NCBI GenBank assembly: GCA_038279365.1
Contig: JAYODI010000030.1
Coordinates: 32,164 to 57,332 of the forward strand
Source: Candidatus Latescibacterota bacterium
GTDB lineage: Bacteria; Latescibacterota; UBA2968
DNA length: 25,169 nucleotides
Direction of reading: 5' to 3'
Part shown: positions 1 through 25,169 of the stretch, piece after piece
Position numbering within the stretch: the stretch's first letter is position 1
Layout of the letters: every line of letters starts with the position of its first letter
The notes under the pieces: generated by a model
Seen by the model: only the letters and a program-made list of their open reading frames with translations
What the model was told of the DNA's origin: nothing
The model's database searches: none
Made by a program: the position numbers and the translations under genes

Positions 1-455
1 TCGGCAAGTTGGTTTCGAAACAAACGCTGACGAATCGTTTCGCCTACCTGTGCTAAGGCATATGGATTATCTGAGGTAATACGACTGAATCCCGATTCTG
101 GAATCTTCACCAATTCTGCACGACTGGTGGTGTGCGCATAAATGCTCGCCGTGCGATTTTGCCCCGTAAAAACACCCATCTCACCAACCAACTGACCCGG
201 TTTGTTCTCCCCAACAAACATCTCAGTGCCATCATCCATTGCAATAGCAACCTGCAACACACCCTCAATCACCAAGTATGTCGAATCGCTGTGATCGCCT
301 TGTTTAAAGAGCCTTTCTCCAGGTTCTAAACTGACCAAAGTCAAGTCTTTCGACAAATCTTGTAGAACAACCTCGTCAAGGTCTTTAAACAGATACGTCT
401 CTCGAATATGCGCGAGCAACTCCGTTCTCGACGGTTGTTCTTTCGCTTCTAACAT
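1..455 (-). CDS. Cyclic-nucleotide-binding (cNMP/CAP effector) domain protein, 5' part only; runs off the window edge
   Basis: Absent from the ORF track because it has no stop in the window. Manual translation from ATG 455 (GGGGA upstream) gives MLEAKEQPSRTELLAHIRETYLFKDLDEVVLQDL...LEPGERLFKQGDHSDSTYLVIEGVLQV...PGQLVGEMGVFTGQNRTASIYA...IRQRLFRNQLA. The LFxQGD, YxVxxG, GE and RTA elements are CNB hallmarks. Confidence 0.9.
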   Translation of the reverse strand, partial: MLEAKEQPSRTELLAHIRETYLFKDLDEVVLQDLSKDLTLVSLEPGERLFKQGDHSDSTYLVIEGVLQVAIAMDDGTEMFVGENKPGQLVGEMGVFTGQNRTASIYAHTTSRAELVKIPESGFSRITSDNPYALAQVGETIRQRLFRNQLA

Positions 456-484
456 ACGTATTTCCCCAAAATATGTTGGTTTTC

Positions 485-1354
485 TCAGCTGTGCGTCACG
501 GGGTTCTCAATTTCAACAAGTTTCAAATAGTCAATGCGATGTCCCCCAGACGTTGTCTCCCCTGAAGTTGTAATCGTAATGACATGATTGCCATTTGAAA
601 TATCGTTGAGTGATACGACAACGTGCTTAAACTTACCCTTGCCCACACCACTGATGGGTGCCAGTAATTCCTCATCAACAAACACTTGGTCTTTTTCGCC
701 CCCCCACCGGTCATAGATAAAAACCAACTCACCATTTGAGTAATCGCGATCAAGAGTAAAGTGTATATTGAGCTTCTCCGTTGCACCCTTAGACTTTCGC
801 CCACCCTGCACCGTAATCAGATGAGGGATGCTTGGGCTGTCAATTGCATCAATATCCGCCCCTACATGATAGTTGAAAACAGCTGTCCATTTCTCACCAA
901 AATCGCTTCGCCCCGATCGACCAATCTGCCATAGTGTTTGTTTAGAAACTTCTTCGTCTTCCTCTATAAAGATGGCCTTGGTTTCAAGATCCGTCTCTAG
1001 GGTACTTAATGGGACAATTTCTTTATTATAATTTTCAATCTCTTCTTCTCGATGTGCCGCATTACCCACAGCACCATGTTCTCGAATCTCTTGCTGGGTT
1101 TGAGAAATCGTCTTGATGACAGAAGCAAAAACGGTTATGGGGAGTTTAGACATCTCAAAAAACGGCACAATTGCAAGTCGAGACACGTTGCCAAATGACG
1201 ACGGTTGCCCGCCATCCGTTTCCTCGGAGTCTTCCACAGGGTCGGGGCTTTCCGCTTTTTGTTGAATCTCATGCATGGTTTTGGCAATTGTTTCCATGCT
1301 AGAGACCATAACGTTCATAGAAAACTTCATCATCTGTTCGAGAAAAATCCCCAT
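485..1354 (-). CDS. Hypothetical protein: duplicated amphipathic N-terminal helix plus C-terminal beta-sandwich (CBM/galactose-binding-like) domain
   Basis: 289-aa ORF with AAGGGAG RBS. The C-terminal LWQIG...YHVG...LNIHFTL...HVITIT...IDYLKL pattern resembles the CBM-like domain III of PL4 lyases (recognised by eye). No signal peptide seen. Confidence 0.7.
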   Translation of the reverse strand: MGIFLEQMMKFSMNVMVSSMETIAKTMHEIQQKAESPDPVEDSEETDGGQPSSFGNVSRLAIVPFFEMSKLPITVFASVIKTISQTQQEIREHGAVGNAAHREEEIENYNKEIVPLSTLETDLETKAIFIEEDEEVSKQTLWQIGRSGRSDFGEKWTAVFNYHVGADIDAIDSPSIPHLITVQGGRKSKGATEKLNIHFTLDRDYSNGELVFIYDRWGGEKDQVFVDEELLAPISGVGKGKFKHVVVSLNDISNGNHVITITTSGETTSGGHRIDYLKLVEIENPVTHS

Positions 1355-1435
1355 ATCTGGTTCAGTCTCCCTTCTATATCAGAATTACTCTGAAAAACGT
1401 TGGAAATGCGCCGTCATCGAAGGCGTGAGGAGCAA

Positions 1436-1462
1436 GCGCTTCGGAGGAAATCTCCGAAGCGC
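1436..1462. terminator. Intrinsic terminator-like hairpin
   Basis: Perfect 11-bp stem GCGCTTCGGAG-gaaat-CTCCGAAGCGC, 23 nt past the stop of the 684-aa gene. It is followed by CTTTTAT on + and only TT on -, so orientation is ambiguous. Confidence 0.7.
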
Positions 1463-1485
1463 CTTTTATATTAAACCAGAATGTG

Positions 1486-3540
1486 TTATTTCAGCAGCAG
1501 CATCTGACGCGTTTGAGATACATTGCCACTCGACAACCGGTAGACATAGAGTCCACTGGCGACACCGCGGCCAGTTGCATCTTTACCATCCCAAAAGATC
1601 CGATACTGTCCGGCACTCTGAAATTTGTTGACAAGCACGCGCACTTCCTGGCCCAGATTGTTGAAGATGGCCAGTCGAATTTCGCTGCCTTTATTCAACT
1701 CATACACAATCTGCGTGGCTGGGTTGAACGGGTTGGGTGAATTCCCTATCAGAGAGAATATGCCCAGATTTTCTAGGTCAATCTGATTCGTTACATCTGC
1801 TTTGCCACCTATAGGCAGCAGCACGGTAACTTCACGCCCACCGTTGATCGGCACACTGCCCCAAGTTGAAACCACGACACCCGATGCGTTGGTTGCCTTG
1901 ATGTTATAATAGCCTGACGCACCTGAACGCCCGGATTGACTGGCTCCAATTTTGACGTTCACATGGCCGTTGGCATCGGTTGTGCCTGTCCATTTGTAAT
2001 CTAAAGGTAATCCTGCAATCGACCGCGCGAAGGCCACTTCCAGACCCGCAGCGGGTTCACCGTTTTGAGTGACTGTCGCAACCACATGCGTTTGGCGATC
2101 CAGAATGTGAGGTGGGGGTTGGAATGTGGGCACCGTTTGCTGAACGGGAACACGCCGCAACTGATAAGACAAAGAGATAATGGGCTGCCCCTGTGCATTG
2201 GGATCGAGTGGATTCACATCGGGGGGATACAGCGTTGGGAACAATTGCCCGATCATGACGTCCGGGTTGTTGGGGTCGATTTCACCCACCAGGCGGATCT
2301 TGAAAGCGCCAGCATACCCGTTGGGCGCTTCCGGGTGACCCAGGATAAACAGGAACGTGGTTTCGGCGCCGTTGGGTCCTGTCGAAAACCAGTCGCCATG
2401 GGCGGTGTGGTGCAAGCTGGTGGCAATTGCATCGTTGGCGATCATATTGCCATCGGCGTGGAACGTGGGCGTCATGTACACTTCAGGAAAGGGCGACTGT
2501 GTCGGATCATCCGGCACGGCGCGTCCTACCCAGGTGCCCACTGCAGGATGGTTGCTCAAATTGCGGGACCCCGCGGGACCCACCCGGTGGCGCTGGAGCG
2601 ACTGAAGGGTGTAGGTGCCACCAGATGTGCCGCCCACATCGTTTGGATCGAGCGGGTCTGCCGTTGGCGGAAAATGCACGAGCGTAAACGATCCTGTCAT
2701 GTTATTGTCATCGGTCAGCTGTCCGGTGAATCTTACTTTGGTTGAACCGGTAAAACCCGAGTTGCCTTCCTCCGTCATGCTGAGCCAGATGAACGTGCTT
2801 TTGATCGTGCCATTTTCTACGGTCCATTGTCCATGACTGGCAGAGAGCTTCGCGCGCTCTTCCTGGGAAGAGTCAAAGATCACATTGCCATCATCGAGAA
2901 ATGTGGGTTCGATGAACAGTTCGGCAAAGGCTGCCGTTTCAGGATTTTCCGGGGTTGCGCGTCCAAACCACATGCCCATGGCGGGTTCGTTGCTCAGGTC
3001 GATGCCTGTGACCGTTGACTGAGCGGGATCGACTTTGATGCGTTTCATTTGCTCAATGGTAAACACGCCCAGCGGAATGCCGTCGGCGTCATCGGCGACA
3101 AGCGCATCGGTGCCTTCTGGAAAGACCACTGGATAGATTTTGCCCGTCATTTCATCCGGGTTGTCAGGGCTCATGCGCCCGAACAGACGCACTTTGGTCA
3201 TTCCCGTAAATCCGTTGGCTTTTTCGGCTGAGAGATTGAGCCAGATAAATGTGGCATGAATGGTATTGGGACCCGTTGCAACCCAGTGTCCATGGGCCGT
3301 GCCGTGGGCATTGGTCCACTCAATTGCATCGTTGGCAATCACTGTACCATCAGCCAAGAATGTAGGCATCATGACAACCTTGCCAAACGGCGAGGTTGAT
3401 GGATCATCTGGCACTGCATGCCCATACCAAGACCCAACTTCCAGGCGGTTTCGCAGCGACTGCTGGGCTTCGCTATTGGCACTGAAACAAATGAGCAGAC
3501 CAAGCAGCATGCTTGCTAGAAAAGCCGTTCTTTTTATCAT
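1486..3540 (-). CDS. Secreted protein with three tandem ~140-aa beta-rich repeats and a C-terminal FlgD Ig-like/T9SS-type sorting domain
   Basis: GAGGAG RBS and Sec signal peptide (MIKRTAFLASMLLGLLICFSANSEA). Three repeats follow. The C-terminus NSPNPFNPATQIVYEL...IFNNLGQEVRVLV...WDGKDATGRGVASGLYVYRL...RQMLLLK is the typical FlgD-like CTD of FCB-superphylum secreted proteins. Confidence 0.85.
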   Translation of the reverse strand: MIKRTAFLASMLLGLLICFSANSEAQQSLRNRLEVGSWYGHAVPDDPSTSPFGKVVMMPTFLADGTVIANDAIEWTNAHGTAHGHWVATGPNTIHATFIWLNLSAEKANGFTGMTKVRLFGRMSPDNPDEMTGKIYPVVFPEGTDALVADDADGIPLGVFTIEQMKRIKVDPAQSTVTGIDLSNEPAMGMWFGRATPENPETAAFAELFIEPTFLDDGNVIFDSSQEERAKLSASHGQWTVENGTIKSTFIWLSMTEEGNSGFTGSTKVRFTGQLTDDNNMTGSFTLVHFPPTADPLDPNDVGGTSGGTYTLQSLQRHRVGPAGSRNLSNHPAVGTWVGRAVPDDPTQSPFPEVYMTPTFHADGNMIANDAIATSLHHTAHGDWFSTGPNGAETTFLFILGHPEAPNGYAGAFKIRLVGEIDPNNPDVMIGQLFPTLYPPDVNPLDPNAQGQPIISLSYQLRRVPVQQTVPTFQPPPHILDRQTHVVATVTQNGEPAAGLEVAFARSIAGLPLDYKWTGTTDANGHVNVKIGASQSGRSGASGYYNIKATNASGVVVSTWGSVPINGGREVTVLLPIGGKADVTNQIDLENLGIFSLIGNSPNPFNPATQIVYELNKGSEIRLAIFNNLGQEVRVLVNKFQSAGQYRIFWDGKDATGRGVASGLYVYRLSSGNVSQTRQMLLLK
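2143..3456 (-). repeat. Three intragenic domain repeats (about aa 29-170, 182-320, 328-466)
   Basis: Aligned motifs: VGSWYGHAVP/MGMWFGRATP/VGTWVGRAVP; PTFLADG/PTFLDDG/PTFHADG; AHGHW/SHGQW/AHGDW; GFTGMTKVRL/GFTGSTKVRF/GYAGAFKIRL. Confidence 0.9.
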
Positions 3541-3627
3541 TTCTTCTCTCCTCGGGAACAGGTGGAAAACAGCAAGAACAAGAATAACTGAGCGATTCCA
3601 TATTCAGAGGTTTTCGAATCGACGCAG

Positions 3628-4950
3628 TTAGAATGTGAAATAGAATCCCATGGTGCCGCTTGTAATCTTGTTTGAGGTCTTCATGGTTCCGGGTGTGGTC
3701 GGTGGATTCGGCCCCAACTGGTCGATGAGATAGGGACCTGAGACGCTTTCTCTCGGCACAATATAACCCGATGCTTGTAGTGTGAGGAATGGGAACACTT
3801 TGATGCCCATGCCGCCCGTAAAGTGATTCTGGAACGTTGCCGGGGCACCCGTGGCCGTCAGCACGTTTTTGGATTGAAGTGGCATTTGCGTGAAGGCGTA
3901 ACCCGCGCGCACGTCCACTTTTTCTGTGGCCTGATAGCGAACCCCCGCCTTTACAGAGAAGACGTTGCGCCAACCGAACGGCTGCACGATGCCATTGACG
4001 ATGCCACCCGGGCTGCCGAACCCTTCGACGCCTTTGTATTTGGTCCAGGTTCCGTCGATGGCAATCTGGGTTTTTTCGTTGGGTTTGATGCCGGTGCCAA
4101 CCGTCACCATGAGCGGGCCATCAAGATCGTATTCGAGGTCGAGATGATCGCCAAATGAGGGATCTGTGGGATCCCGATGGTAGGAATTCCACTCGAAAGG
4201 CGAATAGTTCTGAGGCAACAGGAGCGATGCGCCAAAACTGAGCATGTCGTTTGGCTTGTAGAATACGCCCACCTGGCCGCTGATCGCAAATCGACCGTTC
4301 TGATTGCCTCCCTGTGGGAAGAATCTCGTGCCATCTGGTGCAACAGGCGAGTTTGTGTTTGGTGCAACGTCGTCGAAAACCTCGTAGGGCAGCGGCGCGA
4401 TGGCCAAATTGGCGCGATACACGTTCAGAGACGCCCCGATTGTCAGTTTCGGTGAGGCCTGATACGAGAAACCAATGGGAATTTTGGCGACGATATAATC
4501 TGTGAAAATACGGCCAAATCCGCCTTCTGCTGCTTTGTCGAAGATGATGGTTCCCGGCTGATGCGCGTAATCGGTTTGAAAGCCGGCAACGCCGATCAGG
4601 CCGAAACCGATGCCCAATTTCTGGTCTGGATGGCGGAACATCCAGCCAAAGGCGGGAACGATGCCGAGCGCCGGCGTGCTTTTGGCGTTGCCTGTCCGAC
4701 CGAAGGCATTGACGTCGATATGAATCGCGGTTGTAAAGAATTCATTCGAAAACGTGATCTGGTTTCCCGGTTCGGCGCCAAGAAGGGCCGGGTTGTACAT
4801 CAATGCGGCAACGGGATCTTCGGGCAACCCCGTTCCCGCGCCGCCCATCGAGCTGTTTATGGGGCCAACGCCGTGCAGCATGTGTCCCTGTGCCCAGGCT
4901 GAGCCGGACAACAGGAATCCGCAGAAACAAAGGATAAGAAACCGTTTCAT
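3628..4950 (-). CDS. FadL/OmpP1/TodX-family outer-membrane channel for hydrophobic compounds
   Basis: 440 aa with GAGGAG RBS and a signal peptide ending AWA. SMGGAG and NPA hatch motifs lie near the N-terminus, followed by alternating beta-strand patterns and a C-terminal GFYFTF. Confidence 0.88.
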   Translation of the reverse strand: MKRFLILCFCGFLLSGSAWAQGHMLHGVGPINSSMGGAGTGLPEDPVAALMYNPALLGAEPGNQITFSNEFFTTAIHIDVNAFGRTGNAKSTPALGIVPAFGWMFRHPDQKLGIGFGLIGVAGFQTDYAHQPGTIIFDKAAEGGFGRIFTDYIVAKIPIGFSYQASPKLTIGASLNVYRANLAIAPLPYEVFDDVAPNTNSPVAPDGTRFFPQGGNQNGRFAISGQVGVFYKPNDMLSFGASLLLPQNYSPFEWNSYHRDPTDPSFGDHLDLEYDLDGPLMVTVGTGIKPNEKTQIAIDGTWTKYKGVEGFGSPGGIVNGIVQPFGWRNVFSVKAGVRYQATEKVDVRAGYAFTQMPLQSKNVLTATGAPATFQNHFTGGMGIKVFPFLTLQASGYIVPRESVSGPYLIDQLGPNPPTTPGTMKTSNKITSGTMGFYFTF

Positions 4951-4991
4951 GTATGATTTTCTCCTCAGATAGTGAATGCTTATGACATCCG

Positions 4992-5151
4992 GATCAGGGT
5001 GACGCTGATCGATCCACCCTGAGAGGCAATTATTGTTCGCTCTGAAACCCGGCGCTTCGCGCGGGGACCAAAAGGCTCACGATAGACGACGGCGCTCCGC
5101 ACCTGTCTAACCGGCTTCGCCGGGAGTCGTTTATTGGATAGACTCAGACAG
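4992..5151 (-). promoter_or_regulatory. Structured intergenic leader upstream of the FadL-family gene
   Basis: Several short stems: 5103-5108/5146-5151, 5124-5128/5141-5145, 5111-5115/5119-5123 and 4994-5001/5015-5022, plus mutually exclusive alternatives. No known family recognised. Confidence 0.4.
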
Positions 5152-5207
5152 TTTCGCGCATGCAGTTTCTAATAGAATCCCTCCTCTATGGTGTTATCGT
5201 CTCGATA

Positions 5208-6644
5208 TCATGCCGACGATACGCTGTCCTGATGGGGTGGTAGATGGACCGTTTGGAGCGAACATAAGGCCTCCAAGCCCCACCGACCATTTTGATAGCC
5301 AATGCCCGACCATTTTACGCCGCCGACCGGTGCATCGGGGTGAAATGTATTGTGCTGATTCACCCAGGCGGTTCCACATTCCAGCTGTGAGGCCCATTCG
5401 GCACCGCGTTTGATATCCTGGGTCCAGATCGACCCGCTCAGGCCATAGTGGGTTGCATTGGCACGCGCAATGGCGTCTTCTACATTGTCAAACGGTAAGA
5501 TCGGAAGCGCTGGGCCAAATTGTTCTTCGGCGACAAGCGGCGCGTCGTCGGTTATATCTGTTACGAGCGTGGGCGGATAGAAGAAGCCGGGACCTGCGAT
5601 TGGTGAACCACCGGTTGCTATTTTTGCACCTCGACTTCTGGCATCATCCACCAGGCTGATTACGCGCTCAAATTGCGGGCGGTTGTTGATGGGGCCTAAC
5701 TGGATGCCGCCCTCCATGCCGTTGCCGACTTTTACCGATTGCGCAAATGCTGAGAGTTCGGTTACCAGGTCCTCGTGGATCGATTCATGGACATACAATC
5801 GCTTGATGGCCTGACACACCTGGCCGCTGTTTTCAAATGCACCCCAGAACAGCGACTCGGCAATCGCTTTGACGTCTACATCCGGCAGCACAATGGCCGC
5901 ATCGTTTCCGCCCAGTTCCAGGACCAGGCGCTTCAGATCGCTTGCAGAGGCTGCTGCGACCGCTTTGCCGGTTGCGATAGAACCTGTCAGTGAGATTTTT
6001 CGGATATCTGGATGCGTGACAATTTGGGCACCGAGTTCGTCGCCGCCGGAAACCACATTCAACACACCTGGCGGCAGCACCTCTTGCAGGATCTCGCCGA
6101 GTTTCAATGTTGAGAGAGGCGTATAGGGCGACGGTTTGAGCACGATCGTATTGCCGGCAAGCAGCGCTGGCGCGATTTTCCAGACGGCCAGTATGAGCGG
6201 ATAGTTCCAGGGCGTGATGGCTCCAATGACGCCCAGCGGTTTGCGACGCACTTCAACTTTGCCATGATCGTCGTCCTGGATCACATCCACAGGCGTCTTC
6301 ATGCCAGCCGTTTGCTGGAACCAGTGCACGACACCGCTGACCTCGTGGAGCGCATTGCGGCGCGGTTTGCCCTGTTCACGCGTCAGTAACTCTGCCAGAT
6401 CTCGCATCTGAGATTTCACGGCGCGCGCACATCCGATCAGTGCTTTTTTGCGTTTGGCCTGGTTTTTCTGCCAATCTCCGAAAGCCTGATGTGCTGCCCC
6501 TATCGCCATTTCGAGCTGTTCGGAAGAACACTCAGGACACGCGGCAACGGTGGTTTCCGTGGCCGGGTTGATGACGTCAAATGTGCGATCAGAACGGATT
6601 ATCTGACCGTTTATGACCATTCCAAATGCATCCACGTTGCACAT
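5208..6644 (-). CDS. NAD(P)-dependent aldehyde dehydrogenase
   Basis: All ALDH motifs are intact: ITPWNYP, KPSPYTP, TGSIATG, LELGG (catalytic Glu), SGQVCQA (catalytic Cys) and EEQFGP. Confidence 0.96.
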   Translation of the reverse strand: MCNVDAFGMVINGQIIRSDRTFDVINPATETTVAACPECSSEQLEMAIGAAHQAFGDWQKNQAKRKKALIGCARAVKSQMRDLAELLTREQGKPRRNALHEVSGVVHWFQQTAGMKTPVDVIQDDDHGKVEVRRKPLGVIGAITPWNYPLILAVWKIAPALLAGNTIVLKPSPYTPLSTLKLGEILQEVLPPGVLNVVSGGDELGAQIVTHPDIRKISLTGSIATGKAVAAASASDLKRLVLELGGNDAAIVLPDVDVKAIAESLFWGAFENSGQVCQAIKRLYVHESIHEDLVTELSAFAQSVKVGNGMEGGIQLGPINNRPQFERVISLVDDARSRGAKIATGGSPIAGPGFFYPPTLVTDITDDAPLVAEEQFGPALPILPFDNVEDAIARANATHYGLSGSIWTQDIKRGAEWASQLECGTAWVNQHNTFHPDAPVGGVKWSGIGYQNGRWGLEALCSLQTVHLPPHQDSVSSA

Positions 6645-6659
6645 CCCCGGTTTTAAGAT

Positions 6660-7325
6660 CTAACCCACGATCTCTTGCCATTTTGCCTTGGCGCCCGATA
6701 GAAATGGAGAACCATGCGATACAAAAATGGCATCAAAATCGTAATCCAGCAGTTTGCGAGACGATTTGGCGGCTTCCTCTTTGTTTTCCATCGCAAAACC
6801 CGGCATGGGACTCAAACCTTTGGGCAACATGCCAACAGCGCTGAACAATTTCATCGGAAGTGCGAAATCCCCCTTCTGGTAATTGAAAATCGCATCTCCC
6901 GCAATCAGCGCACCGTCGCCACCGGGATGCAGCAATATCGTTTCTCCCAGCGACATGCCGGGCATTTCTATTGCCTTCAAACCACCCGACAGAGTCTCGC
7001 CATCATCAAAGAACGTATCGACACTCGTTTCGATTTTGGACATCAGTTTGCGATTGGCCTGGACCGGAATCTGATATCGGTCGCGATAATAATCGGTATG
7101 CCGCACGTGGTTGCCACAGGTAATGATGATGTGCGTGGGGGCACCCAGATTTTCGAGCGTTTTGAGATCTGATTCGGGTAAGCGGCATGGATCGACCAGA
7201 ATGAGGGCGTCTTCTGTTTTGACCACATGCATGGCGGCCTGCATGCTCATCGGGCCTCCCATGGGGACTTTGCCAACGGCTCTGTAGATGCCCGGAAGGC
7301 GTTCGGTAAGCGCTTCTGGTTTCAT
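6660..7325 (-). CDS. Metallo-beta-lactamase-fold protein, degenerate metal site (paralog 2)
   Basis: Start re-called to ATG 7325 (MKPEALTE...), which has a GGGAG RBS and removes the overlap with the upstream gene. Motifs: LILVDP, HIIITCGNHVRH, LIAGDA, FDAIFVSHG. Confidence 0.8.
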   Translation of the reverse strand: MKPEALTERLPGIYRAVGKVPMGGPMSMQAAMHVVKTEDALILVDPCRLPESDLKTLENLGAPTHIIITCGNHVRHTDYYRDRYQIPVQANRKLMSKIETSVDTFFDDGETLSGGLKAIEMPGMSLGETILLHPGGDGALIAGDAIFNYQKGDFALPMKLFSAVGMLPKGLSPMPGFAMENKEEAAKSSRKLLDYDFDAIFVSHGSPFLSGAKAKWQEIVG

Positions 7326-7392
7326 TTTATATATCTCCCATTGAGAATGTTGGGGACTCTTGCGGGATGTTTTCTGCCTTGAAGAAGGCCTG

Positions 7393-8049
7393 TCATAGCG
7401 ATTGAACGAGCTTGCGTACCTGCTCTTTTGCGCCAGATAAAATGGGGGCGCCATGGGATACGATGAGCGCATCAAAATCGTGGTCCAGGATTTTGCGGTA
7501 GGAATCAAAACCCCGTTTCCGAATGAACGCGCGCGGCATGGTGTTGAGCTCGGCGCGAAACCCGACCAGCTTCATGCCGGGAACAATGAAGTCTTCGGGT
7601 TGCAGGTTGAAAAAGGCATCACCAACGATGAGAACATTTCGGTCGCCCAGGTTATAGAGCAATGCCGTTTCGCCTCGAAAGGTGCCGAGCATGTCGATGG
7701 TTTGAAAGAGGCCGAGGAGCGTGTCTCCGGGTTGGAAGAAGAGATCTACGCCGACTTCGATTTTGGACATCAAATCGCGGTGGGCACAAATCTGTGCGCC
7801 ATACTGCTTGCGATAGAATGCGGCATCTCGGACGTGATTGGTACCACAAATGACCACATGCGTGGGCGTGCCGAGGGCCTCCATTTCTGCCAGGTTGGCC
7901 TGATAGAATGGATCGATTAAGATCACTGCGTCATCTGTTTTGATCAGATGCATGCTGCCCGGCACGCGGAAAGGGCCAAAAAACGGCACTCTTCCCTCGG
8001 CGCGATAGATGCCCGGCAGGCATTCCGACCATGTTTTTTCGTTGTCCAA
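7393..8049 (-). CDS. Metallo-beta-lactamase-fold protein, degenerate metal site (paralog 1)
   Basis: 218 aa with a TTG start (uncertain). Motifs VILIDP, HVVICGTNHVRD, LIVGDA and FDALIVSHG. Colinear with the downstream paralog (LPGIYRA, KTxDA, LMSKIE, LSGAK). Confidence 0.8.
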   Translation of the reverse strand: MDNEKTWSECLPGIYRAEGRVPFFGPFRVPGSMHLIKTDDAVILIDPFYQANLAEMEALGTPTHVVICGTNHVRDAAFYRKQYGAQICAHRDLMSKIEVGVDLFFQPGDTLLGLFQTIDMLGTFRGETALLYNLGDRNVLIVGDAFFNLQPEDFIVPGMKLVGFRAELNTMPRAFIRKRGFDSYRKILDHDFDALIVSHGAPILSGAKEQVRKLVQSL

Positions 8050-8070
8050 GCGATTCTTTCTGTGTGGTGG

Positions 8071-9480
8071 TCAGGCTGCCTCGAAACAGGCGTGGAATCC
8101 GAGGTGAATGGGCGAATTGAGTTCTAACATGGCCACCGGTCCGTTTGCCACATTGAAGGCGTCGAAAATGGCAAAGTAGCTCTGGATTTTCTCGGCATCC
8201 AGCATCTGGCAGATGATGGCGCCTTCTTCCCCTTTGGGGTTACCCACAAAAACGGGTTCGCCACCCAAATAGTGGTTTGGCAAAACTTGGTACATATCCT
8301 GCGTGCCATTCCAATTGAGATGAACGAGCCGATCAAAAAATTTGCGTCCCGGTTTAGCGGTGTTGCCAATACCCAGCACCCAAAAATCTTCACAGCGCTG
8401 AGCAGTTTTGCGACCATCTATTGTAGGAAAGTCGCACATATTGTTGTAGCTCAATGTATGTTGTTCGGTGATTTCACATTGAGATAAGTTGATCTTCAAA
8501 CGAAGTGCACGGGCTTCGCGAACATCAGAAAATAAATCGGGAATAATTTGATATTGATCATATACGGGCTGGTCCAATTCAATCATGTCAATGATGAGGC
8601 TGTCATCCTCTTCAAAGGCATGGGTCAAATGCAAGCAGTAGTTTTGCCCAATAGAAAAGGAGGCAATTTCTTCTCCCGTTTCGCAAGAAATAATGAGTAA
8701 ACGGCTTCCGCGTTCTGGCTGCCAAACAAGTGCATCCATCAGCGGTTGCCCGTCGGACAGGAATTTGTCCATATCCAGTATATAGGGGCTTAAATAAAAT
8801 ATTGCATAGTGTTTGCTAAGCGCAAAGTCATGAATCGAGCATGGTGATTTGAGCGGAAACCGCTTGCGATAAATAAGACGGCCATCCGATCCAAAACGAT
8901 AAAAATTCAGCATGGGGTGGGTGGGTGAAAAAGCGATGCCAAAATTGAACATGTCCCCAGTGTTGTGATCAAATTTGGGATGTGCAGAAAAAGGACTGAC
9001 CCTATTGAGGCGTTTCCCAAAAGTATAGAGACCTCGTGTTTCAAGGGTGATGGGGTCAAGTTCATAAGGCACCCCCTGTTCGCCAAATGCCAAAAGTGTA
9101 TTGGCAAACGGATAGACACTCACATTAACCGGCGAAGCCAGCGCAATTCCACGAATGAGTTGATCACCGTCAAAAGCCGTGCCAAATGTACGGTAGAGCG
9201 GGCGCCCCGCTTCGGCTTCATCAACAAATTTCTGACTGCGCACAAAGCGGTGTGTAACGTGTACCTCACCTTCTGAAAAAAGGAGGGAACAGACCATGCC
9301 ATCGCCATCTAACCAATGCCGATATCTCAAGTTGCCATATACAAAACGCGCCGGGCCATTTAGATAATAGGTCCCCCGAATGTACTCTGGGATTTCACCC
9401 ATAATCTGGTCAATTTTGTAACTGTCTTCATGCACATCAAGCATAAAGATGCGTTCCAGCATGGAAGCGTGATTCTCCAT
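8071..9480 (-). CDS. Carotenoid cleavage dioxygenase / lignostilbene dioxygenase (RPE65 family)
   Basis: GTYYLNGP, HWLDGDGM and NVSV motifs. Four candidate Fe-ligand His in FSAHPK, SIHDF, CLHLTHAFE and LGFHACF, plus EPVFV. Confidence 0.93.
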   Translation of the reverse strand: MENHASMLERIFMLDVHEDSYKIDQIMGEIPEYIRGTYYLNGPARFVYGNLRYRHWLDGDGMVCSLLFSEGEVHVTHRFVRSQKFVDEAEAGRPLYRTFGTAFDGDQLIRGIALASPVNVSVYPFANTLLAFGEQGVPYELDPITLETRGLYTFGKRLNRVSPFSAHPKFDHNTGDMFNFGIAFSPTHPMLNFYRFGSDGRLIYRKRFPLKSPCSIHDFALSKHYAIFYLSPYILDMDKFLSDGQPLMDALVWQPERGSRLLIISCETGEEIASFSIGQNYCLHLTHAFEEDDSLIIDMIELDQPVYDQYQIIPDLFSDVREARALRLKINLSQCEITEQHTLSYNNMCDFPTIDGRKTAQRCEDFWVLGIGNTAKPGRKFFDRLVHLNWNGTQDMYQVLPNHYLGGEPVFVGNPKGEEGAIICQMLDAEKIQSYFAIFDAFNVANGPVAMLELNSPIHLGFHACFEAA

Positions 9481-9556
9481 CTTGAGGTCCCGTTGGTTGC
9501 TACATCTGAAAAAACAACACAGTGCATAATATTCTGCTTTGACTATGTTGTTTTGA

Positions 9557-11311
9557 TTAATTCACCGACACGTTTTCGGGGTTGTGTGTTTTGGCTTCAC
9601 GAAATTTTTCCATACCATCAGGGCAAAATGACCATTGATAAGGCACATCAGAGCCTCTACAAATTTCATAATATTGTCGAATGGCTTCAACATCAAATTC
9701 AAAATGGCTAAGATCAATGGCTTTAATAAATGCCTGATTGGTCAATACCGATTTGTCCTCGAGTACAATTGAACACATGTAGGTTAAGAAATAACGTGCC
9801 AACTCAGAAAGGCTTTCGACCTGGCTTTCCAAAACTTGGCGCGCTTCTTCAACAGTGACGCCAACTTGGTAGAACGTTTTTTCTGCCGTCTTGAGCGGTT
9901 CGACTTGGGTGAAATCGTGAAAAATGGGATCAGCAAAAGGTTCGCGATGCTGTTTTTTCCATTGGTAAAAAGCACTGATAAATTGTTGCAAGTTTTTGTT
10001 GATGGGCCCCAACACAGAAAAGTGCTTAAAAAACGACAAAACAAATCGACGATCTGCACACAAATCATTAATGAAAGGAAAAACGAAGAAGCTGAAATAG
10101 ACAGCGAGCTCCCAAGTATATTTGATGGAAAAAGCTTCCTGATCGCCCAATGCATCGTAACTGATGGCATAAGTAGGTAACAAAGACTCGTAAATAGATC
10201 GCACCATCAACTCATAAAAATTGCATTTGCTTTCTAATTCTTGAACATCGTCCGTTTTGATGGCATCCACAATTAAGGTATTGTGAAATGCTATAAAATC
10301 ACTTCCGGGGCTATAGAGGGGATCGGTAAACCGGCCGGCTTCACCCGACATAGCCCAGCGCGCCTTGTTAATTGTTTGTCGGCACCCATGAGAAAATGAC
10401 TTATAAGAACTCTTCGCCAAAATTTTGCGATTGGGCAGGTCGCGTTCAAAAAGCGGAAACCGCGCACAAAGCCATTTGATCAATTTTTCGGGTGTATTGA
10501 CTTCTTTATGATCCACAAGCTTGTTGTCGTAGACCAATCCCAAACTGGTGATACCTTGAAGCGGAATAACCCAAAACCAAAAACCTTCACCCATGAAATG
10601 ATTGGTAGCCTGCCAAGCGGGGAGATGCCCAAGATGCATTCTATCGCGTTTTAAACGACGTTCTGTGCGTGACAGATCCGTTAACCTGTCAATATCGACC
10701 AATCCGTCTACCCAAAAGAATGTTGAACCATGATCGATGGGGTTTGTTTCCTGTAATGCCATCTGACGTGCCAGCACCTTGATGCGCCCCGACGTATCAA
10801 CAACCCAAGCAGTTGAGAAGCTTTTTTGCTGCTCCTGATATGTAAAGGTAATCTGGTGCGGGCCTTCTTCCGACAGCTTCACGTCGAGATCTGATGTGGG
10901 CGTCATCAGCGTAAAATTGTCGAATGTGCGATTGCGGCGCAACAGTTCGGCCTCAATTTTGTTTCGGTCAAGTTGATAACATGGAATATTGGAAAAGGTT
11001 CGAATATATGCATGCGAGAAATCCTCGAAATTGCGATTTTCGCGACCCGCGCTTCCCCAATAGAAACGCAGGTTGTATTTCATAAAATGCTCACGGAAAA
11101 GATATTCTTCCATGTCTAACACCTTGCCCAAATAATACCCACCAACCTGTACCAGTGATTCGCCGACCTTCTGTAACTTAGGTGGAATTTCTTCTCGGCG
11201 ATCAATCAGCAATATCCGTTTGTCGGTCTCCAAAAGCAACTGGTGAGACAGCGTGAGGCCTGCCAGACCTGCACCAATAATAATGACGTCATAATCTTCT
11301 GTGTTTTGCAT
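9557..11311 (-). CDS. Flavin-dependent halogenase-like FAD enzyme (tryptophan-halogenase superfamily)
   Basis: DVIIIGAGLAG (GxGxxG), KVGES, a candidate catalytic Lys in FMKYNLRF, the WxWxIP signature (GFWFWVIPL) and GEAGRFTDPLYSPG. Start re-called to ATG 11311 (MQNTEDYDV); the ORF track extends to a TTG at 11374. Confidence 0.82.
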   Translation of the reverse strand: MQNTEDYDVIIIGAGLAGLTLSHQLLLETDKRILLIDRREEIPPKLQKVGESLVQVGGYYLGKVLDMEEYLFREHFMKYNLRFYWGSAGRENRNFEDFSHAYIRTFSNIPCYQLDRNKIEAELLRRNRTFDNFTLMTPTSDLDVKLSEEGPHQITFTYQEQQKSFSTAWVVDTSGRIKVLARQMALQETNPIDHGSTFFWVDGLVDIDRLTDLSRTERRLKRDRMHLGHLPAWQATNHFMGEGFWFWVIPLQGITSLGLVYDNKLVDHKEVNTPEKLIKWLCARFPLFERDLPNRKILAKSSYKSFSHGCRQTINKARWAMSGEAGRFTDPLYSPGSDFIAFHNTLIVDAIKTDDVQELESKCNFYELMVRSIYESLLPTYAISYDALGDQEAFSIKYTWELAVYFSFFVFPFINDLCADRRFVLSFFKHFSVLGPINKNLQQFISAFYQWKKQHREPFADPIFHDFTQVEPLKTAEKTFYQVGVTVEEARQVLESQVESLSELARYFLTYMCSIVLEDKSVLTNQAFIKAIDLSHFEFDVEAIRQYYEICRGSDVPYQWSFCPDGMEKFREAKTHNPENVSVN

Positions 11312-11374
11312 GGTTTTATGCTCTAAATGATGAATGGTTATATGTTCCAACAGGAATCCATTACAACTGCTCAA

Positions 11375-12628
11375 TTACGAACTTTTTCCTTCTATCACCC
11401 AATCAGGCAGCGCATCGGCATCGAGCCAATTGGAAATTTGCCGCCAAGTGCGCAGTGAACCCAAGAGTGTTTGATAGTGCTGCATCGAATGTTGTGTGAG
11501 AAATCCTTTGTAGAGCCGCTCTTTTCGCACATCTAATTTTTCGCCAATCTGGCCACCTGTCACAGCATTCAAAAAGTCTAAAGTAGGAATCGTAGGGTCC
11601 ACATTTTCGGCTTTGAGCGGCATGTCATCAAGGATATGTTTAATGGGTTTAAACACACGAGACGTCATGCCAAATGACATAAAATCGGCCAGACCAAAAC
11701 TCCAATTGACCGGATCGAAACGCAGATTCATAATTTTTTCGGGCTGGTCAGAAACAAAGGTCATCATCAACCGCACTTCACCCGTGTCCATAACCTTAAA
11801 ATTGATGGTTTGAAACGCAGCACCAAACTCGCCTGGCCCGTAGGCAAATGGGCCTCGGTGTGGGTTTTTGACAAAGGCATAACCAAAGCCGTATTCTCCC
11901 AACACCCCCGGCTGCGGGTTATCAACATTGGTAATGAACTCAGGTGTTAAGATCAAATAGGTCGATTCTTTGAGCGGCATGGTCACAGATGGAGAATCAA
12001 CACCCAAAGGTTGCATGGTCACGCTAAAATCAAAAACCTGAAGATTGAGTACGATCCATTCATACGTTTTGCCAATTTCCCTAAGGTCAACAATCTGCTG
12101 TGCGGTTTCTTTGTCAAATTTGCCAATTTCCCCCGTATCGGCCAATTTGTAATAAACCTGAGAAAATCCCATGCCTTTGCGCTGAATATTTTCTTTGGGA
12201 CTCATCAAAGTCTGCAAAAATTTGGGCAGATGACTGGGTCCAACGATCTTCTCTGGCAAACGAAAATCACTGACACGCAAAAAGTAATGAAGCACAAATT
12301 CTTTAATTTGTTCACAGGTCCATTCGACCGATCGGGCTTTTGCATCTCCCGATGCTTTGGGCTGGTCGTAAAACAGCTCGTCACGCACCCCCATTACGGG
12401 CATGATTTTGTTATTTTCCAGTTTGGCTTTGCCAAAAAAACCAAAACTTTTTTCTGGGCGATGCAGGGTGTGTACCAAGTCAAATCGCTCAGAAAACCCA
12501 TCGCTGGTATATGCCTCCTGCCACCATGATTTGAGCGCACGTCCATCAGACAAAAACCCATCCAAAGTCTTGAGTATTTGCTGATCTTCTTCTGTCATAC
12601 GATCTATAATTGGTGTTTTTTTCGTCAT
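11375..12628 (-). CDS. Hypothetical protein (417 aa)
   Basis: Long ORF in the operon orientation with an AAGGG RBS. No family motif recognised. Confidence 0.75.
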   Translation of the reverse strand: MTKKTPIIDRMTEEDQQILKTLDGFLSDGRALKSWWQEAYTSDGFSERFDLVHTLHRPEKSFGFFGKAKLENNKIMPVMGVRDELFYDQPKASGDAKARSVEWTCEQIKEFVLHYFLRVSDFRLPEKIVGPSHLPKFLQTLMSPKENIQRKGMGFSQVYYKLADTGEIGKFDKETAQQIVDLREIGKTYEWIVLNLQVFDFSVTMQPLGVDSPSVTMPLKESTYLILTPEFITNVDNPQPGVLGEYGFGYAFVKNPHRGPFAYGPGEFGAAFQTINFKVMDTGEVRLMMTFVSDQPEKIMNLRFDPVNWSFGLADFMSFGMTSRVFKPIKHILDDMPLKAENVDPTIPTLDFLNAVTGGQIGEKLDVRKERLYKGFLTQHSMQHYQTLLGSLRTWRQISNWLDADALPDWVIEGKSS

Positions 12629-12676
12629 TGTCTAAACACCCTTCTGTATGTGTTGTACACGTTTACCTATGCACAT

Positions 12677-12910
12677 CTATTTGTCTTTTTGGTGAAACAC
12701 GGCCAAGCGTTTTTTCACGCCGTTGCTGATGTCTCCTGCCTTTTCCATCATTTGAGCCATCTGCATCACTTTTTGCATGGCTTCAGGTGGTGTCAACCGA
12801 CCCTTTTTTAAGGTGTAGACCCCATACAGATAGAGCGTAATAAAGTCGTTGAGCATCGACCCATCAAACAGGGGTTCTTCAATTTTTTGTGGTTCCTCTT
12901 GCTCTGACAT
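12677..12910 (-). CDS. Small hypothetical helical protein (77 aa)
   Basis: Strong GGGAGG RBS 4 nt before the ATG. It fills the gap between two long genes in the same orientation. Confidence 0.7.
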   Translation of the reverse strand: MSEQEEPQKIEEPLFDGSMLNDFITLYLYGVYTLKKGRLTPPEAMQKVMQMAQMMEKAGDISNGVKKRLAVFHQKDK

Positions 12911-12968
12911 GGTGCCTCCCCAAATGGGCTTAATAGATACTCATTGCGCGTTTAAAAGTTTACCCAAA

Positions 12969-15900
12969 TTACGGACGTGCCTTTTCTTCATCGGTGGGCT
13001 TGGTGTTGACATTTGAAACAAATCCGCCGTTGATCTGGATGCTGACATAAGGCGTTTTACGCGACGTTGATATTTGTGCCGTCACCAATTGAATACTTTC
13101 CTGTCCGGCTTTTTCCCAAATGCCATAACCCGAAAAGCTGACCGTGTCGTAGTTGCCTTCTTTGAGTGTTGATTGACGCGAGTTGGTGAAGCTCACCCAG
13201 GTCAGGCTGTTCAACTTGAACCTGCCATCCTGACTGTGGTTGGTGTAGACAAATGACGCATCTCGGTTTTCTGGGTCAGATGGAATGTCGAAGCTGTATG
13301 AAAAATGTTCACCCGTTGAGGCAACAACGTCTTCGGCCTCACCTTTTTTGACAAAATCGGTGGGCGCATCGTTGTGCATGGCTTGTAGCCACATAAAGGG
13401 ATCCAGTGTCGAGTCAGAGAGCACTTTGAAACCCGAACCGAGATTGGGAGATGGGAAGTAGAATTCGCCGGGATAAACCACACGAACCTCACCGTCAAAA
13501 CGGAAGACGGTTTCACCCTGTGGACCTTTTTCAAAACAGGCAGGGCCTCTAAAAAAGAACGACGATTTGGGTGTGCGTGGTTCAACGCGAATAAGTGCAA
13601 AAAACAAGTTTTGGCTAATCAAGCCGCGCTGCAAAACGTTGGCGAGTACTTTGCCCGTTTTGAGGTTGACCATGCCAACCGACAAATCGAACGGGTCATC
13701 AATAGAAAACACATTGTTGAGAAAATAGGTTTGTTGTGGAAAGCGCAAAAACTCGTTATGCCCATGGGGTCCTGGCAGCAATGGCATATTGGCTTCAGAA
13801 CCAGGCAATTTTTCACTGAGAGGATTGTCTTTGAGCGCATGCCCCAAAAACCCCCCCGGATTGAGTTTGGTGATGGCAATGGGAACAGAGTCGCCACAGC
13901 GCTGACCAAATTGCACCATAATACGCCCCAGCAAATGCGAGCGGCCTTTTCCCGTACCACCCAGTTCGGGCAGGTCGAGCGTAAAAAGATCACCAAAACT
14001 GGTATTGTGTGTGTAAATCGTATATTCTTGCAGCGTATTTTCAGGCAATTCGGGTAACAAGTCTGATTCTTCGAGCGGTTCGGGTGCCTTGGTGCTCAAA
14101 TGCAAATGAGGATGCAGGGTCGTACCACGTGCCGGAATATGAGCATACTGCTGTGTGGGACTGCAAAATGGCAATGGAAACCGAATCGGATCGTCGAGAC
14201 CCGGTACCATACCCAATGGCACAAAAGTGCTACCGTAAAATGAAAAATCCAGTTTGCCATCGTTGCGTTGCTCAAATTTGGCCCAGGCCGATCCATACAT
14301 GCCCGGAAACTGGATGGGCACATCGGGGAACTTGGGGTTGACACGAACAAGTGAGAAAAGTGCTGTGTTGAAAAAACGCACGGCCCAATCTAAGTTGGTG
14401 ACTTCGCCCGTTTCCAGGTTCAGATCACCAGATGAAATTATCTTGGGATCATCTTTGACCTGATTGTGCAGAACGGGCAATTTAAAAAATGTGGGGGCTG
14501 TCATAACGCCATCATCACCCACAAGGCCCGTTTCGCCACCATGATAGACCTCAAAGTGCGTGATCTTGTCTTTGGGTTCCGAAAACTTAAAACGCAAATA
14601 ACCATTCAAATGGCTATCGGTCATAGCCAAGCCCCCAAAGAGCAGATCTCCAGAAGAACCAAAGTCAGCGTCTATTTTGTTTTTGCAATTCACCGGGCGA
14701 ATGGCATCGCCAAAATAGCTGGCCTCTTTGCTCAGTGGCAAGATTTGCTCGCCCCCAGGCGGCAATTGGAGCATCAAAGATGGATCATCGGCCACGACAA
14801 CCTCGTTTGCCGGTTCTTCAGGCATTTCAGGCGGGCTAAGCGGTTCGGGCATTTGTTCAACCCTACGCGGAAGATCTTCCATGGCCAGCACAGGGCCTTC
14901 GGCCTGATGATAATCTGCAACCGCATCGGTCGCTGCAATGTGAGACACATCAATCAGTGGAAAACTGGCTTCATAAACTTCATTGAGACGCCTGAGCACA
15001 TCGTTGGCAATAAGCGCATGACCCGTGGCACCTGGATAATAGCCATTGAGCGAGTAAAAACCACCCAAGAAATCGGCAGTAAGTGTTTGGCCATGTTCAC
15101 GGATGCCTGATTCGGCCAAATGGTGGATAAACCCGTGAAGATCATAGACCAACGCACTGTGTGCATCGGCCTTTTCGGAAATGGCCCGATTGAGGGCTGA
15201 AACACATGTGTGAACAGTGTTGGCCATTTCACCTGAGAGAATCGATCCTTCGGGCAGTGTTGAGATCTTGCCAGACAGAAACTGGCAACCCATTTCCATA
15301 AGCCCATTAACCGTGATCCGATCGCCCTCTGCAAGGTCGTACGTATTTTGAATAATGGCTGGATCAACCTTGAGATTGAGAGCTGCCGATTCTATGCTTG
15401 AAAAATAGGCCGTGTCCATCGGATCGGGTACGGTCATAACCAGAACCTGAGCGCCTTGTTCGCGAAATGTCGTGATTAGTTTTTCATAACTTTCAGCAAA
15501 AGCTGCACCATCGGGCAGTGCATCACTATTCTGGCTAATAGCCGCTTCCAGTACTTCGTGAAATCCGAGGGCCAACAATACAAATGAAGGGTTGCGCTGC
15601 TGAGCATATTCAAATTGTGTGAGACACGCCCCCGTCCCATTGCGAAAACCATCAAGCCCCAAAATGAGGTTGGCAGATGTTTGTTTGACATCGTCGCGAT
15701 GAATAATTGGCAATTGGGGGCGTAAGTGGATGGCATCTGAAAGTGTAAAACCGGGTACAGACAAATTGCACAGCGCATCGGCCTCTACATTTTCCATAAT
15801 GGTGGTTTGAAAGTGTGCGGGCAAAACAACCGGCAACTCACCAAAACCAACAGGGCTACCAAAACCAGGCGGCTGTACCAAAGGTTGCTCAAACCGAGTT

Positions 15901-16346
15901 TTTATTTGCCGGGCCATCTGTGCGGGAAAGCTGTCTTTTTGAAATGCTTTATTGAGCCCAAAATCCACCAAGCCTGCCGCCAGACCCTCGCCCAACACAA
16001 CAAAGGTGCTGGCGTCTAATTTGCCGGGGTTGACATCTTGTGGCCGATCGGCAGACATTGGCACACTGCTGGTATCTTGTTGTGTGTCTTGTGTTTTGTT
16101 ATCCGATGCCTTTTTAAAAACTTTATCGACAACATTGCGCTGCAAACCATCACCGGTCTTGAAAACGCCTTTAATCGTATCACCCATTTGATTTTCTGTG
16201 ACTTTTGTGACGGAGTCTATGGCTGATGCAACTTTTTTCTGAGAGGAATCGATATCTTTAGACGACAAGATATTGATCATCTGTTTGACACCAAACATGG
16301 GCAATGCCATCGAAAAACTGACCACCGACTTTATAAATTTTCGCAT
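12969..16346 (-). CDS. Large multidomain protein: shared N-terminal module + inactive SGNH/GDSL-like domain + two tandem beta-rich domains
   Basis: AGGAG RBS. FVVLGEGLAAG matches block I (normally GDSLxAG), CNLSVPG block II, and GGFYSLNGYYPGATGHALIAN block V (normally DGxHP). A Pro/Glu-rich linker and an internal duplication follow. Confidence 0.8.
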   Translation of the reverse strand: MRKFIKSVVSFSMALPMFGVKQMINILSSKDIDSSQKKVASAIDSVTKVTENQMGDTIKGVFKTGDGLQRNVVDKVFKKASDNKTQDTQQDTSSVPMSADRPQDVNPGKLDASTFVVLGEGLAAGLVDFGLNKAFQKDSFPAQMARQIKTRFEQPLVQPPGFGSPVGFGELPVVLPAHFQTTIMENVEADALCNLSVPGFTLSDAIHLRPQLPIIHRDDVKQTSANLILGLDGFRNGTGACLTQFEYAQQRNPSFVLLALGFHEVLEAAISQNSDALPDGAAFAESYEKLITTFREQGAQVLVMTVPDPMDTAYFSSIESAALNLKVDPAIIQNTYDLAEGDRITVNGLMEMGCQFLSGKISTLPEGSILSGEMANTVHTCVSALNRAISEKADAHSALVYDLHGFIHHLAESGIREHGQTLTADFLGGFYSLNGYYPGATGHALIANDVLRRLNEVYEASFPLIDVSHIAATDAVADYHQAEGPVLAMEDLPRRVEQMPEPLSPPEMPEEPANEVVVADDPSLMLQLPPGGEQILPLSKEASYFGDAIRPVNCKNKIDADFGSSGDLLFGGLAMTDSHLNGYLRFKFSEPKDKITHFEVYHGGETGLVGDDGVMTAPTFFKLPVLHNQVKDDPKIISSGDLNLETGEVTNLDWAVRFFNTALFSLVRVNPKFPDVPIQFPGMYGSAWAKFEQRNDGKLDFSFYGSTFVPLGMVPGLDDPIRFPLPFCSPTQQYAHIPARGTTLHPHLHLSTKAPEPLEESDLLPELPENTLQEYTIYTHNTSFGDLFTLDLPELGGTGKGRSHLLGRIMVQFGQRCGDSVPIAITKLNPGGFLGHALKDNPLSEKLPGSEANMPLLPGPHGHNEFLRFPQQTYFLNNVFSIDDPFDLSVGMVNLKTGKVLANVLQRGLISQNLFFALIRVEPRTPKSSFFFRGPACFEKGPQGETVFRFDGEVRVVYPGEFYFPSPNLGSGFKVLSDSTLDPFMWLQAMHNDAPTDFVKKGEAEDVVASTGEHFSYSFDIPSDPENRDASFVYTNHSQDGRFKLNSLTWVSFTNSRQSTLKEGNYDTVSFSGYGIWEKAGQESIQLVTAQISTSRKTPYVSIQINGGFVSNVNTKPTDEEKARP
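13380..14745 (-). repeat. Two ~215-aa internal domain repeats in the 1125-aa protein (about 14095-14745 and 13380-14030)
   Basis: Aligned motifs: SYFGD/TSFGD; SHLNG/SHLLG; GDLNLETGEV/GMVNLKTGKV; LFSLVRVNPKFP/FFALIRVEPRTP; AKFEQRNDG/ACFEKGPQG; TLHPHL/TLDPFM. Confidence 0.8.
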
Positions 16347-16404
16347 GGAACACTCCTGTCACATCAAATGCATGTGATGAGTTGAAAATAAACTTCGAAA
16401 AACA

Positions 16405-17694
16405 TCAATGAGAAGTAGCAATCAAATTGAGCGGCTGGTTTTTAAACAACTGTTCCAATTGACCGTGTTGTTGAATGTCCTGGGCATAATGTGATACGTG
16501 TTGGGTCGGATTGAGAATGAACGCCTGCCAACGTCGTGCCAGAGCTTGACTGGCAAAACGAGGGTTATGCTTGGCAAAACCCTCAAAATAAAGATCTCCT
16601 CCAGTGACCTGTGTCCATACCACCAACGCAGCTGCAACCCCCTGAGCAAAAGCCGTGTTTTCCTCTAACCGATCGCCATGACGAGCGACAAATTGGGCCA
16701 CAATTTCAGGGTGACGCATGTTGACCAGCACAAGAGGCCACGCCAACCCAGAGATCACATTTTCGCGAGCCAGATCATGGGGGGGGCGCAAGGGCATCAG
16801 CGCACCTGCACGCCAAGATATACTTGAGCGTGGCACAAAATAGGCGCCACGACCGACACCATGCCAAAAAAAGGCGAGCCAATCGGGATTCATAATAGAT
16901 ATTTGGTGGTCAAAACGCAGGCGCAGTGCGGGCAAAAATGTTTGCGCAACAAGACCAAGGGCTTCAAACGCAATGCCAAAACACCCAGGCTGAGCATTTT
17001 GGGTGCACAAATCAGCAAAACGGCGCAATGCATCGTCTATTTGAGCCGTAGATGCATTGGGGGTGAGCGTGGCAAAACACCGTTTGGCCAACGACAAACC
17101 CATCCCAGCATGAAGCGGCACAACAGCGTGGCTGGGCAAAGGCTCAGTCGTAAGGAGTGCTTGTGGTTCTCCCATTTGCCAAGCGCGTTCGGCAACATAG
17201 TGACCCACACCTTCGGTGGCCCACACCGATATGTAAGGATCTAGACCTGCCGCTTTTTCAATGAATACGCCTAAGGGTGCATCTGATTGAGGCGGAATGT
17301 TCAGCACAGAATCAACATATCGAAAGGTGCCAAAACTTTCGAGTTTGTTGGTAAATTCCCGCCAAGCCAACCCATTGCCCATGCCTGGTAGATGTGTGCC
17401 AAATTTTTCGGTCAGACCACACATCAGATCGAACCCTGTTTTGATCACATGCCCCGACTGCAAGCCGTCTTGTGTCATAAGGGCCAACATCGGATCGATG
17501 GTTTCAGCGGTGAGACGATCGCCCGTTTTGAAGGTTTCGCGCATGAGCCGACTTAACTGCGCTTCAGCCCGTGCCAACATATCTTCAACCGGTTTGGACG
17601 TGGTGGGTTGCACCACGGCATCGGCAAGATGCTTCATGCCATACAGTGACATGGTAATCGGCAAGCGCAGCAGAGATTTTGCCAAATGGCGCAT
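16405..17694 (-). CDS. Hypothetical helical protein, paralog of 18748..20100 (possibly DUF1702-like)
   Basis: Starts immediately after the preceding stop (TAG-ATG). Motifs shared with its paralog: LAWREFTNKL, WATEGVGHY, LHAGMGL, FEALGL, FFWHGVGR, GLAWPLVLVNMRHP. Confidence 0.8.
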   Translation of the reverse strand: MRHLAKSLLRLPITMSLYGMKHLADAVVQPTTSKPVEDMLARAEAQLSRLMRETFKTGDRLTAETIDPMLALMTQDGLQSGHVIKTGFDLMCGLTEKFGTHLPGMGNGLAWREFTNKLESFGTFRYVDSVLNIPPQSDAPLGVFIEKAAGLDPYISVWATEGVGHYVAERAWQMGEPQALLTTEPLPSHAVVPLHAGMGLSLAKRCFATLTPNASTAQIDDALRRFADLCTQNAQPGCFGIAFEALGLVAQTFLPALRLRFDHQISIMNPDWLAFFWHGVGRGAYFVPRSSISWRAGALMPLRPPHDLARENVISGLAWPLVLVNMRHPEIVAQFVARHGDRLEENTAFAQGVAAALVVWTQVTGGDLYFEGFAKHNPRFASQALARRWQAFILNPTQHVSHYAQDIQQHGQLEQLFKNQPLNLIATSH

Positions 17695-17958
17695 CTATTT
17701 GGATCCTTCAGATTGGTTGTTTACACCGTTCCACGAAAAATGCCAAACAGCCCAGCGGATAATCTGACTGTCGGTAAATGGAACACCATGTTGGGCTTCG
17801 AGGCCTGTTCGAATATCATTTAAGATTTCACGATCTGTTTCAGAAAGTGCCACCATCAAACCCGTATCTTGCGAAACAGGCAATACGTCTGTCATGGGCA
17901 GGTCAATTTTTTGAATGCCACGCCCTGCTGGTAAGCGTTTTTTTGGGGCATCAGACAT
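17695..17958 (-). CDS. Small ParA partner protein, putative ribbon-helix-helix with an N-terminal basic GRG motif
   Basis: Start overlaps the parA stop (ATGTCTGA). N-terminus KKRLPAGRGI; C-terminal strand-helix-helix pattern LMVALSETDREILNDIR...TDSQIIRWAV. Confidence 0.7.
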   Translation of the reverse strand: MSDAPKKRLPAGRGIQKIDLPMTDVLPVSQDTGLMVALSETDREILNDIRTGLEAQHGVPFTDSQIIRWAVWHFSWNGVNNQSEGSK

Positions 17959-18700
17959 GAGACAAAATCTCCTGCGCTATATCGATAAAAGCACGGGCAC
18001 CCGTTGACCGCGGTGCATAGACAATAACAGGTTGACCGTTTGCCGAAGCCTCATCAATGGCCACATTAACAGCGACATATTTTGTGGTTTTTTTCCCAAA
18101 GTGTGTTTTAATTTCCGACAAAATCTCATTGGCCAAAGCGGTTCTGCGATACATCATCGGAATAACATGGGCAATATCGAGGTCTGGGCGACGAAATCGC
18201 TTTTGAACCGTTTCAATGGCCCACAACACTTGTGATGTACCTTCTAGGGCAAAATGCGCCACCTGAATAGGGAGAATGATATGATGTGCGGCAACCAGCG
18301 CATTGGTGGTAAACAATCCCAAACGAGGAGGACAATCAATAAACACAAATGCATATTGATCTTCAAGGGCATCCAGCGCAACCGAAAGTGCCATTTCTTT
18401 TCCGGGTGCACCACTCATTTCAGCATCGTCAAGGCGCAAATTTGACGGGGCCAAATCCAAATTTTTTATGGGGGTGGCCATAATCACATCTTGGAGTGCT
18501 ACCGTTCCAAGCAACACCTCGCGCATCGTTTGAGGCAATTCGTAGGGCTGAATGCCCAAATGGATACTGGCATTCCCTTGAGGATCGAGATCCACCAAAA
18601 GGGTTTTGTGGCCCTTTTTGGCAAATGCAGCAGCCAGGTTAACAGCGGCGGTGGTTTTTCCAACACCGCCTTTGTTGTTGGCAATGGCGTAAGTGATCAT
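17951..18700 (-). CDS. parA: ParA/Soj family ATPase
   Basis: Deviant Walker A NNKGGVGKTT, A' VDLDPQGN, Walker B FIDCPP, and EAxxxGQP. The ATG at 18700 (MITYAIAN) is preferred to the TTG at 18715. Confidence 0.95.
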   Translation of the reverse strand: MITYAIANNKGGVGKTTAAVNLAAAFAKKGHKTLLVDLDPQGNASIHLGIQPYELPQTMREVLLGTVALQDVIMATPIKNLDLAPSNLRLDDAEMSGAPGKEMALSVALDALEDQYAFVFIDCPPRLGLFTTNALVAAHHIILPIQVAHFALEGTSQVLWAIETVQKRFRRPDLDIAHVIPMMYRRTALANEILSEIKTHFGKKTTKYVAVNVAIDEASANGQPVIVYAPRSTGARAFIDIAQEILSHV

Positions 18701-18717
18701 AGAGAAATAACCCAATA

Positions 18718-18732
18718 GATTGTTTTACAATC
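18718..18732. promoter_or_regulatory. Palindrome GATTGT-N3-ACAATC, candidate operator upstream of parA
   Basis: Perfect 6-3-6 inverted repeat in the short gap between the 450-aa gene and parA. Confidence 0.4.
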
Positions 18733-18747
18733 CATTATCAGTGGTTT

Positions 18748-20100
18748 TTACTGATCGCTCAAAATTTGATCGATGAGCGCAGAAAGATCGCGATAACAAA
18801 AAATATCTCCCAGACGCTGATGTTCTTTGAGAATAGGATAATATTTCCGCAATGCAACTTCGCACGATTGCTGCACCAAACTGTTCCACTTGTCGGCAAA
18901 TGCGGCACCAAATCCATCGGGTGTTGTCATATACAGGTTGTCAATAAAAGGCGCATCAGGTGTGGTGTCTTGTCGCATCATCAATCCAGACATCACACCG
19001 TTTTGAAATCCGTCGCGCTCGTCTTCGTCTTCGACATTTAAATGATGGAGCAAATTGCCAAGAATATGTGGATGACGAACATTAACCATCGTCACACCCC
19101 ACGATAAACCTGCAAAAGCATTTCGCCTTGCCACACGCTCGGTGGCTTCGCGCCGGATCATTTCGATAGGGTGCCAGATCGCGCCATAACCGGGCAAAAA
19201 GTTGATGGGAGAAAAATAGATAGAACGACCCACACCGTGCCAAAAATATCCGTAGGCTTCTGGGTCCATTTCTTCTAACAAATGGCTAATAATCTGAACC
19301 ATTTCATCGGGCCGCGTGTCTCCATAAAATGCCCCACTGCGCGAGATCAGCCCCAAAGATTCGATAGCCGCGCCCTCATATCCGGGTTTTGAATTTTCTT
19401 TGCACAGCAAAATAATTTGTTTGAGCGCCTGGCGAATATCAGAATGTGAACTCAAGTGGTTAATGCCCCGCAAAAAATGCTGGGCAATGGCCATGCCCAC
19501 CCCCGCGTGAAGCATTGTCAAACTGCCATCCCTCACACCTTCAGTCTCAGTGAGCGCATTTTGCGGCACCATGTTGCGCGTCCAAAACGTATCGCCATAA
19601 TAATGTCCCAATCCTTCAACAGCCCACAACGATGGATATTCATCAAGTGCATAGGCACGTTCGACAAGTTCCGACAATGGCGGGTAGGGGGGTGCATCAG
19701 GCAGGTTGAGCGTTTTGGGTACTTGATAGACCAAATTAAACACCGTTAATTTGTTGCGCAATTCCTGCCAAGCCAAACGCCCATCTTTACTTGGCCCAAG
19801 GCTTTTGACCATTTCCAAAGACCAGGCCATAATTTCCGAAGTTGTTTTGGCGGTGCGACGTGGGTCGAGCATGTTCAACATCATATCGGTCACTTCTCGC
19901 TGCAAATCATCACCCACTTGAAACATGCTTTGCATCATATCACCCAGTTGTGACCCCGTTGCCAGTGTGGCGGCATCAAAGGCTTCGGTTGCCGTTTGGG
20001 TTGGCTGTGTCGGATGGGTAACAAGATTGATGATCTGTTTGGCACCAAACAGGGGCACCGCCCAAGCCAGACTTAAAGTGGATTTGGTGAATTCGCGCAT
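18748..20100 (-). CDS. Hypothetical helical protein with shared N-terminal module (possibly DUF1702-like)
   Basis: GGGAGG RBS. Recurrent Gly-centred helices WAVEGLGHY, LHAGVGMA, IESLGL, FWHGVGR and FAGLSWG. Paralog of 16405..17694. Confidence 0.8.
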   Translation of the reverse strand: MREFTKSTLSLAWAVPLFGAKQIINLVTHPTQPTQTATEAFDAATLATGSQLGDMMQSMFQVGDDLQREVTDMMLNMLDPRRTAKTTSEIMAWSLEMVKSLGPSKDGRLAWQELRNKLTVFNLVYQVPKTLNLPDAPPYPPLSELVERAYALDEYPSLWAVEGLGHYYGDTFWTRNMVPQNALTETEGVRDGSLTMLHAGVGMAIAQHFLRGINHLSSHSDIRQALKQIILLCKENSKPGYEGAAIESLGLISRSGAFYGDTRPDEMVQIISHLLEEMDPEAYGYFWHGVGRSIYFSPINFLPGYGAIWHPIEMIRREATERVARRNAFAGLSWGVTMVNVRHPHILGNLLHHLNVEDEDERDGFQNGVMSGLMMRQDTTPDAPFIDNLYMTTPDGFGAAFADKWNSLVQQSCEVALRKYYPILKEHQRLGDIFCYRDLSALIDQILSDQ

Positions 20101-20159
20101 CTATACACCTCCCGTGTAGGGGCGGATGGTTGACAGCTAAAAACTATCAAAAAAGCGAG

Positions 20160-21782
20160 TTATTTCTTGTTATTCTTTGAGCGCATGATAATCCAGAGCA
20201 AAACACTTCCAATCATCGCAAAAACGACGGCGCCTATTTGTTCAAGCCACACCCTAGCCATGCCCGATTGCACCAGGTGATAAACCAGAAGCACAACAGC
20301 AACAAGCAAAATCAAAAGCGAAATGGCCACAGATGATGTGTTGCGCGTTTGGCGATGTTCGGTTGCTTCTTGAATGCGAAAACGCAGTGTTAAATCGCTG
20401 TCTGCGGCTTGGGTAAGCAAAGCATCAAGTTTTTGGGGCAACTCCGAAAAAGATCCTGCGTATTTATTCAAAGCATCAGACCACGATTCTGTGGCAAATG
20501 CGTCCTGAAATTGATCGTTTCTGAGTTGCTCTTGATAAATGATGAGTGCATCGTTAAATGGATCTGCATCAGGTGCAAGTTGGTGTGCTGAAGCACCTAC
20601 CCAAAATAAACCACAGAAAAAATTGAGCAATTCTTTACGCGGTCGATAACCCTGTTCGGTGACCAAACGCCAATGCACAAAAATATGTTCGAGCAAACCA
20701 TCCTGAACACCCAGGTTGCCCCACCCGCCATCGCGAAAAGGGACCACTTGGCGAAACAGATGACGCAGTGTTTTTTCGTCGCAAACCGATGATTTGGCAT
20801 CCATTTCGCGCAGCAAACTTCGACAGGCTTGCTCGGGGTCGTGTTGTGCTGTAGCCGTGAGATAAGACCAAATATTTTCTCGTGTGTTGCTGCTGAGTTT
20901 TAAAAAAGGGCCACTTAGAAACACAACCGATTCATTGGGCAAACCCACAACATAGCGAAGGTGAGCGGCCGTTGTATAAACGCGCCCGTGAAACACTTGC
21001 TGTAGCCAACCCGAACAAAACGAACGGGCCAGCGTGAGGCGTTTTTCACCTGAGTCTGATTGTTTGTTTTGGTCTAAACAACGATCAAACCCTTCAAGGG
21101 TTAACACTTTGTCCCCACATAACATCGGGTAAACAGTGGGAACGCGACACCACTCGGATGTTTGCAGATCTTCTTTGGCAACAAGCAAATTTTCTCTTTC
21201 GCTCACAAAATCCATTTGAAACGTGAGCATGGCTTTAAAGTGCGCCACAACATCGGCAAAGGTTTCCTGCGCAAAACCCAATGCCATAAAAACACGTTCC
21301 AAACTTTCGAGATGACGCCAAACCTCATCGAGCCGATTGTGAACATCGGGGTGCTGGATTTTGACAACCACATCTGCCCCACCATGCATATGCGCATGGT
21401 GCAGTTGGTAGAGTGTATAGACTTGAAAAGGCTCGGGCTCAAAAGTCTCGTAGACTTCAAGAAGTGGACGACCCATTTGTGCCTGAAAAAAAACACCCAG
21501 ATCTTCAAATGATGTGGATCGGGCAACATCGGTGATGTCACCCAATACCAAGCAGCTTGAAATGGGAAACAAATCGGCACGACAAGCCAAATATTGACCA
21601 AAAAGAGCAAAACCCTGACCCAGTTTCTCGAGTGTGTTGCAACATGCCAGATAGGCCGAAGTGTCCATGGCAGACGGGGGTGTAGCCATGCATTTGGACA
21701 TCAGCGCATTCAGCATTTGCGTGATTTCTCGATCACGCAAATCAGATGTTTTTTGTAAAGGTTGCAAGACTGTGTTTGGCAT
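20160..21782 (-). CDS. UbiB/ABC1 (AarF) family pseudokinase with two C-terminal TM helices
   Basis: Colinear with the upstream kinase (LEKLGQGFALFGQYLACRADLFP, VVVKIQHP, MDFVSE, VPTVY, VLTLE) but lacks catalytic motifs. The ATG at 21782 has an AGGA RBS; the ORF track uses a TTG at 21797. Confidence 0.8.
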   Translation of the reverse strand: MPNTVLQPLQKTSDLRDREITQMLNALMSKCMATPPSAMDTSAYLACCNTLEKLGQGFALFGQYLACRADLFPISSCLVLGDITDVARSTSFEDLGVFFQAQMGRPLLEVYETFEPEPFQVYTLYQLHHAHMHGGADVVVKIQHPDVHNRLDEVWRHLESLERVFMALGFAQETFADVVAHFKAMLTFQMDFVSERENLLVAKEDLQTSEWCRVPTVYPMLCGDKVLTLEGFDRCLDQNKQSDSGEKRLTLARSFCSGWLQQVFHGRVYTTAAHLRYVVGLPNESVVFLSGPFLKLSSNTRENIWSYLTATAQHDPEQACRSLLREMDAKSSVCDEKTLRHLFRQVVPFRDGGWGNLGVQDGLLEHIFVHWRLVTEQGYRPRKELLNFFCGLFWVGASAHQLAPDADPFNDALIIYQEQLRNDQFQDAFATESWSDALNKYAGSFSELPQKLDALLTQAADSDLTLRFRIQEATEHRQTRNTSSVAISLLILLVAVVLLVYHLVQSGMARVWLEQIGAVVFAMIGSVLLWIIMRSKNNKK

Positions 21783-21798
21783 TTTGTTCCTAAACAAC

Positions 21799-23457
21799 TC
21801 ACATCAATTTGCGAAGGGTGTTGATCAACAAAAGCCCTGTGACACCCATGACCATGAGTTCAGCTGTAAAAAAGTTGATACCGATAACGGAGGGTTCTCC
21901 TGTTACAATCATAAGTATAGGCATCACCAAAAACACAACGGACAACTGAAGCGCGCGTGATCGCGTCGAGCGATCCGATTCACCGTCTTTGTCACCAATT
22001 TCTATGGGCAAATCTCCCGATGCCAAGCGCTGAATGAAACGGCTGGCACGATAGGCACCATCGCGTAACAAATTGCCACTGGCCTGGGTCATGGCCATCA
22101 AACGGTTGGGCGACATCATTTGCTCAAATGCCTGTGCTTTGAGAAAGCGACTGCACACGGTTTCAAGATAGTGCCCCACATCAAACCCGGGGGAAAAGCG
22201 GGTGATTAACCCATCGATGGCAATAGAGGATCGGATATACTTAATCACATCACGTTCTGGCCAGATATTGGTTTTACGAGACAACAAAAGCATATCGAGC
22301 ATAACCAGCGTGAAGTTTTTTTGAATGCGCGTTTTAGTACCCTGGCCATCATACCATTCTTTGGCATATTCGCGCAGACCCTGGTGAAATCCTTCAAGAT
22401 CGGACGTTTCATCCCATTCGGTCACATGTAAAAATGCTTCAGACATGCTGTCCAAATCTCCTTGGGTATACGCCAACGTCATTTTAATAAGATGCTGACG
22501 CGAATAATTGCTCAGCACCCCCGTAATACCAAAATCAACATATCCAACAATGTTGCCTGGCAAAATGATCAAATTGGCCGGATGCAAATCGGCGTGAAAC
22601 AACCCAAAACGAAAAGCATCTCCCAAAAAATTGTCAATAATGTGTCGTGCAAAAGCTTCTGGTTCAAACCCCTTTTGTTTCAATTGACCAACACGCACAT
22701 GATCATCAGCTTCAAATGCCCGTAAAAAAGTCAGTACCGTAACACCTTCTAAAAATTCAGTAACCAAAATGCGACGGGTGGTGTATTCCCAATACACCGC
22801 GGGCACATGTTCCCAGGCATTTTCTCGGGCGTTGCTTCTCATTTGGCCCATATAACGCGCTTCAAAACGATAGTCGAGTTCTTCATTTGTCCACGATACA
22901 AACTCACTCATCGGTTCAATCATCCAATAGAGCGGTTTCACACGCAACGCACGAATCAAGCGAATGGTTGTGCTCATCAAACTGACATCGCCTGCAAACT
23001 CGACCTCGACCGCGGGCCGACGCACTTTAACAGCCACTTTGCGACCACTGATTGTCGCTATATACACCTGCCCAATGGAGGCCGTTGATATCGGGTTGGG
23101 ATCAAAAGTATCAAATACTTCTTCGGGTGTTTGACCCAAATCTTCTTGAAAGGCCTGCTCAACAAAACGGTAGGGATAAGGGGCAATGCGATCAAGCAAA
23201 TCGGCCAGTTCACGGCAATATGCAAAGGGCAAAATATCGGGCTGTAATGCCAACATTTGACCAAATTTTATAAAGGTGCCACCCATCTCTTCAAGGGCGA
23301 TACGCAATCGTTTGGGCCCCGATAAGGCAACCTCAGGAAAGCGATTGACCAACCACTTTCGACGCATCATATACGGCCCGACCAGTTGATAACATAAGTG
23401 CCGCCCAACAACACCGATAAGGTGTCGCATGCGTCGCAGGTTTTGCCAAAATACCAT
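21799..23457 (-). CDS. UbiB/ABC1 (AarF) family atypical kinase, intact, with two C-terminal TM helices
   Basis: GGTFIKFGQ (KxGQ), TASIGQVY, VAVKV, ELDYRFEA, FHADLHPANL and DFG are present. The start overlaps the upstream stop (TGATG). Confidence 0.95.
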   Translation of the reverse strand: MVFWQNLRRMRHLIGVVGRHLCYQLVGPYMMRRKWLVNRFPEVALSGPKRLRIALEEMGGTFIKFGQMLALQPDILPFAYCRELADLLDRIAPYPYRFVEQAFQEDLGQTPEEVFDTFDPNPISTASIGQVYIATISGRKVAVKVRRPAVEVEFAGDVSLMSTTIRLIRALRVKPLYWMIEPMSEFVSWTNEELDYRFEARYMGQMRSNARENAWEHVPAVYWEYTTRRILVTEFLEGVTVLTFLRAFEADDHVRVGQLKQKGFEPEAFARHIIDNFLGDAFRFGLFHADLHPANLIILPGNIVGYVDFGITGVLSNYSRQHLIKMTLAYTQGDLDSMSEAFLHVTEWDETSDLEGFHQGLREYAKEWYDGQGTKTRIQKNFTLVMLDMLLLSRKTNIWPERDVIKYIRSSIAIDGLITRFSPGFDVGHYLETVCSRFLKAQAFEQMMSPNRLMAMTQASGNLLRDGAYRASRFIQRLASGDLPIEIGDKDGESDRSTRSRALQLSVVFLVMPILMIVTGEPSVIGINFFTAELMVMGVTGLLLINTLRKLM

Positions 23458-25118
23458 CAGGCCGTCGTCTCTTTAAAAATTGAACCCCAAAAAATGTGTT
23501 TGCGACGTTTGACCATATCATCCAAAGCTGCTTGCATTCGCATTCGAATATCTTGTGAAATTTCTTTGACGATAATAGGATCATCGGCAGCCTCGGGCCC
23601 ATACTGCTTTTCAATATGTATCGGTTCGAGAAAATGAATATGCCATTTTGTGGGTAAAGGTATGGGCAATAAAGGAAACGGGGGTGCAATGGGAAAACAG
23701 GGCCAAAGCGAGAAACGTTTCCACCATCGCCAATTGAGCTTTGCAAAAATGGGGAAAATCTCGGGTGTACCTGCTGTGACAAAGGGCACAATCGGAGCCT
23801 GGTTGCGCAAGGCTATTTTGACATATTCGTCACGGCCAAATTTGCCCAGTTTGTACGCATCGCGATAATACGTGAAGGCACCGTGAATACCTTCGGGATA
23901 CATGCCCAATACTTCATCGCGTCCAAGCACATAATCGGCATTTTCCTGACACGCGATCATGCCACCCAATTTGGTCATAAAATTAAACTGAAACGGAAAT
24001 TTAATGAGGGTAGGATGGATCAAAAATCGCGTGTATCGACGACATTCGGTGACGATTAAGAGAAACGTTGTAACGGCATCCAATGGCATGAAACCACGGT
24101 GTACACCCGTTAAAACTGCCCGCCCATGAGATGGAATGTTTTCAATGCCCTTGTGTTCAATACGCCAATACACATAACGCAAAAACGGGAAAAGGATGCG
24201 CCGATATGCTTCGACGTATTTTTTGTCGAGGCCATAAGCATCAAAATCCGTTGTGTTGGGCAAAAATGCTGGCTTGTGATTTTGTTGCTCTGCAAAGTCA
24301 AATAGAGCTTCTGCCGTGGTTTGCTGAGGTTGAAACCCCCATTCGGTTTTGATCTTTTGGTTGGACACTGTCCAGGCATATCGTACAAAATCCAGTTGAT
24401 CGGCCGGTCGCCTGCGCACCAAACTCTGAAGGAATTTGGGAGCAGTCAAACGACGCGTTCTGGCCATTTTAAGTGCTTTGCGCAAAGGCATTGCCCCATC
24501 GGGAGCAACATTATAGATGCCTCCTGCACTTTTTTGAATGGCCAAACAGATCGCTTCAATCCAATCTTTGGGAGAAAGCAATTGTAACAGCGGGTCATGC
24601 CCGGGTAGCGTAATGGAAAGACCACCATCGAACAAACGATTGAAGTAAGTATTGCCATGAGGAACCAATACAGGCGCCGGACGCAAAAGTGTGAGTTTTG
24701 CTTTTTGAAATGCGCTTTCTGCAATTTCTTCTAAAGCAATCCATTGTTGTGCAATGGCGTTTTTACCACTGTAGGTGCGTGGGCGCGTTTCGGGCAAATA
24801 ACCAATATTGTGTGGTCTTGGGCCATATATTTCAGCGCTGGAAATAACAATTGCATGACCGATATGTGCTTGTGCAGCTCCATTTAAAATGTCTTTGGCT
24901 TGTGCCAAATTTAGGGTGCCGCGTTTGGGATGCACGGGTGGAAAATAAATCAGTATATCTGCTTGTACGTTAAACATGGATGCATCGTCATGTGACCAAT
25001 GGGTGTGATGTGAACACGTCACCCCTGAGGCATTTTCCAAACGCGCTACCAGAGCTTGTGAAATGACATGATTTTTTTTGTTATCAGGATGGGTGTCTAT
25101 AACTAAAACCTTGGCCAC
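23457..25118 (-). CDS. Fusion of a degenerate extended-SDR (epimerase-like) domain and a PlsC/LPLAT MGAT-like acyltransferase
   Basis: GTG start with AGAGG RBS. The N-half has ISSAEIYG, LLRPAPV, GIYNVA and KxEWGFQP. The C-half has DAYGLD, GIENIP, VHRGFMPLD, YPEG, APIVP and PLPTKW. Confidence 0.88.
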   Translation of the reverse strand: MAKVLVIDTHPDNKKNHVISQALVARLENASGVTCSHHTHWSHDDASMFNVQADILIYFPPVHPKRGTLNLAQAKDILNGAAQAHIGHAIVISSAEIYGPRPHNIGYLPETRPRTYSGKNAIAQQWIALEEIAESAFQKAKLTLLRPAPVLVPHGNTYFNRLFDGGLSITLPGHDPLLQLLSPKDWIEAICLAIQKSAGGIYNVAPDGAMPLRKALKMARTRRLTAPKFLQSLVRRRPADQLDFVRYAWTVSNQKIKTEWGFQPQQTTAEALFDFAEQQNHKPAFLPNTTDFDAYGLDKKYVEAYRRILFPFLRYVYWRIEHKGIENIPSHGRAVLTGVHRGFMPLDAVTTFLLIVTECRRYTRFLIHPTLIKFPFQFNFMTKLGGMIACQENADYVLGRDEVLGMYPEGIHGAFTYYRDAYKLGKFGRDEYVKIALRNQAPIVPFVTAGTPEIFPIFAKLNWRWWKRFSLWPCFPIAPPFPLLPIPLPTKWHIHFLEPIHIEKQYGPEAADDPIIVKEISQDIRMRMQAALDDMVKRRKHIFWGSIFKETTA

Positions 25119-25169
25119 ACGAATTCCTCTGATAAGTCTTTAGACCTGTGCGTAAACATCTACAATATA

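Follow-up and report, generated by a model that had tools for sequence, protein, structure and literature searches.

The 12 genes at positions 8,071 to 25,118 of the window (the whole stretch of 25,169 nucleotides of Latescibacterota DNA that was analysed) would seem to form the downstream part of a ~45-kb gene cluster encoded on a single strand. With moderate confidence, we read this cluster as a specialised system for making lipids and handling them at the membrane, in which the upstream part would be a type II FAS/PKS-like chain-building set and the part in the window a membrane-side handling set. This reading builds on direct observations of genes, motifs, folds, synteny and the exclusivity of an N-terminal module. 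Literature searches found no published description of the cluster, consistent with the first-pass annotation, which knew of no characterised cluster with such a combination of genes.

The ORF listing placed all 12 genes on the minus strand, in the same orientation (Table 1); the total comprises 11 listed minus-strand ORFs and the 77-aa ORF. Co-orientation and domain content, both claimed at first pass, were borne out by this listing and by Pfam/NCBIfam searches. Base 23457 is common to AcT and ABC1a, ABC1a and ABC1b are spaced by 1 nt with a TTG start used, and the 417-aa and 605-aa genes abut. The cluster overruns both ends of the 12-gene region and, as had been predicted, extends beyond the window, with further genes on an adjoining upstream contig and a co-oriented run that continues downstream; genes past the terminal patatin-lipase gene lie on the opposite strand. 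The two contigs were taken to be adjacent because a unique 55-nt overlap links them and because in locus L005, on a 98%-identical contig, AcT is immediately preceded by the same 952-aa and FG-GAP genes. RNA-library contigs (≥99% alike) covered pieces of all large genes and bridged four junctions, which is not proof of transcription. The promoter and terminator scan gave results at chance level.

Table 1. Cluster genes and downstream neighbours, by position in the window.
Feature	Positions	Strand	Description
AcT, 553 aa	23457-25118	-	Degenerate SDR/epimerase-like N-domain and PlsC-type acyltransferase domain
ABC1a, 552 aa	21799-23457	-	UbiB/ABC1 atypical kinase/ATPase, catalytically intact by motifs
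ABC1b, 545 aa	20160-21797	-	Degenerate UbiB/ABC1 paralogue, predicted pseudo-enzyme, C-terminally anchored
U450, 450 aa	18748-20100	-	N-module and all-alpha core; anchor family of the cluster
U450 N-module, first ~80 residues	19861-20100	-	Profile match E 8.8e-36
ParA, 254 aa	17951-18715	-	ParA/Soj-type P-loop ATPase; lineage-specific insertion
87-aa orphan partner of ParA	17695-17958	-	Overlaps ParA by 8 nt; abuts U429
U429, 429 aa	16405-17694	-	U450 paralogue with its own N-module, E 1.3e-22
U1125, 1125 aa	12969-16346	-	N-module, GDSL/SGNH-like region, ~600 conserved residues
Small ORF, 77 aa	12677-12910	-	Homologue in the same cluster of L010
U417, 417 aa	11375-12628	-	START/Bet v 1 fold (SRPBCC-like) with insertions, by model
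Flavin-dependent halogenase-type enzyme, 605 aa	9557-11374	-	Optional module
CCD, carotenoid/stilbene cleavage dioxygenase, 469 aa	8071-9480	-	Optional module
Aldehyde dehydrogenase (ALDH)	5208-6644	-	PF00171, 508 bits; co-oriented downstream
FadL/TodX-type outer-membrane channel for hydrophobic compounds	3628-4950	-	PF03349, 66 bits
Patatin lipase, N-terminus (701 aa in full)	3-455	-	cNMP-binding, NTE-P-loop-like; last co-oriented gene

Conservation was assessed with the U450 family as anchor, in 80 loci of other genomes. Rather than being scattered, the neighbourhood was conserved in dozens of loci: AcT recurred in 47, ABC1a in 58, ABC1b in 57, U417 in 48 and U1125 in 47, and the recurring genes kept one order and one strand across the set. 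The multi-gene system proposed in the first-pass annotation is thus a conserved one. Loci with the cluster came mostly from Acidobacteriota, plus at least four further phyla; the phyla recorded were Acidobacteriota, Latescibacterota, Zixibacteria, Nitrospinota, Planctomycetota and Verrucomicrobiota. The cluster is rare, being present in 3 of 168 Latescibacterota genomes, all three of one genus, and in 11 of the 401 genomes sampled from the Acidobacteriota centre. Since ten loci carried a U450 relative but none of the remaining cluster genes in the available flank, five of them 15.6–21 kb long (L029, L031, L039, L053 and L075), the U450 family also exists outside the cluster.

U450, U429 and U1125 share an N-terminal module of ~80 residues (N-module), previously noticed in the translations and now recovered by profile. 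In the 6.03-Mb genome G000, exactly three ORFs matched the profile, all of them in the cluster (E 9e-36, 1.5e-23 for U1125, and 1.3e-22); three other genomes gave 3, 3 and 5 matches, each set inside one ~5–9 kb stretch. The N-module is private to the cluster in all four genomes checked. More widely, 953 representative clusters matched at E ≤ 1e-3; of the best 150 of these, 149 had a match that began no later than residue 13. The first helix is moderately hydrophobic and the third amphipathic (muH ~0.55); in the AF2 model of U450 the module appears as low-confidence helices. Across loci, its partners belong to at least five different protein families, including haloalkane dehalogenase, and small stand-alone proteins are also among its carriers. 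Because it occurs on unrelated folds (all-alpha U450, U1125 and the alpha/beta dehalogenase), the module is not a remnant of paralogy.

None of the 667 relatives of U450 contained a Pfam domain. The family alignment has 30 invariant columns, including E113, E162, H166, N236, E247 and R292, all of which are kept in U429 at 29% identity to U450. The AF2 model of U450 (pLDDT 83.4) had no Foldseek match at E ≤ 1e-3, no PDB sequence matched, and neither a recognisable fold nor a catalytic motif was found in the family. In U1125, the region ~110–470 lacks the Gly-Asp-Ser of SGNH/GDSL block I, and with it the nucleophile Ser. At this position 7 of 7 aligned proteins have G-E-G, G-D-G or G-G-A, and 17 further HSPs gave EGL (12), EGM (1), DGL (1), GAV (1) or no motif (2), with no GDS. 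From the motif and an atlas lead to Lipase_GDSL clusters (0.79), the mid-region may be described as SGNH/GDSL-like without the nucleophile.

The UbiB kinase/pseudokinase pair described at first pass was upheld by motif analysis of both classes; the motifs of the family are KxGQ, the Lys of beta3, a catalytic loop of the form HxDxHxxN, and DFG. ABC1a (PF03109, 184 bits against a cut-off of 22.9; TIGR01982, 247 bits) carries IKFGQ, VAVKV, HADLHPAN and VDFGI, and KxGQ, VAVK, HADLHPAN and DFG were present in 29 of 29 class-A homologues. In ABC1b (PF03109, 96 bits), KxGQ is replaced by ALFGQ, the catalytic loop by TTAAHLRY and DFG by LS-GP; the KxGQ Lys, the HxD loop and DFG were all lost in 43 of 43 class-B homologues. 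ABC1b is a member of the UbiB fold family but probably not an enzyme. These are the only full ABC1 genes in G000. Save for a Rossmann strand of the halogenase, they are also the only ones of the 12 with TM-like segments, which are C-terminal in both (500-518 and 524-542 in ABC1a; 484-502 and 516-534 in ABC1b). The neighbouring AcT matched PF01553 (E 8.5e-9) and, weakly, Epimerase; all 30 homologues retained the H-x6-D and PEG motifs and were without the Gly-rich Rossmann motif.

U417 matched no Pfam or NCBIfam model at E 0.01, which gives it no sequence membership in the START, Coq10 or polyketide-cyclase families, and its family profile matched nothing among PDB sequences at E 1. The AF2 model (pLDDT 79.6) gave 16 Foldseek matches at E ≤ 1e-3, and all 15 of those listed were START domains. 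VIA-align superposed it on STARD3 (Z 10.3, rmsd 4.0, 198/214 residues) and on Bet v 1 (Z 10.0, rmsd 3.0, 154/159 residues), so that the model covers the helix-grip fold over the full extent of a START or Bet v 1 domain. U417 thus models as a putative hydrophobic-ligand-binding protein. The adjacent 77-aa ORF had no Pfam match; its L010 homologue is 69 aa long (38% identity, E 3e-11).

The upstream flank, which the first-pass annotation had suggested be inspected for PKS/FAS/ACP genes, contained on the adjoining contig genes for an ACP, a ketosynthase (KS), a Cys-less CLF, an HMG-CoA-reductase-like (HMGR-like) protein and a CrtI-like protein. In the KS, the Cys and two His of the active site are present (AACAAGT, HGTGT, GHTMG); the CLF has TGASSG, ACGSP and GETLG at the aligned places, without active-site Cys or His, and the ACP has a DSL motif (DLGLDSL). 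FabF-family scores were 354 bits for KS and 272 bits for CLF, and together the three genes make up the KS-CLF-ACP set of a type II FAS/PKS. In 24 loci with at least 6 kb available upstream of AcT, CrtI-like genes occurred in 20 and HMGR-like ones in 14; KS and CLF were each present in 10. The HMGR-like gene could be an ordinary mevalonate-pathway gene. KR, DH and ER genes were absent from the cluster, so chain reduction would need the housekeeping FAS. The ACP-KS-CLF set, the START/Bet v 1 fold modelled for U417 and the flanking patatin and NTE-like lipases agree with the lipid theme proposed earlier.

The halogenase-like enzyme of the first-pass annotation has intact motifs: IIGAGLAG, QKVGES and FWFWVIP correspond to the defining motifs of flavin-dependent halogenases (GxGxxG, K-x-G-E-S/A and WxWxIP), and the same three occurred in 16 of 16 homologues. 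It scored 28.2 bits with PF04820 (cut-off 21) and fell far below the cut-offs of the NCBIfam equivalogs CmlS and LodB. The CCD matched the RPE65 family over its full length (PF03055, 331.9 bits, positions 15-467 of 469); its nearest NCBIfam model was lignostilbene dioxygenase (176 bits, below cut-off). The halogenase gene was present in 17 of 80 loci, mostly next to CCD, and the CCD gene in 18; the two are an optional pair. The ALDH gene, found in 1 of 80 loci and situated in a high-GC stretch, is a local addition that possibly acts on CCD aldehydes. In L009 the cluster is followed by a FadL-type gene, and in L044 one lies nearby; the L009 cluster ends with a 568-aa cNMP-binding and patatin protein related to the terminal lipase, whose full gene is L087:114-2219. 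Patatin, AhpC/TSA, DinB, FadL and cNMP-binding patatin lipase (NTE-like in the window) were recurrent lipid-related neighbours.

The ParA gene matched AAA_31 (177 bits) and ParA_partition (104 bits, below the cut-off of 180). Its deviant Walker A motif of ParA/Soj type, NNKGGVGKTT, includes the signature Lys, and it was <43% identical to the best ten plasmid-collection records among the matches listed. As in McdAB and type Ib ParA pairs, a short ParA (254 aa, KGGVGKTT) is joined by translational coupling to a small partner with a basic head, in an operon not concerned with DNA. McdA is not known to have the signature Lys, whereas ParA here keeps it, as do the DNA-segregating Soj/ParA proteins. 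The 87-aa partner belongs to no family: it gave no Pfam match even at E 10, had 3 relatives in a set of 5.8 billion proteins, and occurred in 2 of the 168 Latescibacterota genomes. Across the 80 loci the partner was found in none, and ParA in two (L038 and L047), weakly and at another cluster position. In the congener G063, two U450/U429 paralogues lie 95 nt apart with no ParA in between. ParA and its orphan partner are a genus-level insertion and not a component of the system. The earlier proposals of ParA-based positioning and of a positioned organelle were not supported by these comparisons, as the pair is not conserved with its putative cargo genes.

These data bear on the alternative that the cluster builds a plastoglobule-like lipid body or scaffolded domain, to which the N-module sorts proteins and which the ParA pair positions in the manner of McdAB. 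Plant plastoglobules contain PES and a CCD, CCD4. In the portion of the source available, cyanoglobule and plastoglobule proteomes include three ABC1Ks together with CrtO, an enzyme of the CrtI family, and a DGAT2-like acyltransferase (PMC12223511), so that ABC1 kinases, an acyltransferase and CrtI-family enzymes occur together, as in the enzyme classes of the cluster. The hydrophobic and amphipathic helices of the N-module, as in monotopic lipid-surface proteins, its exclusivity to the cluster, and the ParA-type ORFs inside the cluster in L038 and L047 also fit. We nevertheless regard this alternative as improbable. The ParA pair is missing from 78 of 80 loci and from the congener at the same junction, the L047 ParA is only 26% identical and differently placed, and the partner is an orphan. 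Plastoglobule proteins are not operon-encoded and have no common N-terminal tag, and carriers of the cluster are not known phototrophs. A search of G000 (98.5% complete) for fibrillin (PF04755), the main structural protein of plastoglobules and cyanoglobules, found none, although the control matched in Synechococcus, and nothing recognisable as a structural or shell gene was seen. The ordinary C-terminal membrane anchors of both ABC1 proteins point to the cytoplasmic membrane.

The same genes might instead serve lipid damage control or turnover, in which oxidised or halogenated membrane lipids or polyenes would be removed and replaced by patatin/NTE-like phospholipases, a re-acylating acyltransferase, peroxiredoxin, DinB, CCD and ALDH, and the UbiB pair and START-like protein would extract damaged molecules. 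AhpC/TSA, DinB, patatin and haloalkane-dehalogenase neighbours recur, the dehalogenase being fused to the N-module; a cNMP-regulated NTE-like lipase ends the run, ALDH lies downstream of CCD, and acyltransferase plus lipase would suit a deacylation/reacylation cycle. We consider this unlikely, given that the upstream ACP-KS-CLF-HMGR-like-CrtI-like set, which is nearly constant, is biosynthetic and does not serve repair, and that AhpC, DinB, dehalogenase and ALDH each occur in a minority of loci; because its halogenase motifs are intact, the cluster would also add halogen and not only remove it. Another possibility, which we hold to be quite unlikely, is an ordinary aryl-polyene/xanthomonadin-type cluster making a halogenated polyene pigment esterified to lipid, with the unfamiliar proteins as tailoring enzymes and the shared N-terminus as a paralogy remnant. 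Such clusters have KS with a Cys-less CLF, ACP and a PlsC-type acyltransferase, with halogenation in xanthomonadin, and here KS/CLF/ACP, acyltransferase, flavin-dependent halogenase and CrtI-like enzyme form one co-oriented run with the patchy multi-phylum spread typical of transferable BGCs. However, the halogenase is confined to 17 of the 80 loci, and the KR/DH, ammonia-lyase, starter-unit and LolA/MMPL-type export genes that mark aryl-polyene clusters were not seen in the loci scanned. The cluster adds the HMGR-like reductase, U450, U417, U1125, the UbiB pair and the N-module, whose presence on unrelated folds excludes a paralogy remnant, and aryl-polyene clusters are not known to contain anything like the conserved dead/alive UbiB pair. 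A chance neighbourhood of unrelated genes, favoured by nothing other than the variable accessory genes, is refuted and has a negligible probability: synteny conserved across 80 foreign loci, in dozens of which, spread over several phyla, gene order and strand are the same, makes the gene set more than that, as does the N-module confined to the cluster in all four genomes.

We therefore return to lipid synthesis and membrane handling, for which UbiB/COQ8 quinone handling offers a comparison. Quinone handling pairs COQ8 with COQ10, and UbiB with UbiJ in E. coli, the carriers being of START or SCP2 type. PasT/RatA is reported to be a bacterial Coq10 (PMC7424257; 2026 RatA preprint). The cluster likewise places a UbiB-family ATPase gene beside a START-fold putative ligand binder, and UbiB proteins are membrane-anchored, as the TM-like segments suggest here. 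It differs in its obligate dead UbiB paralogue, in the lack of a sequence match of U417 to START/Coq10 Pfam models, and in the absence of UbiA-type prenyltransferase, methyltransferases and hydroxylases from the cluster scans. In the system that we favour, KS/CLF/ACP would produce an unusual long or unsaturated acyl chain, which the CrtI-like and HMGR-like enzymes may desaturate and reductively release, and which the acyltransferase would esterify to a lipid acceptor. The halogenase and CCD could act as an optional tailoring and cleavage pair. The UbiB pair would draw on ATP to move the hydrophobic product out of or into the membrane and hand it to the START-like carrier U417, as is thought for COQ8/UbiB and COQ10-type proteins with quinones, and the N-module may gather the soluble components at one membrane patch or in one complex.

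Analysis of the window showed that every sizeable ORF lies on the minus strand, and that the genes between 8071 and 25118 encode an acyltransferase (AcT), two ABC1/UbiB proteins, a ParA pair, halogenase- and dioxygenase-like enzymes and several proteins of no family. The first-pass annotation was correct in its anatomy of this region, since the ORFs, their domains and several overlapping or abutting junctions are as it stated. The window corresponds to positions 32164-57332 of contig C169, which terminates at the high end of the window. The genome assembly totals 6.03 Mb (98.5% completeness, 7.4% contamination). Its GC content is 46.5%, and that of the cluster is similar. A tRNA scan of the window found none, and promoter and terminator scans were at shuffle level (23 vs 25.5 and 22 vs 24.4).

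Genes of the cluster and its flanks in transcription order. Counts are from tblastn of the 18 window proteins against 80 loci of 3,096-21,988 nt, many cut by contig ends.
Feature	Position	Strand	Assignment	Loci (of 80)
ACP	C107, farthest	cluster strand	DSL motif
KS	C107, next nearer	cluster strand	Cys and two His
KS-like partner	C107, next nearer	cluster strand	CLF-like, without Cys and both His
HMGR-like	C107, next nearer	cluster strand	class-I HMG-CoA-reductase-like; 349 bits, below the 442 equivalog cut-off
CrtI-like	C107, next nearer	cluster strand	CrtI-family flavoenzyme
CrtI-like gene to AcT	C107 121-14812		five FG-GAP/UnbV_ASPIC proteins, TPR proteins, cytochrome-c554-like/TPR protein
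553 aa (AcT)	first in 8071-25118	-	weak epimerase-like N-domain, then PlsC-type acyltransferase domain	47
552 aa (ABC1a)	next	-	ABC1/UbiB	58
545 aa (ABC1b)	next	-	ABC1/UbiB	57
450 aa (U450)	next	-	no family
254 aa	next	-	ParA-type ATPase	2
87 aa	next	-	ORF	0
429 aa (U429)	next	-	paralogue of U450
1125 aa (U1125)	next	-	no family	47
77 aa	window 12677-12910, between U1125 and U417	-	ORF
417 aa (U417)	next	-	no family by sequence	48
605 aa	next	-	flavoprotein, matches Trp_halogenase	17
469 aa (CCD)	last in 8071-25118	-	RPE65/CCD dioxygenase	18
MBL-fold ORFs, tandem	window 7393-8049 and 6660-7508	-	each matches Lactamase_B_5 profile positions 32-147	0
ALDH	next in run			1
FadL	next in run		FadL-type channel	2
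T9SS protein	next in run		T9SS-tailed	2
289 aa	next in run		unknown	0
701 aa	final in run; C169 30513-32618 (L087, downstream flank, 114-2219); window 3-455		cNMP-binding, NTE-family P-loop-like and patatin domains	4 (cNMP-binding)

The cluster had been thought to extend beyond the window, and it does so in both directions. Upstream, the 55 final nucleotides of C169 are the 55 initial nucleotides of a second contig, C107, and this word is absent from all other contigs of the assembly. Immediately ahead of AcT, contig L005 of a Latescibacterota MAG (98% identity in the 450-aa relative) has one gene of 952 aa and one FG-GAP/ASPIC gene of 621 aa, matching what C107 would supply. Inspection of this flank for PKS, FAS or ACP genes, as had been proposed, found the ACP, KS and CLF-like partner on C107. 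Downstream, a co-oriented run continues past CCD, and the strand switches after the 701-aa gene. From its domains, this last protein is predicted to be a lipase of the bacterial neuropathy-target-esterase-like type, controlled by cyclic nucleotides. In locus L009 the cluster is followed by a related protein of 568 aa with cNMP-binding and patatin domains, and genes beside the U450 relatives of L012 and L013 were grouped with the lipase family by ORF clustering, the tblastn match being to the cNMP-binding part.

Immediately downstream of CCD, window 2001-8000 (T9SS-tailed, FadL-like, ALDH and MBL-fold ORFs) forms a compositional island: GC is 0.53-0.57 there, whereas 5-kb stretches of the genome average 0.465 (sd 0.019). 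Elsewhere the genes of this island hardly ever accompany the cluster (0-2 of 80 loci). The overlapping MBL-fold ORFs are tandem paralogues, not a single frameshifted gene, and the TTG start of the downstream ORF has probably been called too early. The 77-aa ORF has a 69-aa homologue in L010 (38% identity, E 3e-11), between a DinB gene and a U429-type gene; it is a real small gene, mobile within the cluster.

Conservation of the gene order was examined in foreign loci. A search with the 450-aa family, using one genome per species, returned 114 relatives, and 80 loci were kept. A recurrent order was found across them, as expected of conserved synteny. It usually begins with AcT, ABC1a, a small protein that is nearly N-module only (the N-module being the ~80-residue N-terminal segment common to U450, U429 and U1125), U450, sometimes AhpC/TSA, and ABC1b. 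There follow, sometimes, a fusion of the N-module to a haloalkane dehalogenase, then two more unknown families, a second U450 paralogue, U417, a patatin and U1125; halogenase and CCD are inserted as a pair in some lineages. Upstream of AcT, 24 loci offer 6 kb or more of sequence; CrtI-like genes were present in 20 of these, HMGR-like genes in 14, and KS and CLF in 10 each. FG-GAP/ASPIC genes precede AcT in 8/24 Acidobacteriota loci with this much upstream DNA, and where such genes intervene the CrtI-like gene is at the extreme edge of the available DNA.

Carriers are mostly Acidobacteriota, with others in Latescibacterota, Zixibacteria, Nitrospinota, Pirellula/Pirellulaceae and Chthoniobacterales. 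Within the window's phylum, 3 of 168 species genomes have the cluster, all of them members of the window's genus; of the genomes sampled around an Acidobacteriota carrier, 11 of 401 have it. This rarity within phyla fits horizontal spread. Ten of the 80 loci hold a U450 relative and no other cluster gene in the available flank, five of these being 15.6-21 kb long, which speaks against strict coupling.

The two UbiB proteins form an intact and degenerate pair. ABC1a retains KxGQ, VAVK, HADLHPAN and DFG, and of these motifs ABC1b retains only the beta3 Lys; the same split holds across loci (29/29 intact vs 43/43 degenerate). Each has two C-terminal hydrophobic segments, and they are the sole full ABC1 genes in the genome. 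In AcT, H-x6-D and PEG were present in 30/30 homologues, and the Gly-rich nucleotide motif of the N-domain was absent from all 30. The 605-aa flavoprotein is a credible halogenase on its motifs: GxGxxG, K-V-G-E-S and W-x-W-x-I-P are present in it and in 16/16 homologues. CCD is full length.

Structural models were used for U417 and U450. The U417 model (pLDDT 79.6) matched START and Bet v 1 domains along the whole domain length: STARD3 with Z 10.3 over 198/214 residues, Bet v 1 with Z 10.0 over 154/159, and the silkworm carotenoid-binding domain with Z 9.9. Foldseek gave 16 matches at E<=1e-3, and the 15 listed were all START domains. Past its N-module, U1125 has a stretch reminiscent of GDSL lipases with G-E-G in place of GDS, followed by ~600 conserved residues; a relation of family f9 to U1125 was rejected (hhalign probability 1%). 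U450 has 667 relatives, none with a Pfam domain. Thirty alignment columns are invariant, with E, H, N, R, W and G prominent, and include E113, E162, H166, N236, E247 and R292. Its model is confident and all-alpha (pLDDT 83.4). Foldseek against the PDB produced 0 matches at E<=1e-3, the best being armadillo/TPR-type repeats at E 0.05, and TM was <0.2 in all but one of the rows listed. With VIA-align, the N-terminal helices gave the best wide match (Z 6.2, 49 residues), and the core matched only AlkD2 (Z 5.4, rmsd 6.9). A Pfam scan of all 26 members of the family alignment (A1) gave only scattered matches at E>=0.017, and PDB sequence searches with A1, A2 and U1125 yielded nothing usable. Assignment of U450 as a heme-oxygenase-like diiron protein, suggested by weak HrmI rows (probability 0.12-0.15), was dropped. 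A presumed likeness to the enediyne-cluster UnbL/DUF1702 family, brought to mind by the UnbV_ASPIC neighbours, was rejected as no Pfam match supported it.

A shared N-terminal module in three proteins had been noticed earlier, and its HMM confirmed this: in a six-frame translation of the genome it matched only the 450-, 1125- and 429-aa ORFs. In three other genomes, a Blastocatellia, a Pirellula and a Nitrospinota MAG, all matches (3, 3 and 5) fell within a single stretch of ~5-9 kb each. Across the ORFs of the 80 loci, the U450 family accounts for 72 domain matches, small stand-alone proteins for 30, U1125 relatives for 9 and the dehalogenase fusion for 5; there are also several singletons, one of them an 856-aa alpha/beta hydrolase. 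In a set of 1.84 billion representative proteins, 953 matched the profile at E<=1e-3, of which 668 did so at E<=1e-10. The match begins within residues 1-13 in 149 of the best 150, and most of those proteins are ~80-290 aa. The exception, P0126 (5994 aa), has 13 partial matches to the middle of the profile (E 3.8e-34), and may be built from repeats of a related helix pair, or the matches may be an artefact of composition. A relation of family f5 to the module was rejected (hhalign probability 28% over 32 columns). In Acidobacteriota loci L027 (14136-15473), L021, L025 and L032, the module is fused to haloalkane dehalogenase (NF002938, 363 bits vs cut-off 241). This fusion and the halogenase never share a locus among those scanned; halogen chemistry thus recurs in two forms.

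The module is modelled as three low-confidence helices, unpacked against the U450 core; helix 1 is moderately hydrophobic, below the TM threshold, and helix 3 is amphipathic. In its N-terminal position, its restriction to the cluster and its fusion to unrelated folds, it behaves like an address or docking tag. Complex prediction with ABC1a (40-445), ABC1b (40-460) and the module (1-105) gave no answer in either direction (score 0.00, controls unfolded). It is conceivable, though we consider it improbable, that the module is a dedicated sorting or docking signal by which non-photosynthetic bacteria gather enzymes with no other relation (the U450 family, U1125, haloalkane dehalogenase and small adaptors) on a membrane platform of UbiB and pseudo-UbiB or on a lipid body resembling a plastoglobule. 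The cluster would then encode a lipid compartment or metabolon not seen before, open to horizontal transfer, with an address tag of its own and a new fold, the U450 family, at its core.

The first-pass annotation had also proposed that the ParA pair positions cargo. The ParA is of the ordinary Soj/ParA type with the signature Lys, and is ~42% identical to the ten best-ranked plasmid-collection records among the matches listed. Its 87-aa partner overlaps it by 8 nt, abuts U429, and has no Pfam family even at E 10; a ribbon-helix-helix or ParG-like DNA binder is a guess from its sequence pattern. The pair is a recent insertion, because the partner is a near-orphan (3 relatives in 5.8 billion proteins, and present in 2/168 phylum genomes, this one and a congener), because in the congener genome G063 a U450-type gene fragment ends 95 nt before the U429-type gene and leaves no room for it, and because a DinB-family gene occupies this junction in Zixibacteria and in another Latescibacterota locus. 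The different ParA-like ORFs elsewhere in the cluster of two Acidobacteriota loci (26% identity in L047) may be coincidence. With the pair absent from the G063 junction and so rare across loci, the positioning proposal was not sustained. The pair may be co-transcribed, as it lies under RNA-library contigs, one of which bridges the 87-aa/U429 junction. Such contigs, at least 99% alike, came from four salt marsh metagenome RNA libraries (X6, X10, X11, X13), lie on pieces of all large genes, and also span the ABC1a/ABC1b, ABC1b/U450 and U429/U1125 junctions; single runs leave parts of the stretch without contig cover. They are weak evidence of expression, since such contigs can contain DNA.

We read the cluster as a probable system for the synthesis of a specialised lipid and its handling at the membrane, because its constant parts are a KS/CLF/ACP set, reductase- and desaturase-like enzymes, AcT, the UbiB pair, a START-fold carrier and tagged proteins. 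KS, CLF and ACP would build the chain, with the thioester-reductase-like and desaturase-like enzymes. COQ8/UbiB and COQ10-type proteins are thought to handle quinones, and the membrane-anchored UbiB pair and START-fold carrier may handle the product in the same way; the likeness would lie in this part of the cluster. The optional genes (halogenase, CCD, dehalogenase, peroxiredoxin, DinB, lipases, FadL) suggest lineage-specific tailoring, turnover and export.

The proposed analogy to plastoglobules held in part. Enzyme classes are alike, as far as the portion of PMC12223511 consulted extends; however, fibrillin was not found in the genome, ParA positioning is unsupported, and a droplet is putative. 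A WS/DGAT search of the genome was uninformative, its control being silent. Identity with a ladderane cluster was rejected, as the gene set differs: the comparative paper describes phytoene-desaturase-like and FabF paralogues, and a term search of it found no mention of HMG, ABC1 or Acidobacteria (PMC2649909). The earlier view that no characterised cluster has this combination agrees with a full-text literature search by gene names and taxa, which found no description. We file it as a specialised-lipid gene cluster, unusual in its three unannotated conserved families and private N-terminal tag.

If this reading is correct, the cluster would represent an accessory lipid system that is widespread yet rare among mostly uncultured phyla of soil and sediment; its product in Acidobacteriota would be a lipid or polyene that may be halogenated. 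It brings to light three large conserved protein families without annotation: the 450-aa protein by itself has 667 relatives, and the tag occurs in 953 representative clusters. The natural alive/dead UbiB pair could show roles of UbiB outside quinone synthesis, and the cluster-private tag could reveal how bacteria recruit soluble enzymes to a lipid surface.

Follow-up and report, generated by a model that had tools for sequence, protein, structure and literature searches.

The window, that is the whole stretch of 25,169 nucleotides analysed here, carries on its minus strand three genes whose products begin with a shared module of about 78 residues (about 75 in an earlier annotation made from the letters alone, hereafter the first-pass annotation). 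The proteins are named by their lengths as L450, L429 and L1125. All three open reading frames described by the first-pass annotation were recovered at the same positions (Table 1). At both leader-gene starts inspected, a Shine-Dalgarno-like GGAGG or AGGAG lies 7-8 nt 5' of the ATG. A metatranscriptome contig spans 19876-20108, at the L450 leader, with 0 differences, and an RNA-library contig spans 16273-16423 at the L1125 leader.

Table 1. Genes and leaders of the window. Locus counts refer to a synteny survey of 25 metagenome loci, each 7 kb or longer and many cut by contig ends; because the survey was seeded with the leader of a short protein, it is biased towards one locus type.
Feature	Positions	Strand	Evidence and occurrence
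RPE65-family carotenoid/stilbene cleavage oxygenase	8071..9480	-	Pfam RPE65 E 1e-98; 9/25 loci
FAD-dependent oxidoreductase, halogenase/LodB-like	9557..11374	-	Pfam Trp_halogenase E 1.1e-6; 11/25 loci
hyp417, conserved cluster protein	11375..12628	-	no Pfam/NCBIfam match; 12/25 loci
L1125: leader, linker, predicted SGNH/GDSL-fold domain (~110-470) without nucleophile serine, large beta-rich C-terminal region	12969..16346	-	
Leader of L1125	16113..16346	-	profile match E 6.3e-31
L429: leader and helical-repeat body	16405..17694	-	L450 paralogue, BLASTP E 8e-58
Leader of L429, most divergent copy	17479..17694	-	profile match E 6.8e-25
ParA-type ATPase (17951-18715) and 87-aa protein (17695-17958), between L450 and L429	17695..18715	-	
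L450: leader and all-alpha helical-repeat body	18748..20100	-	family without functional name
Leader of L450	19867..20100	-	profile match E 1e-32
ABC1/UbiB-family atypical kinase b, C-terminal hydrophobic helices	20160..21797	-	Pfam ABC1 E 3.3e-27; 19/25 loci
ABC1/UbiB-family atypical kinase a, C-terminal hydrophobic helices	21799..23457	-	Pfam ABC1 E 2.9e-54; 21/25 loci
Rossmann (epimerase-like) and PlsC-type acyltransferase fusion	23457..25118	-	Pfam Acyltransferase E 8.5e-9; 15/25 loci

The three proteins were compared with each other by BLASTP. L1125 and L450 gave a single significant segment, which pairs residues 1-109 with 1-105 (31% identity, 65 bits, E 5e-15); the remaining segments all had E values of at least 0.55. 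The L1125 body is thus unrelated to L450 outside the leader, as had been claimed. Residues 1-87 of L1125 also matched residues 1-80 of L429 (E 2e-5). In Smith-Waterman alignment the three leader pairs scored 28, 12 and 13 SD above shuffles, and in the shuffled control proposed by the first-pass annotation the observed score was reached by 0 of 2000 shuffles per pair. The first-pass annotation spoke of proteins with unrelated bodies, but L450 and L429 are full-length paralogues (29% identity over 448 columns). The window therefore shows the module on two unrelated body types, not three. An HMM of the three leaders, run against 36,303 open reading frames of the whole genome, matched the three window proteins only (E <= 1e-33; next best E 0.19). 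All three copies in this genome are adjacent.

Among the top 150 relatives, the consensus proposed earlier held and could be sharpened. Conservation amounts to 91-99% at each of R2, K6, S7, W13, F18, G19, Q22, G63, D64, Q67 and D72, and to 95-99% at the polar R2, K6, Q22, D64, Q67 and D72. Residues 1-28 (MRELTKSxLSFSWAMxLFGxKQxxNL) are moderately hydrophobic and aromatic-rich, and their helical moment is low (about 0.1-0.35). A variable linker separates them from residues ~50-78 (QLGxxLxxxFxxGDxLQRxxVDxxF), which are strongly amphipathic (helical hydrophobic moment 0.55-0.65). Of the leader, which the first-pass annotation took to be amphipathic, only this second segment is strongly so. Covariation at i,i+4, i+7 and i+8 in residues ~50-78 supports a helix, and small and aromatic residues follow a heptad-like pattern at 52, 56, 60, 63, 67, 71, 75 and 78. 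Strong covariation between the two segments was not found with about 280 effective sequences, which give low power. In the AF2 models both modelled leaders were helical and unpacked against the bodies (pLDDT 32-49). The module had no sequence match in Pfam, NCBIfam or PDB and is an N-terminal domain without earlier description. A likeness to phasins, suggested by the first-pass annotation, did not hold by sequence, since Pfam Phasin and Phasin_2 gave no match at E <= 10 (24 leaders and the three window proteins) or at E <= 0.01 (40 carriers).

The distribution of the module was analyzed by a profile search, as the first-pass annotation had proposed. Searching 1.84 billion proteins with a profile of 24 leaders resulted in 937 cluster representatives at E <= 1e-3, with 633 at E <= 1e-10. 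Of the top 150 relatives, 145 have the module right at the N-terminus, from residue 1-3 onwards. Most of these carriers (138/150) are shorter than 250 aa and typically consist of the module and a disordered Gly/Ala/Pro tail, with a GWGP motif at the C-terminus in 71 of the 138. One protein, P0053, bears two modules in tandem. Other carriers have a helical-repeat body, an SGNH-like body without serine, a haloalkane-dehalogenase-type hydrolase (330 and 368 bits; cut-off 241) or, in one case, a fasciclin domain. The module is thus portable, as had been supposed. Carrier loci are known from Acidobacteriota and one Latescibacterota genus, with 2-5 carriers per genome; in five acidobacterial genomes the 2-5 copies lie on one contig or two. 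The module is system-specific and not genome-wide. Most genomes with the system also encode the module as a separate small protein that ends in a disordered tail; no such protein was found in the window's own genome by the HMM search over the 36,303 open reading frames.

L450 had no Pfam or NCBIfam match. Its AF2 model shows a body (~110-450) mostly at pLDDT above 80, with residues 1-66, 69-80 and 82-91 below 50. This body gave no PDB fold match (Foldseek E at least 0.057; best VIA Z 5.5), and none of its 557 relatives has a functional name. Among 120 relatives of the helical-repeat body the module was present on 94 and missing on 26, of which about 11 are full length (360-372 aa). Acidobacterial orthologues of L429 are mostly without the leader (1 of the 12 found in metagenome loci has it). 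The AF2 model of L1125 was weaker (mean pLDDT 49), although 10-residue blocks within ~200-420 and 440-470 mostly reach 60-92. Foldseek with the confident part of this weak model matched eight PDB structures at E <= 1e-3, each of them an SGNH or GDSL esterase or thioesterase, including TesA (1jrl; E 4.7e-4, TMt 0.72). These matches point to an SGNH alpha/beta fold of the body. The nucleophile Ser of block I (G-D-S-L) was not found in L1125. Judged by its position after the first strand of this domain, the motif G-E-G-L-A-A-G, invariant in 12 of 12 homologues, would be the block I equivalent.

Both kinases encoded beside the leader genes exceed the ABC1 gathering score of 22.9 in Pfam, with 184 and 95.6 bits. 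The acyltransferase fusion matched DAGAT (E 6e-4) and Epimerase (E 2.5e-3), both below the Pfam cut-offs. Likewise, the flavoprotein matches to NCBIfam LodB (E 2e-13) and CmlS (E 2e-10) lie far below the cut-offs (50 bits against 400). Its FAD-binding motif is located near the N-terminus, and no signal peptide was seen on the other cluster proteins; together this fits a cytoplasmic system. The ParA-type ATPase matched Pfam AAA_31 (E 5e-52), CbiA and ParA. The insertion of this gene and the 87-aa gene is limited to this lineage; the 87-aa gene recurs in locus L009, and neither gene occurs in other loci. In the 25 metagenome loci the L450 body was found in 22, L429 in 12 and L1125 in 4. Acidobacterial versions of the cluster also hold patatin-like lipases and further alpha/beta hydrolases. 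The lipid-related role guessed at in the first-pass annotation fits this neighbourhood of an acyltransferase, two ABC1 kinases, patatin and hydrolases.

The leaders were also checked for ordinary targeting signals. The best 10-residue Kyte-Doolittle mean was 1.46 (0.98-2.19) across 24 leaders, compared with 2.99 for FadL and 2.60 for a T9SS protein, the two evident signal peptides of the same window. A strongly hydrophobic Sec h-region of about 7-15 residues behind a basic n-region was rejected, as 0 of 149 relatives reached 2.5 on this scale, which is crude compared with SignalP. For a transmembrane anchor, the 19-residue maximum was 0.28-1.36 in the 149 relatives and none reached 1.6. The consensus M-R-[ED]-[LF]-T-K-S has a single Arg and no twin Arg, unlike the S/T-R-R-x-F-L-K of a Tat signal, and a lipoprotein signal with its invariant lipobox Cys was rejected on the lack of Cys in the three window leaders. 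Cys was never among the top three residues at positions 1-30 (150 relatives). The view of the first-pass annotation that no ordinary Sec, Tat or lipoprotein signal is present was supported.

Several functions could be assigned to such a module. One is a non-classical signal dedicated to export or sorting, by which the carriers would reach the periplasm or the extracellular space, either as a weak Sec signal cut after Gly19 and followed by a conserved pro-region, or as the tag of an undescribed transporter. The strict N-terminal position, the basic start (R2, K6) and the hydrophobic stretch of ~12 residues ahead of L17-F18-G19 are in line with this. Signal-peptide cleavage sites obey the -3/-1 rule, and these last residues (conserved at 82%, 91% and 94%) could fit small residues at -3/-1. 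Lipases and SGNH-like proteins are often secreted, and the fasciclin domain of one carrier belongs to a type that is usually extracytoplasmic. However, the hydrophobicity is far under that of the two real signal peptides and below anchor level in 149 of 149 relatives, Arg10 lies within the hydrophobic stretch in 13% of the top 150, and strong conservation across phyla is atypical of Sec signals. Moreover, the few carriers of a genome all lie in one cluster, where the partners are without signal peptides, including a cytoplasm-type acyltransferase, the flavoprotein and the ABC1 kinase domains. Leaderless paralogues of the helical-repeat body have no signal peptide either, and the only transporter gene of the window encodes a FadL-type outer-membrane channel. 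Export thus appears improbable. We consider it very unlikely that the module guides post-translational modification as a recognition leader, NHLP/Nif11-like or as in substrates of LodB/QhpG-type flavoproteins; the co-encoded flavoprotein would then modify a conserved Trp of the carriers (W13 or that of GWGP). W13 is indeed 93% conserved in the top 150 relatives, and the flavoprotein is weakly similar to LodB, GoxB and QhpG maturases and to Trp halogenases. The short carriers also have a long conserved leader followed by hypervariable tails, and NHLP/Nif11 precursors combine a leader of about 70-80 aa with highly variable C-terminal parts. Yet the module matches no Pfam or NCBIfam leader family, has no Gly-Gly cleavage motif and is borne by large, folded, syntenic enzymes of 450-1125 aa; the window is without processing or transport genes of the peptidase-transporter, radical-SAM or cyclodehydratase kind, and the flavoprotein scores fall well short of the family cut-offs.

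A closer rival to lipid docking is that the module serves for specific docking or oligomerisation between proteins, which we regard as possible, if rather doubtful. Leaders would form bundles, among themselves and together with the stand-alone proteins, or they would bind another cluster protein such as an ABC1 kinase or the helical-repeat body. The resulting multi-enzyme complex, either soluble or attached to a membrane, would act on hydrophobic substrates, with lipid contact playing a secondary part. The conserved polar residues and the heptad-like small/aromatic pattern are typical of helix-helix interfaces. The GWGP end resembles a second short binding motif, modules occur in tandem in P0053, carriers are always co-encoded, and low AF2 confidence for the isolated leader is expected if it folds upon binding. 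On the other hand, oligomerisation alone needs no Met1 start, the covariation between the segments is not strong at the low power available, and a separate scaffold protein was not found in the genome that holds the window. Our tentatively preferred explanation is that the module is a co-localisation tag, which would dock its carriers in the cytoplasm onto a lipid surface or membrane patch. It draws on the strict N-terminal start, the portability, the restriction to one conserved cluster of lipid-related genes, a hydrophobicity short of signal peptides and membrane anchors, the amphipathic helix of residues ~50-78, cluster partners that lack signal peptides and the analogy with plastoglobules. 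The near-invariant polar residues, unusual for generic lipid-binding helices, suggest a specific partner and interface and argue against this explanation, as do the low helical moment of residues 1-28 and the low AF2 confidence for the module. The fasciclin domain speaks against docking in the cytoplasm. Against a neutral-lipid body in particular, a WS/DGAT-type synthase was not found in the genome in a search run without a positive control, and we know of no lipid body in these uncultured lineages.

The proposed tag was compared with known systems. Plastoglobules and cyanoglobules bear ABC1 kinases along with a DGAT2-like acyltransferase, carotenoid enzymes and a flavin oxidoreductase, and amphipathic helices or hairpins serve as the attachment of their proteins (PMC12223511); CCD4 belongs to the plastoglobule proteome (PMC5161054). 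Fibrillins and plastoglobules are similar in uniting an abundant structural protein and a like enzyme set on one lipid-body surface; the parallel here is one of gene content. The hosts are non-photosynthetic Acidobacteriota and Latescibacterota, and the module matches neither PAP_fibrillin nor any other Pfam family. Fibrillins are folded proteins of a lipocalin-like kind and are not known to recur as a tag at the N-terminus of different enzymes. Phasins (PhaP) are likewise small, helical, amphipathic and encoded beside storage-body enzymes, but the module differs in sequence, a PHA synthase was not found in the window by Pfam scan, and we know of no phasin fused to an enzyme as an N-terminal tag. 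Encapsulation peptides of microcompartments are short helical terminal extensions that co-localise otherwise unrelated enzymes of one cluster. These are about 18 residues long and need shell proteins, whereas the module is far longer and also a separate protein, and no shell-protein family was found among the Pfam matches of the 18 window ORFs scanned. Class I lipid-droplet proteins (oleosin, GPAT4 type) may offer a likeness in a helix-break-helix, rich in Phe/Trp/Met and too weak or short for spanning a bilayer, that could insert in a monolayer; at about 12 + 8 residues, the hydrophobic stretch of the module falls well short of theirs in length and is also less hydrophobic.

As a co-localisation tag, the module would act through its three parts, a helix-Gly-helix (1-28), the variable linker and the amphipathic helix (~50-78), which may jointly dock the carriers monotopically from the cytoplasmic side. 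The docking surface could be a patch of membrane or else a neutral-lipid body, with the co-encoded acyltransferase, the two membrane-anchored ABC1/UbiB kinases and the lipases responsible for its formation and regulation. The stand-alone module protein with its disordered tail would serve as a coat or scaffold. In the window, the module would bring the L450/L429 pair and the serine-less, SGNH-like, putatively lipid-binding L1125 to this surface. In summary, the module is shared by these proteins, is mostly a small protein elsewhere and belongs to one conserved lipid-gene cluster, and thus probably gathers its carriers at one site of the cell.

The three N-termini are homologous, as the first-pass annotation had proposed. 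In BLASTP comparisons, the protein of 1125 aa (L1125) matched that of 450 aa (L450) in a single significant segment, residues 1-109 (E 5e-15), and no other segment of its 1125 residues was significant. Its match to the protein of 429 aa (L429) was located at residues 1-87 (E 2e-5). Smith-Waterman alignment of the three leader pairs gave z values of 28, 12 and 13, and 0 of 2000 shuffles per pair attained the observed score. An HMM built from the three leaders was run over the 36,303 ORFs of the 6.0-Mb genome and matched L450, L429 and L1125 only. L429 and L450 are paralogues over their whole length (E 8e-58). Therefore, the window holds two body types, and not three. The ORF product hyp289 (485-1354) was tried as a hidden divergent module and rejected (hhalign probability 0.3%).

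The genes of interest form one tight, operon-like array on the minus strand of the window. By Pfam, the RPE65 gene is followed by two metallo-beta-lactamase-fold genes, an aldehyde dehydrogenase, a FadL-type channel and a T9SS-tail protein. The contig ends with the window, 51 bases upstream of the acyltransferase start. A Shine-Dalgarno-like sequence was seen ahead of both carrier starts inspected (n = 2). Pfam and NCBIfam searches, including those at permissive thresholds, returned nothing for L450, L429, L1125, the ORF product hyp417 and the 87-aa protein. A search of the window's genome for the WS/DGAT family gave no match, and the controls gave none either.

Genes of the minus-strand array in transcription order, and loci of other genomes in which the flavoprotein co-occurs with tagged hydrolases
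Feature	Position	Strand	Order	Basis or protein
Epimerase-like/PlsC-type acyltransferase fusion	23457-25118	-	1	Pfam
ABC1 kinase a (ABC1a)	21799-23457	-	2	Pfam
ABC1 kinase b (ABC1b)	20160-21797	-	3	Pfam
L450	18748-20100	-	4	
ParA-type ATPase	17951-18715	-	5	Pfam
87-aa protein (overlaps ParA-type ATPase gene)	17695-17958	-	6	
L429	16405-17694	-	7	
L1125	12969-16346	-	8	
hyp417	11375-12628	-	9	
Halogenase/LodB-like flavoprotein	9557-11374	-	10	Pfam
RPE65-family oxygenase	8071-9480	-	11	Pfam
Flavoprotein/tagged-hydrolase co-occurrence	L030:6434-8155; L011:10001-11899			P0163, P0179

The GC content of the cluster is close to the genome mean (46.5%), so that composition gave no signal of recent horizontal transfer. 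Over window positions 2001-8000 (T9SS-tail protein, FadL channel, aldehyde dehydrogenase, metallo-beta-lactamase gene) GC is 53-57%, against 44-50% in the rest of the window. As listed, the two neighbouring metallo-beta-lactamase-fold ORFs (6660-8049, minus strand) share 116 nt. Because both match the same portion of the Pfam profile, this is probably a tandem pair of paralogues in which the start of the downstream one was placed too early, rather than a frameshift. Elsewhere in the genome, two squalene/phytoene-synthase-family genes stand in tandem (G000:C17:109624-111221) and could be a source of polyprenyl substrates for the RPE65 oxygenase.

A word-indexed search with the three leaders initially returned 16 proteins of the same three architectures. 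From these and from the loci of a scan with one genome per species, an alignment of 24 leaders was built. The exhaustive HMMER search with this alignment against 1.84 billion cluster representatives yielded 937 proteins at E <= 1e-3, 633 of them at E <= 1e-10. Of the top 150 relatives, 145 have the module starting at residue 1-3. Since 138 of these 150 are shorter than 250 aa, small proteins are the commonest form, and they consist of the module and a Gly/Ala/Pro/Ser-rich, apparently disordered tail. A conserved Trp-Gly-Pro motif lies inside the last 40 residues of the tail in 71 of the 138 short relatives, and a Gly-Trp-Gly-Pro (GWGP)-type ending is seen in 30 of the 75 short ORFs from the loci. 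Stand-alone module proteins (P0049-P0096 and others) end in a Gly-Trp-Gly-Pro-(Met/Val/Ile)-Pro-like motif after the disordered tail, an ending that resembles a second short linear motif for binding. In the 180-aa relative P0053 the module is present as two tandem copies. The HMM search over the ORFs of the window's genome revealed no stand-alone module protein.

Longer carriers have L450-like helical repeats, L1125-like bodies, alpha/beta hydrolases that pass the NCBIfam haloalkane-dehalogenase model (330 and 368 bits; cut-off 241), one of these with an extra ABM monooxygenase domain, or, in one case, a fasciclin domain. The L450-type body family comprises 557 relatives. Among the 120 listed, the module is present on 94 and absent from 26, the latter including fragments as well as some 11 full-length proteins (360-372 aa) whose short N-terminus is different. 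Acidobacterial orthologues of L429 mostly lack it as well. Bodies therefore gain and lose the module, and its portability, which had been postulated from the window, is thus confirmed. Searches with the 24 leaders gave no recurrent Pfam family at E <= 10, and nothing below E 0.37 among PDB sequences. The protein Atlas returned only unnamed 'hypothetical protein' clusters, mostly of Acidobacteriota, and cluster look-ups were nameless too. Neither the module nor the cluster was described in the literature searched.

In the 150 relatives the consensus begins with M-R-[ED]-[LF]-T-K-S-x-x-S-F-S-W-A-M-S-L-F-G-x-[QRK]-Q-x-x-N-L-x-x-P, continues with about 8 variable residues and ends with A-x-x-A-F-D-x-V-T-x-A-x-E-x-Q-L-G-x-x-L-x-x-x-F-x-A-G-D-x-L-Q-R-x-x-V-D-x-x-F. 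Residues R2, K6, S7, W13, F18, G19, Q22, G63, D64, Q67 and D72 are each conserved in 91-99%. AlphaFold2 (AF2) placed helices at residues 2-18, 20-28, 36-48 and 50-77 of the L450 leader and similarly in that of L1125. In both models the leader helices had a pLDDT of 32-49 and were not packed against the bodies. Residues ~50-78 have a hydrophobic moment of 0.55-0.65, while residues 1-28 combine moderate hydrophobicity with a low moment. The proposed amphipathic character is therefore strong in the second segment only. MI-APC covariation detected i,i+4, i+7 and i+8 pairs within residues 56-77, which fits a helix. It gave no convincing contact linking the two segments, a result that does not imply absence given ~280 effective sequences and subfamily structure. 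The module is distinctly less hydrophobic than the two evident signal peptides of the window, and its hydrophobicity is below membrane-anchor level in 149 of 149 relatives. Neither a twin arginine nor a lipobox cysteine was found, in agreement with the first-pass annotation; Arg occurs at position 10 in 13% of relatives.

The scan with one genome per species detected 13 loci, 5 in three Candidatus Latescibacterota MAGs and 8 in Acidobacteriota MAGs (Thermoanaerobaculia, Holophagales and unclassified). One of them, in a named Latescibacterota MAG (L001), is 98-99% identical to the window, from which the window's phylum is taken to be Latescibacterota. Five acidobacterial genomes have 2-5 module copies each, all on one contig (two contigs in one case). 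The module is thus no genome-wide signal, and its carriers lie in a conserved cluster. Its distribution is patchy: within the window's phylum 3 of 168 genomes had it, all belonging to one genus, as did 7 of the 301 Acidobacteriota sampled. Named MAG proteins from Tectomicrobia and Zixibacteria are among the module-bearing L450 relatives.

Across 25 metagenome loci that measure 7 kb or more, the genes are canonically arranged as RPE65, flavoprotein, acyltransferase, ABC1a, short module protein, L450, ABC1b, L429, hyp417, L1125. These loci were seeded with the leader of the short protein, and many are clipped by contig ends or the 8-kb flank. The genes occurred as follows: L450 in 22 loci, ABC1a in 21, ABC1b in 19, the acyltransferase in 15, L429 and hyp417 in 12 each, the flavoprotein in 11, RPE65 in 9 and L1125 in 4. 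Acidobacterial versions, whose gene content was read from homology-labelled ORFs because of high GC, include patatin-like lipases and further hydrolases. In such versions the halogenase-like flavoprotein is accompanied by module-tagged hydrolases that score above the cut-off of the haloalkane-dehalogenase model, which may be a hint of halogenated lipid chemistry.

The stand-alone protein is absent from the window's lineage, in which L450 and L429 are instead separated by the ParA ATPase and a small protein. This insertion (17695-18715, minus strand) is specific to the lineage. The 87-aa gene was found again in the related locus L009, and both genes are missing from L008 and from every acidobacterial locus. 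By eye, the 87-aa protein resembles a ribbon-helix-helix partner, as in plasmid ParA/ParG pairs. The pair could be what is left of a partition cassette, or could serve to position the assembly.

In four salt-marsh metatranscriptome runs, short contigs were 99-100% identical to many parts of window positions 8000-25169, and some of these contigs span the junctions ABC1b/L450 and L429/L1125. Contigs with 0 differences cover, among others, the leader-coding stretches 19876-20108 and 16273-16423. Since DNA may be present in libraries of this kind, these matches only hint at expression of the cluster; contigs are no proof of transcription, and uncovered stretches carry no meaning.

Models of the bodies were compared with known structures. 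Residues ~110-450 of L450 were predicted as a confident all-alpha repeat fold (AF2, mostly pLDDT > 80). Foldseek found no PDB match to this model at E <= 1e-3, just weak armadillo/TPR-like rows. The best Z score in the VIA wide comparison (5.5) was within noise for helical proteins, and the L450 profile matched no PDB sequence at or under E 0.76. The L1125 model was weak overall (mean pLDDT 49), and residues ~200-470 were mostly confident. For this part the structural matches were SGNH/GDSL hydrolases, TesA among them, with E between 3e-4 and 1e-3 and TMt reaching 0.72. SGNH/GDSL hydrolases have Gly-Asp-Ser-Leu at the nucleophile position. In 12 of 12 homologues Gly-Glu-Gly-Leu-Ala-Ala-Gly is found instead (L1125 residues ~115-125), its correspondence to GDSL being deduced from its position after the first strand. 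Since this replacement is invariant, the SGNH domain of L1125 probably has no nucleophile, and may be a non-catalytic, lipid-binding pseudo-enzyme.

The data are consistent with an address or assembly tag that is specific to the cluster. We favour, at somewhat short of even confidence, that the module docks its carriers on a lipid surface from the cytoplasmic side, because it is strictly N-terminal, combines an aromatic/Met-rich helix-Gly-helix with a subsequent amphipathic helix, has lipid enzymes and membrane-anchored ABC1 kinases as partners, and lies in a gene setting that parallels plastoglobules and cyanoglobules. The strongest argument against lipid docking is the near invariance of polar residues together with heptad-like hydrophobic spacing. 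These would suit a specific protein-protein interface, which we rate as less likely; the two readings are compatible and do not exclude each other. The fasciclin fusion and a possible L-x-G cleavage site would agree with an export signal. Export is nevertheless quite improbable in view of the module's hydrophobicity and conservation, the clustering of the carriers and their cytoplasm-type partners. That the module is a modification leader, as weak flavoprotein resemblances might suggest, is very improbable.

Excerpts of PMC12223511 list ABC1 kinases, a DGAT2-like acyltransferase, a flavin oxidoreductase and carotenoid enzymes for plastoglobules and cyanoglobules, and describe attachment of their proteins through amphipathic helices or hairpins. 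CCD4 is placed in plastoglobules in a passage of PMC5161054. The gene content of the window's cluster is similar, the resemblance being one of genes alone. In its presumed mode, the module is most like the fibrillin and phasin coat proteins, and also like the encapsulation peptides of microcompartments. It is a member of none of them, since it does not match their profiles and the partner genes that define them are missing, and the suggested phasin likeness does not extend to family membership. What is new is the domain family and the conserved gene cluster; the principle is familiar, and its operation here is presumed. A more far-reaching reading, which we consider doubtful, is that in Acidobacteriota and Latescibacterota, which here are non-photosynthetic, the cluster would specify a lipid body similar to plastoglobules or a specialised lipid domain. 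Its coat proteins would form a separate, unrelated family (module, disordered tail, GWGP motif), with the coat domain reused as a portable enzyme address tag and the two ABC1/UbiB kinases as built-in regulators.

At least four unannotated protein families are defined here, namely the module, the helical-repeat body of L450/L429, hyp417 and the L1125 body. What ABC1/UbiB kinases do in the cell, and on which substrates, is poorly defined to date. If lipid docking is true, the module would be a compact, portable, sequence-defined address tag of a bacterial lipid-associated assembly, and could serve engineering by sending enzymes to lipid surfaces. The system would also be genetically tidy, with about ten co-linear genes and the kinases beside their likely clients, so that such a cluster would make these kinases testable. 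Even with a protein scaffold as the target in place of lipid, the module is a new family, whose members number in the hundreds and for which Pfam, NCBIfam and the PDB hold no entry.

Follow-up and report, generated by a model that had tools for sequence, protein, structure and literature searches.

Spatial organisation in bacterial cells is mainly the work of ParA/MinD ATPases, and with each newly assigned cargo the roles known for this family have widened. In type Ib partition systems, represented by ParF/ParG of TP228 and delta/omega of pSM19035, the partners of the ATPase, ParG and omega, are small proteins with a flexible basic tail and an RHH dimer core, and the combination of RHH with an N-terminal activating tail is normal for this type. 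A very small partner is also found in cellulose synthase operons, where BcsR accompanies BcsQ. For chromosomal ParABS systems, the available part of PMC12462528, in which the ParG tail is also mentioned, gives L11, R13, L15, L18, and I19 as the ParA-binding motif of Myxococcus xanthus ParB, and L150, L152, and L155 as the pocket residues of M. xanthus ParA that contact the ParB peptide. According to the accessible portion of PMC6393308, the non-specific DNA-binding patch of HpSoj is formed by K199/K227/K230/K247, and DNA binding was lost in the quadruple mutant of this patch. In McdAB, an invariant Trp of McdB is required for carboxysome binding, as stated in the part of PMC11321042 that was available.

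The locus analysed here lies in a 25,169-nucleotide stretch of DNA from Candidatus Latescibacterota bacterium (hereafter, the window), in which a ParA-family ATPase of 249 aa (positions 17951..18700, minus strand) and a partner protein of 87 aa belonging to no named family (17695..17958, minus strand) are placed between two paralogs, A and B. Paralog A, located upstream of the pair (18748..20100, minus strand; 450 aa), is all-helical and has an N-terminal leader module of ~100 aa, and paralog B (16405..17694, minus strand; 429 aa) follows the partner; the two paralogs have an identity of 29% (E-value = 8e-58). The ParA start is an ATG that is also used by the orthologs, and an alternative TTG start five codons upstream is possible, without ortholog support. 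The partner, the N-terminus of which is MSDAPKKRLPAGRGIQKI, begins at an ATG within the ParA stop region CTCATGTCTGATG, and the 8-nt overlap formed in this way, ATGTCTGA (17951..17958, minus strand), corresponds to translational coupling; the TAG of the partner is in turn followed immediately by the ATG of paralog B (TAG-ATG). The same ATGTCTGA overlap between the ParA and partner genes was found in the orthologous loci L011 and L012, and in locus L065 the overlap was 14 nt and the junction between the partner and the next gene was TGATG. The position of the pair between two paralogs and its translational coupling, both described in the sequence-only reading, were borne out, and both couplings were retained in orthologous loci. 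Its statement that ParB, replication, and mobility genes are missing from the window also held, as no such domains were detected with Pfam among 18 large ORFs. Over the 20 kb beyond the low-coordinate side of the window, i.e., downstream of the minus-strand cluster, ordinary chromosomal, metabolic genes were found. The GC content of the pair matched that of the neighbouring genes, and since no compositional anomaly was detected in the pair, there was no sign of a recent insertion. The 47-bp spacer of the window carries a 6-3-6 palindrome, which is not kept in L011.

The ATPase scored above the cut-offs of Pfam AAA_31 (176.8 bits, cut-off 27) and CbiA (79.9 bits), and with these matches and its motifs it belongs to the ParA/MinD (deviant Walker A) ATPase family. 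The deviant Walker A motif NNKGGVGKTT (residues 8–17; 18650..18679, minus strand) carries the signature lysine K10 and K15. In an alignment of 20 sequences comprising 13 subfamily members and 7 generic ParAs, residues K10, K15, D37, D39, and D122 were invariant in all 20, with the deviant Walker A, A', and B motifs intact, and the protein appears to have kept the capacity for ATP binding and for formation of the sandwich dimer. The same three motifs are shared with chromosomal Soj, and the closest PDB chains were Soj-type ParAs of M. xanthus (8ray_B, the best match, E-value = 3.5e-47), H. pylori (6iub), and T. thermophilus (1wcv), aligned over nearly the full length with E-values from 3.5e-47 to 5e-39. 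In the same PDB search, no ParF or delta chain was found at an E-value of 1e-10, which Soj-type chains reached. The score on NCBIfam NF041546 ParA_partition was 104.7 bits, which is below the cut-off of 180. Identity was 58–98% inside the subfamily and did not exceed 48% outside it, and in the tree the subfamily occupied one side of a branch with an SH-aLRT of 100 (14 rows versus 56), its nearest kin being chromosomal-type ParAs. On sequence grounds, this ParA belongs to a small group that branched from the chromosomal Soj-type ParAs and is well separated from them. The Soj of the genome itself, encoded on another contig, is 42% identical to it, keeps the Arg of the PRNV loop, and is directly followed by a 294-aa ParB; given this separate Soj–ParB pair, the ParA of the cluster is an extra copy. 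A likeness to BcsQ/BcsR was also found, since in both cases a ParA/MinD-type ATPase and a very small partner lie inside a biosynthetic operon, and the ParA matched Pfam CBP_BcsQ over residues 6–243 with 40.1 bits (cut-off 21.3). Unlike BcsQ, however, it scored 63.7 bits on NCBIfam cellulose_yhjQ (TIGR03371), the cut-off of which is 157.85, and was much nearer to Soj; no cellulose synthase (bcs) genes were detected in the window with Pfam.

The subfamily differs from chromosomal Soj at two functional surfaces, namely, the pocket loop and the DNA patch, where specific changes were identified. The post-Walker B loop PPRLGLFTT (residues 124–132; 18305..18331, minus strand) has the form PPRLG[LI]F.. 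in 13/13 subfamily members, as against PP[SA]LG[LM][LI]T. in 7/7 generic ParAs, and, with residue numbering taken from the alignment to 8ray_B, we infer that it is the counterpart of the M. xanthus ParA loop forming the pocket for the ParB peptide. At the second surface, V211-N-V-A214 (18059..18070, minus strand) stands where the loop and helix for non-specific DNA binding carry basic residues (K227 and K230 in HpSoj). The earlier by-eye alignment, in which VAVNV stood at the position of the Soj motif IPRNV with its DNA-binding Arg, proved correct, and the change was common to the whole subfamily: VAVNV aligned to V-P-R-N-V of 8ray_B and to I-[PGKS]-R-[NTS]-[VI] in all seven generic ParAs, and no Arg or Lys was present in this loop in any of the 13 subfamily members. 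The K227-equivalent was V or Q in 13/13 members of the subfamily and R in 7/7 generic ParAs, the K230-equivalent was lost in 9/13 members, and an Arg equivalent to K247 was retained in the window ParA, which reads N/V/A/R at the HpSoj K199/K227/K230/K247 positions and is thus basic at one of the four. By this sequence test, the Soj-type basic DNA patch (the four lysines of HpSoj; R189 of BsSoj) is not present in the window ParA. Since three of the four canonical patch residues are non-basic, the usual mode of travel on the nucleoid is improbable for this ATPase.

These residues bear directly on an alternative in which the pair would work by McdAB-type positioning on a nucleoid gradient, with ParA-ATP using a non-canonical surface to coat the nucleoid and the partner tethering and spacing a body formed by the cluster. 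The gene-neighbourhood logic and the polarity of the adaptor are those of known cargo systems, as far as these are described in the available part of PMC10241942; as in McdA/McdB and other cargo-dedicated ParA/MinD systems, the ATPase gene lies among putative cargo genes, and, as in McdAB, the pair is accessory and missing in some cargo-bearing lineages. The N-terminus of the partner, similarly to that of McdB, is charged, and Trp residues are conserved toward its C-terminus, where W69, W72, and W76 recall the invariant Trp of McdB, and new basic residues (KRFRR and RRT segments) occur in the ParA subfamily. Against this positioning stand the single basic residue among the four canonical patch positions of the window ParA and the loss of DNA binding in the quadruple HpSoj mutant reported in the accessible portion of PMC6393308. 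The ParA is, moreover, far nearer to Soj than to McdA, of which it is not a family-level homolog (E-value = 4e-11, residues 2–167 only); the partner is short and folded, whereas McdB is long, disordered or coiled-coil; no microcompartment genes accompany the pair; and no shell or body-forming protein was recognisable in the cluster. Positioning of this kind is therefore regarded as distinctly unlikely.

The 87-aa ORF is genuine, since it is conserved in four further lineages, being located directly after ParA in L011, L012, and L065, and has a dN/dS of 0.27–0.31 relative to three of these four lineages; together with the dN/dS of ParA (0.06), these values indicate purifying selection on both genes. 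The family of the partner is represented by nine small relatives among 1.8 billion representatives, and no Pfam or NCBIfam match was obtained for it. Residues 6–20 form a basic peptide, KKRLPAGRGIQKIDL (17899..17943, minus strand), with a G-R-G-I-x-x-I motif, the complete N-terminal pattern being L9-P-x-G-R13-G-I15-x-x-I18. Among the 13 family members, L9 was invariant, G14, I15, and I18 were conserved in at least 90%, and position 13 was occupied by R or K in nine members and by G, S, Q, and Q in the rest. The net charge of residues 1–22 ranged from 0 to +7 and was positive in 12/13 members, whereas the remainder of the protein was acidic (−2 to −6) in 11/13 members and had a charge of +5 in the two most distant ones; an architecture with a basic head and, in these 11 members, an acidic remainder fits the rule for families of ParA partners. 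As in ParABS, the residues of G-R-G-I-x-x-I are spaced as in the N-terminal motif of ParB, and this spacing matches the ParA-binding motif of M. xanthus ParB given in the available part of PMC12462528, with the first hydrophobic residue two positions off and an acidic residue at position 19. Unlike in ParABS, the gene downstream of ParA encodes an 87-aa protein without a ParB domain, and no parS was found beside the pair.

The body of the partner consists of a strand-like segment and two helices (residues 34–76; 17731..17859, minus strand) and ends with the conserved sequence I-R-W-A-V-W-H-x-x-W, in which R68, W69, and A70 are invariant in the family and W69, W72, and W76 are the conserved Trp residues near the C-terminus. 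The AF2 model of the monomer contained helices at 40–57 and 63–73 (pLDDT of 87–91 over residues 41–70) and no strand or ribbon. RHH_1 matched one of the 13 family members, P0128, with 18.9 bits (cut-off 20.5) and another with 11.9 bits; the best PDB profile match of the partner (E-value = 0.14) spanned the strand and the two helices; and in a language-model search, the RHH_1 cluster was at rank 2 (score 0.92, 157 shared features). An hhalign comparison of the partner family with an RHH profile, a small one of four RHH_1 sequences from related genomes, aligned 13 columns with a probability of 0.9%, and a Foldseek search of the PDB with the AF2 model, which contains only two helices, returned nothing at an E-value ≤ 0.001. 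A literature search for the PDB entry 5ytp (TTHA0139) found no paper. A prediction of the complex of two ParA chains with the partner and ATP/Mg (score 0.13, mark 0.32) spoke neither for nor against an interaction. The sequence-only reading had joined a ParB-like activating peptide to an RHH-like core; the basic N-terminus and the spacing of the motif agree with the first part, but the central Arg/Lys is present in only 9/13 members, and the matches to the second part are all sub-threshold. The hybrid aspect is limited to the pairing of a Soj-type ParA with a motif of ParB style.

The layout of the pair is that of ParF/ParG and delta/omega: the small ParA lacks an N-terminal DNA-binding domain, and the next gene encodes a small protein that has a basic, flexible tail and possibly an RHH-like dimer core of beta-alpha-alpha-like build. 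A type Ib-like DNA module could accordingly be proposed, in which the partner would be a true RHH dimer on an operator or centromere-like site and ParA would act on DNA, either in the transcriptional control of downstream genes or in the segregation of a chromosomal region. The weak RHH matches given above, the retained K247-equivalent Arg, the fact that an RHH-like body normally suggests DNA binding, and the basic bodies (+5) of the two most distant members are consistent with such a module. Unlike type Ib systems, however, the pair is not on a plasmid, iterated centromere repeats are missing, and the body of the partner is acidic, with a net negative charge in 11/13 members. The residues at the putative ribbon positions vary, many of them being acidic or apolar (M/A, L/E, H/E, H/D, and T/D), the basic residue of PRNV is gone in all 13 ParAs, and the hhalign probability against the small RHH profile is the low value cited. 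In the region 16300–20300, 17 direct-repeat families were found, all of two copies and none of three or more, and the palindromes of the 47-bp spacer were not conserved in L011, L012, and L065; with neither iterated repeats nor conserved palindromes, there is no sign of a DNA target near the pair. A DNA-directed module of this type is thus considered unlikely. Searches for mobile relatives gave a similar picture: the partner had no match in 72,556 plasmids or in viral contigs, and only two rows with an E-value of 0.4 in phages, while the ParA matches in the plasmid, phage, and viral searches were of chromosomal type and at most 43% identical. A plasmid, phage, or viral origin of the pair was rejected, since no partner relatives were found there and the nearest kin of the ParA are chromosomal; the earlier suggestion of a captured plasmid partition cassette is accordingly not supported.

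The cluster is widespread and occurs in many soil and marine phyla, and the pair was found in a few marine bacteria. In the survey of homologous clusters, the pair was retained in a minority, namely, in 4 of 80 metagenome loci, every time at the same A–B junction and without plasmid or phage kin, and it was missing from all 62 informative metagenome loci that do not belong to the groups carrying it. Within the phylum, three of the 168 genomes had the cluster, and these three belong to a single genus; in a further comparison with a genome of the same genus, G001 (90% complete), no orthologous ParA was found and A and B were 80 bp apart. Since the pair is missing from most cluster loci and from G001, it is dispensable and does not form part of the cluster core. 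Wherever it was seen, the pair lay between paralogs A and B and was coupled into B, and this position was kept across lineages with ParAs only 63% identical and saturated dS, as well as in two subclades with only ~52% identity of paralog A. In other lineages, the A–B junction either was empty or contained a 423-aa ORF or DinB_2 together with a small ORF.

An incidental insertion, in which the pair entered a junction tolerant of inserts and was kept although it has no role in the cluster, would account for its absence from most homologous clusters and from G001, for the different inserts borne by this junction in different lineages, and for the patchiness of the cluster itself in the phylum. 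Such an origin is nevertheless judged very unlikely in view of the purifying selection on the pair, its translational coupling into paralog B, which is retained across saturated dS, the identical position in the two subclades with divergent paralog A, the lack of a compositional anomaly, and the absence of mobile-element genes or relatives. From the sequence comparisons, the pair probably acts on the proteins of the cluster rather than on DNA.

The host cluster is an uncharacterised, lipid-related one with ABC1-kinase, acyltransferase, and leader-module genes. The AF2 model of paralog A had a pTM of 0.85, and its fold search gave no usable match, either with Foldseek or in a wide VIA-align search, in which the best Z was 7.0 and covered the N-terminal helices only. 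A language-model lead for paralog A to DUF1702 (11–13% of cluster members) was rejected, as HMMER assigned 0/27 family members to it.

The preferred explanation, for which the chances appear evenly balanced, is that the pair is an accessory two-protein ParA/MinD-type module dedicated to the proteins of the cluster. The ATPase would have descended from a chromosomal Soj-type ParA, and the 87-aa protein would be its private partner. The basic peptide of the partner (L9, R13, I15, and I18) may dock in the re-shaped pocket beside Walker B and trigger ATP hydrolysis, while its dimer-forming, Trp-rich body would grip a product of the cluster; paralog B would be the likeliest target, since it is translated in tandem with the partner. 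The ATPase could then serve as an ATP-timed switch or as a scaffold for the assembly of the cluster. A more specific version is quite improbable and is offered as speculation: the cluster would build a discrete protein body associated with lipid or membranes, which in the marine clade acquired a ParA-type organiser; the adaptor would carry an activating peptide of ParB style on a scaffold that derives from RHH and has lost DNA binding, and the nucleoid-binding patch would have been shed by the ATPase.

The pair is a natural case of the re-tooling of a chromosomal ParA, in which the pocket and the DNA patch were changed and a ParB-like peptide was kept by the partner, and this very small adaptor is directly testable as a peptide "tag". 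If the pair is only a regulator or a passenger, its interest would be modest. It also points to an uncharacterised cluster of many soil and marine phyla, the products of which may form an organised assembly. Should the cluster indeed build a lipid-associated body organised by this ATPase, the pair would be the first ParA/MinD system dedicated to a lipid-related cargo, as distinct from DNA or a microcompartment, and it would provide a handle on what the cluster makes.

The window forms the final 25 kb of a 57-kb contig in a metagenome-assembled genome of 6.0 Mb. Between about 25118 and about 3628, every large gene is encoded on the minus strand, and the spacers are short. In order, they encode a 553-aa epimerase-like/acyltransferase fusion, two ABC1/UbiB-type kinases, a 450-aa protein (paralog A), ParA (17951–18700, 249 aa), its 87-aa partner (17695–17958), a 429-aa protein (paralog B), a 1125-aa protein, a 417-aa protein, a halogenase-like flavoprotein, an RPE65-type oxygenase, one or two metallo-beta-lactamase-fold proteins (7393–8049 and 6660–7508, overlapping ORF calls that each matched), an aldehyde dehydrogenase (ALDH) and, last, a FadL-like outer-membrane protein. 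The overlap of the ParA and partner genes is ATGTCTGA, as the sequence-only reading had stated, and the partner TAG lies directly against the ATG of paralog B. The flanking genes, proposed as paralogs, are indeed related (29% identity, E = 8e-58). A leader module of about 75–100 aa (MRxFxKSxLS...FGxxQ...GDxLQR) is N-terminal in paralog A, in paralog B and in the unrelated 1125-aa protein (window 12969–20100); its AF2 model consisted of long helices of low confidence (pLDDT 33–66), and tblastn detected it as a separate ORF of about 100 aa beside ABC1 kinases in many other metagenome loci, including L014, L019, L023, L033–L035 and L037. A 77-aa ORF (12677–12910, minus strand), situated in the 340 bp that separate the 1125-aa gene from the 417-aa gene, had no Pfam match; judged by eye, look-alikes with a common ...YLYG.Y.LKGGR..P.EA... 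stretch occur immediately upstream of paralog B in loci L016, L020 and L022, and the ORF is probably a genuine small cluster gene. The cNMP-binding ORF at 3–455, read with locus L113 (18314–19963), continues as a protein that has both an NTE-type P-loop and a domain of the patatin phospholipase type.

The paralog family is large: 667 proteins scored E ≤ 0.001, and 399 metagenome stretches were confirmed. The neighbourhood of acyltransferase, two ABC1 kinases, paralogs, 1125-aa protein, 417-aa protein, flavoprotein, RPE65 and FadL was recurrent in the 80 loci that were fetched. This recurrent metagenome cluster (window 3628–25118) was also listed with the epimerase-like/PlsC fusion and ALDH, its source names included Acidobacteria, Tectomicrobia and Zixibacteria, and several of its core proteins had no Pfam family. 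Among 168 genomes of the phylum, the cluster was found in three, only in the genus of the window, and the partner in two. According to tblastn (E ≤ 0.1) and profile HMM (E ≤ 1) searches, both genes of the pair were present, besides the window, only in loci L011, L012 and L065; apart from these, ParA was detected only at the contig end of L017, the sequence of which is identical to L065, and the partner only where a contig of genome G002 ends. Loci were considered informative when they contained a complete paralog A followed by at least 800 bp; the pair was absent in 62 informative loci and present in 5 rows (window included), with 16 rows not judgeable. In the same-genus genome G001 (90% complete), 80 bp separate A from B, and an orthologous ParA was found nowhere in the genome. 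In the paralog A tree, the pair-bearing rows fell into two of the four subclades that make up a group of 17 rows (support 87); in the other two, paralog A was followed directly by B, or a DinB_2 gene and a small ORF lay between them. The DinB_2-family gene (206 aa, 49.9 bits) of the sister subclade was located at 11557–12177 in L020, 11516–12136 in L022 and 2647–3267 in L015; since it takes the place of the ParA pair, the A–B junction is a variable slot. The simplest history is a single gain with several losses, or a gain with transfer between related clusters, the tree being silent on gain versus loss.

An alternative raised from the sequence was that the pair is a captured plasmid partition cassette; a further possibility is that it is a passenger. 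Compared with L011, the window ParA had a dN/dS of 0.064 and the partner one of 0.31 (dS about 0.5); compared with L012, the values were 0.059 and 0.27, respectively, and for L065, dS was saturated (ParA 63% identical). Coupling into paralog B was kept in all four lineages, and the GC content of the pair (0.46–0.48) equals that of its neighbours. Searches of 72,556 plasmids and of 2.9 million viral contigs gave no match to the partner, and phages gave only rows with E = 0.4. The best plasmid and phage rows for ParA were at most 43% identical, several under features annotated as Soj or ParA/ParB. The 20 kb beyond the low-coordinate side of the window, downstream of the cluster, carry transporter, sulfatase, pectinesterase, HipA and patatin genes. 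Taken together, these results speak against a passenger. The pair is missing from most homologous clusters, as insertion would predict, but neither plasmids nor prophages carry its relatives; thus, only half of the picture expected of an incidental insertion was found.

ParA is a full ParA/MinD-family protein (AAA_31, 176.8 bits) that retains the signature lysine, the Walker A lysine and the aspartates of the Walker A' and B motifs. In the structure database search, its nearest solved structures were the chromosomal ParAs of M. xanthus (8ray_B, E = 3.5e-47), H. pylori (Soj) and T. thermophilus (Soj), whereas matches to MinD (about 1e-19) and McdA (4e-11) were far weaker. Another contig of the same genome encodes a 254-aa Soj, 42% identical to the window ParA, followed directly by a 294-aa ParB; the window ParA is not the chromosome-partition ParA of the cell. 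Further ParA-like genes of this genome are found on contigs C85 (13112–13858, 35% identical, the match crossing an in-frame TAG) and C48 (12408–13121, 26%), with counterparts in same-genus genomes. A database of 5.8 billion clusters contained about ten close relatives (58–98% identity, 249–251 aa), beyond which identity dropped sharply to at most 48%, the level of ordinary ParAs. In a tree of 70 ParAs (quick search, LG+G4), this subfamily (14 rows) was separated from all other rows by a single branch (SH-aLRT 100).

Two surfaces of the subfamily are altered. In PMC6393308, the patch through which H. pylori Soj binds DNA non-specifically is described as K199, K227, K230 and K247, the DNA-binding loop consensus as M/V-I-P-K/R-S/N, and Arg189 of BsSoj as required for nucleoid binding. 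When these positions were transferred through HMMER and family alignments, the window ParA had N, V, A and R at the four patch positions. The K227/R189 position was V or Q in all 13 aligned subfamily members versus R in all seven generic ParAs, and the K230 position was A in nine of the 13; the alignment bore out the earlier observation of VAVNV in place of the PRNV of other ParAs. In the loop directly after Walker B, the sequence is PPRLG[LI]F.. for each of the 13 subfamily members versus PP[SA]LG[LM][LI]T. for each of the seven generic ParAs. By numbering through the 8ray_B alignment, this would be the loop bearing L150, L152 and L155, the M. xanthus ParA residues that contact the ParB peptide according to PMC12462528. 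Together, the two changes fit a ParA that is insulated from the resident ParB and no longer uses the canonical DNA surface. Because that DNA patch is largely gone, positioning by the pair on a nucleoid gradient is less favoured than a switch or scaffold.

The partner belongs to no Pfam or NCBIfam family. An exhaustive HMMER search of 1.84 billion representatives gave 12 proteins at E ≤ 0.001, nine of them small (78–102 aa); the other three, long proteins with partial alignments only, were disregarded. In the alignment of 13 sequences, a basic N-terminus is followed by an acidic linker that varies and then by a conserved block, in which a short alternating hydrophobic segment and two helices terminate in I-R-W-A-V-W-H-x-x-W (R68, W69 and A70 invariant). 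Residues 1–22 had a net charge of 0 to +7, positive in 12 of the 13 sequences, and the remainder was net negative in 11 (−5 in the window). In the AF2 model obtained from this alignment (mean pLDDT 69.7), the N-terminus was unstructured and helices spanned residues 40–57 and 63–73, with pLDDT of 87–91 for residues 41–70. The N-terminus starts MSDAPKKRLPAGRGI, as quoted in the sequence-only reading; L9 is the same in all sequences, and conservation is at least 90% at G14, I15 and I18. The ParB-like peptide proposed there agrees with the spacing L9-P-x-G-R13-G-I15-x-x-I18, which resembles the ParA-binding motif of M. xanthus ParB (L11, R13, L15, L18, I19; PMC12462528). Position 13 is R or K in nine of 13 sequences (the rest G, S, Q and Q), consistent with the same source, which reports that roughly half of ParBs have Lys at the centre of the motif and that this residue does not serve as an arginine finger.

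For the RHH-like core, also proposed earlier, the signals were mixed. The sequence pattern counts toward RHH, one family member reached 18.9 bits with RHH_1 (cut-off 20.5), the top PDB profile row was 5ytp_A (E = 0.14, spanning the strand and both helices), and a language-model search placed an RHH_1 cluster second (score 0.92, with 157 shared features against a mark of 170). On the other hand, hhalign of the family against a small RHH profile gave a probability of 0.9%, the AF2 monomer model had no strand, and Foldseek found no match with this model. At the positions where a ribbon would face DNA, the residues vary and are in many cases acidic or apolar. Owing to the RHH-like signals, action of the pair as a DNA regulator is kept as a rival, less likely explanation.

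ParA and its partner are a private, co-translated pair, under selection and fixed at one cluster junction. By descent, the window ParA is an offshoot of Soj; the architecture of the pair is similar to that of type Ib ParF/ParG, but it departs from this family in the repeat and replicon tests. According to PMC10241942, ParA/MinD ATPase genes sit near cargo genes, and their partners bind through a charged N-terminus, with the remainder binding cargo. By these family rules, the N-terminal peptide of the partner would activate the ATPase, and its Trp-rich body would bind a cluster protein, for which paralog B is the obvious candidate. The pair would work like the cargo-dedicated ParA/MinD pairs, and the favoured role of ParA is that of a putative ATP-timed switch or scaffold acting on the assembly of the cluster.
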